Origin: Pseudomonadota bacterium | GTDB lineage: Bacteria; Pseudomonadota; Gammaproteobacteria; SURF-13 | Reading direction: 5' to 3' | NCBI GenBank assembly: GCA_040756035.1 | Contig: JBFLZV010000004.1 | Coordinates: 7,463-71,462 of the forward strand | DNA: 64,000 nucleotides | Shown here: piece by piece, positions 1-64,000 of the stretch | How positions within the stretch are numbered: position 1 is the first letter of the stretch | How the letters are laid out: every line of letters begins with the position of its first letter | Translations under genes and position numbers: made by a program | The notes under the pieces: generated by a model | The model's input: only the letters and a program-made list of their open reading frames with translations | Databases searched by the model: none | What the model was told of the DNA's origin: nothing

Positions 1-1636
1 GCAGGGCGGCGTGCGCCTGCTGCGCGTGCGTGACGACGGCGGCGGCATTCACCGGGACGACCTGGCGCTGGCCTTGAGCCGCCACGCCACCAGCAAGATC
101 GCCTCGCTCGAGGACTTGGAGCGCGTGGCGACGCTCGGCTTTCGCGGCGAGGCGCTGCCCAGCATCAGTTCGGTGGCGCGCCTCACGCTGTGTTCGCGCA
201 CGGCGGACGCGCGCAGCGGTTGGCGCATGAGCGGCGACGGCGGGGAAATCTACGGCGCGCCCGAACCCGCCGCGCACCCGCCCGGCACCACCGTGGAAGT
301 GCGCGATCTGTTTTTCAATACTCCGGCGCGGCGCAAGTTCCTGCGCTCGGAAAAAACCGAATTCGGCCACCTGGAAGACGTAGTGAAGCGCATCGCGCTG
401 AGCCGCTTCGACACCGGCTTTCTGCTCCGCCACAACCAGCGCGTGGTGCACAGCCTGCGCCCCGCGCCGGATGACGCCGAGCGCGCGCAACGCGTCGCCG
501 CGGTGTGCGGCACGGCCTTTATCGAACAGGCGCTGCACGTCGATTTCGAGGCCACCGGCCTGCGTCTGTGGGGCTGGGTGGGGCTGCCGACATTTTCGCG
601 CAGCCAGACCGATCTGCAATTTTTTTACGTCAATGGGCGCATGGTGCGCGACAAGCTGGTCAGTCACGCCGTGCGCCAAGCCTATCAGGACGTGCTCTAC
701 CACGGGCGCCAGCCGGCATTCGTGTTGTACCTGGAGCTGCCGCCGGAACAAGTCGACGTCAACGCGCACCCCGCCAAGCACGAGGTGCGTTTCCGCGAAG
801 GGCGCTTGGCGCATGACTTTATTTTTCGCAGCCTGCATACCGCCTTGGCCGGCGCGGGACCGGGCGTCGCGCCGCGCGAGGTTGAAACCGTGACGACCGG
901 TGTTCCGGTTACAGGATTCGTGCAGCAATCCATGCCTTTGGCTGTTTCCGCCCCCCCACCGCTCGCATCGCAAGTGCGCGAACAAATAGCAGCCTACGCT
1001 ACGTTACACCCGCGCCCGGAACCGGACGCAGCAGTGCAAGCGCCGAGTGACGACGCGCCTCTGGGGTACGCCTTGGCGCAACTGCACGGCGTCTATATTT
1101 TGGCGCAAAACGCGCAGGGCCTGGTGTTGGTGGACATGCACGCCGCGCACGAGCGCATCACCTACGAGCGTCTCAAGGCCGACTTGGCGGGGCAGGGGCT
1201 GGCGGCGCAGCCGTTGTTGGTGCCGGTAACGATGGCGGTGAGCGCGCGCGAGGCCGGTCTCGCGGAGGAGCATCAGGCGCTGTTCGCGGAGCTCGGCTTC
1301 GAGCTCAGCCGCCTGGGGCCGGAGACGCTGGCGGTGCGCCGCGTGCCGGCCCTGCTCGGCGACCTCGACGCCGCCGCGCTGGTGCGCGACGTGCTGTCCG
1401 ATCTGCTCGCGCACGGCATGAGCGCGCGCATCCGCGAGCGCATGAACGAGCTGCTGGGCGCACTCGCCTGCCGCAGCGCGGTGCGCGCCAACCGCCGCCT
1501 CAGCGTGCCGGAAATGAACGCCCTGCTGCGTGACATGGAAGCCACCTCCCGTAGCGGCCAATGCAACCACGGCCGGCCCACGTGGGTGCAGTTTAGTATG
1601 AGCGATTTGGATAAGCTGTTTATGCGGGGACGGTAG
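1..1636 (+). CDS. mutL: DNA mismatch repair protein MutL (5' end lies outside the window)
   Basis: GHKL motifs [26 protein letters not shown]; C-terminal DMHAAHERI and CNHGRPT metal-binding motifs. The frame is open from base 2. Confidence 0.97.
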
Positions 1637-1695
1637 TAATGGTGAGGAGTAAAAATCTCATTACCCCTCACGCCTTACTCCTCACTCCTCACCCA
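1632..1695. repeat. Inverted period-7 repeat element between mutL and miaA
   Basis: Left arm ggtagta-atggtga-ggagtaa overlaps the mutL stop. Right arm ttacccc-tcacgcc-ttactcc-tcactcc-tcacc. gtgaggagtaa (1642-1652) is the exact reverse complement of ttactcctcac (1675-1685). Confidence 0.75.
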
Positions 1696-1699
1696 CTTT

Positions 1700-2635
1700 A
1701 TGCCTTCCGCCATTTTCCTAATGGGCCCCACCGCCGCCGGCAAGAGCGATCTGGCCGTACAGTTGGCCGAGCAATTTCCGTGCGAGATTATCAGCGTGGA
1801 CTCGGCCATGGTGTATCGCGGCATGGACATCGGCACCGCCAAGCCGCCGCGCGCGCTGCGCGAGCGCGTTCCGCACCACTTGATCGACATCCGCGACCCC
1901 GCCGAGCCGTACTCCGCGGCGCAGTTTCGCGACGACGCGCTGCGCCTCATGGCGGACATTCACGCGCGTGGGAAAATACCCCTCCTGGTGGGCGGCACCA
2001 TGCTGTATTTTCGCGCTTTGCAAGCGGGACTCACCGACCTGCCGTCCGCCGACCCCGTTTTGCGCGCTCGGCTGACCGAGGAGGCGCGCGCGCAGGGCTG
2101 GGCGGCCCTGCATGCACGCTTGGCGCGCGTCGATCCGGCGGCCGCGCGGCGCATTCACCCCCACGACGCCCAGCGTATTCAGCGCGCCTTGGAAATTTGG
2201 GAGCTGAGCGGCAGCCCGGCGACGGAACTTTACCGCCGTGCGACTGCCCAATCCTTGCCGTACATACTGCTTAAGCTGGTGCTGGCGCCCGCCGAGCGCG
2301 TAGTGCTGCACGAACGCATCGCCGCGCGTTTCCAGGCCATGCTGCGCCAGGGCCTGGTGGAGGAGGTCGAGGCGCTGCGCCGGCGCGGCGATCTGGACCT
2401 GCAAAAACCCGCTTTGCGCGCCGTGGGTTATCGCCAGGTGTGGCGCTGCCTGGAGGGTAAAATCAATTGCGAGGAGATGGCAAAAAGCGCTATTATAGCC
2501 ACACGCCAATTCGCCAAACGTCAGTTTACCTGGCTGCGCGCCGAGCAAGACGCCGTCTGGTTCGCTGCGCCGGGTAAAGACCTTTTCGAGTCAGTGTTGC
2601 GTTTTTGTACCGATGCGCTGTCAGCGCCTGAATAA
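1700..2635 (+). CDS. miaA: tRNA dimethylallyltransferase
   Basis: GPTAAGKS P-loop, [36 protein letters not shown]; mutL-miaA-hfq-hflX order. Confidence 0.97.
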
Positions 2636-2695
2636 CGGTGAGAGTTCTTACCCAGACGGTGCGCCTAAATGATAACGACAAAAAGGAGAACGGAA

Positions 2696-2947
2696 ATGAC
2701 CAAAGGGAAAACACTTCAAGACCCTTTTTTGAATACATTGCGTAGGGAAGGAATCCCGGTTTCGATTTATTTGGTAAACGGAATCAAATTGCAAGGTCAG
2801 ATTGAGTCATTCGATCAATTTGTAGTGCTGCTGAAAAACACCGTGAGCCAGATGGTGTACAAACACGCCATCTCGACGGTGGTGCCGGCGCGCAACATAA
2901 AACTTCCCAGCCAGGATGAAACGTCCACTGAGCCTGGAAACACTTAA
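2696..2947 (+). CDS. hfq: RNA chaperone Hfq
   Basis: [30 protein letters not shown] at 2696 preceded by GGAG. Confidence 0.98.
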
Positions 2948-2978
2948 TCTCTTTTCCACCTACGGCGGAGAGGGGTAA

Positions 2979-4307
2979 TTGTTCGAACGCCCCCGCAGCG
3001 GCGAGCGCGCGGTTCTGGTACACCTGTACTTCCCCAAGGAAGGTGAGCGTGAGGAACTGGCCGAGTTGCACGAACTCGCCCGTTCCGCCGGCGCCACGGT
3101 AACGGCGACCGTCACCGGCACGCGCAAAGCGCCCGATCCCAAGTATTTCGCAGGCAGCGGCAAGGCGGAGGAAATCCGCGCCGTGGTGGCGCGCGAGCGG
3201 GCGGAACTGGTGCTGTTCAACCATCCCCTTACGCCGGCCCAAGAGCGCAACCTCGAGCGCCTGTTGCAATGCCGCGTGCTGGACCGCACCGGGTTGATAC
3301 TCGACATCTTCGCGCAGCGCGCCAGCACCTACGAGGGTAAGCTGCAAGTGGAGTTGGCGCAGTTGCAGCACGTTGCCACGCGCTTGGTGCGCGGCTGGAC
3401 GCACTTGGAACGGCAAAAGGGTGGTATCGGCCTGCGCGGACCGGGTGAAACGCAATTGGAAACCGACCGACGTTTGATCGGCGCGCGCATCAAGCAAATC
3501 AACAAGCGCCTGGAAAAGGTGCGCACGCAGCGTCGCCAAGGCCGCCGCGCGCGGCGCAAGGCCGAGTTGTTCAGTGTCTCGCTGGTGGGCTACACCAACA
3601 CCGGGAAATCGACGCTGTTCAACCGCCTCACCGGCGCATCGGTGTACGCTGCCAATCAATTATTCGCCACGCTCGATCCCACCGTGCGCCGCGTCGAGCT
3701 GGGTCCCGGCGCGTCGCTGACCGTGGCCGACACCGTGGGGTTCATCCGCCATTTGCCGCATGACTTGGTGGCGTCGTTCCGTTCCACGCTGGAAGAAACG
3801 CGCGAGGCCGACCTGCTGTTGCACGTCATCGACGCGCACGACGCCAACCGCCATGCGCACTGCGAGCAAGTCAATCAAGTATTACGCGAAATCGGCGCGC
3901 AGGACGTGCCGCAAATCGAGATTTACAATAAAATTGATCTTTTGCCGGACACCGCGCCACACATGGACGTGCCAGTGTCGCGGGAGGCAGGATGCCGGGA
4001 GCGACCGCCGCACATGGACGTGCCAGTGTCGCGGGAGGGCCGCTCCAGGCTCCTGCCTTCACGCGGCACTGCCCCGTCCCTGGAGGGCGCAGGATGCCGG
4101 GAGCGACCGCCGCACATGGAGCGCGACGAGCAGGGCCGCGCGCGGCGCGTGTGGCTATCCGCGGTCACCGGCGCGGGAATCGATTTGCTGCGCCAGGCGT
4201 TACGTGAACACATGACAGAGGGCGTAAAGCAGGACGCTGAGGTAAATGAAAAACCGTCCCCGCTTGTTTATCCCGCGGCAAGTGAGCCGCAATGCGGGAC
4301 GGCGTGA
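2979..4307 (+). CDS. hflX: Ribosome-splitting GTPase HflX with a 51-aa repeat-derived insertion and an atypical short C-terminus
   Basis: G1 GYTNTGKS, G2 FATLD, G3 DTVG, G4 NKID, G5 WLSA; N-terminal QVELAQL and GPGETQLE motifs. TTG start. Confidence 0.95.
   Translation: MFERPRSGERAVLVHLYFPKEGEREELAELHELARSAGATVTATVTGTRKAPDPKYFAGSGKAEEIRAVVARERAELVLFNHPLTPAQERNLERLLQCRVLDRTGLILDIFAQRASTYEGKLQVELAQLQHVATRLVRGWTHLERQKGGIGLRGPGETQLETDRRLIGARIKQINKRLEKVRTQRRQGRRARRKAELFSVSLVGYTNTGKSTLFNRLTGASVYAANQLFATLDPTVRRVELGPGASLTVADTVGFIRHLPHDLVASFRSTLEETREADLLLHVIDAHDANRHAHCEQVNQVLREIGAQDVPQIEIYNKIDLLPDTAPHMDVPVSREAGCRERPPHMDVPVSREGRSRLLPSRGTAPSLEGAGCRERPPHMERDEQGRARRVWLSAVTGAGIDLLRQALREHMTEGVKQDAEVNEKPSPLVYPAASEPQCGTA
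3960..4120. repeat. In-frame palindromic repeat insertion inside hflX
   Basis: CACATGGA occurs at 3960, 4011 and 4113 (spacings 51 and 102 bp). gcaggatgccgggagcgaccgccg and cacatggacgtgccagtgtcgcgggag each occur twice. The central 51 bp is a diverged inverted copy. Confidence 0.9.
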
Positions 4308-4325
4308 ATTAAAGATATTAAAAAT

Positions 4326-4361
4326 AACATAAATAAAGCCCATCTTTATTTATGTTCTTTT
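4326..4361 (+). terminator. AT-rich hairpin followed by a T run downstream of hflX (possible terminator)
   Basis: Perfect 13-bp inverted repeat aacataaataaag / ctttatttatgtt with a 5-nt loop, then cttttt. The stem is AT-rich, so termination strength is doubtful. Confidence 0.4.
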
Positions 4362-4375
4362 TATATTACCATTTT

Positions 4376-4503
4376 CACTCACCCCCACTCTGTCCCCTTT
4401 GCGCTATGCTATCCATGCGCCGCGCAAAGTCCAGCCTGGCCATCGTGGCCCGGCGTTCCGCAACTTCGTTGCTTCACCCCTTGAAGGGGGCGGGAACGTA
4501 GCA
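4376..4503 (+). mobile_element. MITE/REP-like hairpin element, copy A
   Basis: Aligns by eye with 15507-15592 (ctgtcccctt...aaagtcc...) and with 15816-15861 (gcaac-N3-gttgcttcacccc...gggg...cgtagc). Confidence 0.7.
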
Positions 4504-4598
4504 TTTCGTGAGGCTTACTTAATGAAGTTCTTAGTAATTTTGCGTTACAGTGTATTACTATTGTGTGTCTATCTCTAACTTACGCAACGGAGTAACTG

Positions 4599-5789
4599 AT
4601 GGCTTGGAATGAACCGGGCGGCGCCAGGGACAAAGACCCCTGGGGTGGCCGCAAGAGCACTGAGCAAGGCCCTCCCGACCTGGACGAGTTGCTGCGCAAG
4701 TTGCAGCAGCGTCTGCGCGGTCTATTCGGCGGCAAGCGCCCGGAGGGTCCGGACGCCAAGCCGCTACGCCCGGGTTTCGGCCTGCTCGCCGCCATCGTGG
4801 TGATCGTGTGGCTGTTGTCGGGCATTTATATCGTCGATCCGGCGGAGCGCGGCGTGGTGCAGCGTTTCGGCGCCTACGCGGCCACCACGCTGCCCGGCCC
4901 GCATTGGCATATCCCGTATCCCATCGAGAAGGTGAACATCGTCAACGTCGATCAGATTCGCAACGTGGAAATCGGTTTCCGCTCCGACGGTTTGAAGCAA
5001 ACCGTGGAGGCGGTGCCGCGCGAGGCGCTGATGCTTACGCAAGACGAAAATATCGTCGACGTGCGTTTCGCCGTGCAGTATCACGTCAAGGACGCGCGCG
5101 ATTATTTGTTCAACGTGCGTGAGCCCGATTTCACGCTGCTACAAGCCACCGAGAGCGCGGTGCGCGAGATCATCGGCAAGAGTTCCATGGACTTCGTGCT
5201 CACCGAGGGGCGCGGCCAGGTGGAGGATACGTCGCGTGAAATGATCCAAAAAATTCTGGATCGTTACCGTTCCGGATTGCAGGTGACGAAAGTGAACATG
5301 CAAAACGCGCAGCCGCCCGAAGAGGTGCAGGACGCCTTCCAGGACGCGGTGCGCGCCATCGCCGACGAGCAGCGCTTGATAAACGAGGCCGAGACCTACG
5401 CCAACGGCGTCATCCCCGCGGCGCGCGGCGAGGCGGCGCGGCGCTTGGCCGAGGCGAATGCATACAAGGCGCAGGTCGTTGCGCAGGCGCAAGGTGAAGC
5501 AAGCCGCTTTACGCAAGTTTTGGAGCAATATCGCAACGCCCCCGACGTGACGCGCGAGCGTTTGTATCTGGAGGCCATGGAGGCGGTGCTTTCCAATACC
5601 GACAAGATCATGGTGGATATCAAGAGCGGCAATAATTTGCTCTACCTGCCCTTGGACCGCCTCGCGCAGCCGGCGCAGCGCGCGCCGGAGCCTGCGCCCG
5701 AGGCGCCCGCCGCCAGTGCGGAGCAAGTCGCGGCGGAGCCGAAGCAAGACACGCTGCGTGATCGTGGACGCAGCCGAGGAGAACGCTGA
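4599..5789 (+). CDS. hflK: FtsH protease modulator HflK
   Basis: MAWNEPG...DPWG...GPPDLDEL N-terminus, SPFH domain (MLTQDENIV), LLYLPLD C-terminus. Confidence 0.97.
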   Translation: MAWNEPGGARDKDPWGGRKSTEQGPPDLDELLRKLQQRLRGLFGGKRPEGPDAKPLRPGFGLLAAIVVIVWLLSGIYIVDPAERGVVQRFGAYAATTLPGPHWHIPYPIEKVNIVNVDQIRNVEIGFRSDGLKQTVEAVPREALMLTQDENIVDVRFAVQYHVKDARDYLFNVREPDFTLLQATESAVREIIGKSSMDFVLTEGRGQVEDTSREMIQKILDRYRSGLQVTKVNMQNAQPPEEVQDAFQDAVRAIADEQRLINEAETYANGVIPAARGEAARRLAEANAYKAQVVAQAQGEASRFTQVLEQYRNAPDVTRERLYLEAMEAVLSNTDKIMVDIKSGNNLLYLPLDRLAQPAQRAPEPAPEAPAASAEQVAAEPKQDTLRDRGRSRGER

Positions 5790-6691
5790 TGAGCCAGAAG
5801 ACCACCGCCGTCATCATCGCGCTGATCGCGCTGGCGATCATCGCTTCGTTTTCGCTGTTCAGCGTGGGCCAGAGCGAGCGCGCGATTCTATTCCGTCTCG
5901 GTGAAGTGGTGCGCAGCGATTTCAAGCCCGGCCTGCATGTCAAGGTGCCGTTCATCACCAACGTGCGCAAATTCGACGCGCGCATTCAAACGCTGGAGGC
6001 CGAGCCGGAGCGCTATCTCACCAAGGAAAAGAAAAACGTCTACGTCGATTCGTTCGTAAAGTGGCGCATTGCCGACGTGGCGCGCTATTACACGGCGATG
6101 AGCGGCGACGAGTCGCGCGCCGGGTTGCGTTTGTACCAGATCGTCAAGGCCGGCCTGCGCGGCGAATTCGGCAAGCGCACCATTCAAGAAGTGGTGTCCG
6201 GCGACCGTCCGGTGATCATGAGCCTGCTCACCGTGGCCGCCAATCAACAGGCGCAGCAGTTCGGCATCGAAGTGGTGGACGTGCGCATCCGGCGCGTGGA
6301 TTTGCCGAAGGAAGTGAGCGCCTCGGTTTTCCAGCGCATGCAGGCGGAACGCGCCCGCGTCGCCAAGGAAACACGCGCGCGCGGCGCCGAGGCGGCGGAG
6401 CGCATTCGCGCCGACGCCGACCGCCAGCGCGTGGTGATTTTGTCGGAAGCATACCGCGACGCCGAGCGTATCCGCGGCGAGGGTGACGCCGAAGCGTCGA
6501 ATGTCTACGCCGGCGCGTACGGCAGCGATCAGGAATTCTACGCCCTGTACCGCAGCCTGAACGCTTATAAGAACACATTCGGCGGCGGCAAGGGCGGCAT
6601 GCTGGTGTTGGAGCCCAGTTCCGAATTCTTCAAGTATTTTAAAGGGCCGAAGGCCGCCGGCGGCGCGGCGGGCGTCGCCAGGCAGCCGTAA
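5789..6691 (+). CDS. hflC: FtsH protease modulator HflC
   Basis: N-terminal TM, SPFH domain, RMQAERARVA, FYALYRSLNAY; follows hflK. Confidence 0.97.
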   Translation: MSQKTTAVIIALIALAIIASFSLFSVGQSERAILFRLGEVVRSDFKPGLHVKVPFITNVRKFDARIQTLEAEPERYLTKEKKNVYVDSFVKWRIADVARYYTAMSGDESRAGLRLYQIVKAGLRGEFGKRTIQEVVSGDRPVIMSLLTVAANQQAQQFGIEVVDVRIRRVDLPKEVSASVFQRMQAERARVAKETRARGAEAAERIRADADRQRVVILSEAYRDAERIRGEGDAEASNVYAGAYGSDQEFYALYRSLNAYKNTFGGGKGGMLVLEPSSEFFKYFKGPKAAGGAAGVARQP

Positions 6692-6699
6692 TAATTTGC

Positions 6700-6885
6700 A
6701 TGGGGACGACGCTGCTGATCGCTATCGCGCTGCTGCTGATTATCGAAGGCATATTACCTTTTTTGAACCCGGCGGCGCTGCGCAAGTCGTTGTTGTCCAT
6801 TGCGCAAATGGATGACCGCACCCTGCGCATCGGCGGATTGGTCAGCATGACGCTCGGCGTGGCGTTGCTGTATTGGGTGAATTAA
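6700..6885 (+). CDS. DUF2065 (YjeT-like) small membrane protein
   Basis: LLIIEGILPFLNP...LRIGG signature; usual position between hflC and purA/hisZ. Confidence 0.85.
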   Translation: MGTTLLIAIALLLIIEGILPFLNPAALRKSLLSIAQMDDRTLRIGGLVSMTLGVALLYWVN

Positions 6886-6916
6886 ACCAATAACCTCACA
6901 CAAAAACGTAAGAATT

Positions 6917-7031
6917 CTCACGCAAAGACGCCAAGTTCGTAAAGATTTAAAACTTAAAAGCCGTGAAATATCTCGCCATGATTAAGCCAATATTTTTTAT
7001 ATTATTTTGCGTCTTTGCGCCTTTGCGTGAG
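6917..7031. repeat. Paired inverted ACGCAAAG-type arms around an AT-rich core
   Basis: ctcacgcaaagacgccaag (6917-6935) ... tttgcgtctttgcgcctttgcgtgag (7006-7031). Confidence 0.85.
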
Positions 7032-7055
7032 ATGTTTTTTTTCGAGTCATAACCC

Positions 7056-8249
7056 ATGCTCGATAAAGACCGCTGGCTGTTGCCGGAAGGCATCGAAGAC
7101 GTGCTGCCGTCCGCGGCCGCGCGCTTGGAGCGGCTGCGCCGCGAGCTGCTCGACCTGTTCGGCGGTTGGGGTTACGAGCTGGTGATTCCGCCGCTGGTGG
7201 AATATCTGGAGTCGCTGCTCACCGGCACCGGCAACGATCTCGATCTACAAACTTTCAAGATCACCGATCAATTGACCGGACGCCTGATGGGCGTACGCGC
7301 CGACATGACGCCGCAGGTGGCGCGCATCGACGCGCACCTGCTCAAGCGCGACGCGCCGACGCGCCTGTGCTATTTGGATACGGTGCTGCACACGCGCCCG
7401 GACGGTTTTTCGCGCTCGCGCAATCCGCTGCAAGTGGGCGCCGAATTGTACGGCCACTCCGGAGTCGAGAGCGAAGCCGAAATACTGTGCCTGATGCTGG
7501 AGATGCTGAAGCTCGCCGGCATAGGCGCGGTGCACGTCGATCTCGGTCACGTGGGTATCTTCCGCGGCCTGGCGCGCGCCGCCGGGCTGAACGCCGAGCA
7601 AGAGGCCGTGCTGTTCGACGCTTTGCAACGCAAGGCCAAGGCCGAGATCGAAGAGTTTCTGACGGGCTGGTCGCTCGATGCGGTGCAACGCCGCCGCATC
7701 GTGAGTCTTGTGGAACTCAACGGCGGTGACGAAGTGTTGAGCGACGCGGAAGTCGCTCTGCGCGGCGCCGGTGACGCGGTGCGCGGCGCATTGGACAATC
7801 TGCGCAGCATCGCCGACGCGGTGCGTCGCCAAGCGCCGCAGCAGACTCTCTATTTCGATCTCGCCGAGTTGCGCGGCTATCACTATTACACCGGCGTGGT
7901 GTTCGCCGCCTTCGTGCCGGGCCATGGTCAGGCCATCGCGCAAGGCGGTCGCTACGACGACATCGGACGCGTGTTCGGACGCGCGCGCCCGGCCACCGGT
8001 TTCGGTGCTGACATTAAAACCCTGCTGGCGCTGAGCACGCAGCCTCTGCCTGAGCGGCCCGGCGCTATTTTTGCGCCGTGTGAAAATGACTCCGCGCTGC
8101 AGGCATTGGTTCGGACGCTGCGCGCGCAAGGCGAGCGCGTCGTCTACGCGCTGCCGGGACAAACCGGCGGCGCGCGAGAGGTAGGCTGCGACAGAGTGGT
8201 GAAAAAACAAAAAGGCGTGTGGACGGTAATCAAAACAGAGGAAAAGTAA
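7056..8249 (+). CDS. hisZ: ATP phosphoribosyltransferase regulatory subunit
   Basis: WLLPEGIEDVLP, RADMTPQVARID, ELRGYHYYTG, GGRYD; HisRS-like protein upstream of purA. Confidence 0.93.
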   Translation: MLDKDRWLLPEGIEDVLPSAAARLERLRRELLDLFGGWGYELVIPPLVEYLESLLTGTGNDLDLQTFKITDQLTGRLMGVRADMTPQVARIDAHLLKRDAPTRLCYLDTVLHTRPDGFSRSRNPLQVGAELYGHSGVESEAEILCLMLEMLKLAGIGAVHVDLGHVGIFRGLARAAGLNAEQEAVLFDALQRKAKAEIEEFLTGWSLDAVQRRRIVSLVELNGGDEVLSDAEVALRGAGDAVRGALDNLRSIADAVRRQAPQQTLYFDLAELRGYHYYTGVVFAAFVPGHGQAIAQGGRYDDIGRVFGRARPATGFGADIKTLLALSTQPLPERPGAIFAPCENDSALQALVRTLRAQGERVVYALPGQTGGAREVGCDRVVKKQKGVWTVIKTEEK

Positions 8250-9545
<1,296 letters not shown>

Positions 9546-9570
9546 AGGTTTTTTTAAAATTCAAAAAATC

Positions 9571-9694
9571 TAACGCAAAGACGTAAATAAAAAAGTAACA
9601 AGTTGCAAGTAACAAGATAAAAATTAATTTCTATACCTTTTCTTGGAACTTGTCACTTGTTACTTGGAACCGCTTTTTTGGCGTCTTTGCGTTG
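9571..9694. repeat. Nested element: outer ACGCAAAG arms enclosing an inverted heptamer array
   Basis: Outer aacgcaaagacg (9572) / cgtctttgcgtt (to 9693). Inner aagtaac-aagttgc-aagtaac-aag / cttggaa-cttgtca-cttgtta-ctt. Confidence 0.85.
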
Positions 9695-9705
9695 GGTTCT
9701 TTTAA

Positions 9706-10413
9706 TCAGTTCGGCAACCCTTCCACCGAGCGAATCAAAATAGTAAATTCATCGCCGTCCTTGCCGCGCTCTTCGATGCGTACCGGTAAATAAGATAAGC
9801 TCGGCGCGCACCACAGCGTGGTGATTTTTTGATCAGGCGCCATAATGCGCTGCACCTTCAATGTTTTGATCTCCCCCAAGGGCGTGTCCACGTTTTCCTC
9901 GCCGTCCACCTTGAAATGGTAGGTTTTGAATTTGTGCGTGTCCACCATCGGGTAGGTCAGTTCGCGCTTACCCTGCTGTAAATCGTACATCATGGCGAGC
10001 TGGTAGAGCAGTTGGTCGTAGGTGCGCGGCTCGATGGCGATGTTCGAGGTTTCGCCCGCGCTGGTGATCTTGGCGACGCCGTGCTTGTCGTCGAACGTCA
10101 CACTGATGCGACGCTCTTTCTTGCCGCCGGTTTTTTCGTAGCTGTATTGCAGCGGTTTGATTTGGTTGTTTTGATAGGTCCACACGCTGCGCTCGGCGAT
10201 CTGATCCTTCACAAACGCCGCCAGCAATCCGCCCGGCTGCATGGTGGAGGCGAACACGAATTTACCGTCTTCATCCGGCGCGAGTGAGCGGTGCACCTCG
10301 CCCAGCGTGATGTTGCCCTTGCTCATGACATAGCGCGCGCTGAAGGGCTGCGGCGCCGCGCAGGCTGTATAGGTAATGAATAATAATGCTACGCCGGCAA
10401 TCAAGCGGTGCAT
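9706..10413 (-). CDS. DUF3108-family exported protein
   Basis: Signal peptide; YDQLLYQLAMMYDL, ETPLG-like DTPLGEIKTL, TLWCAPSLSYLPVRI; usual neighbour of purN. Confidence 0.75.
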   Translation of the reverse strand: MHRLIAGVALLFITYTACAAPQPFSARYVMSKGNITLGEVHRSLAPDEDGKFVFASTMQPGGLLAAFVKDQIAERSVWTYQNNQIKPLQYSYEKTGGKKERRISVTFDDKHGVAKITSAGETSNIAIEPRTYDQLLYQLAMMYDLQQGKRELTYPMVDTHKFKTYHFKVDGEENVDTPLGEIKTLKVQRIMAPDQKITTLWCAPSLSYLPVRIEERGKDGDEFTILIRSVEGLPN

Positions 10414-10435
10414 GGTTTTCTCCGATTACACGGAA

Positions 10436-11125
10436 TTACTTTACAACATTTTCCCGCGCCGCGTCGTAGGCTCCGGAAGGATCGATGGGTCGCCCGTCGA
10501 GCAGGGCGCGCGCTTTGCCGTCCTTGCTATCCAGGCGTAAGCGTCCTTCCGCGAACCAGCGCAATGATCGGGGATAGATAACGTGCTCTTGTTCCAGCAC
10601 GCGTGCGGCCAAACTCTGCGGCGTATCGTGCGCCAGCACCGGCACGCGCGCTTGCAGGATTACCGGGCCGCCGTCCACGTCCGCGGTGACGAAATGCACG
10701 CTGGCGCCGTGCTCCCGCGCACCCGCGCTCAGCGCGCGTTGATGGGTGTCGAGCCCCGGGAAGGCTGGCAGCAGGGAGGGGTGGATGTTGAGCATTCTAC
10801 CCTGATAGTGCTCCACGAACTCCGGACTCAAGATGCGCATGAAGCCGGCCAGCGCTATTAATTCGGGAGAGAAGCTATCAATCAATTTTTGCAGCGCGGC
10901 GTCGAATGCGCGGCGGTCGGGAAAAGCGCCGTGCTCCAGCACGCGCGTGGTAATGCCGGCGTCGCGCGCGTACGCCAGCCCCGGCGCGTCCGCGCGGTTG
11001 CTGATGACGGCGCGGATGTCGAGCGGCAGGCGCTGCGCACGAACAGCCTCGATAATGGCATGCAGATTAGTGCCGCGCCCGGAGATCAACACCACGGTGG
11101 GCACAGGGCGTACGGCGGAGGTCAC
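10436..11125 (-). CDS. purN: Phosphoribosylglycinamide formyltransferase
   Basis: [39 protein letters not shown]. Confidence 0.97.
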
Positions 11126-12195
11126 GGTTTTTTAACGATCACGCGCGCGCCGTGCGCTTCACTCATTTTTTCGACGTGGCCGATGTACCACGCCTGTTCG
11201 CCGAGGTTGCGCAGCATCATCAGCGTATTGTCCATGGCGCTCGCTGCCACGCACAGCACCATGCCGATGCCGCAATTGAAGGTGCGGTACATTTCCTCAT
11301 CCGCCACATTGCCGCGTTCCTGCAGCCAGTCAAAAATCGGCGGGCGCGGCCAAGCGTTGCCGTAGATGGCGGCGCGCAGACCGTCCGGCAAGACACGCGG
11401 AATGTTTTCCAGCAGTCCGCCGCCGGTGATGTGCGCCAGCGCGCGCACTTCCACTTGTTCGAACAGCTTGAGCAGCGGCTTCACATAGATGCGCGTCGGC
11501 GCGAGCAGCGTTGCGCCCAGCGTGACGCCGTGGAAGTCCTGCGCAAGATCGGCGCCGGATACTTCGATGATTTTGCGGATCAGCGAGTAGCCGTTCGAGT
11601 GCGGGCCGGAAGAGGCGATGCCGATGAGGCAGTCGCCGGATTTGACCTTGGCGCCATCGATGATCTTGTCCTTCTCCACGATGCCCACGCAAAAACCCGC
11701 GAGATCGTAATCCGCGCCGTGGTACATGCCGGGCATCTCGGCGGTTTCGCCGCCCACCAGCGCGGCGCCGGCCGTTTCGCAGCCTTGCCCGATGCCGCGT
11801 ATCACCGCGGCGGCCACGTTCACGTCGAGCCGCGCGGTGGCGTAGTAGTCCAGAAAAAACAGCGGTTCGGCGCCCTGCACGATAATATCGTTCACGCACA
11901 TCGCCACCAGGTCGATGCCGATGGTGTCGTGTTTGCCGAGTTCGATGGCGAGTTTGAGCTTAGTGCCCACGCCGTCCGTGCCGGACACCAGCACCGGCTG
12001 CCGGTAGCGCTCCACGGGCAGTTCGAACAACGCCCCGAAACCGCCCAGTCCGGCCAGCACGCCGGAACGCGCGGTGCGCGCGGCGATGGGTTTAATGTGT
12101 TCGACTAGGCTATTTCCGGCGTCGATGTTAACCCCGGCGTCGCGGTAGCTGAGCGGGGTGGGAGAATCGGCAGGGGAGTGTTCTTTGCGGGTCAC
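11122..12195 (-). CDS. purM: AIR synthetase
   Basis: [48 protein letters not shown]. Confidence 0.97.
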
Positions 12196-12362
12196 GTGGG
12201 CTCCAACGGCAGTAACCGCTTATGATATCGAGCCGGCATGGGGACTGCAAATTGGCGTGGCTGTTGCGGGATGGCCGGCGCACCGAGAACCGCACCCTTG
12301 ACTTGACGGGTAACCTCGCATAGCGTGCGGGTATGATAAAAATAACCTTGCAGGGTTTATAG

Positions 12363-12926
12363 GTGCGCGCCGTGCGTCGGGCCGACATTCCTAATATAAT
12401 CAGTCTGCTGCGCGCGGCCTTGGTGCCGCCGTTTCTGTGGCTGCTACTGGAGGAGCGCTACGGCGCGGCGCTGGCGCTGTTCGCCGTGGCCGGCGTGAGC
12501 GACGCTCTGGACGGTTATTTGGCCAAGCGCTACAACTGGCGCACCCGCTTGGGTTCCATACTCGATCCGCTGGCCGATAAGTTGCTGTTGGTGTGCGCCT
12601 ACCTGGCGCTCGGCTGGCTCGGCCAGTTGCCGGTGTGGCTGGTCGGCATCGTGGTGGCGCGCGACGCCGTGATCGTCGGCGGAGCGCTGGCTTATCACTT
12701 CAAAATTCGCCGCTTCGAGGCGAGCCCCAGCTGGTTGAGCAAAATCAATACCGTGGCGCAGATTCTGCTCATTATCGTCGTGCTGCTTGCGCAGGGTGTG
12801 CTGCCGCTCGCCGGTTCGGTGGCCGGTGCGCTGATGTATACTGTGTTGATTACCACCGTGTTAAGCGGCTTGGGTTATGTATGGACATGGGGACGGCGGG
12901 CGCTGCGCGACAGGTCGAAAACTTAA
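12363..12926 (+). CDS. CDP-alcohol phosphatidyltransferase family protein
   Basis: PNIISLLR and SDALDGYLAKR...GSILDPLADK (DGxxARxxxxxxxxGxxxD-type motif); multiple TM segments. Confidence 0.9.
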   Translation: MRAVRRADIPNIISLLRAALVPPFLWLLLEERYGAALALFAVAGVSDALDGYLAKRYNWRTRLGSILDPLADKLLLVCAYLALGWLGQLPVWLVGIVVARDAVIVGGALAYHFKIRRFEASPSWLSKINTVAQILLIIVVLLAQGVLPLAGSVAGALMYTVLITTVLSGLGYVWTWGRRALRDRSKT

Positions 12927-13982
12927 ATGGATACGAAGTGGCTGATGTTATGGTTGGTGATCGCTATCGGGCTGCTGTTTTATTTTCTGGCGCCGGTGCT
13001 GACGCCGTTTTTCATCGCCGCTTTTCTGGCCTACATGACCGATCCGCTGGCCGATCGTTTGGAGGCGCATGGTTTATCGCGCACGCTGGCGGCGACCATC
13101 GTATTCACCGCTCTGATGTTGTTTTTGCTGTTGCTGCTGCTGCTGTTCGTGCCGTTGCTGGAGCAGCAGATCAGGGTGTTCATCGCAAAATTTCCCGGCT
13201 ATCTCGATTGGTTGCAAAATAAGGTGCTACCGAGTGTGCAGCAGCGCTTGGGGTTGGAGCAGATGGCGCTGGACTTGGGCGCGTTGCAAGGCTATGTCGC
13301 GGAAAATTGGCAAAAGGCCGGCGGTTTCATGGCCGGCGTGCTGCGCTCGGTATCGCAGTCCGGCATGACGTTGCTCGGCTGGATTATTAACTTGATGCTC
13401 ATTCCGGTGGTGACGTTTTATTTGCTGCGCGACTGGGATATTTTGATGGCGCGCATCCGCGCGTTGCTGCCGGTGCACTCCGAGCCGACGGTGGTGCGCC
13501 TGGCCAGTCAGAGTAACGAAGTATTGAGCGGTTTTTTGCGCGGCCAATTATTGGTGATGGTAGGGCTGGGCACCGTTTACGCCGTGGGTCTGTGGATCGT
13601 CGGGCTCGATTTGGCGTTGCTGATCGGCATGGTGGCCGGGCTGTTCAGCTTCGTGCCGTATCTGGGATTTATCGTGGGCGTTCTGGCGGCGATGATCGCC
13701 GCCTTCGTGCAGTTTCAGGAATTTTTTCCGCTGATCTACGTGCTCATCGTATTCACCATCGGCCAGCTCATCGAGGGGTTTGTGCTCACGCCGCTGTTGA
13801 TCGGCGGGCGCATCGGCCTGCATCCGGTGGCGGTGATTTTCGCGGTGCTTGCCGGCGGACAGTTGTTCGGATTCGTCGGCATCCTGCTGGCGCTGCCGGT
13901 CGCCGCGGTGGTGCGCGTGCTGCTGGGTTACGCGCATGAGCGTTACATGCAGAGCCGCTTGTACGGCGCGCCGCCGTCATGA
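12927..13982 (+). CDS. AI-2E family (PerM-like) transporter
   Basis: LTPFFIAAFLAYMTDP, FYLLRDW, GFLRGQL, SFVPYLG, LHPVAVIFAVLAGGQLFG. Confidence 0.9.
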   Translation: MDTKWLMLWLVIAIGLLFYFLAPVLTPFFIAAFLAYMTDPLADRLEAHGLSRTLAATIVFTALMLFLLLLLLLFVPLLEQQIRVFIAKFPGYLDWLQNKVLPSVQQRLGLEQMALDLGALQGYVAENWQKAGGFMAGVLRSVSQSGMTLLGWIINLMLIPVVTFYLLRDWDILMARIRALLPVHSEPTVVRLASQSNEVLSGFLRGQLLVMVGLGTVYAVGLWIVGLDLALLIGMVAGLFSFVPYLGFIVGVLAAMIAAFVQFQEFFPLIYVLIVFTIGQLIEGFVLTPLLIGGRIGLHPVAVIFAVLAGGQLFGFVGILLALPVAAVVRVLLGYAHERYMQSRLYGAPPS

Positions 13983-14695
13983 GCGACGCGGCGGCGCACA
14001 GGCTGCGGCAACTCTCCCTAAACGTCAGTCTGCGCGATGGCGCGACGTTCGATAATTACGTGCCCGGTCCCAATCGGGAAGCGCTGCACGTCTTGCAACA
14101 TCTCGTGGAGGGTCCGGAGCGCGTGATCTATTTGTGGGGCGCGCCGGGCGCCGGTAAGACGCATCTACTGCACGCCGTTTGTCACGCCGCCGCGGCGCGC
14201 GGCGCGCGTTCCGCTTACTTGCCGCTGGCGGATGCGCGGCATGTTGCGCCCGAGCTGCTGGAAGGTCTGGAACAATTGGACGCGGTGTGCATCGACGACG
14301 TGCAGACCGTCGCCGGATTAGCGCCGTGGGAAACCGCGCTGTTCCATTTATACAACCGGATGCGCGACAGCGGCGCGCACTTGGTGATGGCGGGCAATGC
14401 GCCGCCCGCCGAACTGGGACTGAACCTGCCCGATCTCAGCTCGCGTCTGCTGTGGGGATTGAGCCTGCAACTGCGTTTGCTAGGTGACGAGGAAAAACTG
14501 GCGGCGCTGCGGCGGCGCGCGCAAGGCCGCGGGTTCGACGTGCCGGAAGAGGTCGCGCGCTTTTTATTGCGCCGCGCGCCGCGCGACATGGCCACGTTGT
14601 TCGCGCTGTTGGAGCGGCTCGATCAAGCGTCGCTGGCGCAGCAGCGTAAACTCACCGTGCCGTTTGTGAGCGAACTACTGCGTCGGGTGGAGTAA
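13979..14695 (+). CDS. hda: DnaA regulatory inactivator Hda
   Basis: QLSLNV clamp-binding-like motif, TFDNY, GAGKTHLL, CIDDVQ, PDLSSRL; conserved position near purM. Confidence 0.93.
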   Translation: MSDAAAHRLRQLSLNVSLRDGATFDNYVPGPNREALHVLQHLVEGPERVIYLWGAPGAGKTHLLHAVCHAAAARGARSAYLPLADARHVAPELLEGLEQLDAVCIDDVQTVAGLAPWETALFHLYNRMRDSGAHLVMAGNAPPAELGLNLPDLSSRLLWGLSLQLRLLGDEEKLAALRRRAQGRGFDVPEEVARFLLRRAPRDMATLFALLERLDQASLAQQRKLTVPFVSELLRRVE

Positions 14696-14787
14696 CAAGT
14701 TGCAAGAGAAACGTCTAAGGAATCTCTGAATTATTCAGAGCTTCCTTAAATTTGATTTTCTCTTGTTGCTTAATGTTTGTCACTTGG
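14691..14787. repeat. Inverted heptamer element spanning the convergent hda/yqhA stops, with an internal 33-bp palindrome
   Basis: agtaaca-agttgca-agagaaa ... ttctctt-gttgctt-aatgttt-gtcactt. Core taaggaatctctgaattattcagagcttcctta at 14716-14748. Confidence 0.75.
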
Positions 14788-15384
14788 CGCTTTTCCAAGC
14801 GTCTTGACGGTTAGTGTTTGTTTTTCAGTTTCCCCGCTTGCGCTTTCAGCCCCATGCTCCTTTTGTTCGCCGGTGTGCGAAAGATAAATCGCCAGACCGA
14901 TCAAGGCGACGCTGCCGGCCAGGTACAGCAAATCGAGCGGCGTGGCGAAGCGCATGTTGATGGCGTGCTCGAAAAAACTGACGATCAAGATCATCAGAAT
15001 CACTTTCGCCAAGCGCGCCTTGAGGTCGTCCAGATTGTTGATCAGCAGCACGTTGGTAGCGCCAGCCGTGCTTGCCGCCTTGTCGATTTTGCTGACGAAT
15101 AATTCGTACAATCCGAAAGCGAAGATCAGCAACACCGTGGCGAGCAGATAACCGTCGACGATTTCCACCACGTGCGCGATGGTTTCGTCATGCAGCGCCT
15201 TGCGGCCCTCGGCGCCCAAGTCGGGCGAGGCGTAATCGGCGAGGTGTGCTACCATGTAATAGGCGTCGACGGTGGCCATGTAGAACATGGCAAGCGCCGC
15301 CGCCAGGCTGGCGGCGACCGCTGACAGCACCACGAAACGGCTGTCCCACAACAAACCTTCGAATAAAGCTTCCAGCTTTCTCAT
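14770..15384 (-). CDS. YqhA family (UPF0114) membrane protein
   Basis: FEGLLWDSRF, VVEIVDGYLLATVLLIFAFGLYELFVSKID, LDDLKARLAKVI. Confidence 0.85.
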   Translation of the reverse strand: MRKLEALFEGLLWDSRFVVLSAVAASLAAALAMFYMATVDAYYMVAHLADYASPDLGAEGRKALHDETIAHVVEIVDGYLLATVLLIFAFGLYELFVSKIDKAASTAGATNVLLINNLDDLKARLAKVILMILIVSFFEHAINMRFATPLDLLYLAGSVALIGLAIYLSHTGEQKEHGAESASGETEKQTLTVKTLGKAPSDKH

Positions 15385-15442
15385 GCACGTGATTACCTCT
15401 GGCAGGCGCGCGTCGCCGCGCGTCTAAGTCGGGATAGCATTA

Positions 15443-15861
15443 TTACTCAGGAGTCATAAAATAAGGCGACAAACCTTTATGAGATGACTCCTGAGCAAGC
15501 CCTGTTCACTCTACTCTCACCCTGTCCCCTTTTACGCTACGCCATCCTGCTCCGCATAAAAGTCCGGCCAAGCCCTCCATGGCTTGGCGGTCATGATGCA
15601 CATCCATGTGCATCACCCTACGGGCCGCCTAACGGCGGCGCCGTTTGGCAATCCTGCCAAACGGTCATGATGCACATCCATGTGCATCACCCTACGGGCC
15701 GCCTAACGGCGGCGCCGTTTGGCAATCCTGCCCAACGGTCATGATGCACATCCGTGTGCATCACCCTACGGGCCGCCTAACGGCGGCGCCGTTTGGCAAT
15801 CCTGCCAAACGGTCGGCAACCTCGTTGCTTCACCCCTAAACAGGGGGACGGGGACGTAGCT
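15443..15861 (+). mobile_element. MITE/REP-like element, copy B (composite, contains the tandem array)
   Basis: 5' inverted-repeat cap ttactcaggagtcat...atgactcctgagcaa (15443-15498). Body ends ccctgtcccc ... ggggacgggg (imperfect inverted repeat). Homologous to copies at 4376 and 35381. Confidence 0.8.
15588..15814 (+). repeat. Three tandem 74-bp units made of stacked hairpins
   Basis: cggtc recurs at 15588, 15662, 15736 and 15810. The units differ by only about one base each, and there are no unique spacers. Confidence 0.95.
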
Positions 15862-15895
15862 GAAATATAGTCTCACTTACTGACTTATGAGTAAC

Positions 15896-16204
15896 TCACT
15901 TGGCCGACGGCGGGGGCTGTGTTTGCAGGGCCTTGGCGCGCGCCTTCACGGCCTCGTTCTTAGCCGCAACGGCGTGCTCGCGCGCCTGGTCGTAGCGGCC
16001 GGCGTCCAAGGCCTGCTTGGCCTCGTCCAGCAGCCGCTCGGCGTTGTTAAAGTTGTCCGGCGCCTGTGTGGCCGCACCCGTCTCGCGCGCGGCAGCGAGC
16101 GCCTGGCGTGCGTCGCTCATCTCTTGCGTCGGAATGCTCGCGCACCCAATAGCCAAGCTCGCCGTCAGAACCAGCAGCTTGCAGTAGTACGCGGGGCGCT
16201 TCAT
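15896..16204 (-). CDS. DUF4398-like helical lipoprotein
   Basis: Lipobox LAIG-C, then PTQEMSDARQALAAAR...AERLLDEAKQAL...YDQAREHA. ATG at 16204. Confidence 0.75.
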   Translation of the reverse strand: MKRPAYYCKLLVLTASLAIGCASIPTQEMSDARQALAAARETGAATQAPDNFNNAERLLDEAKQALDAGRYDQAREHAVAAKNEAVKARAKALQTQPPPSAK

Positions 16205-16247
16205 GTAGATATCCGATTGTGGAGCAGCGATTGGCGGGCTATAGTAG

Positions 16248-16904
<657 letters not shown>

Positions 16905-17020
16905 GGGGTGGGCACGTTGTGTGTGCCCACGTTATTTGCGGTGCCGTCCATGGCGCGACTTCGGTTTTCTTAATCAACCCCAGCCATGCCTTCCACGGCA
17001 TGGTCTTCGCGGTTCAGCCC

Positions 17021-18565
17021 CTACAGATTGGCCGCCTGCGGATGTGCCCGCTGTTGTGGTTGGATGATTTTATTCATGGCGTTGATGTACGCCTTGGCCG
17101 AGGCGATGACGATGTCGGTATCCGCGCCCTGGCCGTTGACGATGCGCCCGCCTTTTTCCACGCGCACCGTGACCTCGCCCTGCGAATCGGTGCCGCTGGT
17201 GATGTTGTTCACCGAATAAAGTTGCAGCGTCGTGCCGCTGTCCACGATGGCCTCGACGGCCTTGAAGGCGGCGTCCACCGGCCCGCCGCCGCGCGCCGTG
17301 GCATGTTGCTCCGCGCCGTCCACCCACAACGTGATCTGCGCTTCGGGCGTCGCGCCGGTCTCGGAGCAGACTTTTAAAAATATTAATTTGATGTGCTCGT
17401 TCTCCGCGGCGAGATTGGCGTCGGTAACCAGCGCCTGTAAATCCTCGTCGTAGATTTCGTGCTTCTTGTCGGCCAACTCCTTGAAGCGGTCGAACGCCGC
17501 GTTCAATTCATCTTCCGTGTCGAACGTCACGCCCAATTCCTGCATGCGCGTGCGGAAGGCGTTGCGTCCGGAGTGTTTGCCCAACACCATGCGGTTGGCG
17601 GTCCAGCCTACATCTTGCGCGTGCATGATTTCGTAAGTCGTGCGGTGCTTGAGCACGCCGTCCTGATGAATGCCGGATTCGTGCGCGAAGGCGTTGGCGC
17701 CGACGATGGCCTTGTTGGGTTGCACGGCGAAGCCGGTGATGCCGGATACCAGGCGCGAGCAGGCGACGATTTGCGTGGTGTCGATGTCGACGTCGCAGGT
17801 GAATACGTCGCGGCGTGTGCGCACCGCCATGACGATTTCTTCCAGCGCCGCGTTGCCGGCGCGTTCACCCAGGCCGTTGATGGTGCACTCCACTTGGCGC
17901 GCGCCGTTCAATACCGCGGACAGCGAATTGGCCACGGCCAGGCCGAGGTCGTTGTGACAGTGCGTCGACCAGATCGCCTTGTCGGCGTTGGGCACGCGCT
18001 CGATCAACGCCTTGATGCGTTCGCCCCAGGCGTGCGGAATGCTGTAGCCGACGGTGTCGGGCACGTTGACGGTTCTGGCTCCGGCCGCGATCGCCGCCTC
18101 GAATATGCGGCATAGAAAATCCATGTCGGAACGTACGGCGTCTTCGGCGGAAAATTCGACGTCGTCGGTGTAGCGGCGCGCCCGCTTCACCATCGCCACG
18201 GCCCGCTCCAGCACCTGTTCCGGCGTCATGCGCAGCTTGTATTGCATGTGAATCGGCGAGGTGGCGATGAAGGTGTGAATGCGCGCCGACTTGGCGCCCT
18301 TCAGCGCCTCGGCGGCGCGGTCGATGTCCTTGTCGAGCGCGCGCGCCAAGCCGCACACCGTGCTGTCTTTAATGGCGTTGGCCACCGCCTGCACGGCCTC
18401 GAAGTCGCCGGGGCTGGCGATGGGGAAGCCGGCCTCGATCACGTCCACGCGCATACGCTCCAGCGCCTTGGCGATGCGCACTTTTTCGTCGCGCGTCATG
18501 GAGGCGCCGGGGCTTTGCTCGCCGTCGCGCAACGTCGTATCGAAAATAATTAATTTGTCGCTCAT
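17021..18565 (-). CDS. leuA: 2-isopropylmalate synthase
   Basis: [45 protein letters not shown]-terminal regulatory domain. Confidence 0.97.
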
Positions 18566-18697
18566 GCTGTCGTTCCGTTTTTATTTGCCGGGATTATCCA
18601 AGCGCGCACGGCTACGCCATGCAAAAATTATACAAACGCCTCGGATAGTTGATTGCGTGTTTGAGTCCTCGCCAGGAACAGGGAAGAGTAGTCTGCC

Positions 18698-18805
18698 CTA
18701 AGGCAGCAGTCGCAAGGAAAGCAGGAGCGGGAGCAGGGCGCGCAAGAGCACGCGGCCGGCGGGGGTCGACGTACGATGCGAAACGGTTTGCGCGTAGGAA
18801 AGCAT
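18698..18805 (-). CDS. Putative leuA leader peptide (35 aa, Leu-rich); not in the ORF track
   Basis: Translates as MLSYAQTVSHRTSTPAGRVLLRALLPLLLSLRLLP*, with 10 Leu in the last 16 codons, ending 132 bp upstream of leuA on the same strand. Confidence 0.75.
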   Translation of the reverse strand: MLSYAQTVSHRTSTPAGRVLLRALLPLLLSLRLLP

Positions 18806-18813
18806 AAATAAAT

Positions 18814-18842
18814 AATTTAGACTAAAAGTAAATGGTAGTCAA
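18814..18842 (-). promoter_or_regulatory. Sigma70-like promoter for the leuA leader
   Basis: TTGACT (18842-18837), 17-bp spacer, TAAATT (18819-18814); the leader ATG begins 9 nt after the -10 hexamer. Confidence 0.6.
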
Positions 18843-18854
18843 CTTTACTATTTC

Positions 18855-19681
18855 TTAAGAAGATTCGTGTTCGGTTTTGGACGACCCGCCTTCCTGCCCC
18901 TTGCGCTGTAAGCGTTTGCGGCGCAGTTGCGTCAGCGTGAGCACCGGGCCGGATAGGGCGTACAAAAAGAAGATGCCGAACAACACTTGCGGCGGGTCGA
19001 TGGAAATGAGTACGAACACCAGCACGATCACCAGCAGCGCGACGAACGGCACCTTGCCCTTGAGGTCCAGTTGCTTGAAGCTGTGATAGCGGACGTTGCT
19101 GACCATCAGCGCCGCCGCTAGGATGGTCAGAGCGAAGGCTGCTAGGCGCACGTCGGCGCCTTGCAGGCCGTAACTCGTGCCCACCCAAATCATGCCGGCG
19201 ATGATAGCGGCGGCGGCGGGGCTGGGCAGCCCCTGAAAATAGCGCTTATCGGCGCTGCCGAGCTGGGTGTTGAAGCGCGCCAGGCGCAGCGCGGCGGCGG
19301 CGGTGTAGAGAAAGGCCGCGAGCCAGCCGAGTTTGCCCAGGTTCGAAAGCCCCCACATATAGATCACCAAGGCCGGCGCCAATCCGAACGACACCATGTC
19401 CACCATGCTGTCGTACTCGGCGCCGAAATCGCTTTGCGTGTGGGTGAGGCGCGCCACGCGCCCGTCGAGGCCGTCCATGATCATGGCCACGAACACGGCG
19501 ACGGCCGCCGCCTCGTAACGTCCGCCCATGGCGGCGACGATGGCGTAAAAACCCGCGAACAGGCCCGCGGTGGTGAACAGGTTGGGCAGCAGGTAAATGC
19601 CGCGCCGACGTTTCAACGGCGCGCCGGGCGCCGCTTCATCGGGCGTCTTGACGTCGTCTCTGCGGCGGCCTGGGTGGAGCA

Positions 19682-19682
<1 letters not shown>
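18855..19682 (-). CDS. pssA: CDP-diacylglycerol--serine O-phosphatidyltransferase
   Basis: GIYLLPNLFTT, MDGLDGRVAR, GAEYDSMVDMVSFGLAP, LRLARFN, FQGLPSP. Start uncertain (ATG overlaps the ilvC stop). Confidence 0.9.
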
Positions 19683-20704
<1,022 letters not shown>

Positions 20705-20722
20705 TTACCTATATTTAACAAC

Positions 20723-20796
20723 CCAACGCAAAGACGCAAAGACGCCAAGAAATTCGATTTATATGAAATCTTAGCGTCTTAGCGTCTTCGCGTTGG
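20723..20796. repeat. Paired inverted ACGCAAAG-type arms between ilvH and ilvC
   Basis: ccaacgcaaagacgcaaagacgccaaga ... tcttagcgtcttagcgtcttcgcgttgg around an 18-bp AT-rich core. Confidence 0.85.
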
Positions 20797-20808
20797 ATTT
20801 TTTGTGAA

Positions 20809-21300
20809 TTAAACCTTCAAACTTTTTTCGCCGCGCGCGATGCCCGATACGCCGGAGCGCACCACTTCCATGATGGACTTGCGGTCCAGCGCCTCGATGA
20901 AGCCGTCCAATTTTTCACCGGTGCCGGTGAGCTCGATGACGTAGGTGCTGTCCGTGACGTCGATGATGTGGCCGCGGAAAATGTCCGCCATGCGCTTGAT
21001 CTCGTCGCGCGCATCATTCACCGCCTTGACCTTGATGAGCATCATCTCGCGCTCGATGTGCGGACCTTCAGTGAGGTCGAGCAGCTTGACCACGTCGATC
21101 AATTTGTTCAATTGTTTGATGATCTGCTCGATGATGTCGTCGGTGCCGTGCGTGACCAGCGTAAGGCGCGACAGCGAAGGGTCCTCGGTGGGCGCCACGG
21201 TGAGCGATTCGATATTATAGCCGCGCGCGGAAAACAAGCCGGCCACGCGCGACAAGGCGCCCGACTCATTTTCCATGAGTATTGAAATGATGTGACGCAT
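20809..21300 (-). CDS. ilvH: Acetolactate synthase small subunit
   Basis: MRHIISILMENESGALSRVAGLFSARGYNIESL ACT domain; KQLNKLIDV. Confidence 0.96.
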   Translation of the reverse strand: MRHIISILMENESGALSRVAGLFSARGYNIESLTVAPTEDPSLSRLTLVTHGTDDIIEQIIKQLNKLIDVVKLLDLTEGPHIEREMMLIKVKAVNDARDEIKRMADIFRGHIIDVTDSTYVIELTGTGEKLDGFIEALDRKSIMEVVRSGVSGIARGEKSLKV

Positions 21301-21308
21301 AGTTTAAT

Positions 21309-21341
21309 AAAATCCAACGCAAAGACGCGAAGACGCGAAGA
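21309..21341. repeat. Solo ACGCAAAG-type arm between ilvI and ilvH
   Basis: aaaatccaacgcaaagacgcgaagacgcgaaga matches the reverse complement of 20769-20801 at 30/33 positions. Confidence 0.8.
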
Positions 21342-21376
21342 AAATCAATGAGGTTAGGAGCATTTTGCCGGGTGCT

Positions 21377-23098
21377 CTAAGCTAATTCTCGTTCTGGCGA
21401 AAGATGCATTTCATGGTGCCCCTTGCCGGCCTCGATCATGGGATAGACGTTTTCGGTCTGGTCGGTGATGAAGTCCATGAACACCAGGCGGTCCTTGAGT
21501 TTCAACGCCTCCTTGAGCGCGCCTTCCACGTCACCGGGCTTGTCAATGAGCATGCCCACGTGGCCGAAACTCTCGGCGAGTTTCACGAAATCCGGCAGCG
21601 CGTCCATGTAGGAATGCGAATAGCGGCCCTTGTAGAAAAATTCCTGCCACTGCCGCACCATGCCCATGTAGCGATTGTTCAAATTAATGATTTTGATCGG
21701 CAGGCCGTATTGCTTGCAGGTGGACAATTCCTGAATGCACATGATGATGCTGGCCTCGCCGGTGACGCACGCCACGGTCGATTTGGGGTGCGCCAGTTGC
21801 ACGCCCATCGCCGCCGGCAGCCCGAAGCCCATGGTGCCGAGGCCGCCGGAATTGATCCAACGGCGCGGCTTGTCGAATTTGTAAAACTGCGCGGCCCACA
21901 TTTGGTGCTGACCCACGTCGGAGGTGACGAAGGCATCGCCCTTGGTGAGCTTGTACAAAGTTTCCAGCACGTACTGCGGTTTGATCAGCTTGCTGTTGCG
22001 GTCGTAGCGCAGGCAATCGCGCGCGCGCCACGCGTCGATTTGTTTCCACCAGTTCTTGAGCGCGGCTTGATCGGGTTTTTTCGTGCTCGCCTTGATGAGC
22101 TTGATCATCTCGCGCAGCACGTTATCGACCGAACCGACGATGGGCACGTCCACGCGGATGCTCTTGGAGATCGAGGCCGGGTCGATGTCGATGTGGATTT
22201 TCTTGGAGTAGGGCGAGAACAGATCGGGCTTGCCCACCACGCGGTCGTCAAAGCGCGCGCCCACGGCGAGCAGCACGTCGCATTCGTGCATGGCCATGTT
22301 GGCTTCATAAGTGCCGTGCATGCCCAGCATGCCGACGAACTGCTTGTCGGTGGCGGGGTACGCGCCCAGACCCATCAACGTGCTGGTAATCGGGTGGCCG
22401 AGCAAGTGCACGAATTCGGTCAAGGTCTTCGATGCCTCGCCCAGGATCACGCCGCCGCCGGTGTAGATCATCGGGCGCTGCGCGTTGAGCAGCAGCTCCA
22501 CGGCCTTTTTGATCTGGCCGGGGTGGCCTTCGGTCACCGGCTTGTAGGAACGCAGCGTCACTTTTTTCGGATAGTGGTACTCGGCCTTGTTGGCGGTCAC
22601 GTCCTTGGGGATGTCCACCACCACCGGGCCGGGGCGGCCGCTGCTGGCGATATAAAAGGCCTTCTTGATGGTTTCCGCCAGGTCTTTTACGTCCTTCACC
22701 AGGAAATTATGTTTCACGCAGGGGCGCGTGATGCCGACCGAATCGACTTCCTGGAAGGCGTCGCTGCCGATGGCCCAGGTGTGCACCTGGCCGGTGATGA
22801 CCACCAGCGGAATGGAGTCCATGTAGGCGGTGGCGATGCCGGTGACGGCGTTGGTCGCGCCCGGGCCGGAGGTGACCAGCACCACGCCCGGCTTGCCGGT
22901 CGAGCGCGCGTAGCCGTCCGCGGCGTGCGCGGCGCCTTGCTCATGGCGCACCAGGATGTGCTGCACGTCGTCCTGCTTGTACAGGGCGTCATAGATGTGC
23001 AAAACCGCCCCGCCGGGGTAGCCAAATACAAACTCGACGCCCTCATCCTTCAAGCAATGGATGAGAATTTCGGCACCGGTCAGTTCCACGTCAGTCAC
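21377..23098 (-). CDS. ilvI: Acetolactate synthase large subunit (biosynthetic)
   Basis: FGYPGGA, RHEQ, TSGPGATN, GMHG, DVGQHQMW, GGLGTMGFG, LNNRYMGMVRQWQ. Confidence 0.96.
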   Translation of the reverse strand: MTDVELTGAEILIHCLKDEGVEFVFGYPGGAVLHIYDALYKQDDVQHILVRHEQGAAHAADGYARSTGKPGVVLVTSGPGATNAVTGIATAYMDSIPLVVITGQVHTWAIGSDAFQEVDSVGITRPCVKHNFLVKDVKDLAETIKKAFYIASSGRPGPVVVDIPKDVTANKAEYHYPKKVTLRSYKPVTEGHPGQIKKAVELLLNAQRPMIYTGGGVILGEASKTLTEFVHLLGHPITSTLMGLGAYPATDKQFVGMLGMHGTYEANMAMHECDVLLAVGARFDDRVVGKPDLFSPYSKKIHIDIDPASISKSIRVDVPIVGSVDNVLREMIKLIKASTKKPDQAALKNWWKQIDAWRARDCLRYDRNSKLIKPQYVLETLYKLTKGDAFVTSDVGQHQMWAAQFYKFDKPRRWINSGGLGTMGFGLPAAMGVQLAHPKSTVACVTGEASIIMCIQELSTCKQYGLPIKIINLNNRYMGMVRQWQEFFYKGRYSHSYMDALPDFVKLAESFGHVGMLIDKPGDVEGALKEALKLKDRLVFMDFITDQTENVYPMIEAGKGHHEMHLSPERELA

Positions 23099-23124
23099 TC
23101 CTAGGTTAAATTAGTAATCTAGCG

Positions 23125-23211
23125 ATCGCTCCTGGCGGTGCTATCCTTGCACCGTTGCGTCGCTATAGCCATGCCGTCCCTGGCATGGCGTTCGCGGCTT
23201 CGCCGCTCACC
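23125..23211 (+). repeat. Hairpin-module element (TCC-loop family) in the ilvI/MIF divergent region
   Basis: Three stems: cggtgc-tatcctt-gcaccg, gccatgcc-gtccct-ggcatggc, gcggc-ttc-gccgc followed by tcacc. Module order matches copy A. Confidence 0.7.
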
Positions 23212-23286
23212 TTAGAATACCCGATCAGGTCAAGTAATGGGAACAAAAAATCGTTATTTTTGCTGAAAATACAGGAGTTGCGCGCC

Positions 23287-23631
23287 ATGCCCTATCTGAA
23301 AATACAAACCAACACGCCGCCCACGCCCAAAGCACAGCAGGAACTGCTGAAAACGCTGTCGCGGGCCGTCGCCAAGCACCTGGGTAAGCCGGAAAGCTAC
23401 GTGATGGTGGCCCTGGAGCCGCCCATACCCATGCTGTTCGGCGGCGAGGCGGCGCCGCTGGCCTATCTGGAACTCAAAAGCGTCGGTCTGCCGCAGGCCA
23501 AGACCGCGGAGCTTTCCAAGGCGCTGTGCGAATTGGTGGAGCGGGAACTGGGAGTGCCCCAAGACCGCGTGTACATCGAATTCGCCAACGCCAGCGGGGC
23601 CATGTGGGGCTGGAACGGCGGGACGTTTTGA
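23287..23631 (+). CDS. MIF / phenylpyruvate tautomerase family protein
   Basis: Starts MP (catalytic Pro1 after Met removal), GKPESYVMV, LELKSVG, DRVYIEF, WGWNGGTF; 114 aa. Confidence 0.88.
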   Translation: MPYLKIQTNTPPTPKAQQELLKTLSRAVAKHLGKPESYVMVALEPPIPMLFGGEAAPLAYLELKSVGLPQAKTAELSKALCELVERELGVPQDRVYIEFANASGAMWGWNGGTF

Positions 23632-23641
23632 ATACGGCGCT

Positions 23642-23778
23642 TAACCGCCAAGACGCCAAGGGCGCCAAGAACACCAAGTAGAAAATGGATGTGTAGGGAG
23701 GAAATCGAATCTGCCGCGCTCCGACCCAAGCGACTACTGCAATTTAGCTTTGATTTTACTTGGCGTCTTGGCGGTTTA
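23642..23778. repeat. Paired inverted ACGCCAAG-type arms between convergent MIF and tal genes
   Basis: taaccgccaagacgccaag (23642-23660) ... cttggcgtcttggcggttta (23759-23778). Confidence 0.85.
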
Positions 23779-23779
23779 T

Positions 23780-24427
23780 TTACAACCCGCTCTTTTTCCA
23801 ATCAGCCAAAAATTGATCTAGGCCGATGTTGGTGAGAGGGTGTTTGTACATCTGCTCCAGCACCTTGAACGGCATGGTCACCACGTCGGCGCCCATGCGC
23901 GCCGCTTCCAGAATGTGCGTGACGTGGCGCACCGAGGCGACCAGCACTTCGGTGTCCCAATCGTAGTTGCTGTAGATGTCGACGATCTCGGAGATGAGTT
24001 CCATGCCGTGTTCGCCGACGTCGTCGAGCCGGCCGACGAACGGTGAGACGAAGCTGGCGCCGGCCTTGGCGGCGAGTATGGCTTGCGCGGCGGAGAAGCA
24101 CAGCGTGACGTTGACCATGGTGCCTTCGTCGGAGAGCGTGCGGCAGGCGCGCAGGCCGTCGGGAGTAAGCGGTACTTTCACGGTGACGTTGGGCGCGATG
24201 TTCGCCAACTCGCGGCCTTGTTTGATCATGCCTGCGTAATCGAGCGCGGTGACTTCGGCGCTGACCGGGCCGTCCACCAGTTCGCAAATGGCGGCGATGT
24301 GTTGGTGAAAGTTTTTGCTGCCTTCCTTGCTGACCAGCGTCGGGTTGGTGGTGATGCCGTCCACCATGCCCAAATCCACGGCCTTACGGATTTCATCCAG
24401 GTTGGCGGTGTCGATAAAGAATTTCAT
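23780..24427 (-). CDS. tal: Short (TalC/FSA-family) transaldolase
   Basis: [40 protein letters not shown]. Phe in SPF and Glu in SAEV point to transaldolase rather than FSA activity. SD AAGGAGG. Confidence 0.85.
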
Positions 24428-24492
24428 GGCGGCCTCCTTGGGCCTTTGCATTTGTTCCTCTTAAAGCACGCAAGACTTATGCCATAATGCTT

Positions 24493-24810
24493 TTACCAGC
24501 GGTCATCCCGCACCTGCACCATGCCGTTTTCCACGCGCACCGGGAAGGTGGCGGTCGGTTCGAAGGCCGGGGCGGTGAGCGCCGCGCCGGTTTTGATGCA
24601 GAAGCGCGCGCCGTGGCGCGGGCAGATGATCTGGTCGCCTTCCACGCGTCCGCCGGTGAGCACGCCGCCGTCATGAGTACAGACATCCTCGATGGCGAAA
24701 TATTCGCCGCCGATATTGAACACCGCGATCAACGCGCCGTCGACGTCCATCACGCGCTGCGCGCCGGGGCCGAATTCTTCAACTTTCGCTACATCTATCC
24801 AATCGGACAT
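24493..24810 (-). CDS. Rieske-type [2Fe-2S] ferredoxin
   Basis: CTH...CPRHGARF Rieske motifs; 105 aa. Confidence 0.92.
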   Translation of the reverse strand: MSDWIDVAKVEEFGPGAQRVMDVDGALIAVFNIGGEYFAIEDVCTHDGGVLTGGRVEGDQIICPRHGARFCIKTGAALTAPAFEPTATFPVRVENGMVQVRDDRW

Positions 24811-25355
24811 TAGACCGCCACCACTTCAACTTCCGGTTCTATGCTGCGCACCAGATTTTCCACAGCGGACAAGGTGCCGGCCAGCGAACTCGGGCAACTG
24901 CCGCACGCGCCGTGGTAGTGCACCTTGAGCACGTTGCCGTCCAGTTCCAGCACTTCCAAATCGCCGCCGTCGCTCATCAGATAAGGGCGAATGCGCTCAT
25001 CGATCAGCGCGGTGATTTGCTGGAGGCGCGGGTCTTGTGCGCCGTTCACGGCCGTTCGCGTGGAGGCAAGCGGCGCTTGCGCGTCCGCCGTGGGCGCGGC
25101 GCGGATCGGCACGGCCAATTGCTTGAGCAATTCCGGCCACGCGGCGGCGCCGTCTTGCGTGATGGTGATCCAGCGGTCCACGTAAAAAACATTGGTCACG
25201 TGCGGGATGGCGAACAATGCCGCGGCCAACGGGTCGTCGGCCGCGGCTTGGGCGTTTTCGAACGAGCGCGTCACGCCGTAGGTGAGCGGCTCCTTGAGCA
25301 CGAATTTAATCGCGTTCGGATTCGGCGTGCCTTCAATTTCAGCGATCTTCGGCAT
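24810..25355 (-). CDS. Nfu/NifU-type Fe-S carrier (NFU-N plus NifU-C domains)
   Basis: EGTPNPNAIKF N-domain; IRPYLMSDGGD...GACGSCPSS C-domain. Confidence 0.9.
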   Translation of the reverse strand: MPKIAEIEGTPNPNAIKFVLKEPLTYGVTRSFENAQAAADDPLAAALFAIPHVTNVFYVDRWITITQDGAAAWPELLKQLAVPIRAAPTADAQAPLASTRTAVNGAQDPRLQQITALIDERIRPYLMSDGGDLEVLELDGNVLKVHYHGACGSCPSSLAGTLSAVENLVRSIEPEVEVVAV

Positions 25356-25362
25356 AACTTTT

Positions 25363-25854
25363 CTACACGCCGCCGACCAGCGATTGCATCGGCTCGGCGG
25401 CGCCCTCCGTGGTGGCGGTCGATTCGGCGCTGAACGCCGCGTGCAAGGTGTGCCACGGCAGGATGGCGCACTTCACACGCGCCGGCAGGTCGCGCACGCC
25501 CGCGAACACGGTGAGCCGGCCTAAGTGATGCGGTTGCGTCTGCACGTCGAGCTTGCCGGTCGCCATGTCGCGGAATTCCTGCACTAATTGTTCGGCTTCG
25601 TCGACGGTTTTACCTTTCACGACGGTGGTCATCATGGAGGCCGACGCCTTGCAAATGGCGCAGCCCTGGCCCTCGAAGGCGACGTTATCGACGCGCTCAT
25701 CCCGCACGTGCAAAGTCAAAACAATATGATCGCCGCACAGCGGATTATGGCCCTCGGCTTTGCGGTTGGCGTCCGGAGCCACGCCGTAATTGCGCGGTTT
25801 TTTGTTGTGGTCGAGGATGACCTCTTGATAGAGCTGCTTGCTGTCGCTCATCAT
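25363..25854 (-). CDS. sufU: SufU-type Fe-S scaffold / sulfur transfer protein
   Basis: LYQEVILDH, NPLCGD, GCAICKAS, RVKCAILPWH. ATG overlaps the sufS stop. Confidence 0.9.
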   Translation of the reverse strand: MMSDSKQLYQEVILDHNKKPRNYGVAPDANRKAEGHNPLCGDHIVLTLHVRDERVDNVAFEGQGCAICKASASMMTTVVKGKTVDEAEQLVQEFRDMATGKLDVQTQPHHLGRLTVFAGVRDLPARVKCAILPWHTLHAAFSAESTATTEGAAEPMQSLVGGV

Positions 25855-27104
25855 GCGAACATCCTCTGCACTTTGCGCACGCCCTCGATCAGCGCGTCGG
25901 CTTCGGCGAAGGTGTTGTAAAAAGCGAACGAGGCGCGCGCCGTGGCCGGCACGCCGAAGCGCTGCATGACCGGCTGCGCGCAATGATGGCCGGCGCGGAT
26001 GGCGACGCCGTCTTCGTTGAGGATGGTGCCGACGTCATGCGGGTGCACGCCCTCGACTTCGAAAGACAGCACCGCCGCCTTGTGCCGCGCCGTGCCGATC
26101 AGCCGGATGCCCGGCAATTTGCTCAACTGCGCCGTGGCGTAATGCAGCAACTCGCTCTCGTAAGCGGCGATGCGCTCCATGCCGGTCGCGGACAAATAAT
26201 CCAGCGCCGCGCCGAGGCCGATGGCGGCGGCGATGGCGGGCGTGCCGGCCTCGAATTTATACGGCAGCGTGTTGTAGGTGGTGCGCTCGAAGGTCACGCT
26301 CAGGATCATGTCGCCGCCGCCCTGGTAGGGCTGCATTTTTTCAAGCCAAGCGGCCTTGCCGTACAGCACGCCGATGCCGGTCGGCGCGCACAGTTTGTGT
26401 CCGGAAAATACGTAAAAGTCGCAATTCAAATCCTGCACGTCCACGGGAAGATGCGGCGCGGCCTGCGCGCCGTCCACCAGCACCGGCACGCCGTGCCGGT
26501 GCGCGGTGGCGATCATGGCGCGCACCGGATTGACGGTGCCCAAGGCGTTGGAAACGTGTGCGACGGCGACCAGCTTGGTGCGCTCGTTGAACAACTTTTC
26601 GTATTCATCGAGCAGCAGTTCGCCGGCGTCGTTCATGGGAATGACGCGCAGCTTGGCGTTTTTTTCCTGGCACAGCATCTGCCAAGGCACGATGTTGGAG
26701 TGGTGCTCCATGGCGGAGATGATAATCTCGTCGCCGGCGCCGATGAACGCGCGTCCATAACCGTGCATCACCAGGTTGATGGATTCCGTGGTGCCACGCG
26801 TGAAAATAATTTCGCGCTCTTCGTTTGCATGGATGAAATCGCGCACCTTACGCCGCGCGTGTTCGTATTCTTCCGTGGCGATCTCGCTCAGGCTGTGCAC
26901 CGCGCGGTGCACATTGGCGTGCTGTTCGCGGTGATAGCGCACCCAGCGGTCGATGACCGGCTGCGGCACCTGGCTGCTCGCGGCGTTGTCGAGATACACC
27001 AGCGGCGTGCCGTCGAAGCGGCGCTGTAAAATGGGAAAATCGGCGCGGATGTGCGCCACGTCGAATTTCTCGGTTGCCGCACCGCGCAAAGGATTGATGT
27101 TCAT
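25851..27104 (-). CDS. sufS: Cysteine desulfurase
   Basis: YLDNAASSQ, EHHSNIVPWQ, DGAQA, FSGHK (PLP Lys), RAGHHCAQP. Confidence 0.96.
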   Translation of the reverse strand: MNINPLRGAATEKFDVAHIRADFPILQRRFDGTPLVYLDNAASSQVPQPVIDRWVRYHREQHANVHRAVHSLSEIATEEYEHARRKVRDFIHANEEREIIFTRGTTESINLVMHGYGRAFIGAGDEIIISAMEHHSNIVPWQMLCQEKNAKLRVIPMNDAGELLLDEYEKLFNERTKLVAVAHVSNALGTVNPVRAMIATAHRHGVPVLVDGAQAAPHLPVDVQDLNCDFYVFSGHKLCAPTGIGVLYGKAAWLEKMQPYQGGGDMILSVTFERTTYNTLPYKFEAGTPAIAAAIGLGAALDYLSATGMERIAAYESELLHYATAQLSKLPGIRLIGTARHKAAVLSFEVEGVHPHDVGTILNEDGVAIRAGHHCAQPVMQRFGVPATARASFAFYNTFAEADALIEGVRKVQRMFA

Positions 27105-28423
27105 AACGCCGCCGTTCGGGTTTGGTTTAACACGCTGCGCCGCAACTGTTGCTTGAGCGAGGCGACCGGAATCTTGTCGATAATTTCCGCGGCGAAGGCG
27201 TAGGTTAATAAATTACGCGCCGTCGCCTCATCGAGCCCGCGGCTCTTTAAATAGAACAGCTCTTCGGCGTCGAGCTGTCCGACCGTCGCGCCGTGCGCGC
27301 ACTTCACGTCGTCGGCGAAGATTTCGAGCTGCGGTTTGGTGTCGACGCGCGCCTGCTCCGACAACAGCAGGTTGCGGCTGGATTGCTGCGCGTCGGTCAA
27401 CTGCGCGCCGGCGCGCACCCCTATCTTGCCGTTGAACACCGCGTGCGCCGCGCCGTCCACGATGCACTTGTGCAATTGCATACTCTTGCCGCGCGGCTGG
27501 GCGTGATCCATGGTACTGTGCGTATCGGCAAGCTGGCGCCCGGCGATCAGCGCCAGGCCGTCCAGCGTGCAGTCCATGCCTTCACCGTTTTGTTGCACGT
27601 GTAAGTCCAAACGCGACAGACGCGCGCCCAGTGTGACGGCGGTGGACGCGTACACGCCGCCGTGCGCCACCGACACCGCGCCGTGCGCGATATGGAAGGC
27701 CGCGCGGCTTTCGCGTTGCAGCCGGACGTGGCGCACATGCGCGTGTTCGCCCACGGCGATTTCGCTCACGGCGTCGGTGAAATAAACCTGCTCGGCAAGG
27801 CTTACGTAATCTTCGATCAACGTGCAGCGGCTGTGCGCCTCGGTGACCACAAGTACGCGCGGATAATTCACCACAGGCGCGTCCTGCGCGCCGGCGATGA
27901 ACAACAAATGAATAGGCGCGGCGTCGGCGTAATCCTTGCCGATGATGACCAATGCGCCGTCTTGCAGCGCGCTGGTGTTGAGCGCGCTGAACAGGTTGCG
28001 CTGGAAATCGGCGTGGCGCGCCAGATGGGCGTGCGCCGTGACACCGTGGCGCGACAGTCCCTCCGCCAAATTGATGACCGTTACGCCGGACACGGCGGTC
28101 GGCGTGGACAGTGCGGGAATATAATGTCCGTCGGCGAACACCAGGCGCTGCACGGCTTCGGGCACGCTGAAACGCTGCACGTCGGCGAGCGTTAAACGCG
28201 GCGCGTCATAGACCGGCCGGAAGGAAAATTTCAGCAGCGGCGCGAGGTCGGTAAAGCGCCAATCTTCGTCACGCGTGGTGGGTAGATTTAATTGATCGAC
28301 GCGCGCCGCGGCGTCCAGGCGCAGGCGATTCAGCCAGCCGACCGTGCCCGCTGTGATAGCGGGCCGCTCCTGCAACAGGCCGCCGAGAGTGGGCGTGCTG
28401 GCGAGCTGGGGATGGACATTCAT
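27101..28423 (-). CDS. sufD: Fe-S assembly protein SufD
   Basis: [40 protein letters not shown] overlaps the sufC stop. Confidence 0.94.
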
Positions 28424-29214
28424 GCGGTCATCCCGGCGGCGCTTTCGAATTCGTCGCGCACCCAATCGTAGCCGCGCGTCTCCAGTTCCAGCGCCAGTTC
28501 CTTGCCGCCGGTCTTGATGATCTGTCCGCCCTCCATCACGTGCACGTAATCCGGCGTGATGTAGTTGAGCAGGCGCTGATAATGCGTGACCAGCACCACG
28601 GCGTTGTCCGGCGTGATCAGGCGGTTCACGCCGTTCGCCACGACGCGCAGCGCGTCGATGTCCAGTCCGGAATCGGTCTCGTCCAGGATCGCGAGTTTCG
28701 GCTCGAGGATGGCCATTTGCAATATCTCATTGCGCTTCTTTTCGCCGCCGGAAAAACCCTCGTTCACGCTGCGGTCGAGAAAGGCGGGATCCATGTCCAC
28801 GATCTTGATTTTTTCGCGCACGAAATCGTCGAATTCCAGCGGATCGAGTTCATCGCGCCCGCGCTGCGCCTGTAGCGTGTTGTAGGCGAGGCGCAAGAAG
28901 GCGCTGTTGCTGACGCCGGGGATCTCGACCGGATATTGAAACGCGAGAAACACGCCGGCGCGCGTGCGCTCCTCGGGCGGCAGCGCCAGCAAATCCCGGC
29001 CCTCGAACAGCACGCGGCCGCCGGTCACGCGGTACGCGGGATGTCCGGCCAATATCTTGGAAAACGTGCTTTTGCCGGAGCCGTTCGGTCCCATGACGGC
29101 GTGCACTTCGCCGGCGCGCACGGTGAGGTTGACGCCCTTTAAGATCTCCACGCCGTCTATGTTGGCAAAGAGATTGCTCACCTCTAACAGCACCTTGCTA
29201 TTCGGAATAATCAC
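28420..29214 (-). CDS. sufC: Fe-S assembly ATPase SufC
   Basis: [42 protein letters not shown]. Confidence 0.97.
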
Positions 29215-30647
29215 CCAATACTTCCCTCAAGTTTAAGTCCAAGCAACTTGGTTGCTTCCACTGCAAACTCCATCGGCAACTGCGTGAACACGTCCTTGCA
29301 GAAGCCGTTGATGATCATGGACACGGCTTCTTCCGCGCCGATGCCGCGGCTCGCGAAATAAAACAGTTGCTCCTCGCCGATTTTTGACGTGGAGGCTTCG
29401 TGTTCCACCTTGGCGGTGTTGTTTTGCACCTGGATGTAGGGGAACGTGTGGGCGCCGCTGTGCGCGCCGATCAGCATCGAATCGCACTGCGAATAATTGC
29501 GCGCGCCCTGCGCCTTGGGCCCGATCTTCACCAGTCCGCGGTAGCTGTTGTTGGACTGCCCCGCGGAGATGCCCTTGCTGACGATGCGGCTGCGCGTGTT
29601 TTTGCCGATGTGCACCATCTTCGTGCCGGTGTCGGCCTGCTGTTTGTGGTTGGTGAGCGCCACGGAATAAAACTCGCCGCTGGAATTGTCGCCGAGCAGG
29701 ATGCAGCTCGGATATTTCCAGGTGATCGCGGAGCCGGTCTCGACTTGCGTCCAGGAAATCTTGGAGTTCACGCCCCTGCACAGACCGCGCTTGGTGACGA
29801 AATTATAAATGCCGCCCACGCCGTGTTCGTCGCCGGCGTACCAGTTCTGCACGGTGGAATATTTGATCTCGGCGTTATCGAGCGCCACGAGCTCCACCAC
29901 CGCCGCATGCAATTGATTGGTGTCGAAGCGCGGCGCGGTGCAGCCTTCCAGGTAGCTCACGTAGCTGCCTTCCTCGGCGATGATGAGCGTGCGCTCGAAT
30001 TGTCCGGATTCCTGCGTGTTGATGCGGAAATAGGTGCTCAACTCCATCGGGCAGCGCGTGCCCTTGGGGATATACACGAACGAGCCGTCGGTGAACACCG
30101 CGGAGTTGAGCGCGGCGTAGAAATTGTCGCCGCTCGGTACTACGCTGCCCAGGTATTTCTTGACCAGTTCCGGATGATTCTGCACCGCCTCGGAGAACGA
30201 GCAGAAAATGATGCCGACCTCGGCCAGCTTGGCCTTGTAGGTGGTCGCCACCGACACGCTGTCGAACACCACGTCCACCGCCACGCCGGCCAGGGCCTTT
30301 TGCTCGTGCAGCGGCACGCCCAGTTTTTCAAAGGTGCGCAGCAGTTCCGGATCGACCTCGTCGAGGCTGGCCAGTTTTTTCTTGGGTTTGGGCGCGGAGT
30401 AATAGCTGATGTCCTGGAAGTCGATCTTGGGATAACGGACGTTCGGCCAGGTGGGCTCGGTCATGGTCAGCCAATGGCGATAGGCTTGCAGGCGGAACTC
30501 CAACAGCCATTCAGGCTCATTTTTCTTCTTTGAAATCAAACGGATAACGTCTTCGTTGAGCCCTTTGGGCAAGACGTCGGCATCGATTTCGGTCACGAAA
30601 CCGTGCTTGTAAGGCTGATTGATGACCGCCTGTAGCGTGCTGCTCAC
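29211..30647 (-). CDS. sufB: Fe-S assembly protein SufB
   Basis: [43 protein letters not shown] start with GAGG SD. Confidence 0.97.
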
Positions 30648-30659
30648 AATAACCTCATA

Positions 30660-30719
30660 ATTCCTGAGTATTTTAGTAAGGTATTTAGTGTAGGTAACTT
30701 GAGTATTTCAGTCAAGTAT
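30660..30719 (-). promoter_or_regulatory. Two tandem IscR type-1-like boxes overlapping a sigma70 promoter of the suf operon
   Basis: Minus strand ATACTTGACTGAAATACTCAAGTTA (30719-30695) and ATACCTTACTAAAATACTCAGGAAT (30684-30660), each 22/25 against the consensus ATASYYGACTRWWWYAGTCRRSTAT. Promoter TTGACT-17-TACACT (30715-30687). Confidence 0.7.
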
Positions 30720-30818
30720 TATCGGGAATAACGAGCGGGCTGAGAAATCAGTAAATTTTACCTGCGTCCGAAGCGCAATGGTAGAATGCCGCGCCTATTT
30801 TTGTATCAGGGGATATTC

Positions 30819-32069
30819 GTGACTACCGCCAAAATTGCCGTTCCGCCGGGTGAAAAGATCAGCGTTAACAAGAACGGCGCGCTCAGCGTGCCGGCCCACC
30901 CGATTATCCCATTCATCGAAGGCGACGGCATCGGCGTGGACATTACCCCGGTGATGCGCCGCGTGGTGGATGCCGCGGTCGCCAAGGCTTACGGCGGCAA
31001 GCGCGCCATCGCCTGGATGGAAGTGTACGCCGGCGAAAAGGCGGCGGCGCGCTGCGGCGGCAACTGGCTGCCGGATGAAACGCTGCGCGCGGTGCGCGAC
31101 TACGTGGTGTCCATCAAGGGCCCGTTGACCACGCCGGTCGGCGGCGGGATGCGCTCGCTCAACGTCACGCTGCGCCAGGAATTGGATTTATACGTCTGCC
31201 TGCGCCCGGTGCGTTATTTCACCGGCACGCCGAGCCCGCTCAAGCATCCGGAAAAAACCGACATGGTGATCTTCCGTGAAAATTCCGAGGACATCTACGC
31301 CGGCATCGAATGGGCGGCGGGCACGCCGGAGGTGAAAAAAGTCATCGATTTTTTGCAGCGTGACATGGGCGTGAAAAAAATCCGTTTCCCGGAAACCTCC
31401 AGCATCGGCATCAAGCCGGTGTCGCGCGAGGGCACCGAGCGCCTGGTGCGCAAAGCCGTGCAATACGCCATCGACAACAACCGCGACTCGGTGACGCTGG
31501 TGCATAAGGGCAATATCATGAAGTTCACCGAGGGTGGCTTCCGAAATTGGGGCTACGAACTGGCCAAGCGCGAATTCGGCGCGACGGAAATCGATAAAGG
31601 CCCGTGGTGCCGGATGAAGAATCCGAAAACCGGCAAGGAAATTATCATCAAGGACGTGATCGCGGATGCCTTCCTGCAAGAGATTTTATTGAAGCCGGAA
31701 GAATTCAGCGTGATCGCCACGCTCAACTTGAATGGCGATTACATCTCCGACGCGCTGGCCGCGCAAGTCGGCGGCATCGGCATGGCGCCGGGCGCCAATT
31801 TATCCGACACCGTCGCCATGTTCGAGGCCACGCACGGCACCGCGCCGAAGTATGCCGGTAAAAACGAACTCAACCCGGCCTCGATTATTCTCTCCGCCGA
31901 GATGATGCTGCGCCACCTGGGTTGGTTCGAGGCCGCCGATTTGATTATCAAGGGCGTATGCGGCGCGATTTCCGCCAAGACCGTCACCGTCGATCTGGAA
32001 CGCCTCATGCCCGGCGCCACGCGCGTGAGCACGTCGGGGTTCGGCGAGGCGGTTATTAAGGACATGTAG
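30819..32069 (+). CDS. icd: Isocitrate dehydrogenase (E. coli-type, probably NADP-dependent)
   Basis: [57 protein letters not shown] start inferred. Confidence 0.95.
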
Positions 32070-32088
32070 GCAACATTCTATTTACATT

Positions 32089-32426
32089 CTACTTCAGGCC
32101 GTTCAGCATGACCTGCACTTGCCTTTTAAGTTTTGGCAAATCGGCTTCGATGACTTGCCACACATATCCAAGATCAACTCCTACAATAGTTGTGTGCCAG
32201 CACATTTCGGAAACCTGCAATGTCCCGCCAGGGTACATCGGTGTGCGCTGCCATTAGGGGTTCGGAAATGCGTTGGCTGGATTCAGCAAGGGTTTGCAAG
32301 TTGCGTAATACGGCGTCTTGAATCAGTGTGGAATTCATCAACTCACTTTATTCCGCCGGTGGTGTATTTCTCAATGCGATCTATGCATTCACTGATGTGG
32401 ATTAGATAAAGCCTATCATCTTTCAT
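32089..32426 (-). pseudogene. hepT: HepT/DUF86 HEPN RNase toxin with two +1 frameshifts
   Basis: [25 protein letters not shown] / SELMNSTLIQDAVLRNLQTLAESSQRIS...PWRDIAGFRNVLAHNY / GVDLGYVWQVIEADLPKLK. ATGA overlap with the mntA stop. 338 bp minus 2 = 112 codons. Confidence 0.85.
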
Positions 32427-32713
32427 AGCCGCACCGCTTCTTTTAGTACTTTGTCGCGGATATACCAGTGCAGCCCTTGCTCCGTGACAATGTCTACTTT
32501 GCGGCCTAATAATTCCTGCAAATCCATTAGCAACCCTCCCAGATCGAACAGACTGCGGCCCGGTTCCAGGTCCACCAAAATATCGATATCGCTGCGAGCG
32601 CTTGCTTCGTTTCTGGCTACTGAGCCAAACACACGGAGATTGCGTGCGCCGTGCTTAGCCGCCAATGCTAGGATTGCCTCGCGTTTCAGTTCTATCGTTT
32701 TGTTAAGCGCCAT
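32423..32713 (-). CDS. mntA: MntA-type minimal nucleotidyltransferase antitoxin
   Basis: [16 protein letters not shown] (GSx10DxD), [10 protein letters not shown]; 96 aa; lower GC than its neighbours. Confidence 0.9.
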
Positions 32714-32746
32714 ATTTAAGTTTCTTGTTTTCCGCCAAGGATGATC

Positions 32747-33085
32747 TCATGTCAGCGCCAACAGCGCGTCAATCTTCGCCGCACAAATGAAGTCGTTTTC
32801 GGTAAGCCCGTGCACGGCGTGGGTGCTGTAGCGCACCGTGCATTTGTTATAGCTGACTTCCATGTCAGGGTGGTGATCCTCCCGGTGCGCGATCCAGGCC
32901 ACGGCGTTTACGAAGGCCATGGTTTGGTAATAATTTTTGAATTGAAAGGTGCGGCTGATGGCGTCGCCTTTGTCATTCAGCGCCCAGCCCGTCACTTGAT
33001 TCAGCATGTCACGCGCTTGCATGGCGGAGAGCGGCGCCACGCCGCCCTCGCAGGCTTTGCAATGTTTGGCCGCCAAGTCGCTCAT
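32747..33085 (-). CDS. phhB: Pterin-4-alpha-carbinolamine dehydratase
   Basis: CKACEGG, FQFKNYYQTMAFVNAVAWIAHREDHHPD, THAVHGLTENDFICAAKID. Confidence 0.92.
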   Translation of the reverse strand: MSDLAAKHCKACEGGVAPLSAMQARDMLNQVTGWALNDKGDAISRTFQFKNYYQTMAFVNAVAWIAHREDHHPDMEVSYNKCTVRYSTHAVHGLTENDFICAAKIDALLALT

Positions 33086-33402
33086 GGGTTGTCCCCTCCG
33101 AATTTGTAGAAGGCTTGGTTTAAATAGGCCACGACGTCGTCGATGTCTTGGTCTTTCCAATTCAAACCGTTCATGGACTCGCAGAAGCGCACACGCTTAT
33201 TCAGGCCGTCGAGCGAGCGCACGATGCGGTTGGGGCGCGTGAAAATGGCGGTTGGATTGCCATCCATTAACTTGGCGTGGCAGGACGTGCAGTGGGCGTC
33301 GTGCAGCTCCTTGCCGCGCGCCGGATCGCCGGCGGCTTGCGCGGACGGCAGGCTGAGCAGCACCGCGCCGCCCAGTATTAGCATTGTGCAATATCTTTTC
33401 AT
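33082..33402 (-). CDS. Periplasmic monoheme cytochrome c with an extra distal Cys
   Basis: Signal peptide, CTSCH, then FTRPNRIVRSL...VRFCESM...W...VVAYLN...FYKF. Confidence 0.85.
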   Translation of the reverse strand: MKRYCTMLILGGAVLLSLPSAQAAGDPARGKELHDAHCTSCHAKLMDGNPTAIFTRPNRIVRSLDGLNKRVRFCESMNGLNWKDQDIDDVVAYLNQAFYKFGGDNP

Positions 33403-34676
33403 GATGCAGCCTCCATGGGTGCCGCGCTAACCTTGGTCCACAGATGCGCCACGCGCGCGGCGGCGGGCGGATGGGAATCGTGAAATGCCGAATAGAGCGG
33501 ATCAGGCGTGAGCGTGCTGGCGTTTTCCTTGTAGAGCTTGACCAAGGCGTCGATCAGCGCGCGGGGATCGGTGTGTTGCGCGGCGAAATCGTCGGCCTCG
33601 AACTCGTCCTTGCGCGAAAAATAGGCGATGATCGGATAAAAAAAGAACGTGAATACCGGCGTGACCAATAGGAATAATATCAATGCGGCGTGCAGCGAAG
33701 GCTGCGCGACGCCCAGGCCGGCGTAAAACCATTCTTGTTCCATCAGCCAGCCGAGCAGGGCGAGGCCGATCAGGCTGACCAGCGTCATTAAAACCAAGCG
33801 TTTCTGCACGTGTTTGCGCTTGAAGTGGCCGAGTTCGTGGGCCAGCACGGCTTCGATTTCGGCGGGCTGCAACGTGTCCATCAGCGTATCGAAAAACACG
33901 ATGCGTTTGTGCGCGCCCAGGCCGGTGAAATAGGCGTTACCGTGACCGGAGCGCGTGGAGCCGTCCATGACGAAAATGCCTTTGCTGGTAAAGCCGCATT
34001 TTTGCAATAATCTTTGGATGCGCTGCGCCAGATCGGCGTCGCCAAGTTCCTTGAATTTATTGAACAGCGGCGCGATGAAGGCCGGGTAGGCCCACATCAT
34101 AAGCAACGTGAAGCCGGTCCACACCAGCCACACGTACAGCCACCACAAGCCGCCGGACGCATCCATCAGCCACAGCACCAGCGTGGCGAGCGGCGCGCCG
34201 AGCGCGAGCAGCAGTAATGCCTGCTTCAGCAGGTCGGTGATGAACACTTTCGGGGTGGTGCGGTTAAAACCGAAGCGCTGTTCGATGACGAAGGTGCGAT
34301 AGACGGCGAACGGCAAATCGAGTGTGGCTATCAACAAGAACGCGCTGAGCAAGAAGCCGACACCCGTCCATACCGGGCTCAGCTCCAGCGCGCGCCACGC
34401 TTGATCGAGCAGATTCAGACCGCCGCCGAGCGTCCACAGCAGCAGCCACAGTGCGCCGGCGATCAGTTCGATCTGGCCGAAGCGGGTCTTGGCGAGCGTG
34501 TAGTCCGCGGCCTTTTGATGCGCCTCGGCGGGAATGCGCGCGCTGAAGTCTGGCGGCACCTGCGCGCGGTGCGCGGCCACAAAGGCGATTTGACGCCGCG
34601 CCAGCCACAGTTGCAGGCCTAAGCCGCCGCTGAGCGCCGCCAGAAACAGCAGGGTGAAGGAATTCATCGTGAGCAC
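33399..34676 (-). CDS. M48 family (STE24-like) membrane zinc metalloprotease
   Basis: MDGSTRSGHGNAYFTG, AHELGH, EFEAD, HPPAAAR; multiple TM segments. Confidence 0.93.
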   Translation of the reverse strand: MLTMNSFTLLFLAALSGGLGLQLWLARRQIAFVAAHRAQVPPDFSARIPAEAHQKAADYTLAKTRFGQIELIAGALWLLLWTLGGGLNLLDQAWRALELSPVWTGVGFLLSAFLLIATLDLPFAVYRTFVIEQRFGFNRTTPKVFITDLLKQALLLLALGAPLATLVLWLMDASGGLWWLYVWLVWTGFTLLMMWAYPAFIAPLFNKFKELGDADLAQRIQRLLQKCGFTSKGIFVMDGSTRSGHGNAYFTGLGAHKRIVFFDTLMDTLQPAEIEAVLAHELGHFKRKHVQKRLVLMTLVSLIGLALLGWLMEQEWFYAGLGVAQPSLHAALILFLLVTPVFTFFFYPIIAYFSRKDEFEADDFAAQHTDPRALIDALVKLYKENASTLTPDPLYSAFHDSHPPAAARVAHLWTKVSAAPMEAAS

Positions 34677-34766
34677 TCGAAAGTTAACATGGTAAGTAGG
34701 TTAGCCTCTGGTACAATGCTTGGCAAGACGCCCATCCGGGCTACATCACCATAACGAAAGAGCGGC

Positions 34767-35312
34767 ATGGCACAAAACTCCAACAATTTGATCTGGATCG
34801 ATCTGGAAATGACGGGCTTAAACACCGAGGTCGATCAGATTATCGAAATTGCAACCATTGTCACCGATAGCGATCTTAACATCCTGGAGGAAGGGCCGGT
34901 GCTGGCGATCCATCAGAACAACGCTATCCTCGAGGGCATGGATAGCTGGAATTCGCAGCAACACGCGAAGTCCGGTCTCATCGAGCGCGTGCGCGCCAGC
35001 CTCATAGACGAAGTGGAGGCCGAGCGACGTACGCTGGAATTCGTGCAAAAGTACGTGCCGCGCAACAAGTCGCCCATGTGCGGCAACAGCATTTGCCAGG
35101 ACCGGCGCTTTTTGTACCGTTGTATGCCGGAGTTGGAAAAATATTTTCATTATCGTAATTTGGACGTGAGCACGATCAAGGAATTGGCCAAGCGCTGGAT
35201 GCCTGCGATGGCGGATGGGTTTGTTAAAAACTCCACGCACCTGGCGCTGGACGACGTGCGCGACTCCATCCGCGAACTAAAATATTACCGCGAGCATTTT
35301 TTCAAGATTTGA
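34767..35312 (+). CDS. orn: Oligoribonuclease
   Basis: [38 protein letters not shown]. Confidence 0.97.
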
Positions 35313-35380
35313 TGCGACAAAGTTGTATCGGAGCGGGAGGTGTTACATGGAGATCGGTAAGTAAGGCTACACTTCACGCT

Positions 35381-35527
35381 GTCGCCAAGCCATGGAGAGC
35401 TTGGCTGGATTTTTACGCGGAGCGGATAACGTGGCGTAAAGGGGGCAGGGTGGGGTAGAGTAATCAGGGTTTTTACTCAGGGGTCATAGCATAAGGTTTC
35501 TTGCCTTGCTTTATGACCCCTGAGTAA
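35381..35527 (-). mobile_element. MITE/REP-like element, copy C
   Basis: Its reverse complement aligns with 15443-15592. Perfect 16-bp inverted repeat ttactcaggggtcata / tatgacccctgagtaa (35473-35527) plus the hairpin gccaagc...gcttggc. Confidence 0.85.
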
Positions 35528-35573
35528 TTTGCTACAATGCGTTTTGTTTCCACATAAGTTGCACAGGTGAATT

Positions 35574-35909
35574 ATGGACGTAATGGAACGAATCAGACAA
35601 CACGTTGAAAGCAACCCGGTTATTATTTTCATGAAGGGCACGCCGCAAATGCCGCAGTGCGGGTTTTCGTCACGCGCCGCGCAGGCGCTCAAGGCGGCGG
35701 GCGCGGAGTTCGCTTACGTGAACGTGCTGGCCGATCCGGAGATTTTTCAGAATCTGCCGCGCTACGCAAACTGGCCGACCTTCCCGCAAATTTACATCAA
35801 CGGCGAACTGATCGGCGGCTGCGATATCACGCTGGAGCTTTACCAGTCCGGCGAATTGCAAAAAATGTTGGAAGCCGTGAAAAAGCCGGACGCAGCGAAG
35901 GCGCAATAA
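35574..35909 (+). CDS. grxD: Monothiol glutaredoxin Grx4
   Basis: FMKGTP..PQCGFS, WPTFPQIYINGELIGGCDI. Confidence 0.96.
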   Translation: MDVMERIRQHVESNPVIIFMKGTPQMPQCGFSSRAAQALKAAGAEFAYVNVLADPEIFQNLPRYANWPTFPQIYINGELIGGCDITLELYQSGELQKMLEAVKKPDAAKAQ

Positions 35910-35924
35910 TTTCGGCGAATCCTA

Positions 35925-36965
35925 TTAAGGCTGGTTGAGCAACTTCCAGCTCAGCCGTTCACCGGCGCGGAAGGGGATCAGCGTTTCCGCGCCGAGTGCA
36001 TAGTCATCGGGCACGCACCATCCTTCCTTCACCAAGGTGATTTTTTCCTTATTGCGCGGCAGACGGTAAAAATCCGCTCCGTGCAGGCCGGCAAAACCTT
36101 CCAATTTATCCAACGCCCCCGCTTGCTCAAACGCCTCGGCGTAGAGTTCCATGGCTGCGTGCGCGGTGTAAACGCCCGCGCAGCCGCACGCGCTTTCCTT
36201 GGTGTGTTTGGCGTGCGGCGCGCTGTCGGTGCCGAGAAAGAATTTCGGGTTGCCGCCGGTGGCCGCCCCGATTAGCGCCATGCGGTGGCTTTCGCGCTTC
36301 AGCACCGGCAGGCAATAGTGGTGGGGCCGGATGCCGCCGGCCAGTAGGGCGTTGCGGTTGAGCAGTAAGTGGTGCGCGGTGATGGTGGCGGCGACGTTGG
36401 CGGGTGCGGCCAACACGAACTCCACGGCTTCGCGCGTAGTCACATGTTCGAACACGATGCGCAATTTAGGAAACTTGTCCAGTAGCGGCGCCAGTTCGCG
36501 CTCGATAAATACTTTCTCGCGATCGAAAATATCCACGCTCGGATCGGTGACTTCGCCGTGCACCAGCAGCGGCAGATCGTATTCCTCCATGGCGGCGAGC
36601 GTCGCGTGCGTCTTGCGCAGATCGGTGACGCCGGAGGCCGAGTTGGTGGTGGCGCCGGCGGGGTAATACTTGGCCGCCAGCACTTGGCCGCCGGCCTTGG
36701 CGCGCGCGATTTCCTCGGGCGGCGTGGCGTCGGTCAGGTAGAGAGTCATCAGCGGGTTGAACGGCGTATCCGGCGGCAGCGCGGCCAGGATGCGCGCGCG
36801 GTAGGCCAGCGCCATATCGGTGGTGGTGACCGCGGGTTTCAGGTTGGGCATGACGATGGCGCGCGCAAACTGTCGCGCCGTGTGCGGCAATACGGCCTGC
36901 ATGGCCGCGCCGTCGCGCAGGTGCACGTGCCAATCGTCGGGACGAATGAGAGTAAGCGTGGTCAC
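35925..36965 (-). CDS. pyrC: Dihydroorotase (E. coli type)
   Basis: [47 protein letters not shown]. Confidence 0.96.
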
Positions 36966-37091
36966 ACTGTAATATATGGGATATTTCTATGCACGCCATT
37001 ATGCCACGCCGAACAGGCGCTGAATACGGCGCGGCTAAATGATATGCTATAGCGGTTCGATGTAATTATTCTCTAAATGCTAGGAGTTTCC

Positions 37092-37763
37092 ATGAAAACC
37101 AAATTGGCGCTTGCCATATGCTGTATTTTTTCCGCGTCCGCTTTCGCCGCCGATCCGGCGTTGAGCACGCAAAAGCAGAAGCTCAGTTACACCGTGGGTC
37201 ACCAAATCGGGCAAAGCCTCAAACGGCAAGAGTTGGACGTCGATCTGGACATCGTGAGCGCGGCGATCAAGGACGTGGTGACGGGCGCCAAGGAGAAGCT
37301 TACACAGGAAGAAATGCAGGCCGCCGTTCAGTCTCATCAGCAGGAATTGGGCAACAAGCGCGCGGCGGCGGCGGAGACCAACAAGAAACAGGGACAGGCG
37401 TTTTTAGAGGCCAACAAGAAGAAGCAAGGCGTGGTGACGTTGCCGAGCGGCTTGCAGTACAAGGTGGTTACGCAGGGCAAGGGCAAAAAACCCGCGCTCA
37501 CCGACACCATTGAGGCTCACTATCGCGGCACGCTGATCGACGGCAAGGAGTTCGACAGTTCCTATGGCCGCGGCGAACCGGCCGCTTTTCCGGTCAACGC
37601 GGTAATCAAGGGCTGGCAAGAAATTTTGCAACTGATGCCGGAAGGTTCCAAATATCAGGTGTTTATTCCCTCTGAGTTAGCCTACGGCGAGACCGGCGCG
37701 GGATCGGATATCGGTCCTAATTCCACGCTCATCTTCGACATCGAGTTGATCAAGATAAAGTAA
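37092..37763 (+). CDS. FKBP-type peptidyl-prolyl isomerase (FkpA/Mip-like)
   Basis: Signal peptide, KLSYTVG, SGLQY, HYRGTLIDGKEFDSSY, VIKGWQE, AYG, PNSTLIFDIEL. Confidence 0.93.
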   Translation: MKTKLALAICCIFSASAFAADPALSTQKQKLSYTVGHQIGQSLKRQELDVDLDIVSAAIKDVVTGAKEKLTQEEMQAAVQSHQQELGNKRAAAAETNKKQGQAFLEANKKKQGVVTLPSGLQYKVVTQGKGKKPALTDTIEAHYRGTLIDGKEFDSSYGRGEPAAFPVNAVIKGWQEILQLMPEGSKYQVFIPSELAYGETGAGSDIGPNSTLIFDIELIKIK

Positions 37764-37771
37764 CGGGCGAT

Positions 37772-38173
37772 GTGACGACTGTTTATGCCATTCTGGCGGA
37801 TGTGGTGCTGGTTACTCACGCCGCCTTTGTGCTGTTTGTGATTGCCGGCCAGGCGTTGATCCTGCTGGGCTGGTCGCAAGGCTGGAATTGGACACGGAAC
37901 GTCCCGTTCCGCGCCGCGCATTTGTTCGCCATCGGCTTCGTGGCGGTGGAGGCGTGGCTGGGCCGGGTTTGTCCGTTAACGGTGTGGGAGACGCGCCTGC
38001 GCGAATTGGCGGGGGCGCGCGGCTACGAAACCGATTTTATCACGTACTGGGTGCAGCGCCTGCTGTTTTACGATTTTCCGGAGTGGGTGTTCACGCTCGC
38101 CTATTCGCTGTTTCTTCTGCTGGTGATCATTACCTTCATCGCCTATCCGCCGCGCCGTAAGATTCGTTCATGA
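37772..38173 (+). CDS. DUF2784-like membrane protein
   Basis: LADVVLVTHAAFVLFV...CPLTVWE. Confidence 0.75.
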   Translation: MTTVYAILADVVLVTHAAFVLFVIAGQALILLGWSQGWNWTRNVPFRAAHLFAIGFVAVEAWLGRVCPLTVWETRLRELAGARGYETDFITYWVQRLLFYDFPEWVFTLAYSLFLLLVIITFIAYPPRRKIRS

Positions 38174-38481
38174 GCGCGTTCTTGCTGCTCGGGTTGTTTG
38201 CGCTGGGCGCGTGGTTTTGGTACGACAGCCTGCGCGTGCGCGAGCGCGCGGTGCGAGCGGCGCGGCAGCACTGCGCGTTGCAGGGCGTGCAATTTCTGGA
38301 TGATACCGTGGCGCTGAGCGGTTTGGGATTAGGGCGCGATCTATTGGGGCGACTGCGCATTCGCCGCGTGTATCAGTTCGAATTCAGCGCCAGCGGCGAC
38401 ACGCGGCGCCAAGGGTTGGTGCTCATGCTTGGCGACAACTTCGATACGCTGCGCATGGGGCGGGAGGAGGCCCTGCATTAG
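38170..38481 (+). CDS. DUF3301-like protein
   Basis: N-terminal TM, VQFLDDTVAL, RRVYQFEFS...G. Confidence 0.75.
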   Translation: MSAFLLLGLFALGAWFWYDSLRVRERAVRAARQHCALQGVQFLDDTVALSGLGLGRDLLGRLRIRRVYQFEFSASGDTRRQGLVLMLGDNFDTLRMGREEALH

Positions 38482-38482
38482 T

Positions 38483-40387
38483 TTAATTTGCCGCCAGCGC
38501 CTGTAAGGTCTCGCTTACTTCCATCCAATTGCTTTCCGCTTGGCGCAAAGCTTCGGTAATGTGCGCTTGTCTTGCTAAAGTTTCCTCGAGCTTGCCTTTG
38601 CTCGCATTTTCGTACAGCGCAGGATCGGCGAGCACTGCCGCCAGCGCTTCTTGTTCGCGCGCGAGCGTGTCTATTTTCTTTTCCAGTTCATCGAGTTTCT
38701 TTTGCAGCGGACGGCGCCGCTCGGCGTCGCGGTTGCGTTGCTCCGCTTCGCTGCGTTTTTGCTGCTTGCGTTCGGCGGCGCTGCGCCCGGGCGCCTTGTC
38801 GGTCGGCGCGCCACTCGCGGGACGCTGCGTCAAACCATCGCGGTAGTCATCGAGATCGCCGTCGAAAATTTCCGCATGGCCGTTCGCCACCAGCACTAAG
38901 CTGTCGGTGGTGGTGCGCAGCAAATGACGGTCGTGCGAGACCACCACCAGTGCGCCTTGATAATCTTGCAGCGCCAGCGTAAGCGCATCGCGCATGTCCA
39001 GATCGAGATGGTTGGTGGGTTCGTCGAGCAGCAGCAGATTAGGCCGCTGCCACACAAGTAACGCGAGCGCCAGGCGCGCCTTTTCGCCGCCGGAGAAGGG
39101 CTGCACCGCGCGCAGCGCGTCGTCGCCGACGAATCCGAAACCGCCGAGGAAGTTGCGCAGGTCTTGTTCGCGCGCGCGGCGGTCGAGACGCTGCATGTGT
39201 TGCAGGGCGTTTTCATCGGGGCGCAGCGCCTCCAGTTGATGCTGGGCGAAGTAGCCGATCTTAAGGCCGTTGCCTTCGATGCGGTCGCCCCGCGCGGGCG
39301 CGAGCAGGCCGGCGAGCAGTTTGATTAAGGTCGATTTGCCCGCGCCGTTACGGCCCAATAGGCCCAGCCGCGTGCCCGGCGCGAGGTGCAGGTTGACGTC
39401 GTGCAGAACAATATTTTCGTTGTAACCCGCCGCCGCGTGCTCCAGGTAGAGCAGCGGGTTGGGTGCCTTTTCCGGCGCGCTAAAGGCGAAGTGAAACGGC
39501 GAATCGATGTGCGCCGCTACGATGGTTTCCATGCGTGCGAGGGCCTTGATGCGGCTCTGCGCCTGGCGCGCCTTGCTGGCCTTGGCGCCGAAGCGGCTGA
39601 CGAAATTTTTAATGTGATCGATCTCGCGTTGCTGTTTTTCATAGGCCGCTTGTTGCAGCGCGAGCCGCGCGGCGCGCTGGCGTTCGAATTGCGCATAGTT
39701 GCCGGTGTACAGCGTTATGCGCTGGTGTTCGAGGTGGGCAATGTGATCCACGACGTTGTCCAGAAAATCGCGGTCGTGGGAGATCAATAACAAGGTGCCG
39801 GGATAACCGCGCAACCACTGTTCCAGCCACACCACGGCGTCGAGATCCAAGTGATTGGTAGGTTCGTCCAGCAACAGCAGATCGGAGCGGCACATGAGCG
39901 CGCGCGCCAAATTGAGGCGCATGCGCCAGCCGCCGGAGAAGACGTCGACGGCTTGCGTATGCTGATGCGCGGCAAAGCCGAGCCCGTGCAGAAGCTGCGC
40001 GGCGCGCGCCCGCGCGCTGTAGCCGCCGATGGCGTCGTAGCGCGCGTGCAGGGCGGCGAGCTGTATGCCGTCCGTCGCGTCATGGGCGGTGTCGAGCTGG
40101 GTTTCGATGGCGCGCAACTCGGCGTCGCCGTCCAGCACGTAGTCGATGGCGGACGTGGTGAGCGCGGGCGTTTCCTGTCCGACGTGCGCGATGATGAGGC
40201 GCGGCGGCATGTCCAGGTCGCCGCTGTCCTGCTGCAACTCGCCGCGCAGTAGCGCGAACAGGCTGGATTTGCCGGTGCCGTTCGCGCCGGTCACGCCGAT
40301 CTTCTGGCCGGCGTAGATGGTGAGATCCACGTCTTCCAGCAAGGCGCGGCCGCCACGGTGCAGTGCAAGGCGGCGTAAGCTAATCAT
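38483..40387 (-). CDS. ABC-F family ATPase (YheS-like)
   Basis: Two ABC domains (GANGTGKSS, FSGGWRMR, LLDEPTNHLD; GRNGAGKST, FSGGEKAR) and a C-terminal coiled coil; no TM segments. Confidence 0.92.
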   Translation of the reverse strand: MISLRRLALHRGGRALLEDVDLTIYAGQKIGVTGANGTGKSSLFALLRGELQQDSGDLDMPPRLIIAHVGQETPALTTSAIDYVLDGDAELRAIETQLDTAHDATDGIQLAALHARYDAIGGYSARARAAQLLHGLGFAAHQHTQAVDVFSGGWRMRLNLARALMCRSDLLLLDEPTNHLDLDAVVWLEQWLRGYPGTLLLISHDRDFLDNVVDHIAHLEHQRITLYTGNYAQFERQRAARLALQQAAYEKQQREIDHIKNFVSRFGAKASKARQAQSRIKALARMETIVAAHIDSPFHFAFSAPEKAPNPLLYLEHAAAGYNENIVLHDVNLHLAPGTRLGLLGRNGAGKSTLIKLLAGLLAPARGDRIEGNGLKIGYFAQHQLEALRPDENALQHMQRLDRRAREQDLRNFLGGFGFVGDDALRAVQPFSGGEKARLALALLVWQRPNLLLLDEPTNHLDLDMRDALTLALQDYQGALVVVSHDRHLLRTTTDSLVLVANGHAEIFDGDLDDYRDGLTQRPASGAPTDKAPGRSAAERKQQKRSEAEQRNRDAERRRPLQKKLDELEKKIDTLAREQEALAAVLADPALYENASKGKLEETLARQAHITEALRQAESNWMEVSETLQALAAN

Positions 40388-40685
40388 GCGCGCGTCCTGC
40401 GTTTTCGATGAGGCGCTGCTTGTCCGCGCGCGATAAGGATTTTATCGCGCGCTCCCTGGACAAGGCGTCGGAGCGGTTGGCGCAGTCCTCAAGATAGACC
40501 ACCTTGACGGGGCGGCGGCTGCGCGTACAGCGCGAGGCCAAGCCGTCGTTGTGCTGGCGCACGCGCCGCTCCAGCTCGTTGGTAATGCCCGTATAGAACG
40601 AGCCATCGCCGCACTCCAAAATGTACAGCAGCCAGGATTTCTTCGCTTCGGTGGGTGCGGCGTCTTGGGTTGCTTGCTCGGACAT
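40380..40685 (-). CDS. GIY-YIG nuclease family protein (UPF0213-like)
   Basis: LYILECGDGSFYTGIT...RRVRQHN...TRSRRPV...RERAIK. Confidence 0.85.
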   Translation of the reverse strand: MSEQATQDAAPTEAKKSWLLYILECGDGSFYTGITNELERRVRQHNDGLASRCTRSRRPVKVVYLEDCANRSDALSRERAIKSLSRADKQRLIENAGRAHD

Positions 40686-40737
40686 GATGCTTACTTAAAT
40701 ATTTCTCTCGCGCTATAGTAACCCGAATAGTAAAACT

Positions 40738-41547
40738 ATGCCTGAGAGAAACCTCGTGCTGCCGGATATAAAAAAATTACACGAACTGATCGTCGACGCG
40801 GCGCGTCGAGAGTTGCTGCCGCGCTTCGCCGAAGTAACGCGCACGCTGAAAGCGGATGGCAGCATCGTCACCCGCGCCGACATCGCCATGCAGCAAACCC
40901 TGCGTGAGCGCTTGAATGCGCACTGGCCGGAATATCGTTTCCTCGGCGAGGAAATGCCGGAGGCCGAACAGCGTGCATTGCTTGAATCACATGACACGGG
41001 TTTGTGGTGCCTCGATCCGGTCGACGGCACCAGCAACTTCGCCGCCGGCGTGCCGTTCTTTGCGGTATCGCTGGCCTTGATCAACCGCGGCGAAGTTGTG
41101 CTGGGCGTGGTATATGATCCCATGCGCGACGAATGTTTCAGCGCGCGCAAGGGGCAGGGCGCATGGTTGAACGGTGTGCGGCTGGAGTATAAAGAATTCA
41201 ATCTGCCGCTCCAGCGCGCCCTTGCCGCCATTGATTTCAAACGTTTACCCACGTCGCTCGCGCGCCGCTTGGTAGAGCGCCCGCCTTATAGTTCACAGCG
41301 CAACTTCGGCTCGGTGGCGTTGGAGTGGTGCTGGCTCGCCGCCGGACGCTTTCACGTCTATCTGCACGGACGCCAGCGCGTGTGGGACTACGCAGCGGGC
41401 AGTTTGATTCTGGCGGAAGCCGGAGGCCGCGCCGCGACCCTGGAAAGCGACACGCCGTGCGGCTTGGAATTCAAGCCGTGCTCCGTGGTGGCGGCATTGG
41501 ATCATCGATTATTCGCGGAGTGGAAACACTACTTAAGCACGCAGTGA
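40738..41547 (+). CDS. Inositol monophosphatase family protein
   Basis: LGEE, WCLDPVDGTSNF, RNFGS, WDYAAG. Confidence 0.92.
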   Translation: MPERNLVLPDIKKLHELIVDAARRELLPRFAEVTRTLKADGSIVTRADIAMQQTLRERLNAHWPEYRFLGEEMPEAEQRALLESHDTGLWCLDPVDGTSNFAAGVPFFAVSLALINRGEVVLGVVYDPMRDECFSARKGQGAWLNGVRLEYKEFNLPLQRALAAIDFKRLPTSLARRLVERPPYSSQRNFGSVALEWCWLAAGRFHVYLHGRQRVWDYAAGSLILAEAGGRAATLESDTPCGLEFKPCSVVAALDHRLFAEWKHYLSTQ

Positions 41548-41780
41548 CGCACGGATTGGAAATAAGTGCGCGGTGACATCACGCAGCTTGCGGTGGACGC
41601 CATCGTCAACGTAGCCAATAACTCACTGCTGGGTGGCGGCGGTGTGGACAGCGCCGCCCACCGCGCGGCAGGATCGGAATTATTGGAAGCCTGCAAAAAA
41701 ACTTTACGGCTGCGCCACCGGCGCGGCCAAGATCACGCCCGGTTTCCGCCTTCCGCGCGTTGGATCATCCACACGGTGAT
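41544..41780 (+). pseudogene. Degraded macrodomain (YmdB-like) gene
   Basis: GTG start overlaps the upstream stop. [58 protein letters not shown] are recovered only by switching frames. Truncated just before the convergent propeller gene. Confidence 0.8.
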
Positions 41781-41783
41781 CGA

Positions 41784-43004
41784 TCATCCGCGCTTCTTTT
41801 CGGCGGGTGTGCCGGACGGGGCTGCCGCGGGTTTGTTGGGTTGTTCCGCCGTGCTGGTGGCCGGATTGGCCTCTGTTAATTTGCTTACCCCCACGCGCGT
41901 GCCGAACCACTTATGATTTTGCGGATCGACGCCGATGGAATAGACGAAGTCGTCGAGCAGGCCGTCTTTGCGGCTGTAATTCTTCCAGGTTTTGCCGTCG
42001 AAGCGGCTCACGCCTTTGTTGGTGCCCGCCCACAGTACGCCGTCCTTGTCCACGGCCAGCGAGAACACGAAGTTGCCCGCCAGGCCGTCGGCGGCGGTGT
42101 AGGTTTTCCATTGCTTGCCGTCGAAGCGCGACAGGCCGCTGCCCCAGGTGCCGAACCATTTGTTGTTGGCGTGATCGACGACGAGGGACATCACGTAATT
42201 GGGATTGCTGGCCAGGTTACTTTTCTGGGGATCGGCGTGATGGCTGGACGGCGCCGGAGTGTGCGGATTGCCGGGGATGGCTTCCTTGATGTCCGCGCCT
42301 AAGCCGTCTTTGTGCGTGTAGCTTTTCCAAGTTTTGCCGTCATAGCGCGTGACGCCGCCTTCGGTGCCGAACCAGTATACGCCGTCCTTATCGATGCCCA
42401 GTGCGTACACCCATTTGTCGGTCAAGCCTTCCGCCACGCGGTAGGTTTTGAAGGTGTTGTCATTGCTGTTGAATTGGCTGGCGCCTTTCCAGGTGGCGAC
42501 CCACATGGTGTTGTTTTTATCGAAGGCGACGTCGTATACCCACATGTCGCCGAGGCCCTGGCTTTCCTGATAGGGTTTCCAGTCGCGCGCCTTGTCCGCC
42601 GCGCCGTAGCCTTCCGGCGTGTAGTTGATCCAGTGTTTGCCGTCGAATTTGCTCAGGCCGCCGCCGTAGGTGCCGAACCACTTGGTGCCGTCCGGAGCGA
42701 TGGCGACCTTGTACACGCCGGGACTCATGATGCCGCCGTGCGTGTTTTGCACGGTGTAGAGTTCGTGATCTTTCACGGTGCGCAGGTCGTGACGGATCAC
42801 GCCGCCGTACAGGCCGAGCCATAGGTAATCACCCTCGAAGGCGATGCTCATGACCTTGGCGCGCGTCAGCACGTTTTCCCATTTGGGAGCGGCGGGCGCG
42901 GCCGCCGGCTTGACGGTCTGCTGTTCGGGCGCGGCGGACGCGCCGAGACTGACAGTGAATAATGTACAAAGCAAACCGTTTTGCAAGCGATGACGTACGC
43001 TCAT
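41784..43004 (-). CDS. Secreted stand-alone beta-propeller protein (two-component-regulator propeller repeats)
   Basis: Signal-like N-terminus; repeated GL..x.V.xLxxD.xG.xWFGT.GGxSxFDGK.W blades; no kinase or Y_Y_Y fusion. Confidence 0.8.
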
Positions 43005-43224
43005 CAGCGAATTCCTCTGTCGAACGGGGATAGGGTTACGGTTGATGCCGAGGTGGTATGAACACGCTATATTAAGCTCAACGGTTCGGAATCATAGCAA
43101 AGTCGCGGAAACTTTCCCAGCCGTGAGGGGGCGAAAAGCGCGATTTATACCGAAATTTTGCCCGGGCTTGTGTTAAAATAATCCGGTTTTGGAAGGGTAT
43201 TTAGATGCGGTTTAAGCTGGGGTT

Positions 43225-43941
43225 ATGAAGGCCATTTTGGCGCGGTCGGCACAGCCGCCCGCGCATGACATTACGATGAGTTTCCCTTTAGTCGACCCCC
43301 CGGCCGCGCCTTGCGCCGCTTCTCCGTCCGTCTTGGAGGCGGTAGGGCTGGAGTGCATTCGCAGTGACCGCGTGCTGTTTACGGATTTGCATCTCGCCGT
43401 GCGCTCCGGTCAGCTTTTGCAAGTGGAGGGCCCGAACGGCGCCGGCAAGACCAGCTTGCTGCGCATTCTGTGCGGTTTGGCCGCGCCCACGCAGGGCGAG
43501 GTGCGCTGGCAAGGCCAGGCCATCCGCCGCGTATGGCAACAGTTCATGACGGATACGGCGTACATCGGACACCATCACGGCATCAAGGGCGATTTGACCC
43601 CGGCGGAGAATTTGCGCATCGCCCGCGCCTTGGGACGGCCCCAGCCTGATGTGACGATAGACGACGCCTTGTATCAGGTCGGCCTGGAGGATTTTAGCGA
43701 CGTGCCGGCGCGGATTCTGTCCGCCGGGCAAAAGCGCCGCGTGGCGCTGAGCCGCTTATTGGCCACGCAGGCGCGGCTTTGGATATTGGATGAACCACTG
43801 GCGGCTTTGGACGTCAAAGGGATAGGACTGGTAGAGGAGATGTTGTCCGAACATCTCCGACGCGGCGGGATGGCCGTAGTGACGACGCATCAACCGTTGG
43901 CGCTGGGACACGGTCAACTAACCCGCTTAAGTTTGGCTTGA
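43225..43941 (+). CDS. ccmA: Heme export ABC ATPase CcmA
   Basis: GPNGAGKTSLLR, LSAGQKRRVAL, WILDEP, TTHQ. Start could be 43276. Confidence 0.93.
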   Translation: MKAILARSAQPPAHDITMSFPLVDPPAAPCAASPSVLEAVGLECIRSDRVLFTDLHLAVRSGQLLQVEGPNGAGKTSLLRILCGLAAPTQGEVRWQGQAIRRVWQQFMTDTAYIGHHHGIKGDLTPAENLRIARALGRPQPDVTIDDALYQVGLEDFSDVPARILSAGQKRRVALSRLLATQARLWILDEPLAALDVKGIGLVEEMLSEHLRRGGMAVVTTHQPLALGHGQLTRLSLA

Positions 43942-43942
43942 C

Positions 43943-44626
43943 ATGGCTGACTCCGGTCTGATTAAAGTGTTTGGGATTCTGGTATGGCGCGACCTTCTGC
44001 TCGCGCTGCGCCGCCGCGCGCAAATCATGAATCCCCTGATGTTCTTCGTCATTGTCGTCACGCTGTTCCCCCTCGGCATCGGCCCCGAACCCAATCTGCT
44101 GCAAACCCTCGCCCCCGGTGTGATCTGGGTCGCTGCGTTGCTGGCGGCCATGCTCTCGCTGGAGAGCATTTTCCATTCCGATTTCGAAGACGGCTCGCTG
44201 GAGCAGTTGCTGCTTATTCCGCATCCGCTGTCGGTGACGGTGCTCGCCAAGGCGGCGGCGCATTGGTTGACCACCGGCTTACCGCTGTTGTTCTTGGCGC
44301 CGCTGCTGGCGGTGTTGCTGCACCTGCCGAATGAGGCGATCCGCGTGCTGGTGCTGTCGCTGGTCCTGGGCACGCCGGTGTTGAGCCTGATCGGCGCCAT
44401 CGGCGTGGCGCTCACCGTGGGCCTGCGCCGCGGCGGAGTGCTGCTGTCGCTGCTGGTGTTGCCCTTGTATATCCCGGTGCTGATTTTCGCCGCCGGGGCG
44501 GTCGATAATGCGGCGGGGGGGTTGCCGGTGACGGCGCATTTGTCCATATTAGGCGCCCTGTTGGCGTTCACCTTGAGTCTGTCGCCGTGGGCGGCGGCGG
44601 CGGCGTTACGAATCAGCGTGGAGTAA
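43943..44626 (+). CDS. ccmB: Heme exporter CcmB
   Basis: FHSDFEDGSLEQ, LVLPLYIPVLIF. Confidence 0.95.
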   Translation: MADSGLIKVFGILVWRDLLLALRRRAQIMNPLMFFVIVVTLFPLGIGPEPNLLQTLAPGVIWVAALLAAMLSLESIFHSDFEDGSLEQLLLIPHPLSVTVLAKAAAHWLTTGLPLLFLAPLLAVLLHLPNEAIRVLVLSLVLGTPVLSLIGAIGVALTVGLRRGGVLLSLLVLPLYIPVLIFAAGAVDNAAGGLPVTAHLSILGALLAFTLSLSPWAAAAALRISVE

Positions 44627-44628
44627 TT

Positions 44629-45408
44629 ATGTGGCTTTGGTTCCATAAACTCGGTTCGCCGAAATATTTTTGGACGATATCGGGACGTTTAATCCCCTGG
44701 CTGGGCGGAGTGACCGGCGTGCTGATGGCGGTCGGTTTATATTTGGGGTTGTTCGTCGCGCCACCCGACTATCAGCAGGGCGAATCGTACCGCATCATGT
44801 TCATTCACGTGCCGAGCGCGTGGAACTCGATGTTTATTTATTTGGTGATGGCGGTGTCCGCGGCCATCGGCCTGATCTGGAAAATGAAAGTGGCGGACAG
44901 CGTGGCCGCGGCCTCGGCGCCGATCGGCGCGTCATTCACGCTGGCCACGCTGGTCACCGGCTCGCTGTGGGGTAAGCCGATGTGGGGCACGTGGTGGGTG
45001 TGGGATGCGCGTCTCACCTCGGAACTGATACTGCTGTTTTTATACATGGGCTTCATGGCGCTGCAATCCACCATCGAAGACCGCCAAAAAGCCGCGCGCG
45101 CCAGCGCGGTGCTCGCCATCGTCGGCGCGGTGAACGTGCCCATCATCTACTACTCGGTGATCTGGTGGAACACGCTCCATCAGCCGCCGACGCTGAGCAT
45201 GGCCGGCACCGCGGCCATTGTGCCGAGCATGTTGATTCCGCTGCTGATCCTGGCGTTCGCCTTCAAATTCTTTTACGTTACCGTGTTGTTGATGCGCACG
45301 CGCTGCGAAGTGCTGGAGCGCGAACGCAACAGCGCCTGGGTGCAGGAACTGGCGCAGGAGGCGGATACCAATTTAACCCCCGCCTTGAGCAGGAGCCGAG
45401 CCGAATGA
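44629..45408 (+). CDS. ccmC: Heme exporter CcmC
   Basis: HVPSAW, WGKPMWGTWWVWDARLT, VIWWNTLHQ. Confidence 0.96.
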   Translation: MWLWFHKLGSPKYFWTISGRLIPWLGGVTGVLMAVGLYLGLFVAPPDYQQGESYRIMFIHVPSAWNSMFIYLVMAVSAAIGLIWKMKVADSVAAASAPIGASFTLATLVTGSLWGKPMWGTWWVWDARLTSELILLFLYMGFMALQSTIEDRQKAARASAVLAIVGAVNVPIIYYSVIWWNTLHQPPTLSMAGTAAIVPSMLIPLLILAFAFKFFYVTVLLMRTRCEVLERERNSAWVQELAQEADTNLTPALSRSRAE

Positions 45409-45572
45409 GTGAATTTTTTCACATGGGTGGTTACGCCTTTTACGTGTGGAGCGCCTACGCCGTGACGTTCGCCGTGTTGCTGGTCAACGTCATCGTGCCG
45501 TTGCGCGCCGAGCAGAAATTGTTACGCGAAATCGCGCGCAAGGCGGCGCGCGCCAAGAGGGATATGTTATGA
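45405..45572 (+). CDS. ccmD: Heme exporter CcmD
   Basis: [18 protein letters not shown], one TM, basic tail; overlaps both ccmC and ccmE. Confidence 0.92.
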
Positions 45573-46018
45573 AAGTGCGTCGACAACGTTTGATACTGGT
45601 GCTGCTGGTGCTGGGCGGTGTGTCCGTCGCCGCCGCGCTGGGCCTCAACGCCTTCCGCGATAATTTGGTGTTCTTTTTCAGTCCCACGCAAGTGCTGGAG
45701 GCGCAGGCGCCGAAGGACCGCGCGTTCCGTCTGGGCGGCTTGGTGGAGCAGGGCAGCATCAAGCGCGAGGACGACGGCTTGACCGTGCATTTCGCCGTGA
45801 CCGACACCGCCAAAACTATCCCGGTTACCTACAAGGGTATCTTGCCCGATTTGTTCCGCGAGGGCCAAGGCGTGGTGGCGCAAGGCCGGCTCAGCGACAC
45901 CGGCGTGTTCGTCGCCAGCGAAGTGCTCGCCAAGCACGATGAAAATTACATGCCGCCGGAGGTCGCCGACGCCGTGAAAAAGGGCCAGGCGATGAATGCG
46001 GCGTCGTTGAAGCAGTAG
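45569..46018 (+). CDS. ccmE: Heme chaperone CcmE
   Basis: [27 protein letters not shown]. Confidence 0.96.
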
Positions 46019-46028
46019 GGTGAAATGC

Positions 46029-46160
46029 CTCACGCAAAGGCGCAAAGACGCAGAGAGCGCAGATTTAAAATTCCCAGAAAGCCAGTAATGGCCGATTTAG
46101 TCCACGCATGGTTCATGATGCTTGAAACATTTTTATTGCGTCTTTGCGCCTTTGCGTGAG
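46029..46160. repeat. Perfect 24-bp inverted arms around an AT-rich core inside the ccm operon
   Basis: ctcacgcaaaggcgcaaagacgca (46029-46052) / tgcgtctttgcgcctttgcgtgag (46137-46160). Confidence 0.92.
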
Positions 46161-46215
46161 ATGAGTTTGTGTGGGATTACCATCTTGGCATGACCGTATT
46201 TTATGAGGTGAATAA

Positions 46216-48219
46216 ATGATTCCCGAACTTGGACACTTCGCGCTCATCATCGCCCTGTGCCTGGCGCTGTTGCAGACCATTTTGCCGCTGATCGGCGCGG
46301 CGCGCGGCATACCGGCGTGGATGGCTGTTGCGCGTCCCGCGGCGCGCGGTCAATTTATATTTCTAACGATCGCCGTGGCTTGTTTGATCTATGCGTTCGT
46401 CGTCAACGATTTTTCCGTGCTGTACGTGGCGAGCAATTCCAATTCCGCGCTGCCGGTGTCTTACCGCGTGGCGGCGCTGTGGGGCGCGCATGAGGGTTCG
46501 CTGCTGCTGTGGGCGTTTATCCTGGGCGTGTGGATGCTGGCGGTCACCTATTTCAGCCGCAGCTTGCCGCAGGAATTCGTGGCGCGCGTGCTGGGCGTGA
46601 TGGGCTTTATCAGCATCGGTTTTCTGCTGTTCATGCTGCTCACCTCCAATCCCTTCGAGCGCCTGTTTCCCGCCGCCGTGGAAGGCCGCGACTTGAATCC
46701 GCTGCTGCAAGACATCGGCCTGATCGCGCATCCGCCGATGCTGTACATGGGCTACGTGGGATTTTCCGTGGCGTTCAGCTTCGCCATTGCGGCGCTGCTC
46801 GGCGGGCACCTCGACGCCACTTGGGCGCGCTGGTCGCGGCCGTGGACCACAGTGGCGTGGGCATTCCTGACACTCGGCATCACGCTCGGCAGCTGGTGGG
46901 CTTATTATGAATTGGGCTGGGGCGGCTGGTGGTTCTGGGATCCGGTGGAAAACGCCTCGTTCATGCCGTGGGTGGTCGGCACCGCGCTGATCCATTCGCT
47001 GGCGGTGACGGAAAAACGCGGCAGCTTCAAAGTGTGGACGGTGCTGCTGGCCATTTTCGCTTTTTCGCTGAGCCTACTCGGCACCTTCCTGGTGCGCTCC
47101 GGCGTGCTCACCTCGGTGCACGCCTTTGCCACCGATCCGGAGCGCGGCGCCTTTATTCTGCTGTTCCTGGGCATCGTGGTGGGCGGTTCGCTGCTGCTGT
47201 ACGCTTGGCGCGCGCCGCGCGTGGGCATGGGTGGCAGTTTCGGTTTGGTGTCGCGCGAGTCCATGCTGCTCGGCAACAACGTACTGTTCGTGGTGGCGGC
47301 GTTCAGCATTCTGCTCGGCACGCTATACCCGCTGCTGCTCGACGCGCTGGGTCTCGGCAAAATCTCCGTGGGTCCGCCGTATTTCAACGCGGTGTTCGTG
47401 CCGCTCATGGTGCCGACGGTGTTTCTCATGGCGCTCGGTCCCATCGCGCGCTGGAAGGAGGCCAGCTTGCCGGAACTGGCGGTGCGTCTGCGCTGGGCGT
47501 TCGGCATCAGCGTGATCACCGCGTTGCTGCTGCCGGCGGTGCTGGGCCATTGGACCGTCATGACCAGCCTGGGTTTCTTCATGGGTTTGTGGATCATCAC
47601 CAGCGGCTTCCAGAGTTTATGGGAAAAAGCGGGGCGCAACGGCATCGCCAATCTCGGCGCCGGGCTGCGTAGTTTACCGCGCGGATTTTACGGCATGTTC
47701 CTGGCGCATCTCGGCGTCGCGGTGTTCGCGCTCGGCGTCACCGTGTCCGGTGCATTCAGCACCGAGAAGGAACTGCGCATGGATCCCGGCCAGAGCGTGG
47801 AACTCAGCGGTTATACGTTCCGCTTCGAGGGCGTCCGGGACGTGCAGGGGCCGAACTATCAAGCAGTGGAAGGCGCGGTGCGCGTGAGCAAGGGCGCGCG
47901 CGAAATCACCGTGCTGCATCCGCAAAAGCGTGTCTACCAAGTGCAGCGTAACCCGATGACCGAGGCGGCCATCGACGCGGGATTTTTCCGCCATCTGTAC
48001 GTGGCGCTGGGTCAGCCGGTGAGCGGCGGGGCGTGGAGTCTGCGCCTGTATTACAAGCCGTTGGTGCAGTGGATTTGGCTGGGCCCGCTATGCATGGTGT
48101 TGGGCGGCATTCTCGCGGCCAGCGACCGGCGTTACCGTTTACTGGCGCGCAAACAGGCATTGGCGGACGCGCCGGATTTGGGTGCAACCGGGTTCGCCGC
48201 CGCGGGGAAGGCAAGGTAA
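46216..48219 (+). CDS. ccmF: Cytochrome c heme lyase CcmF
   Basis: WGAHEGS, HPPMLYMGY, WAYYELGWGGWWFWDPVEN, SVHAFA. Confidence 0.97.
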   Translation: MIPELGHFALIIALCLALLQTILPLIGAARGIPAWMAVARPAARGQFIFLTIAVACLIYAFVVNDFSVLYVASNSNSALPVSYRVAALWGAHEGSLLLWAFILGVWMLAVTYFSRSLPQEFVARVLGVMGFISIGFLLFMLLTSNPFERLFPAAVEGRDLNPLLQDIGLIAHPPMLYMGYVGFSVAFSFAIAALLGGHLDATWARWSRPWTTVAWAFLTLGITLGSWWAYYELGWGGWWFWDPVENASFMPWVVGTALIHSLAVTEKRGSFKVWTVLLAIFAFSLSLLGTFLVRSGVLTSVHAFATDPERGAFILLFLGIVVGGSLLLYAWRAPRVGMGGSFGLVSRESMLLGNNVLFVVAAFSILLGTLYPLLLDALGLGKISVGPPYFNAVFVPLMVPTVFLMALGPIARWKEASLPELAVRLRWAFGISVITALLLPAVLGHWTVMTSLGFFMGLWIITSGFQSLWEKAGRNGIANLGAGLRSLPRGFYGMFLAHLGVAVFALGVTVSGAFSTEKELRMDPGQSVELSGYTFRFEGVRDVQGPNYQAVEGAVRVSKGAREITVLHPQKRVYQVQRNPMTEAAIDAGFFRHLYVALGQPVSGGAWSLRLYYKPLVQWIWLGPLCMVLGGILAASDRRYRLLARKQALADAPDLGATGFAAAGKAR

Positions 48220-48222
48220 GAC

Positions 48223-48747
48223 ATGATACGTTATCTGATACCGCTGGGAATATTCATCGTGCTGGTGGGATTCTTGGCTAGAGGGTTGATGCTGAATCCG
48301 CACGAGGTACCCTCGCCGCTGATCGGCAAGCCGGCGCCCGATTTCATGTTGCCGCAAGTGCAGGATGCCGCGCAGCAGTTGGGGCGCAAGGATTTGCTCG
48401 GCAAGGTCACGCTGCTGAACGTGTGGGCCTCGTGGTGCGTGGCGTGCCGCCAGGAACATCCGCTGTTGGTCGACTTGGCGCGCAGCGGCGCGGTGAATAT
48501 TTACGGGCTGAATTACAAAGACAAGCGCGAAGACGCGCAGCGCTGGCTGGCGCAGTTCGGCAATCCCTACGTCGCCAGCGCCTTCGACGAAAGCGGCAAG
48601 GTCGGTATCGACTACGGTGTGTACGGCGTGCCGGAAACCTACGTCATCGATCGCGCGGGCGTCATCCGCCACAAAGTGATCGGGCCGCTGACGCCGGAGA
48701 GCTTGGAGAAGGAAGTGTTGCCGCTGATTAGGAAATTGCAAGGATGA
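48223..48747 (+). CDS. ccmG: Thiol:disulfide oxidoreductase CcmG/DsbE
   Basis: PSPLIGKPAP, WASWCVAC, YGVPETY. Confidence 0.96.
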   Translation: MIRYLIPLGIFIVLVGFLARGLMLNPHEVPSPLIGKPAPDFMLPQVQDAAQQLGRKDLLGKVTLLNVWASWCVACRQEHPLLVDLARSGAVNIYGLNYKDKREDAQRWLAQFGNPYVASAFDESGKVGIDYGVYGVPETYVIDRAGVIRHKVIGPLTPESLEKEVLPLIRKLQG

Positions 48748-49220
48748 GGCGTTACCTATTACTGGCCGTCGCGTTGTGTTGGCTGCCCGCGGCGTGGGCC
48801 GCCGGACCCGAATCGGTGGATATGATCAGCGACAATCCCGCCATCGAGGCGCGCCTCAAGGCGCTGTCGCACGAGTTGCGCTGCCTGGTGTGCCAAAATC
48901 AAACGCTGTCCGATTCGCACGCCGACCTGGCGGTGGATTTGCGTAACGAGATCCGCGAACTCATGGCCAAGGGCATGACCGATCAGCAAGTCATCGATTA
49001 TCTGGTGGCGCGTTACGGCGACTTCGTGCTATTCCGCCCACCGGTCAAGGCGACGACCATTCCGCTGTGGTTCGCTCCGTTTATCTTGGCGGTGCTCGGC
49101 GCGGCGCTGCTGATTCTCTATCTTAGGCGCCTGCCCGCGCGCGTCAAAGACGTTCCGCTCTCGGACGCGGAACACAAGCGCTTGAACAAATTACTCGATC
49201 AAGCGAAAGAGGATACCTAA
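48744..49220 (+). CDS. ccmH: CcmH
   Basis: LRCLVCQNQ, YGDFVLFRP, C-terminal TM. Confidence 0.95.
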   Translation: MRRYLLLAVALCWLPAAWAAGPESVDMISDNPAIEARLKALSHELRCLVCQNQTLSDSHADLAVDLRNEIRELMAKGMTDQQVIDYLVARYGDFVLFRPPVKATTIPLWFAPFILAVLGAALLILYLRRLPARVKDVPLSDAEHKRLNKLLDQAKEDT

Positions 49221-49223
49221 ACC

Positions 49224-50081
49224 ATGTTATTTTGGATTTTGGCGGCCCTCATGCTCGCCGCCAGCCTGCTTATTGTGCTGCCCGCGCTGCTCGGGGAGCG
49301 CGCGCCGCAAACCATCGAGCGCAACAAATTGAACGCGGCGATTTACAAGGATCAGCTTGCCGAATTGGAGGCCGATCTCCGAAACGAAACACTGAGCCCC
49401 GCGCAGTTCGAACAAGCGCGTCATGATTTAGAGCGTAGCCTGCTCGCCGAGGTGACGGACGCCGCGCCCAAGAAGCCGGTGGTCACGACGGCGGTGGCGC
49501 GCAATACGGCCATCGCGGTGGGACTGGCGGTGCCGGTGCTGGCGATAGGTGTCTACTTGCAACTCGGCAAGAGTGACGCGGCGCTGTCGAATCAAACCGC
49601 GCAGGCCACCATGGCCGCCATGAACGGCCTGACGCCGGAGATGATGGCCGAGCGTTTGGCCGAGCGGCTCAAGACCAATCCGCAGGACGGCATGGGCTGG
49701 GCCATGCTGGGACGTTCCTACAGCGTGCTGGGGCGTTTCGCCGACGCCACCGACGCCTACGCCAAGGCGCTGCCGCTGCTCGGCGATGATCCGCAGTTGC
49801 TGGCCGATTACGCCGAGGTGCTGGCGCTCTCCAGCAGCGATCAACGGCTCGCCGGCAAGCCCACCGAGTACTTCGAGAAAGCGCTCAAGCTCGATCCGCA
49901 AAATCAAAAGGCGCTATGGCTGGCCGGCATGGCGGCGTTTCAGCAACAAGATTTCAAAAACGCCGGCGTTTACTGGAAACGTCTGGCCGCGCTGATGCCG
50001 CAAGATTCCGAGGACGCGCAAGTCATCAACCAGCGCATCGCCGATGCCGAGGCGCGCGCCGCGGGCGGCCTGACGCGCTGA
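49224..50081 (+). CDS. ccmI: CcmI/CycH (TPR-containing)
   Basis: N-terminal TM, IYKDQLAEL, GWAMLGRSY, TPR-like helices, KALWLAG. Confidence 0.9.
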   Translation: MLFWILAALMLAASLLIVLPALLGERAPQTIERNKLNAAIYKDQLAELEADLRNETLSPAQFEQARHDLERSLLAEVTDAAPKKPVVTTAVARNTAIAVGLAVPVLAIGVYLQLGKSDAALSNQTAQATMAAMNGLTPEMMAERLAERLKTNPQDGMGWAMLGRSYSVLGRFADATDAYAKALPLLGDDPQLLADYAEVLALSSSDQRLAGKPTEYFEKALKLDPQNQKALWLAGMAAFQQQDFKNAGVYWKRLAALMPQDSEDAQVINQRIADAEARAAGGLTR

Positions 50082-50091
50082 ACGGCGCAGC

Positions 50092-50222
50092 CTCACGCAA
50101 AGGCGCCAAGACGCAAAGACTATAAAATAAAAGCGAGAAAGAAAATTTGTAATTTGGGGCTTTATGGGAAATGTTTTTCCCGCTCATTAATTGATTTGGT
50201 GAATTTTGCGTCTTTGCGTGAG
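50092..50222. repeat. Paired inverted ACGCAAAG-type arms at the ccmI/yfgM junction
   Basis: ctcacgcaaaggcgccaagacgcaaag ... tttgcgtctttgcgtgag. Confidence 0.85.
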
Positions 50223-50240
50223 TTAATTTAAAGGAATTCC

Positions 50241-50897
50241 ATGGACGTTTACACAACCGAAAGCGAGCAGATCGAGCAGCTCAAAAAATGGTGGAAGGAA
50301 AACGGCAAGTCGGTCATCGCGGGCGTGGTGATCGGCGTAAGCGTTTTATTTGCCGCGTGGGCGTGGCGCGATCACACGCGCACGCAGGCGGAGGCGGCTT
50401 CCGCGGAATATCAGCTGCTCATCGGCGACGTGGAAAAGGGCGATGCACGCGCGGGCCTGGAGCGCGCCGCGCGCATTCGCAATCAATACGGTGATACACC
50501 CTACGCGGTGTTCGCCGCGCTGGCGATGGCGAAATTCGAATTGGAGCAGGGCAACGCGCAGGCCGCCGTCACGCATCTACAATGGGCGCTGAGCAACGCC
50601 GAGGAAGACAGCTTGCGTCACATCGCGCGGCTGCGTCTGGCCAGGGTGATGATCGATTCTGATCAAGCCGCGGCGGCGCTCAAACTGGTTTCCGACGTGC
50701 AGCCCGGCGGTTTCTTGTCCGCCTACGAAGAGGTGAAGGGTGACGCCTACATGAAAACCAATCAACCCGACGCGGCGCACGCGGCCTACACGCGCGCCTT
50801 GGCGGCGCTGGGCGAGGAGAGTGATCCGGAACAGCGTGAGTTGTTGCAGATGAAGTTGGATGATCTCGGCACGCCGAATGTAAAGGAAAATAAATAG
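50241..50897 (+). CDS. yfgM: YfgM ancillary SecYEG subunit (TPR)
   Basis: TESEQIEQLKKWWKENG, one TM, LRLARV, MKLDDL; upstream of bamB. Confidence 0.92.
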   Translation: MDVYTTESEQIEQLKKWWKENGKSVIAGVVIGVSVLFAAWAWRDHTRTQAEAASAEYQLLIGDVEKGDARAGLERAARIRNQYGDTPYAVFAALAMAKFELEQGNAQAAVTHLQWALSNAEEDSLRHIARLRLARVMIDSDQAAAALKLVSDVQPGGFLSAYEEVKGDAYMKTNQPDAAHAAYTRALAALGEESDPEQRELLQMKLDDLGTPNVKENK

Positions 50898-52066
50898 TGA
50901 ACAGGAGTTGGCAAGCCGGACTGGCGGCGCTGGCGCTACTCGGCATCGGCGGTTGCACCACGGTCAACGATTTTTTCGCCGGCAAGGATAACTCCGATCC
51001 GCCTGCGCCGCTGACGGCGCTGCAATCCGGCGTGGCCGTGCAAACGTTGTGGTCCGCGCGCGTCGGCGCCGGCAGCGACAAACAATATATCAAACTGTCG
51101 CCCATCGTAGTGGGCGGCAAGGCGTTCGCCGCCGACCGCAAGGGGCGCGTCAGCGCCTACGACGCCGCCGGCGGACAACAGTTGTGGAGCGCGGACACCA
51201 AGGCGCCCATCTCCGGCGGGCCGGGCAACGGCGAGGGTTTGGTGTTGGTCGGCACCAGCGAGGCCGAGGTGCTGGCGCTGGACGAGAACACCGGCAAGGA
51301 GGTATGGCGCGCGCGTGTTTCCAGCGAGGTGTTGTCCGCGCCGCGCGCCGCGCAAGGCCGCGTGGTGGTGCGCACCATCGACGGTAAACTGTTCGGCTTG
51401 AACGCCGCGGACGGCAAGCGCGTGTGGGTATACGAGCAAACGGTGCCGGCGCTCACGCTGCGCGCCACCAGCGCCCCGTTGTTGGCGGATGATAAAGTCA
51501 TCGGCGGTTTCGCCAGCAGCAAACTCGTCGCGCTGAGTTTGAGCGAAGGCAAGTTGCTGTGGGAAACCGCCGTCGCCGAGCCGCGCGGGCGCACCGAATT
51601 GGAACGCCTGGTCGATATCAGCGGCGAGCCGCAAGCGCAGGACGGCGTCGTGTACGTGGCGAGCTTCCAAGGGCGTATCGCGGCGGTGGAAATGGACAGC
51701 GGACGCCTGCTGTGGGCGCGCGACATGTCCTCGTATTCCGGCGTCGGCGTCGACGAGAGCATGGTGTATGTCACCGACGCTCAAAGTCACGTGCTGGCCC
51801 TGGATCGCCGCGACGGACGCACGCTCTGGAAGCAGGATAAACTGCACGCGCGCGGCGTCACCGCGCCCGCCGCTTACGGCGATTACGTTGTGGTCGGCGA
51901 TTTCGAAGGTTATCTGCACTGGCTGGCGCGCGACGACGGCAGCTTCGCGGCGCGCGTGCGCGTCGACGACGCCGGCATCATCGCCGCGCCCACCGTCAGT
52001 GACGATACGCTTTACGTGAGCGGCAAGGGCGGCGTATTGGCCGCTTTTAAGGCAGATACAAGATAA
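50897..52066 (+). CDS. bamB: Outer membrane assembly lipoprotein BamB
   Basis: Lipobox IGGC, PQQ-like propeller repeats, [20 protein letters not shown]. Confidence 0.94.
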
Positions 52067-52172
52067 AGGGGAAAGGGGAAAGGGAAAAGGGAAAAGACCT
52101 TACCTGCATTCCCCCTTTTCCCTTGTATCTTTTCCCTTTCCCCTTGTCTCCTGTACCTTTGCCCTTTTCTCT
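52054..52172. repeat. Inverted heptamer array between bamB and der
   Basis: agataca-agataaa-ggggaaa-ggggaaa-gggaaaa... (overlaps the bamB stop) versus ...ttttccc-ttgtatc-ttttt-ccctttc-cccttgt... Confidence 0.85.
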
Positions 52173-52178
52173 GATTCT

Positions 52179-53570
52179 ATGAAACCTGTCATCGCCCTAG
52201 TGGGCCGGCCCAACGTCGGTAAATCCACGCTGTTCAACCGGCTCACGCAAACGCGCGAGGCGCTGGTCGCCGATCAGCCGGGACTCACGCGCGACCGCAA
52301 ATACGGTTCAGGCAAAATCGGCGACCGGCCGTATATCGTGGTGGACACCGGCGGCCTGACCGGAACCGAGGAAGGACTGGAGGCCCTGGTCGCCGAGCAG
52401 ACGCTGCTCGCGGTGCGCGAGGCCGACGTGGTGCTGTTTCTGGTGGACGGACGCGACGGCCTGACGCCCGCCGATGAAAAGATCGCCGCGCAACTGCGTC
52501 CTTACGGCAAAAAAGTTTTTTTAGTGGTGAATAAAATGGAAGGCCGCGACGCCGCGCTCGGCGGCGCGGAATTTTACGCACTGGGTTTGGGTGCGCCGCA
52601 CGCGATTTCCTCCGCGCACGGCCAGGGCGTGACGCAGCTGATGGATGCCGTGCTGCCGGCATTGCCGGCATCGGAAGAAGAAGAGAAAGAGGAAGAGGCG
52701 CACGGCATCAAAATCGCCGTGATCGGACGCCCCAACGTCGGCAAATCCACACTGGTCAACCGCATGCTCGGCGAAGAGCGCGTGCTCGCCTTCGACCAGC
52801 CGGGCACCACGCGCGACAGCATCTACATTCCCTTCGAGCGCAAGCGGCGCCGCTATACGCTCATCGACACCGCCGGCGTGCGCCGCCGCGGCAAAGTCAC
52901 CGAAACCATCGAGAAATTCAGCGTCATCAAAACCCTGCAAGCCGTGGAAGACGCGCACGTGGTCATCCTGGTGCTCGACGCGCAGCAAGGCGTTACCGAT
53001 CAGGACGCCGGATTGCTGGGATTCGTTCTGGAGAGCGGCCGCGCGCTGGTGATCGTGGTCAACAAATGGGACAGCGTGGATCTCGAACAGCGCAGCCGCG
53101 TCAAACAGGAACTCGACCGCAAACTTTCGTTTCTCAATTTCGCCAAAATATACTTTATCTCGGCGTTGCGCGGCACGCGCGTCGCCGAATTGTTCACCGC
53201 GCTGGAGCGCGCCTACGCCGCGGCCAACAAAAAACTTTCCACGCCGCAGTTGACGCGCATCCTGGAGCAAGCCGTCGCCGCTCACGCACCGCCGCTGGTG
53301 GCGGGACGGCGCATCAAGCTGCGTTACGCGCATCAGGGCGGACACAATCCGCCGCTGGTGGTGGTGCACGGCAATCAAACCGAGTCGGTGCCGGATACCT
53401 ACCGGCGCTACCTCGCCAATAGCTTTCGTGAAGCGCTGAAGCTGGAGGGCACGCCGGTGCGCGTGGAATTCAAGAGCGGCGCGAATCCCTACCAAGGCCG
53501 CAAGAACGTGCTGACCGAACGCCAGCGCGCGAAGCGCAAGCGTTTAATCAAGCATATAAAAAAGAAGTAA
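52179..53570 (+). CDS. der: Ribosome biogenesis GTPase Der (EngA)
   Basis: Two G domains (GRPNVGKST twice, DTGG / DTAG, NKME / NKWD) and a KH-like C-terminus. Confidence 0.98.
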
Positions 53571-53650
53571 TAAGTTGCAAGTTACAAGTGACAAGAAAAA
53601 ACGCAAATTTTGTTTCATCTTGTAACTTGCAACTTGTTATTTGTAACTGT
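53564..53650. repeat. Inverted heptamer array filling the convergent der/mlaA gap
   Basis: aagtaat-aagttgc-aagttac-aagtgac-aag (first unit contains the der stop) versus cttgtaa-cttgcaa-cttgtta-tttgtaa-ct. Confidence 0.88.
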
Positions 53651-53652
53651 AT

Positions 53653-54405
53653 TTATTCGTCCTTGCGGAAATCCTGTTGCTGCGATGTGGTTTCCTCATC
53701 GCGGATTTGGCTGGCGCGGCGCTGGCGATACGCTTCGCGCGTGAAGCTATAGGGGTCGGTGGCGGCCTCGTCGAGGATGCGTCCGGCGGACAGCAGGCGC
53801 GAGCGGTTGTCGATGGCGCGGATGCCCCATGCCCAGTTGCGCTGGCTGATATCGTCATGGTGCGTGAGCGGGTCGGTGTAGATGTCCGCCGCTAACCCGA
53901 AGGTGTCGCGCACGTTGCTCGGCCCGAAGAACGGCAGCACGATGTACGCGCCGTCCGCGACGCCCCAATAGCCCAGCGTCTGGCCGAAATCTTCCTTGTG
54001 GGCCGGTAATCCGCCCGGCGTGGCGACGTCTAGGAATCCGAACAAGCCGAAGCTGGAGTTGATGATGAGGCGCATCAAGTCATCGGCGCCTTGCTCGGCC
54101 TTGCCTTGCAGAAAATCGTTGAGGATGACGATGGGGTAGGACAGGTTGTTGAAGAAATTAGCTACGCCGGTGCGCGCCGGCTGCGGCACGACGTTCTTAT
54201 AGCCCGTGGCCAGCGGCTTGAGCACGGCCTTGTCCACGTTCTCGTTAAAGCTGTACATAGCCCGGTTGAAGCCCTCGAGCGGATCGTATTCGTCATCGGC
54301 GGCGCTGCCTTGCACGCCCTGGGTGGTGGCGCACCCGGCGTTTAGGAGTAGGGCGGCGACCAGGGCGGCATAGGCCGGGAGGCGGAGTAGGGCGGCGTAA
54401 TTCAT
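53653..54405 (-). CDS. mlaA: MlaA/VacJ lipoprotein
   Basis: Lipobox NAGC, DPLEGFNRAMYSFN, EDFGQTLG, YIVLPFFGPS. Confidence 0.94.
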   Translation of the reverse strand: MNYAALLRLPAYAALVAALLLNAGCATTQGVQGSAADDEYDPLEGFNRAMYSFNENVDKAVLKPLATGYKNVVPQPARTGVANFFNNLSYPIVILNDFLQGKAEQGADDLMRLIINSSFGLFGFLDVATPGGLPAHKEDFGQTLGYWGVADGAYIVLPFFGPSNVRDTFGLAADIYTDPLTHHDDISQRNWAWGIRAIDNRSRLLSAGRILDEAATDPYSFTREAYRQRRASQIRDEETTSQQQDFRKDE

Positions 54406-54551
54406 GAGGCTCTCTGACGGGTTATTAGTTTATTTATCGGCGGCGTAGCTAAAACATTTAAAAGTATACGCCTTACAGCCAAAAAATAAAGCCATGGCGC
54501 TATTAATCCGGTAATAAATATATCGGGTCATATCTTATCTTTTCTTGGAGA

Positions 54552-55394
54552 TTATTCAATGATTGTGCCAGCGGCGGGTAAAAATAGGCCGGGATCGACC
54601 GAGGCGCGGTTCAGGCTGACGCCCCAGTGCAGGTGCGGGCCGGTTACGCGCCCGGTCATGCCCACCGCGCCGATGATGTCGCCGCGCTGCACCGCCTGGC
54701 CGGGACGGACGTCGATGCGGCTGAGATGGCAGTACAGGGTGATCAGCCCCTGGCCGTGGTCGATGAAAATGGTGTTACCGTTGAAAAAGTAGTCGCCGGT
54801 GGCGATCACCCGGCCCGCGGCGGGCGCACGCACCGGCGCGCCGCTGTCGGCGGCGATGTCCATGCCGCTGTGCGGCTTGCGTGGCTGGCCGTTGAAGTAG
54901 CGCCGGAAGCCGAAACTGTCGCTGGGCCGGCCTTCCACGGGCTGGAGAAAGTTCACCGGCATATCGGTTTGATCAGTCCACTGCTCCAGCGCGCGATTGA
55001 TTTCCACGGTTTCCTTTTCGATGCGCGCCAAATCTTCGGCGGAGGGTTCCACCTTGCGCTGATCCTTGATGGTGAGATGTTGGCTGGGATAGCGCTTGTC
55101 GCGCACCGTAAAGCTGACCCGCGTTAGAGTTTGGTCACCGTTTTTCACTTCTAAAACATGTGTGCCGGGGTTGCTGCTGAGCGGGATGCCGACCAGCGCC
55201 TGCCATGTCGCGCCGTTGCGCAGCACCATCACGCGCCGGCCCTCGTAGTAGGCGTGCGGGGCGGTTTGGGCGCCGGACGGCAAGTTCAGGGGTAGGATGG
55301 CGATACCGCCCGGCACGGGACTGGAGCGGGGCAGGTCGATAGCGAGAGATGAAACAGAAAATAATGATAAAACAATAGCTAATAATCTATTCAT
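54552..55394 (-). CDS. M23 family peptidase
   Basis: HSGMD and HLH motifs, FFNGNTIFIDHG; N-terminal SPVPGG domain; downstream of xseA. Confidence 0.9.
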   Translation of the reverse strand: MNRLLAIVLSLFSVSSLAIDLPRSSPVPGGIAILPLNLPSGAQTAPHAYYEGRRVMVLRNGATWQALVGIPLSSNPGTHVLEVKNGDQTLTRVSFTVRDKRYPSQHLTIKDQRKVEPSAEDLARIEKETVEINRALEQWTDQTDMPVNFLQPVEGRPSDSFGFRRYFNGQPRKPHSGMDIAADSGAPVRAPAAGRVIATGDYFFNGNTIFIDHGQGLITLYCHLSRIDVRPGQAVQRGDIIGAVGMTGRVTGPHLHWGVSLNRASVDPGLFLPAAGTIIE

Positions 55395-56766
55395 CAAGTC
55401 GTTTCTCAACTTTCAATAACACGCCGCCCTGGCCCAGGCGCGCCTCGACGCGGTCGCCTGCGGCAAGTCCGCGCGCGGCGCGCACCACGCTGCGTTCCGG
55501 CAGACGTTGCAGAATGGCGTAACCGCGCCCCAGCGTGGCGAGCGGACTGACGCCGTCCAATGCGCGCGCCAAGCCGTCCAGGCGGCTGTGCGCCCGCTCC
55601 AGGGTACGCAGCACGGCGCCGCGCAGGCGTCGGCTCAGGTTCTCGTGTTCCACGTGCAGACGTTGCACGCGGTGCAGCGGAGTGAGCCGCTGTAGTTGGG
55701 CGCGCAACGCGGCGAGGCGCGAGCGCGTATGGTGTAACAGCGCCCGCTGCGCGCGGGCGAGACGCTGTTCCAGCTCATCGAGACGCTGCGCCTGATTACG
55801 CAGGCGCTGGCCGGGGTGTTGCAAGCGCCGCTTCGTCCAAGTCAGCGCTTGACGGCGTTGTTGGAGCGCATTCTGCATAAGTTGCGCCAGTCGAGAACGC
55901 AGGCGCGCCAGCACCGTTTGCCAGGCATTGCGGTCAGGGCTGACCAGCTCGGCGGCGGCGGTCGGCGTGGCGGCGCGCCGGTCGGCTGCCAAGTCGGCGA
56001 TGGTGAAGTCGATCTCATGCCCGATGCCGGTGACCACCGGCGCGCTGCACTCGTAGAGGGCGCGCGCCACGCACTCCTCGTTGAAGGCCCACAGGTCTTC
56101 CAGCGAACCGCCGCCGCGCGCGAGGATTAATACGTCGCACTCGGCGCGTCGCGCGGCCAGGCGCAGGGTCTGCGCGATCTTCTCCGCCGCGCCCGCGCCC
56201 TGCACCGGCACGGGATAGATCAGCACCGGGATACTGGGAAAGCGGCGGCGCAGACAGGCCAGAATATCGCGCAGCGCGGCTCCGGTGGGGGAGGTGATTA
56301 CGCCGATCCGGCGCGGCAGCGCGGGCAGCGGTTTCTTGCGCGCGCTATCGAACAGGCCCTGCGCCGCCAGGCGCTGCTTGAGTTCCTCGAAGGCGCGCCG
56401 CAGGGCGCCGTCGCCCGCTTCCTCCATGTGTTCCACGATCAACTGGAACTCGCCGCGGCCTTCGTACAGACTCACGCGCGCGCGCACTAGCACCCGCATA
56501 CCGTTATCCGGCGTGAAATTCAGGCGCACGTTGCGCGTGCGGAACATGGCGCAGCGCACCTGCGCTTGGCTGTCCTTCAAGGAAAAATACACGTGACCGG
56601 AGGAGGGGCGCGAAAAATTGGAGATTTCCCCTTCCACCCAGATCAGCGGGAAATTGCCTTCCAGCAGCGCGCGCGCCTCCTGATTCAGGCGCGCGACGCT
56701 GTAGACCTCGCGCGCCGGCAGCGCGGACAGCCCCTCGAGGATTTCGAAGCCGGTGGGTTCGTACAT
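55387..56766 (-). CDS. xseA: Exodeoxyribonuclease VII large subunit
   Basis: WVEGEISN, SGHVYFSLKD, RGGGSLEDLW, GIGHEIDFTI, ATPTAAAE, SPLATLGRGY. Confidence 0.96.
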   Translation of the reverse strand: MYEPTGFEILEGLSALPAREVYSVARLNQEARALLEGNFPLIWVEGEISNFSRPSSGHVYFSLKDSQAQVRCAMFRTRNVRLNFTPDNGMRVLVRARVSLYEGRGEFQLIVEHMEEAGDGALRRAFEELKQRLAAQGLFDSARKKPLPALPRRIGVITSPTGAALRDILACLRRRFPSIPVLIYPVPVQGAGAAEKIAQTLRLAARRAECDVLILARGGGSLEDLWAFNEECVARALYECSAPVVTGIGHEIDFTIADLAADRRAATPTAAAELVSPDRNAWQTVLARLRSRLAQLMQNALQQRRQALTWTKRRLQHPGQRLRNQAQRLDELEQRLARAQRALLHHTRSRLAALRAQLQRLTPLHRVQRLHVEHENLSRRLRGAVLRTLERAHSRLDGLARALDGVSPLATLGRGYAILQRLPERSVVRAARGLAAGDRVEARLGQGGVLLKVEKRLDE

Positions 56767-56824
56767 GGATTAATGATAATCCAGAATTTGCTATGAGAGC
56801 AGCGCGGGATCTTTTTGTGCGATA

Positions 56825-56870
56825 TTGCCCCGATTGCTAATCCAATATATAATGGTATACATGTAAACCA
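56825..56870 (+). promoter_or_regulatory. TA promoter and palindromic operator
   Basis: TTGCCC (56825-56830), 17 bp, TATAAT (56848-56853); operator tggtatacatgtaaacca (56853-56870) is 16/18 self-complementary. Confidence 0.7.
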
Positions 56871-56894
56871 AAGTAGGGTATTTGGAGGTAAGGC

Positions 56895-57128
56895 ATGGGC
56901 AAACAAACGGCAGTAAGGCTCTCGGACGAAACATATGAGCGCCTGCATTCGCTCGCCGAACAAACGGGGCGCACGGTAACTTACTATATCCGCGAAGCCA
57001 TCGAAGAGCATCTGGAGGACTTGGAGGATATTTATCTGGCGGAGAAAGCGCTAGAGGACCTTCGGGCCGGTCGTGAGAAAACAATCTCCCTGGATGAAAT
57101 GAGTAAGCGCCTTGGCTTGGACGATTGA
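56895..57128 (+). CDS. RHH/CopG-type antitoxin
   Basis: VRLSDETYERLHSLAEQTGRTVTYYIREAIEEHLEDLED; overlaps the toxin start. Confidence 0.85.
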   Translation: MGKQTAVRLSDETYERLHSLAEQTGRTVTYYIREAIEEHLEDLEDIYLAEKALEDLRAGREKTISLDEMSKRLGLDD

Positions 57129-57378
57129 ATTCGATCCGCGCACTGAAAAGGATTTGAGAAGGATAGGCCGCCAAGAGGCCCGCCGTATTCGAGATTATTT
57201 GCAGAATCGCGTGGCCGTGCTCGACGACCCGCGCCAGCTTGGCAAACCTCTCAAGGGGCAATTCACGGAATTATGGCGCTACCGGGTCGGGGATTACCGT
57301 CTGATTTGCGAATTGCGCAACGCAGCACTGGTGGTATTGGTCATCCGTATCGGGCACAGGCGCGAGGTGTATCGTTGA
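57112..57378 (+). CDS. relE: RelE/ParE family toxin
   Basis: LGKPLKG, WRYRVGDYRLIC, VIRIGHRREVY; 88 aa. Confidence 0.9.
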   Translation: MAWTIEFDPRTEKDLRRIGRQEARRIRDYLQNRVAVLDDPRQLGKPLKGQFTELWRYRVGDYRLICELRNAALVVLVIRIGHRREVYR

Positions 57379-57450
57379 TTCCAATGACATCTCTCCCATA
57401 AATAGAGGCCGGTCGATCTTTATTTACCTCACACAGAAAAAATATTATAA

Positions 57451-58959
<1,509 letters not shown>

Positions 58960-58965
58960 AATAAA

Positions 58966-59106
58966 AGTAGGGAAAAGGGAAAAGATACAAGTAACAGGGC
59001 AAAGGGAAAAGATACAAGGGAAAAGGGAGAAGACAAGGGAGATTCTTTCCTTTTCCCTTTTCCCTTTTCCCTTTTCCCTTTGCCCTTTGTCCTTTGTCCT
59101 TTGTTC
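58966..59106. repeat. Long inverted heptamer array between guaB and guaA
   Basis: agggaaa-agggaaa-agataca-agtaaca-gggcaaa... versus ttccctt x4, tgccctt, tgtcctt x2. Confidence 0.92.
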
Positions 59107-59113
59107 TATCGTT

Positions 59114-60685
59114 ATGAACATCCACGCCCACCGCATCCTCATCCTCGATTTCGGCTCGCAGTACACGCAGCTCATCGCGCGGCGTGTACGCGAGATCGGC
59201 GTGTATTGCGAAATCCATCCGTGGGACATGCCCGACGCCGCGCTGCGCGCCTTCGCGCCTAAGGGCGTGATTCTCTCCGGCGGGCCGGAGTCGGTGACGC
59301 TGGCCGACACGCCGCGCGCGCCGCAAGCGGTGTTCGAGCTCGGCGTGCCGGTGCTCGGCATCTGCTACGGCATGCAAACCATGGCCGCGCAGTTGGGCGG
59401 CGCGGTGGAGAGTTCCGCGCACCGCGAATTCGGCTACGCCGAGGTGCGCGCGCGCGGCCACTCCGCGCTGCTGCGCGACATCGAAGACCGCACCAGCGAC
59501 GAAGGCTACGGCCTGCTTGACGTGTGGATGAGCCACGGCGACCGCGTAACGCAATTACCGCCCGGCTTCAAGATGATCGCCGGCACGCCGTCCGCGCCGC
59601 TCGCCGGTATGGCCGACGAGGCGCGCCGTTTCTACGGCCTGCAATTCCATCCGGAAGTCACGCACACGCGCCAAGGTGCGCGCATCCTGCAACGCTTCGT
59701 GCTGGAAATCTGCGGGTGTGAGGCGCTGTGGACGGCGCACAACATCATCGAAGACAGCATCGCGCAAGTGCGCAAGCAAGTGGGAAACAACGAAGTGCTG
59801 CTCGGCTTGTCCGGCGGCGTCGATTCCTCGGTGGTGGCGGCGCTGTTGCATAAGGCCATCGGCGATCAACTCACCTGCGTATTCGTGGACAACGGCCTGC
59901 TGCGCCTGCACGAAGGCGATCAAGTGATGGCGACCTTCGCCAAACACTTAGGGATCAAAGTGCTGCGCGTGGATGCCGAGCAGCGTTTTCTCGGCGCGCT
60001 GCAAGGCGTCGTCGATCCCGAGGAAAAACGCAAACACATCGGCCGATTATTTATCGAGGTGTTCGAGGAAGAAGCGGTCAAACTGCGCAATATCAAATGG
60101 CTCGCGCAGGGCACCATTTACCCCGACGTGATCGAATCCGCCGCCGCCAAATCCGGCAAGGCGCACGTCATCAAATCACACCATAACGTCGGCGGCCTGC
60201 CGGAAAAAATGCACCTCAAACTGGTCGAGCCGCTGCGCGAACTGTTCAAGGACGAAGTGCGCCGCCTCGGCGTGGAACTGGGCCTGCCGTACGAAATGGT
60301 TTATCGCCACCCGTTCCCCGGCCCCGGCCTCGGCGTGCGTATTCTAGGCGAAGTGCAAAAAGACTACGCCGACACCTTGCGCCGCGCCGACGCCATCTTC
60401 ATCGAAGAACTGCGTCGAAACGATTTGTACGACAAGGTCAGCCAGGCGTTCGCGGTGTTTCTGCCGGTGAAATCCGTCGGCGTAATGGGCGACGCGCGCC
60501 GCTACGATCACGTCATCGCGCTGCGCGCCGTGGAGACTGTGGACTTCATGACCGCCCACTGGGCGCATCTCCCTTACCAAGTCCTCGACAAAATCTCCAC
60601 CCGCATCATCAACGAAGTCCCCGGCGTGAGCCGCGTGGTCTACGACATCTCCGGCAAGCCGCCCGCGACGATAGAGTGGGAGTGA
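59114..60685 (+). CDS. guaA: GMP synthase
   Basis: [50 protein letters not shown]. Confidence 0.98.
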
Positions 60686-60827
60686 CGTGGCTGAGCTTTT
60701 GCTCAGTTAGTTCTCATCTCCGATTCCCTGATCTCTCCCGGCACAGCCGGCGCCCTTTTGTGCTCCAAGAACGGGAATTCGTCTCGAGGTCGTTTGTTGA
60801 TATCGAGCTGAATTACATGGAGTCTGT

Positions 60828-61727
60828 TCACTCGGCCGATACTGCGGGCGGGGCGGCGTGCCGGGTGCTTTCCCAGGCCGCGCCGGTCAGCGCCGCACGC
60901 AATTCGCTCAACTTGGCTTTGATTTGCATGGCGTTCGCGGCGCCCATGCGCAGCAGGGCCTTCTGCCCGGCCGAAAGACGCTCAAGTGCGGGATCGGCGT
61001 ACTGGTAGAGTACTTTCGGCTGTGTTATGCGCAACGGCTCCTCCACGACCGGTGTCTCCAGTAGATGATCGATCACCTCCACTAGGCGGTCATTGAAATA
61101 GGCGTTCGGCGTACTGATCTCGGCATAGGCCTCTTGGAACAAGGGATAGAGACGCACGTACAGGCTCACCAGCCGCCGCGTTTCGACACGCATCGCCAGA
61201 TCGACATAGGGGACATAGCGCGCCGCATTGTCGGGGCTGATGCTCAGCTCATCGCCCGCGCCATTCACCTGGAACGGTCCTGCGACCCGTTTGAACAAGA
61301 GATTTTGACGCGGGAGTTTCGGATTCGGCAGATTATCCACGGTTATCACAAAGCGGCGGATGAATTCGTCACTACTGAACAAGGCGCTCAATGTCTGCTC
61401 GCCGAATATGCCGCTGAGCAATTGTGTCACGACCGTGTTGCTCGTATTCAGTGCCGGCAGGGGCTCGACAGACGATTCCGGCGGGGACGATGGCGTGCCG
61501 CCGGGCGTCTGTACCAAGGAGGGCGGAGGTGTTGTGGTGCCGTCCTGTGCGGACGGAACCGGTATCGGATAGCGTGGTCCCGCCGGCGCTTGCGCTGTGG
61601 GCGGTCCGTCGGCCGGCGCCGGCTCCGATGGCTGCGGCTCGCGTTTTTCCCATTGTAGATAGAGTGTTGCCGCCGCAGCGACGAGGACGATCAACATCAT
61701 AGTGAGGACAAGCACCCGCATGATCAA
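60828..61727 (-). CDS. DUF3014-like membrane-anchored protein
   Basis: N-terminal TM, Pro-rich linker, RRFVITVDN, RYVPYV, LYPLFQEAY, FNDRL, LSAGQKALLRMG. Confidence 0.8.
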   Translation of the reverse strand: MIMRVLVLTMMLIVLVAAAATLYLQWEKREPQPSEPAPADGPPTAQAPAGPRYPIPVPSAQDGTTTPPPSLVQTPGGTPSSPPESSVEPLPALNTSNTVVTQLLSGIFGEQTLSALFSSDEFIRRFVITVDNLPNPKLPRQNLLFKRVAGPFQVNGAGDELSISPDNAARYVPYVDLAMRVETRRLVSLYVRLYPLFQEAYAEISTPNAYFNDRLVEVIDHLLETPVVEEPLRITQPKVLYQYADPALERLSAGQKALLRMGAANAMQIKAKLSELRAALTGAAWESTRHAAPPAVSAE

Positions 61728-61802
61728 ACACCTTTCAGAGATACGATGAGGGAAGATGATAACGAAAACAGGGTGGTGCTAAGCAGCCTTATCGGTTGCA
61801 CG

Positions 61803-62227
61803 GGTCGGCGCGGGCGAGATGCCGCCGGTAAAAGTGTGGTGGGCCTCCGGAGCACGACGGAAGGGTATACACGCGCGTGGTGGAACACCTGGCCAAGGAA
61901 GAGTGGACGGCCCTGATTCAAAAGAAAACACGCAAGGGTTCGGTCTATTACGCCGACATCTTCCGCGGCTATCGATCGCTCAAGCGTTACGGTAAACACC
62001 GTACCGTGAACCCTGCCAAGGCGCTCCTGGACGAGCGGACCAAAAACCACATCAACGGCATCGAGAGCTTTGGAGCTATGCCGAGCATATCCATACAACT
62101 ACCGGGGCGGTTCCAAATACCATTTTCCCATGTACCTTTAAAGAGGTGGAATACCGCTTTAACCATCGCACCGAAAGTCTGCTTAAACTCTTTAATGAAA
62201 CACTATTTTGGTTACGTTCCCGTCTAA
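61803..62227 (+). pseudogene. IS1595 (ISXO2-like) transposase relic
   Basis: GRRGRDAAGK, GSVYYAD, YRSL, NHINGIESF, KEVEYRFNHR appear in three different frames, i.e. multiple frameshifts. Confidence 0.8.
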
Positions 62228-62322
62228 TTACCAATTTTTAGCAATGATATTTTTCACGGTATCGACACCCATGACCACCGGGAAATCCGCGCCAATACCG
62301 GACTTTTTCCGCTCGCTTACAG

Positions 62323-63216
62323 TCAAGAGGGCTTATTCTTCCCCGCGATCATGTCATGAATGATCGGCGACAGAATCAATTCCATGGCGAATCCCATCTT
62401 GCCGCCGGGCACCACGATGGTGTTGCGGCGCGACATGAAGGAATTGCAGATCATGTTCAGCAGGTAAGGGAAATCCACGCCCTGCGGGTTGCGGAAGCGG
62501 ATCACGATGAAGCTTTCATCCGGTGTCGGGATGTCGCGCGAGATGAAGGGGTTGGAAGTATCCACCGTGGACACGCGCTGGAAGTTGATGTCGGTGCGCG
62601 AAAACTGCGGAGTGATGTAGTTCACGTAATCCGGCATACGGCGCAGTATGGTGTCCACGATCACTTCGGCGGAATAGCCGCGCTCGGCGCCGTCGCGGTG
62701 GATTTTCTGAATCCATTCCAGATTGACGATGGGCACCACGCCGATGCCCAGATCGACATGCGCCGATACATCTACATCGTCGGTCTTGACCAAACCGTGC
62801 AGACCCTCGTAAAACAGCAAGTCGGAACCCGCCGGCACATCTTCCCAGGGCGTGAACTCGCCCACATTCAGATTAGTGTTGAGGCGCTTGTTGTGGTACG
62901 CCGCCTCGTCATGGCTATGGATGTAATAGCGCTTCTTGCCGGTGCCGGTTTCGCCGTAGGTCTTGAACAGTTCGGCCAGCTTGTCGAAATGGTTGGCTTG
63001 CGGGCCGAAATGGCTGAAGTGACGGTTGCCCTCGGCCTCGGCCTTTTTCACGGCTTCCCTGAACTCGGCGCGCGACAGGCTGTGAAAGCTGTCGCCCTCG
63101 ATCACGGCGGCGTTGATCTTTTCGCGCTGAAAGATATGCTCAAACGCGCGCTTGACGGTCGTGGTGCCGGCGCCGGACGAACCCGTCACCGCAATCACCG
63201 GATGCTTCTTGGACAT
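62323..63216 (-). CDS. prkB: Phosphoribulokinase (proteobacterial CBB type)
   Basis: MSKKHPVIAVTGSSGAGT, EGDSFH, FYEGLHG, NLEWIQKIHRD, INFQRV. Confidence 0.94.
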   Translation of the reverse strand: MSKKHPVIAVTGSSGAGTTTVKRAFEHIFQREKINAAVIEGDSFHSLSRAEFREAVKKAEAEGNRHFSHFGPQANHFDKLAELFKTYGETGTGKKRYYIHSHDEAAYHNKRLNTNLNVGEFTPWEDVPAGSDLLFYEGLHGLVKTDDVDVSAHVDLGIGVVPIVNLEWIQKIHRDGAERGYSAEVIVDTILRRMPDYVNYITPQFSRTDINFQRVSTVDTSNPFISRDIPTPDESFIVIRFRNPQGVDFPYLLNMICNSFMSRRNTIVVPGGKMGFAMELILSPIIHDMIAGKNKPS

Positions 63217-63598
63217 GCTGGAACTCCCCAAATATTCAAATTGAAAGCGCAAATTTTCTAATTGTACCTGCAAGAAGCCGGGTCTGTCATTCCAAGCGCG
63301 AGTTCCGCGCAATAACTCAAGGGGCTTGGTCCCCTAATTACTCCAAATTATTCCTAAGTCGTTGTTTTCTCAAAGGCCTCTACAGTCACAACTTCCCAAA
63401 ATTGCTTTGAGCAGGGAGGGAAAGGGCGTATTTCATAGGTTTGTTTTCCCCTCCATCCACGGTTACGATATACCACCGCCGTCGGTAGTGGCGCTGCGTC
63501 CGGCATCGTCATAGACAATAGACATATCCTGCCAGCCGATATGTAATCATGCTATTAACCATCAAATGATGCCCAGTTTAGGCATCGAATCTTGAGAT

Positions 63599-64000
<402 letters not shown>

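Follow-up and report, generated by a model that had tools for sequence, protein, structure and literature searches.

The hflX gene of this gammaproteobacterial genome raises the question of what kind of DNA lies within the coding region of its GTPase domain and how it came to be there. The window, which is the whole stretch of 64,000 nucleotides that was analysed, carries hflX on the plus strand at 2979–4307 (442 aa; ORF list, match to E. coli HflX in the PDB and ortholog alignment), and the gene neighbourhood is miaA-hfq-hflX-hflK-hflC. A block of 153 nt at 3955–4107 was in frame and added 51 residues between the G4 (NKID) and G5 (SA) motifs. The block is probably a group of three copies of a 51-nt non-autonomous interspersed repeat of a REP/RPE-like kind, which is tolerated as a surface loop.

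The hflX block and its protein

The block was made up of three copies of one 51-nt element: an intact copy came first, and a second copy, split after 33 nt, enclosed the third, which was inverted and diverged. Copy 1 occupied 3955–4005 on the plus strand (covariance-model match 3952–4009, 70 bits), and its two hairpins were CAC-AUGGAC-GUG and GUCGC-GGGA-GGCA-GGA-UGCC-GGGA-GCGAC. The 5' part of copy 2 (−25 to +7; repeat D1) was located at 4006–4038 on the plus strand, was identical to copy 1 at 32 of 33 positions and gave a partial model match at 4010–4067. The 3' part (+8 to +25; repeat D2) was located at 4090–4107 on the same strand, with a partial model match at 4076–4107. Copy 3 was nested within copy 2 between +7 and +8, at 4039–4089 on the minus strand (covariance-model match 4035–4092 on that strand, 40.7 bits, E 2e-8). 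It was approximately 80% like the consensus, and its length was kept at 51 nt by one insertion and one deletion. The inverted and direct pair folded into a hairpin of −56 kcal/mol. The diverged inverted core had no exact match in JGI metagenomes, and the metagenome scan with the window-specific left junction returned 0 matches. The sequence-only reading had described the block as a unit, a half unit, an inverted unit and a half unit; the repeats were present as described, and the block is better read as one unit plus a second unit with a nested inverted unit.

The block was followed at 4108–4120 on the plus strand by native hflX sequence, CGCCGCACATGGA, which encodes Pro-His-Met-Glu. According to the repeat list and the empty allele of the nearest relative (L125), which also contains this sequence, it is a repeat of the first 13 nt of the element. 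The octamer CACATGGA occurred at 3960, 4011 and 4113, within a 33-nt repeat (3955–3987 versus 4006–4038, 97% identical) and a 32-nt exact repeat (3987–4018 and 4089–4120). The block has a 13-nt direct repeat, CGCC[A/G]CACATGGA, on either side, the right-hand copy being native host sequence, so that two registers of the block are valid, namely 3960–4112, as first proposed, and 3955–4107, which is that of the element.

The product of hflX was matched by E. coli HflX (PDB 7YLA/5ADY) with an E-value of 7.8e-142. Residues 1–330 and 377–418 of the window protein were aligned with residues 1–330 and 326–367 of E. coli HflX, and the extra residues were found between ...NKIDMLEDFEPRID and RDEENKPNRVWLSA; the E. 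coli sequence given in the sequence-only reading contained a single wrong residue. The domains present (N-terminal, linker and G) were intact and colinear with those of characterised HflX, and the G1–G5 motifs (GYTNTGKST, DTVGF, NKID and SA) were kept. The C-terminal domain (approximately the last 60 aa) was missing; homology stopped near 4214, and no remnant of the domain was found by tblastn across the window. Hence, the insert may be tolerated in part because constraint on hflX is relaxed. The protein is an HflX GTPase with an in-frame insert and a lost C-terminal domain, and no identical HflX sequence was on record. In the AlphaFold model, pLDDT was approximately 30 at residues 325–374, and the strands flanking the insert (312–317, 379–382 and 388–392) were modelled as in HflX. 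As the model suggests, the 51 residues of the insert probably form a disordered loop at the surface without disturbing the G-domain fold, and the loop appears to be functionally tolerated. The peptides encoded by the hflX region include DVPVSREAGCRERPPHMDVPVSR and LLPSRGTAPSLEGAGCR.

The insert was absent from E. coli HflX and from 103 of the 105 scorable close orthologs among the 120 best HflX homologs. The distance from NKxD to xWxSA was 22–24 aa in the 103, 40 aa in the other two and 74 aa in the window. Moreover, the difference between empty and occupied sites was exactly 51 nt for L003, L124 and L125. The nearest empty relative, L125, reads GCGCCGCACATTGAGCGCGAC and contains the native CGCCGCACAT(T/G)GAG, which indicates that the 12/13 match to the 5' end of the element is older than the insertion. 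One unit was present at exactly the same hflX position in another lineage (P0002/L001), the relatives of which at 93–98% amino-acid identity (P0015, P0014 and P0017-19) had no unit; the nearest relatives of the window (P0011 and P0003) had none either. This second lineage gained its copy at that position independently. The insertion site in L001 had a similarity of only approximately 7–8/13 to the 5' end of the element.

The element family and its fold

The 24-nt core of the element was found at at least 120 loci in at least 86 genome assemblies, almost all from Gammaproteobacteria and spanning several orders. Cultured carriers include Lysobacter koreensis, Arenimonas soli, Halomonas casei and Fluviicoccus keumensis. 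The information profile of the family dropped sharply to background outside about −25 to +26, which sets the ends of the element at −25 and +25 (51 nt or 17 codons), and flank positions beyond −25 and +26 carried no more than 0.25 bit. The boundaries were identical in unrelated contexts, and copies were present in both orientations. The consensus was YGAYG...NARTG...GCGAC with a variable end tag (GACG, GATG, GCCG or GCTG); the commonest subfamily starts with YGACG, and its complement ends with CGTCR. The hflX block belongs to this family, and the claim that a palindromic repeat had entered the gene in frame between G4 and G5 was supported by the copies elsewhere, the orthologs without it and the empty sites in relatives.

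Copies were genic and otherwise, approximately 76 of 126 being inside long ORFs. Many were in frame within housekeeping enzymes (DnaE, DnaG, RNR, MnmA, Tgt, GcvT and MazG). Ten in-frame hosts were checked (DnaE, DnaG, RNR, HsdM, GcvT, Tgt, MnmA, MazG, a primase and an aminotransferase), and the Pfam domain span exceeded the profile by approximately 11–18 aa in five of them (DnaE, DnaG, GcvT, Tgt and MnmA). The length of the element is a multiple of three, and the element is open in four of six frames, so that copies in permissive protein loops would persist as 17-aa insertions. The +0 frame, in which the common CTAG/CTAA variants are a sense-strand stop, was nearly empty (1/76 copies), indicating selection for translatability. 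In genome annotation, many 'indels' of 17 aa in the proteins of Gammaproteobacteria are accounted for by this family. When the encoded peptides from five reading frames were joined into an 83-aa composite, only 16 candidates came up in the protein database, all of them small hypothetical ORFs.

Nested copies at one internal site, GGGAGG^CAGGATGCC, were also present in five other genomes (L007, L021, L047, L054 and L072). The inverted copy of the window was more diverged than the copy that it interrupts, whereas the reverse held in the other five nested pairs. Tandem arrays of the element occurred in L085, L121 and the window, and partial second copies of 4–20 nt followed several elements, for example in L043, L018, L063 and L058. 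The family also accounts for assembly breaks, because the core of the element is approximately 31 nt long. The idea of a tRNA intron was rejected, as the elements of L121 and L070 sit in truncated 5' pseudo-copies rather than in functional tRNAs. No match was found in phage records or in E. coli complete genomes; one of 2.9 million viral contigs contained the element, and plasmids had one variant copy, in a Lonsdalea primase gene. Literature string searches with the core sequence found no prior description of the family, and the encoded peptides were absent from the table of intragenic REPs and the supplements of Di Nocera 2013 (PMC3733652).

As one strand, the element folds into two adjacent stem-loops, the stem bases of which coincide with its two ends. 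The stems were 4–5 bp and G-C closed, and hairpin 1 had a 4-bp stem and a hexaloop. The pairs −20:−9, −19:−10, −25:−5 and −2:+24 covaried with a score that was reached by 0 of 500 shuffles, and slid controls collapsed. The stems varied with compensation and the loops were fixed; where copies had diverged, the changes in the apex stem of hairpin 2 compensated each other (GGCA/UGCC, GCGCA/UGCGC, GUACA/UGUAC and AGCA/UGCU) while CA(N)GGANG was kept. Fixed loops with variable stems fit an RNA–protein recognition element better than a transposase-binding hairpin. The comparison of G.T with A.C mismatches, which distinguishes an RNA strand from DNA, was not significant (12 versus 7 once a biased pair was removed). 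Rfam returned only chance miRNA-like hairpins for the hflX insert and no family at gathering score over the whole window.

The CsrA/RsmE motif in the loops

Both loops of the element matched the CsrA/RsmE binding consensus CANGGANG. The modal hairpin was RUACARGGAUGU; hairpin 1 fitted CANGGANG in 104 of 108 copies, the 10-mer (A/U)CANGGANG(U/A) in 74 and the SELEX optimum 12-mer RUACARGGAUGU in 22. The two least conserved loop positions were the two N positions of the consensus, and the sequence of the element contained GGA in a short-hairpin loop within the consensus, as is required of a CsrA/RsmA site. According to the papers that give this consensus, CsrA prefers stems of 4 bp or less with 6-nt loops, and its dimer bridges sites 10–63 nt apart (PMC4347634, PMC6849547, PMC7652899). 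CsrA binding is a putative function of the element and is treated as a strong lead.

An intergenic array of three 74-nt units at 15588–15814 on the minus strand (tandem repeat finder, model matches and fold) was related to the element. Each unit contained the hairpin-1 module (GAUGCACAUGGAUGUGCAUC), a hairpin with a CAGGAUU loop and a third hairpin, and the array hairpin GAUGCACAUGGAUGUGCA is the hairpin-1 module of the element. The sequence-only reading had linked the block to this array by the octamer. Its reverse complement, TCCATGTG, was found in the first two units, whereas the third reads TCCGTGTG; the relation exceeds the shared octamer, since the covariance model of the element gave 13.7–14.6 bits at each of the three units. 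ACANGGANGT occurred six times in the window against 0.73 expected. The array folded with −45.2 kcal/mol (z −4.9), and its best Rfam match was RsmW, a weak one (E 0.0055, 29.3 bits against a gathering score of 52). Neither the array nor the hflX insert reached the gathering score of a Csr/Rsm sponge sRNA family (Rfam clan CL00106). Regions with GGA hairpins that are candidate sRNAs lie at 15450–15900 on the minus strand, at 35340–35540 on the plus strand and at 4375–4560.

A tentative explanation is that the element is primarily an RNA module, in which a sense copy would present two predicted high-affinity CsrA/RsmA sites 25 nt apart. The insertion would then wire the hflX-hflKC transcript into the Csr/Rsm network or add to CsrA titration, and sponge RNA genes of the Rsm/Csr type may be the origin of the family or may maintain it. 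The motif counts of hairpin 1, the coincidence of the N positions, the compensated stem of hairpin 2, the published preferences for stem, loop and spacing, and the RsmW match all favour this explanation. Furthermore, in two genomes copies immediately preceded the start codons of murC and aroK, with GGGAGCGACC abutting AUG. However, no sense-strand bias was found (33 sense versus 22 antisense among genic copies, and 5 sense versus 8 antisense among those between co-directional genes), G.T mismatches were in no clear excess over A.C, and csrA is not in the window. Without sense-strand bias, most dispersed copies cannot be individually selected mRNA sites. The match to the CsrA motif, as far as the sequence can tell, most likely reflects a constraint on active source copies.

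It is also conceivable, with similar reserve, that the element is a self-contained module that moves and offers CsrA/RsmA a bidentate binding site. CsrA recognition would then constrain its source copies, which would either be parts of Rsm-type sponge RNAs or be propagated with CsrA taking part, and dispersal of the element would place CsrA sites, in some cases together with a Shine-Dalgarno sequence and AUG, in transcripts of many Gammaproteobacteria. If so, the element would be a vehicle for rewiring a global post-transcriptional regulon; a functional CsrA motif would make it the first known case of a mobile element with binding sites for a global RNA regulator.

Origin of the copies and comparison with known systems

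From the distribution of the copies alone, we infer that the element is mobile. In the preferred explanation of the block as three copies of a non-autonomous repeat, the element would be copied as an exact 51-nt unit in either orientation, without regular target duplication, and would also insert into itself and amplify in tandem. In hflX, one copy would have landed in the loop between G4 (NKID) and G5 (SA), the copy would then have been duplicated, and an inverted copy would have nested into the second unit. The movement may proceed via a folded single-strand intermediate with a trans-acting factor. No regular target duplication was seen at the copies, and no recurrent transposase family was found among the ORFs within 0.5–2.5 kb of 120 loci. 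When 1,723 neighbouring ORFs were clustered all against all, no families other than GGDEF/EAL, ABC and dehydrogenase emerged, and the Pfam scan of 150 flanking ORFs revealed no recurrent transposase.

A guide-target model was rejected, as the mutual information between element and flank showed nothing above z ~5, and internal pairs reached z 14–41. The sequence-only reading had suggested that the element was drawn to a site that happened to match its own loop motif, which was only partly supported. This proposal was favoured by the 12/13 match that pre-dated the insertion and by the CGCC-5' subfamily, in which CGCC, TGCC or CGCG directly followed the element in 7 of 10 copies. The low similarity at the L001 site spoke against it, and in the family as a whole a flank match of at least 4 nt was present in only 11 of 118 copies, against 3.7 expected from the ends of other copies (run-length test), which is a modest signal. 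The 18-nt flank showed no general mimicry of the 5' end of the element (5.5 versus 5.3 matches).

Copies might instead be made with no dedicated transposase, by template switching or microhomology-mediated recombination during replication, in which the nascent strand would pair with a copy elsewhere, often one in tandem, and switch back after a single 51-nt period. The 13-nt direct repeat around the hflX insert with its native right-hand copy, the partial second copies, the tandem arrays and the lack of a transposase nearby are in line with such a process. It is nevertheless unlikely, given that approximately 90% of copies had no flank homology of at least 4 nt, that the boundaries were the same in unrelated contexts, that nested insertions occurred at one precise internal phosphodiester and that the second hflX insertion site had little homology.

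There is only a very small chance that a single-unit locus was misassembled into three units. A Logan contig from one sample (L002) did carry a single-unit hflX allele that was otherwise 100% identical, and the repeats of 32–33 nt are near typical k-mer sizes. However, an assembler could not have made up the unique sequence of the inverted copy, and deletion between the exact 32-nt repeats would yield precisely the L002 allele. Moreover, the Logan contigs of three independent samples began at 4091, the branch of a 31-mer graph expected for tandem units if ...CACATGGA precedes both C and G, and the end of one upstream contig, at 4016, is what a node with two predecessors would produce. Samples with this organism include ERR2851138, SRR32167789/90 and SRR28401805/09. 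Even less probable is that the insert is left untranslated, either because ribosomes bypass it between repeated CACAUGGA take-off and landing sites or because the RNA is processed. Identical codons 51 nt apart and the juxtaposition of the two ends in the fold would suit this, but the insert is open in frame, and the depleted stop frame indicates selection for translatability. That the 51 residues are a native lineage-specific HflX segment made by simple tandem duplication, unrelated to mobile DNA, is refuted: two of the three units are indeed direct tandem repeats, but the third is inverted, the 51 nt occurred at at least 120 unrelated loci, and the segment was absent from the closest orthologs.

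The three copies of the 51-nt repeat in hflX can be compared with several known systems. In-frame palindromic insertions are already known from Rickettsia and some REP families. Rickettsia palindromic elements (RPEs) are approximately 100–150 bp long and restricted to Rickettsia. They share with the element, when compared by behaviour only, short palindromic interspersed repeats that lie in frame in housekeeping genes, are translated as extra surface segments and have no known linked transposase. The suggestion that new protein sequence was created in HflX in the manner of RPEs was supported by the copies elsewhere, the orthologs without the insert and the empty site. The element differs in its length of 51 nt, its spread over several gammaproteobacterial orders and its CsrA-motif loops, and probably also in its sequence.

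REPs and REPINs, which are mobilised by RAYT, are also GC-rich imperfect palindromes that are interspersed, often form inverted pairs and have compensated stems, and some REPs are intragenic, particularly in replication and repair genes (Di Nocera et al. 2013, PMC3733652). By contrast, the element has no GTAG at either end on either strand, and no RAYT was found next to its copies. It consists of two hairpins of fixed total length, the invariant part of which is the loops rather than the stems, and the inverted pairs seen here lay nested at a fixed internal site rather than side by side. CGTC-tagged REPs share the CGTC complement (GACG subfamily only), intragenic copies and the lack of a known dedicated transposase. 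They occur mainly in Alphaproteobacteria and combine stems of 8–9 bp, which open with A-T pairs, with a CCA tail (PMC3733652). Their definition (8–9 bp stem, A-T start, 4–5 nt loop, terminal CGTC and CCA tail) does not describe the element, which has G-C closed stems of 4–5 bp, a 6-nt loop and a variable tag. Nor is the element a MITE, because its ends, CGACG... and ...GCGAC, have direct rather than inverted similarity and no regular duplication.

PATEs derived from IS200/IS605, which move by 'peel and paste' single-stranded DNA transposition, likewise have no terminal inverted repeats or target duplication. PATEs and the element both have a hairpin near each end, orientation-specific ends and a folded form that unites both ends. 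One side of a PATE always adjoins a fixed target tetra- or pentanucleotide, which is not the case for the element; its flanks showed no guide-target covariation, and no TnpA was found near it. Units of CsrB/RsmZ-type sponge sRNAs share short GGA-loop hairpins, one of the SELEX/RsmE consensus and the other CAGGAUG-like, with a spacing that suits one CsrA dimer. Sponge sRNAs are single genes, whereas the element is a 51-nt unit dispersed in both orientations inside coding regions, and no Rfam Csr/Rsm family reached threshold for it. The element is set apart by its fixed 17-codon unit, its core conserved across several orders, its presence inside the essential enzymes DnaE, DnaG, RNR, MnmA, Tgt and HflX, and its recurrent target positions, the hflX position having been hit twice and its own internal position six times. 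These four features point to an unrecognised and fairly precise insertion mechanism.

Layout and allelic states of the hflX insert

The hflX reading frame (2979-4307, +) had miaA and hfq on its upstream side and hflK and hflC on its downstream side. The encoded protein was aligned with E. coli HflX (PDB 7YLA/5ADY; E 7.8e-142) in two pieces, window residues 1-330 with E. coli 1-330 and window 377-418 with E. coli 326-367. Hence, about 50 extra residues were located between the NKID motif (G4) and the SA-carrying strand (G5). The sequence-only reading had described this insert as a set of direct and inverted repeats, which was borne out: 3955-3987 recurred at 4006-4038 (32/33 nt), 3987-4018 recurred at 4089-4120 (32/32 nt), and the covariance model placed a full, inverted and diverged copy of the 51-nt element between them. 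Read in the register of the element, the block was composed of intact copy 1 (3955-4005), the first 33 nt of copy 2 (4006-4038), inverted copy 3 (4039-4089) and the last 18 nt of copy 2 (4090-4107), and native hflX sequence came next at 4108-4120, where CGCCGCACATGGA is a repeat of the element's initial 13 nt. The interrupting copy 3 was more diverged than copy 2, which it splits. As single-stranded DNA, the block folded into one long hairpin, in which copy 1 was paired with the inverted copy (-56 kcal/mol, z -3.1).

The NKxD-to-xWxSA spacing was 22-24 aa in 103 of the best 120 HflX homologues and 40 aa in two, whereas it was 74 in the window. One 40-aa protein (P0001, Logan contig L002) carried a single unit, and across 1,227 nt its DNA was otherwise 100% identical to that of the window; the other (P0002, contig L001) belonged to another clade, with 77% amino-acid identity in conserved columns. 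The unit was absent from five relatives of P0002 (93-98% amino-acid identity) and from the window's nearest relatives, P0011 and P0003. In the DNA, occupied and empty alleles differed by exactly 51 nt, the difference falling at one shared phosphodiester. The occupied junctions read GACACCG, 51 nt, CGCCGCACATGGAG in the window and GACGCCG, 51 nt, TGCCACGGCTGGAG in L001; the empty sites read GACGCCG then GGCCGCGGCTGGAG (L003), GACACAA then GGCCACGGCTGGAG (L124) and ...GCG then CGCCGCACATTGAG (L125). L001 and L124 were 96.3% identical across the gene. The simplest reading of these alleles is two independent insertions at one hflX site. The unit copy number in hflX appears to be polymorphic. A single-unit allele was found in one sample, and contigs from three samples began at window 4091, where a branch would be expected if ...CACATGGA precedes both the next unit and the gene. 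The single-unit allele would result from the window allele by a deletion that joins the two exact 32-nt repeats.

In the AlphaFold model (17 aligned sequences; mean pLDDT 68.7), the G domain was modelled normally, and residues 325-374 had a pLDDT of about 30 without secondary structure, which was read as a probable surface loop. The C-terminal domain of the orthologues was missing, the protein stopping 24 residues past the G domain, and no remnant of this domain was found in the window. The homology stopped near 4214, where the GC content dropped and a different intergenic repeat began; an AT-rich stretch (4215-4600, GC 0.26-0.48) with this repeat replaced the domain. Several other families of AT-rich repeats (ACGCAAAGACGC-type octamer runs and two kinds of palindrome, AAGGGAAAAGGG and AAGTAACAAGTTGCAAG) recurred between genes of the otherwise GC-rich window, at 7002-7039, 9559-9716, 20720-20804, 21293-21349, 46026-46168, 50089-50239, 52055-52170, 53565-53642 and 58966-59103.

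Distribution, boundaries and fold of the family

No further copy of the 51-mer was found in the window with up to 3 mismatches. The exact 24-mer core GCGGGAGGCAGGATGCCGGGAGCG was scanned against one genome per species and occurred in at least 120 stretches from at least 86 assemblies. The carriers among the matches listed included Lysobacter, Thermomonas, Arenimonas, Rhodanobacter, Rudaea, Sedimenticola, Thiohalophilus, Acidiferrobacterales, Sulfurifustaceae, Gilvimarinus, Porticoccaceae, Halomonas, Fluviicoccus, a Solemya symbiont and Nitrosomonas eutropha. In the other collections searched, the family was essentially absent: no match was obtained in phage records or in E. coli complete genomes; the element occurred in 1 of 2.9 million viral contigs and, among plasmids, as one variant copy inside a Lonsdalea primase gene. 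Typical copies were also present in bins labelled Halobacteria archaeon, Klebsiella pneumoniae, Ca. Acidiferrales and Phycisphaerae (L006, L060, L088 and L089), contigs that may be mis-binned gammaproteobacterial DNA.

The consensus was YGAYG-YRCA-NGGAN-GYR-C-NARTG-TCGC-GGGA-GGCA-GGA-TGCC-GGGA-GCGA-C. The flanks were unrelated among copies, with information content at background beyond -25 to +26, and the nested copies together with the hflX alleles set the inserted length at 51 nt (-25 to +25). A covariance model from 109 copies gave 133 matches in 690 kb of fetched loci, about 30 of them without the exact core, so that some genomes held several copies per 8 kb. Covariation was strong at four pairs, namely -20:-9 (UA 67, CG 37), -19:-10 (AU 77, GC 15, CG 7), -2:+24 (UA 73, CG 29) and, from a mutual-information scan, -25:-5 (CG 71, UA 31). 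Paired cells amounted to 95.9%, versus 17-42% with the partners slid, and the observed covariation was reached by 0/500 shuffles, figures that are inflated by the relatedness of the copies. The slid controls nevertheless argue that the structure is real. Each terminal nucleotide of the element lies at the base of a stem-loop, so the folded strand juxtaposes the host flanks. In alignment A2, the 5' trinucleotide (-23/-22) was linked to -7, the base past hairpin 1 (z 8-14; GAC with T, GAT with A or G, GCC with C, GCT with G). Simple base pairing does not fit this pattern, which may be a subfamily marker or a non-canonical contact.

Genic copies and insertion behaviour

Among the matches listed, about 76 of 126 copies lay in long open frames. 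Ten genic hosts were checked against Pfam (DnaE, DnaG, class I RNR, HsdM, GcvT, Tgt, MnmA, MazG, a plasmid-type primase and an aminotransferase), and in five (DnaE, DnaG, GcvT, Tgt and MnmA) the matched domain exceeded the profile by about 11-18 aa. Frame +1 (peptide DVQGCTSVAGGRMPGAT) was used by 41 of the listed copies, frame +2, that of hflX (..DV.VSREAGCRERP), by 5, frame +0, in which a stop is usual, by 1, and the antisense frames by 29. This uneven use indicates translation of the genic copies, with selection acting as a filter on them. At L122 (~3950-4030) and L095 (~1440-1520), the element lay directly 5' of the murC and aroK start codons (...GGGAGCGACC, then ATG), which put its 3' GGGAG at Shine-Dalgarno distance; an ATG followed the element directly in 4/118 listed copies.

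Most copies had no target duplication. The right flank, however, began like the element's own 5' end beyond expectation: runs of at least 4 nt were seen in 11/118 listed copies, whereas the ends of other copies would predict 3.7 and random DNA 0.5. The signal came mainly from the CGCC-5' subfamily (7/10), of which both hflX inserts are members. An inverted copy was nested at the internal bond GGGAGG^CAGGATGCC in five other genomes, as in the window, and tandem copies occurred in mazG (L085) and at other loci. No recurring transposase was found among the neighbours of the listed loci. Truncated 5' pseudo-tRNA-Leu and pseudo-tRNA-Ser copies, each followed by the element, sat upstream of an intact tRNA gene (L121 4200-4603; L070 60-320, -); ARAGORN called no tRNA on these pseudo-copies. 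At L064 (640-1030), two repeated units on the + strand carried a cluster of four GGA-loop hairpins in all and lay, together with one element on the - strand, beside a bidirectional terminator; the units had a hairpin-1-type module in place of the hairpin 2 apex.

Loop motifs and relation to known systems

The loops of the element were invariant and the stems variable. Hairpin 1, a hexaloop on a 4-bp stem, fitted CANGGANG in 104 of 108 distinct copies, (A/U)CANGGANG(U/A) in 74 and exactly RUACARGGAUGU in 22; the motif's two N positions coincide exactly with the two poorly conserved loop positions, -16 and -12. Hairpin 2 showed compensatory changes of its apical stem among diverged copies (GGCA/TGCC, GCGCA/TGCGC, GTACA/TGTAC, AGCA/TGCT, GACA/AGTC), whereas CA(N)GGANG was kept in all of them. 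These loops match the consensus obtained for CsrA by SELEX and that derived for RsmE from structures; the preferred CsrA ligand has GGA in a 6-nt loop on a hairpin of at most 4 bp, and sites 10-63 nt apart are bridged by one dimer (PMC4347634, PMC6849547, PMC7652899). In the element, 25 nt separate the two GGA motifs. CAGGAUG is the CsrB repeat. No sense-strand bias of the copies was found, which is evidence against an RNA function at each site. A mobile element was therefore kept as the main explanation, and CsrA recognition, as the likely constraint on source copies, is a lead.

The 3 x 74-nt array at 15588-15814 (-) combined the element's hairpin-1 module with a hairpin of the CAGGAUU type. 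In Rfam, the array scored best against RsmW (29.3 bits, E 0.0055), under the gathering score. It lies within one of three homologous intergenic elements of ~150-400 nt (15450-15900, -; 35340-35540, +; 4375-4560), which comprise several GGA-loop hairpins (e.g. GCCAAGCC-AUGGAG-GGCUUGGC) and a terminal hairpin. Only the weak RsmW match was obtained for these elements in Rfam; they may represent sRNA genes of the Rsm type or a further family of repeats.

The element core and the encoded peptides were absent from the searchable literature and the PMC3733652 supplements, and no paper in the literature searched tied CsrA motifs to interspersed repeats. The element failed the defining tests of GTAG REPs, CGTC REPs, MITEs and IS200/IS605-type elements. 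Its fixed loops and variable stems are the opposite of the pattern in classical REPs. Intragenic REPs and RPEs have already been documented (PMC3733652), and the hflX element is the same phenomenon in kind.

Follow-up and report, generated by a model that had tools for sequence, protein, structure and literature searches.

Hairpin loci of a gammaproteobacterial contig as probable copies of an IS630-derived MITE with a GGA-loop cargo

Hairpins with changing stems and a common NTCC(A/C)T loop recur between the genes of a gammaproteobacterial contig, of which a stretch of 64 kb (the window) was analysed. What has dispersed these hairpins, and what may recognize the loop? An earlier note on this DNA listed five loci (3960, 4376, 15507, 23125 and 35381) and attributed them to a hairpin-reading transposase of the HUH/Y1 class. 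All five stem-loops that it quoted are present in the sequence. A scan of the window located gccaagcc-CTCCAT-ggcttggc at 15567-15588, tgatgcac-ATCCAT-gtgcatca at 15594-15615, 15668-15689 and 15742-15763 (the last with the loop ATCCGT), and ccgtttggc-AATCCT-gccaaacgg at 15641-15664 and 15789-15812, all in copy B of the list below. Copy C holds cggtgc-TATCCTT-gcaccg (23136-23154) and gccatgcc-GTCCCT-ggcatggc (23168-23189), and copy D holds gccaagc-CATGGAGA-gcttggc in reverse orientation (35384-35405). A further module next to the hairpins, GCAACNTCGTTGCTTCACCCC, occurs at 4460-4480 and 15816-15836, two matches in the window against 0.03 expected by chance; its variant at locus C is gcggc-ttc-gccgc-tcacc.

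The positions 4376, 15507, 23125 and 35381 are homologous, while 3960 belongs to another family and one copy had been missed. The covariance model proposed in the earlier note was run on the window and matched at A, C, D and the new locus E. Five homologous intergenic loci with hairpins, spanning about 32 kb, are thus contained in the window:

4370..4540, minus strand: copy A (covariance-model match 4376-4480, 92.7 bits)
15443..15894, minus strand: copy B, intact MITE with full hairpin cargo, 452 nt (terminal repeats and short-form alignment)
15588..15814, minus strand: 74-nt unit within copy B, 3.1 copies, 98% matches (TRF)
15443..15498, minus strand: terminal hairpin of copy B, its outer arm being the right terminal repeat
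16892..17029, minus strand: copy E, decayed cargo remnant (covariance-model match 16928-17029, 20.1 bits, E = 8e-5, filters off)
23114..23213, minus strand: copy C, cargo only, without terminal repeats (covariance-model match, 90.3 bits)
35343..35527, plus strand: copy D (covariance-model match, 72 bits)
3968..4120, plus strand: in-frame 153-nt insertion in hflX, a separate repeat family (locus 3960)

The conserved-loop pattern exceeds chance. A window-wide census of perfect stems of at least 7 bp yielded 44 hairpins. A central TCC or GGA was found in 8 of 9 within the loci versus 9 of 35 outside, and hairpins with an ANGGAN hexaloop and a stem of at least 8 bp are confined to these loci. The covariation claimed for the stems is real and modest, with one or two pairs varying per homologous hairpin. 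In the hairpin GCC-NN-GCC/GGC-NN-GGC (H-b) the aligned copies carry the variable pairs AA/TT, AT/AT and GG/CA, and gcaac/gttgc differs from gcggc/gccgc in two pairs. The remaining quoted stems are distinct hairpins and not covarying versions of one. Each 74-nt unit of copy B contains three hairpins, CGUUUGGC-AGGAUU-GCCAAACG, GCCGCC-GUUA-GGCGGC and UGAUGCAC-AYGGAU-GUGCAUCA (given on the GGA strand). As these three belong to one repeated unit, the independent hairpin types number about six or seven.

Locus 3960 was rejected as a member of the hairpin family, since the 153-nt insertion is built from a different repeat. It consists of two copies of CGTGCCAGTGTCGCGGGAGGCAGGATGCCGGGAGCGAC, each followed by a 13-nt direct repeat CGCCGCACATGGA, the second copy being split by a nested 51-nt insert. 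The same 38-mer is present at the same hflX site in one related contig (L039), which holds more copies elsewhere, and is absent from hflX in another (L037). A 57-nt repeat of the hflX type from the same lineage shows CAGGAUG and ANGGAN loops. The hflX insertion resembles the Rickettsia palindromic elements in being short, palindromic and in frame within a conserved protein gene (PMC10969869). It differs in its unit of 38 nt plus a 13-nt direct repeat, its host lineage and its richness in GGA loops.

Copy B defines the element. Its left repeat is the 19-mer TTACTCATAAGTCAGTAAG at 15876-15894 (0 mismatches), its right repeat is TTACTCAGGAGTCAT at 15443-15457, and the loop of its terminal hairpin contains the IS-derived segment TTGTCGCCTTATTTT. 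It is flanked by a small minus-strand ORF (stop 15896) and a UPF0114 gene (start 15384), and the GGA strand is the mRNA-sense strand at this site. A metagenome scan for the left 19-mer gave 12 loci. The 19-mer forms the outer end of an insertion sequence in L042, L048, L049, L050 and L053, where an intact ORF of 344-349 aa lies about 25-50 nt inward. L052 has the same IS end, and its contig stops about 70 nt further on. The left end is identical to the IS ends of all six loci in 19 of 19 positions. The parent IS has a length of 1107-1108 bp, terminal repeats TTACTCATAAGTCAG... and an ORF of 344 aa, which matched the NCBIfam model IS630 (NF033545) with 219 bits (cutoff 100) and contains Pfam DDE_3 and HTH domains. 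The transposase between such ends is a DDE enzyme in the IS loci examined. An annotated IS630 transposase on the Polaromonas plasmid CP087967 is flanked by the same terminal repeat, and this IS end (...GTAAT) agrees with the first 18 nt of the left 19-mer.

The right end agrees with the IS at 12-13 of 15 positions of the repeat (13 of 15 for the IS copies of L048 and L053) and over about 30 nt of subterminal homology, TTGTCGCCTTATTTTATGACTCCTGAGTAA in the MITE versus CTGTCGCCTATGTTTCTGACTTATGAGTAA in the IS. From its parent, the MITE has thus kept the left 19 nt unchanged, together with about 30 nt at the right. The IS and MITE ends all follow the pattern T-TA-CTC...GAG-TA-A, with one copy ending in ...GAGTAC. 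The pattern is compatible with a TA duplication at a TTAA-like site. No empty site was found for any copy.

Relatives carry a short form of 150 nt, which lacks the hairpin array. It begins with the left repeat, continues with CTACACT, the core hairpin CCCGCCCC/GGGGCGGG and the G-rich GGGACAGGGTGGGGGTAGG, and closes with a terminal hairpin that has the right repeat as outer arm. Short-form MITEs are present in L037, L043 (two copies, 14 kb) and L047; L046 has a truncated copy and L045 a minimal one. The flanks of MITE copies differ among the other contigs. Aligned with the short forms, the hairpin cargo is an insertion within the core hairpin; one MITE lineage in the window genome carries this passenger block, and the cargo was seen in that genome only. 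Contigs of short-read assemblies break within the elements. The spacer between hflX and hflK is occupied in the window, L037, L064 and L065, and is 115 nt long and empty in L039, L040 and L041; L038 has no element within 130 nt of hflK. Two checks suggested in the earlier note thus came out in favour of a mobile family, as copies exist in other genomes and occupancy varies among relatives.

Copy B is intact; the other four (A, C, D and E) descend from the same variant with cargo and have decayed. Copy A, which is placed between hflX and hflK and runs antisense to both, has a degenerate left repeat (4518-4537), no right repeat and four GGA in its cargo, and adjoins an AT-rich 13-bp inverted repeat (4326-4356). 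Copy C, with the loops AGGGAC and AAGGAUA, occupies the leader upstream of a thiamine-diphosphate enzyme gene (acetolactate-synthase-like, 21377-23098, minus strand). Copy D is located in sense orientation between an RNase T-like gene and a glutaredoxin gene. It has an intact terminal hairpin (35473-35527) and a degenerate left repeat (35343-35361), and has lost the first part of the core and cargo. It was identical in all eight independent assemblies of the source species that hold it; being fixed in these, it gives no sign of current mobility. Copy E follows directly on the stop of the minus-strand ORF 17021-18565. It contains the hairpin CCAUGCC-GUGGAA-GGCAUGG and a short stem-loop GCC-AUGGAC-GGC (inside GCGCCAUGGACGGCAC), bracketed by CTGTAGGGG/CCCCTACAG. 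No terminal repeats are left in C and E, which are assigned to the MITE by the homology of the cargo and of a few core bases. In the decayed copies, 12 of the 14 invariant alignment columns form the hairpin H-b, while the terminal repeats were lost.

The loci are small (150-452 nt), non-coding and multicopy at unrelated sites. Together with the end identity to IS630 insertion sequences, the right-end homology and the short forms, this identifies them with good assurance as intact and decayed copies of an IS630-derived MITE, moved by a DDE transposase that recognizes the terminal repeats. A similarity search of the window, which covers 64 kb of a 632-kb contig, found no IS630 transposase. An IS630 transposase encoded elsewhere would bind the terminal repeats and insert the element at TA by cut-and-paste. 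The cargo may have expanded through tandem duplication (the 74-nt unit, three times), and its stem pairing would be maintained either by selection or by palindrome-correcting mutation. Paired stems can persist through template-switch correction of palindromes without selection. The mobility of such a terminal-repeat MITE family is ordinary.

Of the earlier proposal, a mobile, non-autonomous family whose enzyme acts in trans is supported; the HUH/Y1 enzyme class and the mode of recognition are not. Hairpins serving as single-stranded DNA substrates of a TnpA or RAYT enzyme in trans, in the manner of REP/BIME or IS200/IS605 elements, are highly improbable here. The hairpins are indeed dispersed and GC-rich with a conserved loop, the UGAUGCAC hairpin is preceded on the GGA strand by GTAGGG, which resembles a REP head, and L044 contains a TnpB-like ORF fragment, though interrupted by an IS630 end. 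However, the elements end in terminal inverted repeats identical to those of IS630, whereas IS200/IS605 and RAYT systems have none and use a near-identical palindrome with a GT(A/G)G head (PMC2817692). This head is absent at the conserved hairpin GCCNNGCC and at CGUUUGGC. No stem sequence occurs outside these loci, while a REP recurs almost unchanged at tens to hundreds of sites, and the relatives' short forms are multicopy without the array. A tblastn search of the window and the fetched loci with an approximate IS200 TnpA query, a weak test, gave no Y1 transposase. The loops lie deep inside the element and are absent from short forms, which makes their recognition by the transposase unlikely. 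Recognition of RNA from the opposite strand is a better explanation of the conserved loop. A conserved loop on variable stems may mark RNA-protein recognition on the opposite strand and not necessarily a hairpin-reading transposase.

On that opposite strand the NTCC(A/C)T loop becomes ANGGAN, usually preceded by CA. ANGGAN is the hairpin-loop motif of CsrA/RsmA; RsmE targets present it as a hexaloop, the CsrB repeat is CAGGA(U/A/C)G and the SELEX consensus RUACARGGAUGU (PMC7652899). The cargo loops agree with all three forms and comprise AUGGAG, AGGGAC and AYGGAU, which are ANGGAN hexaloops, besides AGGAUU, AAGGAUA and GUGGAA. Counts of GGA and TCC on the proposed sense strand are 4/1 in A, 12/3 in B, 3/0 in C and 5/0 in D, against two to three GGA and three to four TCC in cargo-free short forms. 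In the predicted fold 15 of 16 cargo GGA triplets are unpaired, and no cargo contains TCC. G-U wobbles, checked by eye, occur in stems of the GGA strand (UUUUAUGC/GCGUAAAA, the terminal hairpin of B and the closing stem of A). The predicted fold of this strand is the more stable one in seven of eight copies. It is the sense strand of the neighbouring genes in four of five copies; copy A, unlike these, is antisense.

The loop motif suggests that the transcripts may bind CsrA. A function of the cargo as RNA, read from the GGA strand and with its loops as candidate CsrA/RsmA sites, is a tentative reading with a probability somewhat below even. RNA of this strand would form part of leaders, intercistronic segments or 3′ UTRs and may bind CsrA as a local module or a sponge; it might instead merely stabilise or terminate transcripts. 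A broader and doubtful reading is that a transposon picked up, amplified and spread CsrA/RsmA-type hairpins, that the host kept these after the ends had decayed, as in A, C, D and E, and that mobile CsrA sites, in view of similar loops in the unrelated hflX repeat, are general in the clade. A motif scan of the 64-kb window detected no CsrA-like ORF. Further points against CsrA binding are the small number of independent hairpin types, a GGA total within shuffle expectation, the antisense position of copy A, the cargo's occurrence in a single genome, and the negative Rfam, promoter, terminator and GacA-box results given below.

Two other explanations would account for the GGA loops. The copies might be non-mobile sRNA genes of the CsrB/RsmZ type, paralogous sponges with promoters of their own, in which the likeness to IS630 ends is incidental. 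In favour of this, several ANGGAN or CAGGA loops stand on one strand, and such RNAs typically show tandem amplification of GGA hairpins. An inverted repeat with a T-run comes after copy A, copy D has become fixed in the population, and two lineages have a copy in the hflX-hflK spacer. Yet the end match of 19/19 and the right-end homology of about 30 nt to the IS are far beyond chance, and the relatives' copies stand elsewhere without the GGA array. For genes of sponge RNAs, five within 32 kb would be an unusual number, and B, D and E directly adjoin the stop codon or the start region of a neighbouring gene. An Rfam search of the loci, at the gathering threshold and up to E = 10, gave no match and no Csr/Rsm family. 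Simple consensus scans, which could miss real signals, found neither a sigma-70-like promoter nor a canonical terminator at A and B, and no GacA box near any copy (the one good match, with one mismatch, is at 38502-38519). Such sRNA genes are very improbable.

The other explanation keeps the MITE and dispenses with a sequence-specific partner: the cargo would be neutral or a generic stable structure of RNA or DNA (a 3′-end stabiliser, weak terminator or insulator), its shared loop would stem from one duplicated ancestral hairpin, and template-switch repair would keep the stems palindromic. This has a chance only a little short of even. The abundance of GGA is explained by base composition, as the cargo total is not above the expectation from dinucleotide shuffling (p = 0.07-0.36; D 0.012). 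H-b is followed by GGAYUUUU and is the only terminator-like hairpin at copy D (GCCAAGCC...GCUUGGC). The copies lie between co-oriented genes, as REP and BOX elements do, and BOX and RUP are likewise without a proven partner (PMC3049150). Against it, unrelated stems share CA(N)GGA loops at fixed hexaloop positions, decayed copies keep GGA beside different neighbours (AUGGAG, AGGGAC, GUGGAA), strand asymmetry is strict with no TCC in the cargo, and loops of the CAGGAUG and ANGGAN types recur in the 57-nt repeat, which is unrelated but comes from the same lineage.

As an IS630-derived MITE with an identified IS partner, the family is a clean and ordinary addition to the catalogues of bacterial repeats, and it is of practical use in annotation, as the elements break short-read assemblies of the lineage. 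If CsrA does bind the ANGGAN hairpins, the family would be a first case of a transposon distributing sites of a global post-transcriptional regulator. Each insertion would then equip a new transcript with a complete Csr-responsive module or with part of a sponge RNA, a bacterial parallel to the transposon-borne regulatory sites of eukaryotes and a route for the origin of sponge RNAs.

REP/BIME-RAYT and IS200/IS605 systems share with these loci the dispersed GC-rich hairpins and an enzyme that is not nearby. They differ in their near-identical palindromes with a GT(A/G)G head (PMC2817692); here stems vary, the head is absent and IS630 repeats bound the element. Closer is RUP with IS630-Spn1, a non-coding, intergenic, multicopy element with TA termini, terminal repeats matching an IS630-family IS and presumed mobilisation in trans (PMC2229807, PMC3049150). 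RUP, however, is uniform, 107 bp long, AT-rich and without a variable internal module, whereas the present MITE is GC-rich, 150-452 nt long, carries a hairpin array in one lineage and retains the last codons of the transposase gene at its right end. The BOX elements of streptococci (boxA-boxB(n)-boxC) have conserved ends around tandem internal units that fold independently (PMC3049150), a layout that copy B shares with its three 74-nt units. There is no sequence relation; BOX is weakly similar to an IS end, and boxB lacks the GGA-loop signature. Correia elements (NEMIS) of Neisseria and QMITE1/2 of Coxiella are also TA-terminal MITEs co-transcribed with their neighbours, and some give small RNAs (PMC2229807, PMC10969869); their terminal repeats and hosts are others. 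The literature searched contained no paper linking these MITEs with CsrA-type hairpin arrays, and none of them is reported to carry such arrays. The array itself is most like the sponges CsrB, CsrC and RsmX/Y/Z and CsrA-bound leaders, in which hairpins of unrelated stems present ANGGAN or CAGGA(U/A/C)G loops on one strand, in gammaproteobacterial hosts and with growth by tandem duplication (PMC7652899). It differs from these in that no Rfam match, UvrY/GacA-type box, own promoter or canonical terminator was found, and in that the RNA is putatively part of a transposon remnant within mRNAs, with CsrA as a candidate binding partner.

The stem-loops quoted in the earlier note, which had proposed one dispersed hairpin family with an NTCC(A/C)T loop, are all present where it had placed them, grouped in few intergenic stretches. 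These stretches, referred to here as MITE copies, align with each other end to end, beyond the hairpins alone. Among the 44 perfect hairpins with a stem of at least 7 bp counted in the window, a central TCC or GGA was found in 8/9 inside the MITE stretches versus 9/35 elsewhere. Within the window, hairpins combining a stem of 8 bp or more with an ANGGAN hexaloop are confined to these stretches. Three of these hairpins fall in a 74-nt unit of copy B, repeated in 3.1 tandem copies at 98% identity (15588-15814). A covariance model made from the block common to the copies was run on the window and 100 kb of relatives' DNA.

Covariance-model matches in the window
4376-4480: copy A, 92.7 bits
23114-23213: copy C, 90.3 bits
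15509-15619: copy B, 74.9 bits
35347-35462: copy D, 72 bits
16928-17029: copy E, a fifth, decayed copy, 20.1 bits (E = 8e-5, filters off)

No other convincing copy was obtained in this search space. Weaker matches at 17717, 11667, 43498 and 55651, and within hflK of the related loci L037 and L064, lie in coding sequence below 15 bits and were discarded as noise. The segment 30657-30725 contains TTACT/AGTAAG-like words; its score against the MITE was no better than that of shuffles.

The ends of the element were defined on copy B.

Terminal repeats of copy B
15876-15894, minus strand: left repeat, TTACTCATAAGTCAGTAAG
15443-15457: right repeat, TTACTCAGGAGTCAT

Both repeats agree at 12/15 positions in inverted orientation. 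The left repeat, a 19-mer, occurs identically in a shorter element in the hflX-hflK spacer of L037, a 72% relative. A metagenome scan yielded 12 loci with the 19-mer. In five of these it forms the outer end of an insertion sequence of 1098-1108 bp with perfect or near-perfect inverted ends and a single ORF of 344-349 aa; L052, a sixth locus, has this end too, on a contig that stops ~70 nt further on. The ORF reached 219 bits against NCBIfam NF033545 (cutoff 100) and contains Pfam DDE_3 and winged-helix domains, which identify it by profile as an IS630-family transposase. The same ends are found on an annotated IS630 copy of the Polaromonas sp. P1-6 plasmid CP087967.

Non-coding elements of 150-170 nt starting with the 19-mer are present in L037, L043 (twice) and L047, truncated in L046 and minimal in L045. 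This short form opens with the left repeat, followed in order by CTACACT, the core hairpin CCCGCCCC/GGGGCGGG and GGGACAGGGTGGGGGTAGG. A terminal hairpin closes it, with the right repeat as outer arm. The final ~30 nt of the MITE (copy B: TTGTCGCCTTATTTTATGACTCCTGAGTAA) share homology with the insertion sequence at its right end (CTGTCGCCTATGTTTCTGACTTATGAGTAA), a segment encoding the transposase C-terminus. Variants of the insertion sequence in L048 and L053 have a right repeat agreeing with that of the MITE at 13/15 positions. On the basis of end identity and right-end homology, the element is classified as a MITE, an internal-deletion derivative of this IS630 group. Every end of insertion sequence and MITE reads T-TA-CTC...GAG-TA-A. 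This is compatible with the TA target duplication of IS630-related elements, of which RUP is an example (PMC2229807).

A partial additional left repeat (TACTCATAAGTCAG) immediately precedes the full MITE in L047 (~923-956). In L044 (~10341-10360), one element appears to have inserted into another, since an IS630-type end abuts a fragment of a TnpB-like (IS605 OrfB) zinc-finger ORF. A reading of the 19-mer as regulator site and -10 box of a small RNA promoter (TTACT-N8-AGTAAG followed by TAYAYT) was abandoned because the 19-mer proved to be the end of an insertion sequence. Viral contigs scanned with the 19-mer, the G-rich core and an hflX 30-mer gave zero matches. The pattern CCCCTTTN{0,1}RCGCYAYGNNATCC matched 31 times in a collection of genome contigs without the source organism, always in unrelated taxa and consistent with chance. 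A literature search on the terminal-repeat words returned unrelated papers only.

The view of a mobile family served by an enzyme encoded in trans holds: the window encodes no transposase gene, additional copies exist and occupancy varies among relatives. An element occupies the hflX-hflK spacer in the window, L037, L064 and L065, whereas L039-L041 have an empty spacer; copy D, however, is fixed within the source species. The HUH/Y1 mechanism favored in the earlier note is unsupported, because the ends are IS630-type inverted repeats, multicopy short forms lack the hairpin array entirely, and a DDE enzyme is the sole transposase found between such ends. REP sequences are marked by a GT(A/G)G head and by palindromes that recur almost unchanged at many sites (PMC2817692); these hallmarks are also missing here.

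Relative to the short form, the alignment shows one homologous extra block in copies A, B and D. This cargo splits the core hairpin, with GGGG on one side of the insertion and GGGGAC on the other. On the assumed RNA-sense strand, it consists of GCAAC-GAR-GUUGC, a hairpin GCC-NN-GCC / GGC-NN-GGC, YGGAYUUUU and a stem UUUURYGC/GCRYAAAA around a GGA-rich loop. The triplicated 74-nt unit is an addition in copy B. Copies C and E have kept the block and few core-loop bases (CU..AGGGG-UGA), and their terminal repeats are absent. The left repeats are degenerate in A and D, and the right repeat is lost in A. From the state of repeats and block, the window is read as containing one intact (B) and four decayed copies (A, C, D, E) of a single cargo-bearing variant. 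Among the loci compared, the cargo was seen in this genome only.

In the decayed copies, the GCC-NN-GCC hairpin holds 12 of the 14 invariant alignment columns, including GA of the loop. Covariation of the stems, from which selection on structure had been deduced, is present but modest. Compensatory changes are few: in the first cargo hairpin two pairs change from AU to GC, and the variable pair of the second occurs as AU, UA and GC. In a five-row alignment, the structure exceeded all 500 shuffles and all slid controls in paired cells and covariation score, a result interpretable for helices 3-5 only, because the terminal helix is misaligned in rows A and C.

The NTCC(A/C)T loop is the reverse complement of ANGGAN. 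The GGA strand presents the loops AUGGAG, AGGGAC, AUGGAU/ACGGAU, AGGAUU, AAGGAUA and GUGGAA, mostly after CA. The high-affinity targets of RsmE present an ANGGAN hexaloop on a hairpin, the loops of CsrB contain ~18 CAGGA(U/A/C)G repeats, and the SELEX consensus is RUACARGGAUGU (PMC7652899). With this consensus, GCACAUGGAUGUGC of copy B agrees at 10/12 positions. GGA/TCC counts are 4/1 in A, 12/3 in B, 3/0 in C and 5/0 in D, versus 2-3 GGA and 3-4 TCC in cargo-free short forms. The cargo contains no TCC, and 15/16 of its GGA triplets are unpaired in the predicted fold. G-U wobbles, inspected by eye, are located in stems of the GGA strand, which gives the more stable fold in 7/8 copies.

These features make the cargo hairpins candidate CsrA/RsmA binding sites, a tentative assignment that is possible and still short of probable when the cautions are weighed. 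The main rival, a generic structural or neutral role of the cargo, is given nearly an even chance. The total GGA count of the cargo is as base composition predicts (p = 0.07-0.36), only six or seven hairpin types are independent, and the GGA strand of copy A is antisense to the neighboring genes. That the cargo was seen in one genome only counts as a further caution for CsrA/RsmA binding. Perfect palindromes can be kept by template-switch correction without selection. No Rfam family matches the MITE loci, simple scans at the copies detected neither a promoter nor a GacA-type box nor a canonical terminator, and the window lacks csrA. The library searched yielded no paper connecting MITEs or REPs with CsrA sites; a transposon spreading CsrA-type hairpins would be new, if true. 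A GacA/UvrY box TGTAAG-N6-CTTACA with one mismatch, TGTAAGGTCTCGCTTACT, lies at 38502-38519 (+), at the convergent ends of DUF3301 and ABC-F genes, and adjoins no MITE copy; ~0.3 such boxes are expected by chance (own estimate).

The source organism is uncultured and present in several metagenome assemblies; the window lies on a contig of 632 kb. Its nearest HflK relatives, 72-76% identical, are from Gammaproteobacteria. Flanking genes in the window encode HflX, HflK, a UPF0114 protein, a thiamine-diphosphate enzyme (acetolactate-synthase-like), an RNase T-like exonuclease and a monothiol-type glutaredoxin. The GGA strand is gene sense in copy B, which begins 1 base past the stop of a small ORF and upstream of the UPF0114 gene, in copy C upstream of the thiamine-diphosphate enzyme gene, in copy D between the RNase T-like and glutaredoxin genes, and in copy E after the stop of ORF 17021-18565. 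The outer arm of the copy D terminal hairpin and the following TACAAT (35513-35545) form a plausible -35/-10 pair (TTTATG - 17 nt - TACAAT). This pair sits before the glutaredoxin gene, part of whose promoter may come from the MITE end; a consensus promoter scan made no call there.

Locus 3960, previously counted with the same hairpins, lies inside hflX and does not belong to the MITE. By sequence, it represents a separate dispersed family, and only an 11-nt core, GGCAGGAU(U)GCC, is common to this repeat and the cargo.

Features of the hflX-type repeat
2979-4307: hflX ORF, in which the G4 motif NKID and ERDEQGR flank an in-frame insertion of 153 nt
3968-4120, plus strand: repeat insertion in hflX
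9497-9544, 15733-15818, 18402-18458 and 8554-8573 of L039, a 66% relative: copies of the 38-57-nt repeat

The insertion contains the 38-mer CGTGCCAGTGTCGCGGGAGGCAGGATGCCGGGAGCGAC twice, and the direct repeat CGCCGCACATGGA comes after each copy; this 13-mer is also the native sequence preceding the insertion. The second 38-mer is interrupted by nested 51 nt. An identical 38-mer occupies the same hflX site in L039, while L037 has no insertion. Further ~57-nt copies in L039 are located at the purN/DUF3108 and pgsA/perM-like junctions, with a fragment earlier in hflX. The two syntenic junctions of the window lack the repeat, and alignment of occupied and empty sites is too diverged to set ends or duplication. 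The 38-57-nt repeat is GTCGCGGGAGGCAGGATGCCGGGAGCGAC after a small GYAC-ANGGAN-GURC hairpin, folding as GCAC-AUGGAC-GUGC, or GUAC-AGGGAA-GUAC in other copies (one compensatory pair). A second part folds as GUCGC-GGGA-[GGCA-GGA-UGCC]-GGGA-GCGAC. Through these folds, the hflX-type repeat also shows GGA loops, on the hflX sense strand; the CsrB word CAGGAUG is among them in exact form. Within the repeat, assemblies of the source strain from short reads are broken (contigs start at window ~4091).

Other palindromic repeats were observed in the window. Imperfect intergenic palindromes are built from the 8-nt word ACGCAAAG (complement CTTTGCGT), with 2-3 repeats per arm, and look like a genome-specific low-complexity hairpin family. 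Their usual position is between genes, terminator-like.

Palindromes of the ACGCAAAG word in the window
6990-7056
9546-9720
20699-20810
21300-21380
46019-46216
50082-50245

Long purine/pyrimidine palindromes (AAGGGAAAAGGG... / ...CCCTTTTCCCTT) occur at 52040-52185 and 58955-59125; their positions are upstream of a der-like ORF and around the point where two large ORFs meet. Plant and animal microRNA matches in Rfam at these palindromes (E 1e-3 to 1e-5, well under gathering scores) were rejected as spurious. A third palindromic word family (AAGTAACAAGTTGCAAGTAACAAG) is found in two intergenic regions (9586-9661 and 53558-53642).

The element belongs to the MITE kind, as an additional member. 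Its closest relatives in kind are, by analogy, four known systems. RUP and IS630-Spn1 resemble it in the match of terminal repeats to an insertion sequence and in TA termini (PMC2229807, PMC3049150). BOX elements, in which end modules enclose tandem internal units, resemble copy B (PMC3049150). Correia elements and QMITE are counterparts for co-transcription and small RNAs (PMC2229807, PMC10969869). CsrB/Rsm RNAs are the counterpart for a possible working of the cargo (PMC7652899).

What the first reader, a model, noticed from the sequence alone, without database searches (positions are those of the whole stretch)
15588..15814. 3 x 74-bp tandem array expanded exactly at the internal junction of a small element
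Seen: three nearly identical 74-bp units, each with four stacked hairpins (tgatgcac/gtgcatca, ccc-tac-ggg, gccgcc-taac-ggcggc, ccgtttggca/tgccaaacgg), bounded by cggtc. Copy A (4376-4503) has the same left and right flanks joined directly without the array. The units are themselves miniature versions of the module order. Near identity suggests recent amplification. It is not CRISPR, because there are no unique spacers.
Basis: seen in the sequence. Interest (0 to 1): 0.62.

Follow-up and report, generated by a model that had tools for sequence, protein, structure and literature searches.

The report
Tandemly amplified four-hairpin mobile repeat
The three 74-base units are a recent local triplication of a small, four-hairpin, non-coding DNA repeat that is scattered through this uncultured bacterium and many related lineages; this is mostly ordinary selfish-repeat behaviour, although the repeat family itself is not in the RNA-family catalogue searched.

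Summary
Window 15588-15814 is 3.07 head-to-tail copies of a 74-nt unit that are 97.5-98.7% identical. Copy A (4376-4503) aligns with both flanks across the junction and has no unit.

The unit is not special to this locus. It is a discrete four-hairpin module:
- 14-17 copies in this genome and 26 in the nearest MAG.
- Present in 15 of 20 genomes of the order.
- Found by covariance model in 41 of 151 families sampled across the class, where head-to-tail pairs and triplets recur.

Three stems co-vary strongly. TCC (GGA on the other strand) is invariant in two loops.

Filled and empty site pairs show that the unit inserts as a block. A larger element carrying one unit sits in frame inside gyrA here and in none of 16 relatives.

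At this locus the structure is nested three deep: a 151-bp MITE-like repeat, a hairpin chain inside it, and the tripled unit inside that. The nearest relative lacks all of it.

I read it as a BIME-2/BOX-like copy-number expansion of a mobile REP-like module. A CsrA-sponge reading of the minus strand is not excluded, but orientation, synteny and Rfam give it no support.

Earlier notes of this scan describe analogous amplified GGA-loop hairpin repeats on other DNA, but no look-alike of this unit.

The parts
15588..15661 (+). Unit 1 of the four-hairpin module (H1 15594-15615, CCC-TAC-GGG motif, H3, H4 15641-15664). It matches the array consensus at both variable sites.
   Evidence: (covariance model R1, 104.5 bits)
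15662..15735 (+). Unit 2, with a private A>C at 15732 in the 3' arm of H4.
   Evidence: 100 bits
15736..15809 (+). Unit 3, with a private A>G at 15754 in the variable loop position of H1.
   Evidence: 103.9 bits
15810..15814 (+). Closing CGGTC. This is the 5-nt junction shared by all head-to-tail units. It equals the sequence that precedes unit 1 (15588-15592).
15530..15587 (+). Left modules of the inner hairpin chain: a hairpin at 15530-15561 with a TCC loop, and hairpin GCCAAGCC-CTCCAT-GGCTTGGC at 15567-15588.
   Evidence: collinear with copy A
15815..15832 (+). Right module of the inner chain (GCAAC-CTC-GTTGC hairpin plus TCA). Other copies have a co-varying GCCGC-TTCG-GCGGC type hairpin followed by TCACCC here.
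15443..15529 (+). Left arm of the outer MITE-like repeat: cap hairpin 15443-15498, then CTAC...CACCCTGTCCCC. In many copies it lies directly next to the right arm.
   Evidence: I10, I11
15833..15895 (+). Right arm of the outer repeat (CCCCTAAACAGGGGGACGGGGACGTAGC...TGAGTAA). Its end is a 23-nt inverted repeat of 15443-15465.
   Evidence: I11
4376..4503 (+). Copy A: the same inner chain without any 74-nt unit (junction GGCGTTC|CGCAAC) and without the cap hairpin.
14770..15384 (-). Downstream neighbour on the minus strand: a UPF0114 (YqhA-type) membrane protein. The array lies 204 nt upstream of its start codon.
   Evidence: PF03350, 115.5 bits
15896..16282 (-). Upstream neighbour on the minus strand: a DUF4398 lipoprotein-like gene. 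Its stop codon lies 82 nt from the array.
   Evidence: PF14346, 35.6 bits

Best explanation
The stretch is three head-to-tail copies of a 74-nt non-coding DNA module built from four consecutive hairpins. The module belongs to a mobile, REP/BIME-like repeat family that is widespread in this class of Proteobacteria.

Shown:
- The module is a discrete unit that appears at non-orthologous sites as a block.
- It combines with other small hairpin modules into mosaic chains.
- Such chains insert into intergenic DNA, into other repeats and even in frame into gyrA.
- Here a chain sits in the central hairpin of a 151-bp MITE-like repeat, between a DUF4398 gene and a UPF0114 gene. The nearest relative has none of it at that site.
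- The three units are much more alike than any other pair of copies.

Inferred:
- After the chain arrived with one unit, the unit was duplicated twice on the spot. The likely route is slipped-strand mispairing or unequal recombination between the CGGTC repeats that bound it, helped by the stable hairpins. This is the route by which boxB modules of pneumococcal BOX elements or the Y-Z2 units of E. coli BIME-2 are thought to vary in number.
- Units insert just after a GTT/GGT-type sequence and themselves end in CGGT. Each unit therefore rebuilds a landing site at its own 3' end. This explains why head-to-tail pairs of unlike units also occur, and it offers a second route to arrays.
- The array most likely has no dedicated function for the neighbouring genes. 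It is selfish or neutral DNA whose conserved loops serve its own propagation, by an enzyme not identified here.
For: Array and near-identity.

Dispersal in this genome: 12 BLAST and 14-17 covariance-model copies on 10-13 contigs.

Dispersal in relatives: 26 copies in G002, and 15 of 20 genomes of the order have at least one. Across the class, 41 of 151 families have a match, and no Rfam family matched 12 sampled loci from eight of those genomes.

Structure: 95.2% of cells paired with 9 compensated pairs in the family set, and 94.1% with 17 of 27 compensated pairs class-wide, each with 0 of 500 shuffles as good.

Mobility of the single unit:
- G012 filled site gcACGTTC|unit|ACGTTCcagagc against empty ggcACGTTCcagagc in three congeners.
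- G013 filled site gtgagtt|74 nt|gggcatt against empty gtgagttAgggcatt in G017.

Mobility of the chain: a 51-codon in-frame insert in the gyrA C-terminal domain, absent from all 16 relatives with a gyrA match, and flanked by CCCC.

Nesting: the outer arms are adjacent in many copies here and in relatives, and they have 23-nt terminal inverted repeats.

The orthologous intergenic region in G002 is about 110 bp with no element. No unit lies near 80 metagenomic UPF0114 homologues.

Other head-to-tail sets: C30 x2, C64 x2, G002 C130 x2, G008 C16 x2 (overlapping coordinates only), G132 x2 and x3 with the same shared junction.
Against: No read-level or strain-level data exist, so the true copy number and its variability are unknown (the best metagenomic relatives of the neighbouring gene are at most 62% identical).

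Slippage and re-insertion cannot be told apart for three near-identical units.

No mobilising enzyme was identified:
- The genome's RAYT is flanked by a different REP.
- The two Y1+HTH genes are flanked by GGGGTCA heptamers.
- There is no bias with respect to GC skew: 79 against 71 hairpins, and 5 against 5 units.

Loops that stay invariant across very divergent copies show constraint, and that constraint could in principle be a host function rather than mobility.
Confidence: 0.75

Rival explanations
1. CsrA decoy or CsrA-controlled leader. Both flanking genes are on the minus strand. A minus-strand transcript of the intergenic region would display two GGA-loop hairpins per unit (CA-N-GGA-UG and CAGGAUW) plus two or three more in the flanking modules, so about 8-9 sites. 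Amplification would then raise its capacity to bind the global regulator CsrA, either titrating it or putting the UPF0114 gene under CsrA control.
For: TCC is invariant in the H1 and H4 loops of 31 of 31 copies. On the minus strand, 25 of 30 H1 loops read AYGGAY, within CA-N-GGA-UG. The published CsrA SELEX consensus is RUACARGGAUGU; I checked only that the string occurs in papers, and the attribution to the original SELEX study is from my own knowledge.

The genome encodes CsrA (91 bits). The best Rfam match, although below threshold, is RsmW on the minus strand (29.3 bits, E 0.004). At this locus the GGA strand is the mRNA strand.
Against: - RsmW stays far below its gathering score of 52 bits, and TwoAYGGAY gives no hit in the genome.
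- No promoter-like or terminator-like site was predicted inside the intergenic region.
- There is no orientation preference. Genome-wide, GGA/TCC-loop hairpins between co-directional genes split 68 GGA-sense to 53 TCC-sense (p 0.2). Unit loci split about 5-6 to 3.
- Wobble pairs lean the wrong way: G-T 23 against A-C 9 on the TCC strand.
- The element is missing at the orthologous site in G002 and near 80 homologues of the neighbouring gene.
- CsrA is present in 123 of 151 sampled genomes. It is found in 36 of the 41 with the repeat and about 87 of the 110 without, so co-occurrence says nothing.
Confidence: 0.1
2. The array was built by serial, site-specific re-insertion rather than by slippage. 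An unidentified enzyme inserts the unit 3' of a (C)GKT sequence. Because the unit ends in CGGT, a copy of the resident unit landed twice behind itself.
For: Both solo insertions with known empty sites lie directly after GTT, with no consistent target duplication.

The five bases before a unit are CGKTC in most copies whatever the neighbour, with T and C invariant in 31 of 31.

Several head-to-tail pairs consist of unlike units. The second unit at G002 C130 belongs to the loop-insertion subfamily. The C30 pair shares its 5' half only. The second unit of C64 is diverged and lacks H3.
Against: The three units here differ by one substitution each, which is what in-place duplication gives most simply. 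No candidate enzyme is linked to the repeat. There is no replication-strand bias of the kind reported for IS200/IS605-type single-strand transposition (that expectation is from my own knowledge). Only two empty-site pairs exist, and one of them is ambiguous over 6 nt.
Confidence: 0.2
3. Assembly artefact: a short-read assembler inflated or collapsed a repeat, and the real locus has a different number of units.
For: The genome is a 96-contig draft. A period of 74 with 98% identity is shorter than typical k-mer or read spans. Extra copies identical to unit 1 would be invisible.
Against: The three units are distinguishable by private substitutions, two of them 22 nt apart across the unit 2/3 boundary. 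The array has unique flanks on both sides within a 73-kb contig. Two- and three-unit arrays of the same family occur in other assemblies (G132, G008).
Confidence: 0.04

Closest known systems
BIME-2 / REP clusters of E. coli and REP families generally (GTAG- and CGTC-tagged REPs, Di Nocera et al. 2013, PMC3733652; RAYT/REPIN work, PMC2817692, PMC3116915)
   Same: - Small GC-rich palindromic units with conserved unpaired tags, assembled with linker motifs into mosaic intergenic elements.
- Compensated stems.
- Intragenic in-frame copies, which PMC3733652 reports as frequent in replication and repair genes.
- Tandem repetition of a multi-hairpin unit, as in BIME-2 (my own knowledge).
- H1 resembles the CGTC-REP layout described (tag, stem starting AT, 4-nt loop, short C-rich tail), but the tag here is CGKTC and the tail CCC.
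   Different: - All hairpins of the unit and all units lie in direct, not alternating or inverted, orientation.
- The repeated unit is a fixed set of four different hairpins, 74-80 nt.
- Copy number is low (14-26 per genome).
- The only RAYT in the genome is flanked by an unrelated GTAG REP.
BOX elements of Streptococcus pneumoniae, boxA-(boxB)n-boxC
   Same: A modular non-coding repeat in which one internal module varies in copy number between copies, from zero (copy A) through one (most copies) to several (this locus), while the end modules stay single.
   Different: No sequence relationship and a different phylum. BOX modules are not a chain of four co-varying hairpins. No experimental data exist here.
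Rickettsia palindromic elements (RPE) and other repeats translated in frame
   Same: The chain element carrying one unit is inserted in frame in an essential gene (gyrA C-terminal domain) and adds 51 residues without a stop.
   Different: This applies to the copy on contig C29, not to the array in the window, which is intergenic. The period of 74 is not a multiple of three.
Csr/Rsm decoy sRNAs (CsrB, RsmX/Y/Z/W) and the TwoAYGGAY motif (RF01731; Weinberg et al. 2010, PMC2864571)
   Same: Several hairpins with GGA in the loop on one strand. H1 loops read AYGGAY. There is a weak RsmW match on the minus strand.
   Different: All Rfam gathering scores are missed and RF01731 gives no hit. No promoter-like or terminator-like site was predicted inside the intergenic region. 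The repeat is dispersed in both orientations and is mobile.
MIRU-type VNTRs of mycobacteria (my own knowledge)
   Same: A dispersed 40-100-bp intergenic unit that occurs in variable tandem copy number at different loci.
   Different: MIRUs are not hairpin chains and often overlap short reading frames. Variability between strains is untested here.

Membership tests
REP / REPIN mobilised by a RAYT | The same palindromes flank the RAYT gene (REPtron). | tested here: not met
   The RAYT at G000:C2:48034-48563 (NF047646, 200 bits) is flanked by GTAG-GTTGGGGT...ACCCCAAC REPs. About 23 such REPs exist, mostly inverted doublets. None of the four hairpins of the unit occurs there.
REP / REPIN mobilised by a RAYT | A conserved GTAG (or CGTC) tetranucleotide directly 5' of a single 20-40-bp palindrome, with units mostly in inverted pairs. 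| tested here: inconclusive
   H1 is preceded by CGKTC, with T and C invariant. This resembles the CGTC tag described in PMC3733652 but is not identical to it. Units are in direct, never inverted, order.
BIME (bacterial interspersed mosaic element) | A mosaic of palindromic units and linker motifs, with tandem repetition of a composite unit. | tested here: met
   The same unit is combined with different left and right hairpin modules. It is repeated head to tail 2-3 times at several loci.
BIME (bacterial interspersed mosaic element) | Successive palindromic units in alternating orientation. | tested here: not met
   All hairpins and units point the same way within an element.
MITE | Terminal inverted repeats and a fixed-length target-site duplication. 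| tested here: not met
   For the 74-nt unit, the ends CATGA... and ...ACGGT are not inverted repeats. One insertion has a 6-nt ambiguous repeat and the other has none. The outer 151-bp repeat does have 23-nt inverted ends (I11).
TwoAYGGAY RNA motif (RF01731) | A match to the Rfam covariance model at its gathering score. | tested here: not met
   No match at E <= 1 in the whole genome or in the window. The control genomes also gave nothing, so sensitivity is unproven.
Csr/Rsm decoy sRNA | A dedicated transcription unit with many GGA hairpins that reaches the Rfam family thresholds. | tested here: not met
   GGA hairpins are present on the minus strand, but RsmW scores 29.3 against a gathering score of 52. 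No promoter-like or terminator-like site was predicted inside the intergenic region. There is no orientation bias. CsrA binding itself cannot be tested with these tools.
IS200/IS605-type single-strand transposition (non-autonomous derivative) | Insertion 3' of a specific short sequence without target duplication, and orientation bias towards the lagging-strand template. | tested here: inconclusive
   Both solo insertions follow GTT. There is no bias against GC skew: 79 against 71 hairpins and 5 against 5 units. The skew is weak in this draft genome.
CRISPR array | Short direct repeats separated by unique spacers of similar length. | tested here: not met
   Units abut directly with no spacers.
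tRNA or tRNA-like gene (74 nt) | A cloverleaf detectable by ARAGORN or the Rfam tRNA model. | tested here: not met
   No tRNA or tmRNA in 15300-16000 and no Rfam tRNA hit.

The most novel reading that the evidence does not exclude
The four-hairpin unit is a new kind of non-autonomous mobile element. It inserts just after a GKT sequence and carries the same sequence at its own 3' end, so it builds head-to-tail arrays and hairpin chains by landing behind itself or behind other modules. On this reading the invariant TCC loops of its first and last hairpins are the recognition sites of a still unknown host or mobile enzyme. In some orientations they may double as CsrA-binding GGA loops on the transcript.
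Probability: 0.2. Interest if true: 0.7.

Novelty: new variant of a known kind. Interest (0 to 1): 0.4.

Why it matters
The array itself is ordinary: a copy-number expansion inside a mosaic repeat. It could serve as a VNTR-type marker for this uncultured lineage.

The more useful result is the family behind it. It is a 74-80-nt module of four hairpins with very strong compensatory evolution and invariant loops. It is present in roughly a quarter of the families sampled across the class, it matches no Rfam family, and it inserts as a block, even in frame into gyrA. No transposase could be tied to it.

If its landing rule (behind GKT, ending in GKT) holds, it would explain how hairpin chains and BIME-like mosaics are assembled. 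[quoted passage not shown]

Tried and rejected
- Rfam at gathering score on the whole window gave nothing. At permissive E-values only a weak RsmW match and chance miRNA hits appeared. RF01731 on the genome gave nothing.
- tRNA-likeness of the 74-mer: rejected.
- Coding: the period of 74 is not a multiple of 3, and the plus-strand ORFs are repeat read-through in shifting frames. Rejected.
- RAYT link: the RAYT has its own unrelated REP. The two Y1+HTH genes are flanked by GGGGTCA heptamers. One shared 12-mer, TTCGCTTCGCTC, between the REP loop and the H1-loop-insertion subfamily is unexplained.
- Orientation relative to transcription and relative to GC skew: no bias.
- Strand of folding from wobble pairs: G-T 23 against A-C 9, mostly at loop-closing positions. 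This is weak and the rows are related.
- Co-occurrence with CsrA across 151 genomes: uninformative, because CsrA is in 81% of them.
- The loop-insertion subfamily at four loci in four genera: the loci are not orthologous, so it is not an ancient conserved locus.
The metagenome scan found no relative closer than 62% amino-acid identity of the neighbouring gene.
- Exact-pattern scan of 185,579 species genomes: only the G002 MAG (Gammaproteobacteria bacterium SMAG_U8279) was returned. The covariance model was needed to see the wider family.
- The 2026 bioRxiv preprint that discusses TwoAYGGAY at length (10.64898/2026.09.22.753630) could not be opened. A term count shows 52 mentions of TwoAYGGAY and none of CsrA.

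Full report
**1. The observation**

Tandem Repeats Finder reports one strong array in the window: 15588-15814, period 74, 3.1 copies, 98% matches, no indels, score 440. Read directly, it is three units (15588-15661, 15662-15735, 15736-15809) closed by CGGTC (15810-15814). The same five bases start every unit.

Unit 2 has one private change (A>C at 15732) and unit 3 another (A>G at 15754). Pairwise identities are 98.7, 98.7 and 97.5%.

The whole intergenic region folds far better than shuffles on either strand, with z of -13.9 and -9.9. Copy A (4376-4503) aligns collinearly with the locus once the array is taken out: 77.6% identity over 134 columns, junction GGCGTTC|CGCAAC against GGCGGTC[array]GGCAAC.

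**2. The unit is a dispersed module, not a local curiosity**

The window is contig C4:7463-71462 of a 2.08-Mb, 96-contig, 60.5% G+C genome estimated 99.9% complete. BLAST finds the 74-mer on nine further contigs.

It usually occurs as one copy between a left pair of TCC-loop hairpins and a right GCCGC-TTCG-GCGGC-type hairpin followed by TCACCC. That is the junction that is empty in copy A and tripled here.

It also occurs with quite different neighbours (C30, C14), as two unlike units in tandem (C30, C64), and truncated (C14). A covariance model built from 31 copies finds the following:
- 14-17 copies in this genome.
- 26 copies in the nearest genome G002, a soil MAG labelled Gammaproteobacteria bacterium SMAG_U8279.
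- At least one copy in 15 of the 20 genomes held for the order.
- A match in 41 of 151 genomes drawn one per family across the class, with scores up to 84 bits and up to 31 copies.

In those distant genomes the same architecture is plain: KKTC-ATG, H1 with a TCC loop, CACCC-T-NC-GGGC, H3, TGC, H4 with a TCC loop, GTC. Head-to-tail pairs and one triplet of near-identical units occur in G132 (L100, L101). No Rfam family matched 12 sampled loci from eight of those genomes.

**3. Structure**

On the family alignment, 95.2% of pair cells are standard pairs. Nine of 27 pairs show changes on both sides (58 cells). No shuffle out of 500 reaches this, and sliding the partners drops pairing to 30-39%. 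On the class-wide set, 17 of 27 pairs are compensated.

H1, H3 and H4 are therefore real helices. The CCC/GGG 'hairpin' shows no compensatory change, never varies in the class-wide set, and may be a sequence motif.

TCC is invariant in the loops of H1 and H4 in 31 of 31 copies. Mismatches are few and only mildly asymmetric (G-T 23 against A-C 9, mostly at loop-closing positions). The stems are essentially Watson-Crick on both strands, as expected for a DNA-level palindrome.

**4. Mobility**

Four observations show that the unit and its carriers move.

(a) Single units.
- In G012 the filled site reads gcACGTTC|67 nt|ACGTTCcagagc, and three congeners have ggcACGTTCcagagc.
- In G013 a 74-nt unit lies between gtgagtt and gggcatt, where G017 has gtgagttAgggcatt.
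- Both insertions follow GTT. One shows a 6-nt ambiguity and the other shows no duplication.

(b) A chain carrying one unit. On contig C29 it sits inside gyrA, in the C-terminal beta-propeller domain (PF03989). The frame stays open, and 51 codons replace one codon. All 16 relatives with a gyrA match lack the insert. The insert is flanked by CCCC on the element's strand.

(c) The locus in the window is nested.
- Stretches 15443-15529 and 15833-15895 are the two arms of another repeat. They lie side by side in many copies in this genome (for example C16:17932-18082, 151 bp) and in relatives, and they end in 23-nt inverted repeats (I11).
- The hairpin chain lies in that repeat's central GC-rich hairpin, again between CCCC runs.
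- The orthologous spacer in G002 is about 110 bp and carries none of this.
- None of 80 metagenomic loci with a homologue of the UPF0114 gene has a unit.

(d) A subfamily with a 22-nt insertion in the H1 loop. It occurs at four non-orthologous loci in four genera at 84-96% pairwise identity (89-96% to the copy in this genome). That is well above the 69-76% nucleotide identity of the flanking genes between this genome and the other genera of the family.

**5. How the array arose**

The three units are 97.5-98.7% alike, whereas they are 72-94% (median 87.5%) identical to the other copies in the genome. The amplification is therefore local and recent compared with dispersal.

The simplest route is duplication by slipped-strand mispairing or unequal exchange between the bounding CGGTC repeats. 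Once two copies exist, further gain and loss is easy.

A second route cannot be excluded. Units insert behind GKT and end in CGGT, so each unit renews a landing site behind itself. This would explain head-to-tail pairs of unlike units. The second unit at G002 C130 is of the loop-insertion subfamily. The C30 pair shares only its 5' half. The second unit of C64 is diverged and lacks H3.

I could not identify an enzyme:
- The one clear RAYT (NF047646, 200 bits) is flanked by its own GTAG-GTTGGGGT REPs.
- Two Y1+HTH genes are flanked by GGGGTCA heptamers.
- There is no bias with respect to GC skew.

**6. Does it do something for the cell?**

Both neighbours are on the minus strand: the DUF4398 gene ends 82 nt to the right of the array, and the UPF0114 gene starts 204 nt to its left. 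Any read-through RNA would therefore carry the complement of the units.

On that strand H1 reads CA-N-GGA-UG (AYGGAY in 25 of 30 copies) and H4 reads CAGGAUW. These resemble CsrA/RsmA sites, whose SELEX consensus is RUACARGGAUGU (I checked only that the string occurs in papers). The genome has csrA. The best, sub-threshold Rfam match is RsmW on the minus strand (29.3 bits against a gathering score of 52). Earlier notes of this scan raised the same idea for similar repeats elsewhere.

My tests give it no support as the reason for the repeat:
- There is no orientation preference. Hairpins between co-directional genes split 68 to 53 (p 0.2), and unit loci split about 5-6 to 3.
- No promoter-like or terminator-like site was predicted inside the intergenic region.
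- There is no conserved synteny.
- TwoAYGGAY does not match.
- CsrA is too common in the class for co-occurrence to be informative.

Binding as a side effect at this locus remains possible and is testable.

**7. Comparison with known systems**

The closest known behaviour is that of mosaic REP-type repeats. These include BIMEs of enterobacteria, with tandem Y-Z2 units in BIME-2 (my own knowledge), and the GTAG/CGTC-tagged REP super-families of Di Nocera et al. (PMC3733652). That paper reports intragenic copies, many in replication and repair genes, and notes that CGTC REPs lack a dedicated transposase.

The variable internal module recalls pneumococcal BOX elements, boxA-(boxB)n-boxC (my own knowledge). 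The gyrA copy recalls Rickettsia RPEs.

The differences are these:
- The unit is a fixed four-hairpin set.
- Everything is in direct orientation.
- Copy number per genome is low while the phylogenetic spread is wide.
- Neither a RAYT link nor MITE ends are present.

It is thus a new variant of a known kind. The array itself is an ordinary expansion.

**8. Limits**

No reads could be examined. No same-species genome exists in the collections, so copy-number variation is untested. Only two empty-site pairs define the landing rule. The relatives are kin, so their counts are not independent. The E-values of my covariance model are rough. A 2026 preprint that treats TwoAYGGAY at length could not be opened.

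Noticed in passing
G000:C29:20790-20942 (not in the window; gyrA ORF C29:20435-23161, minus strand): A hairpin chain carrying one four-hairpin unit is inserted in frame in the C-terminal beta-propeller domain of gyrA. It adds 51 codons (QGGEAADRLAGLPNG...GMRGAVG) in place of one codon. All 16 relatives with a gyrA match lack it, and the insert is flanked by CCCC.
   Followed up: yes
G000:C2:47951-48603, with further copies on C7, C11, C12, C13, C28, C32, C60, C90 and C96: A bona fide RAYT gene (NF047646, 200 bits) is flanked by its own REP, GTAG-GTTGGGGTGAGCAACGCGAACCCCAAC. About 23 REPs exist in the genome, mostly as inverted doublets (REPINs). This family is distinct from the four-hairpin unit.
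   Followed up: partly
G000:C23:23034-23129; L030 (G007), L052 (G002), L031 (G012): A subfamily of the unit has a 22-nt insertion in the H1 loop (GAACCCTTCGCTTCGCTCTTCC). It lies at four non-orthologous loci in four genera at 84-96% pairwise identity. The insertion shares the 12-mer TTCGCTTCGCTC with the loop of some RAYT-associated REPs. The meaning is unknown.
   Followed up: partly
G000:C30:386-1258 and G000:C1:51279-52250: Two genes of about 290-325 aa have a Y1 transposase domain plus a C-terminal HTH. They are flanked by runs of AAAGGGGTCA / TGACCCC heptamer-type repeats, not by hairpin modules.
   Followed up: partly
L032 (G013:C247:~5983-6061) against G017:C98:2332: A solo 74-nt unit interrupts what looks like a membrane-protein gene (...AALVS|WGIALFEYLLQVP...) and brings in an in-frame TGA. 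The congener G017 has TAG at the expected Trp codon of the same gene. The gene may be decaying in both.
   Followed up: partly
window 15443-15529 plus 15833-15895; short form G000:C16:17932-18082: The outer repeat is a 151-bp element with 23-nt inverted ends (TTACTCAGGAGTCAT... / ...ATGAGTAA) and a cap hairpin. It is abundant in several genera of the family (for example nine listed left-arm copies in G005).
   Followed up: partly
L104 and L105 (G070:C1:238980-239520 and 2418650-2419250): In a distant complete genome, units of the same family are repeated with periods of 140-215 nt directly beside tRNA genes.
   Followed up: no
window 20726-20793, 21317-21341, 46033-46061; also beside units on G000:C30 and C64: Short runs of 8-nt units (ACGCAAAG / TCTTAGCG / CGCAAAGG, about three copies each) often lie next to hairpin-chain elements.
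   Followed up: no
window 52065-52171 and 58969-59103: Inverted arrays of 7-nt units (AAAGGGA x4.6 facing CCCTTTT x8; AGGGAAA x9 facing CCTTTTC/CCTTTGC x6-8). This is another repeat type and was not examined.
   Followed up: no
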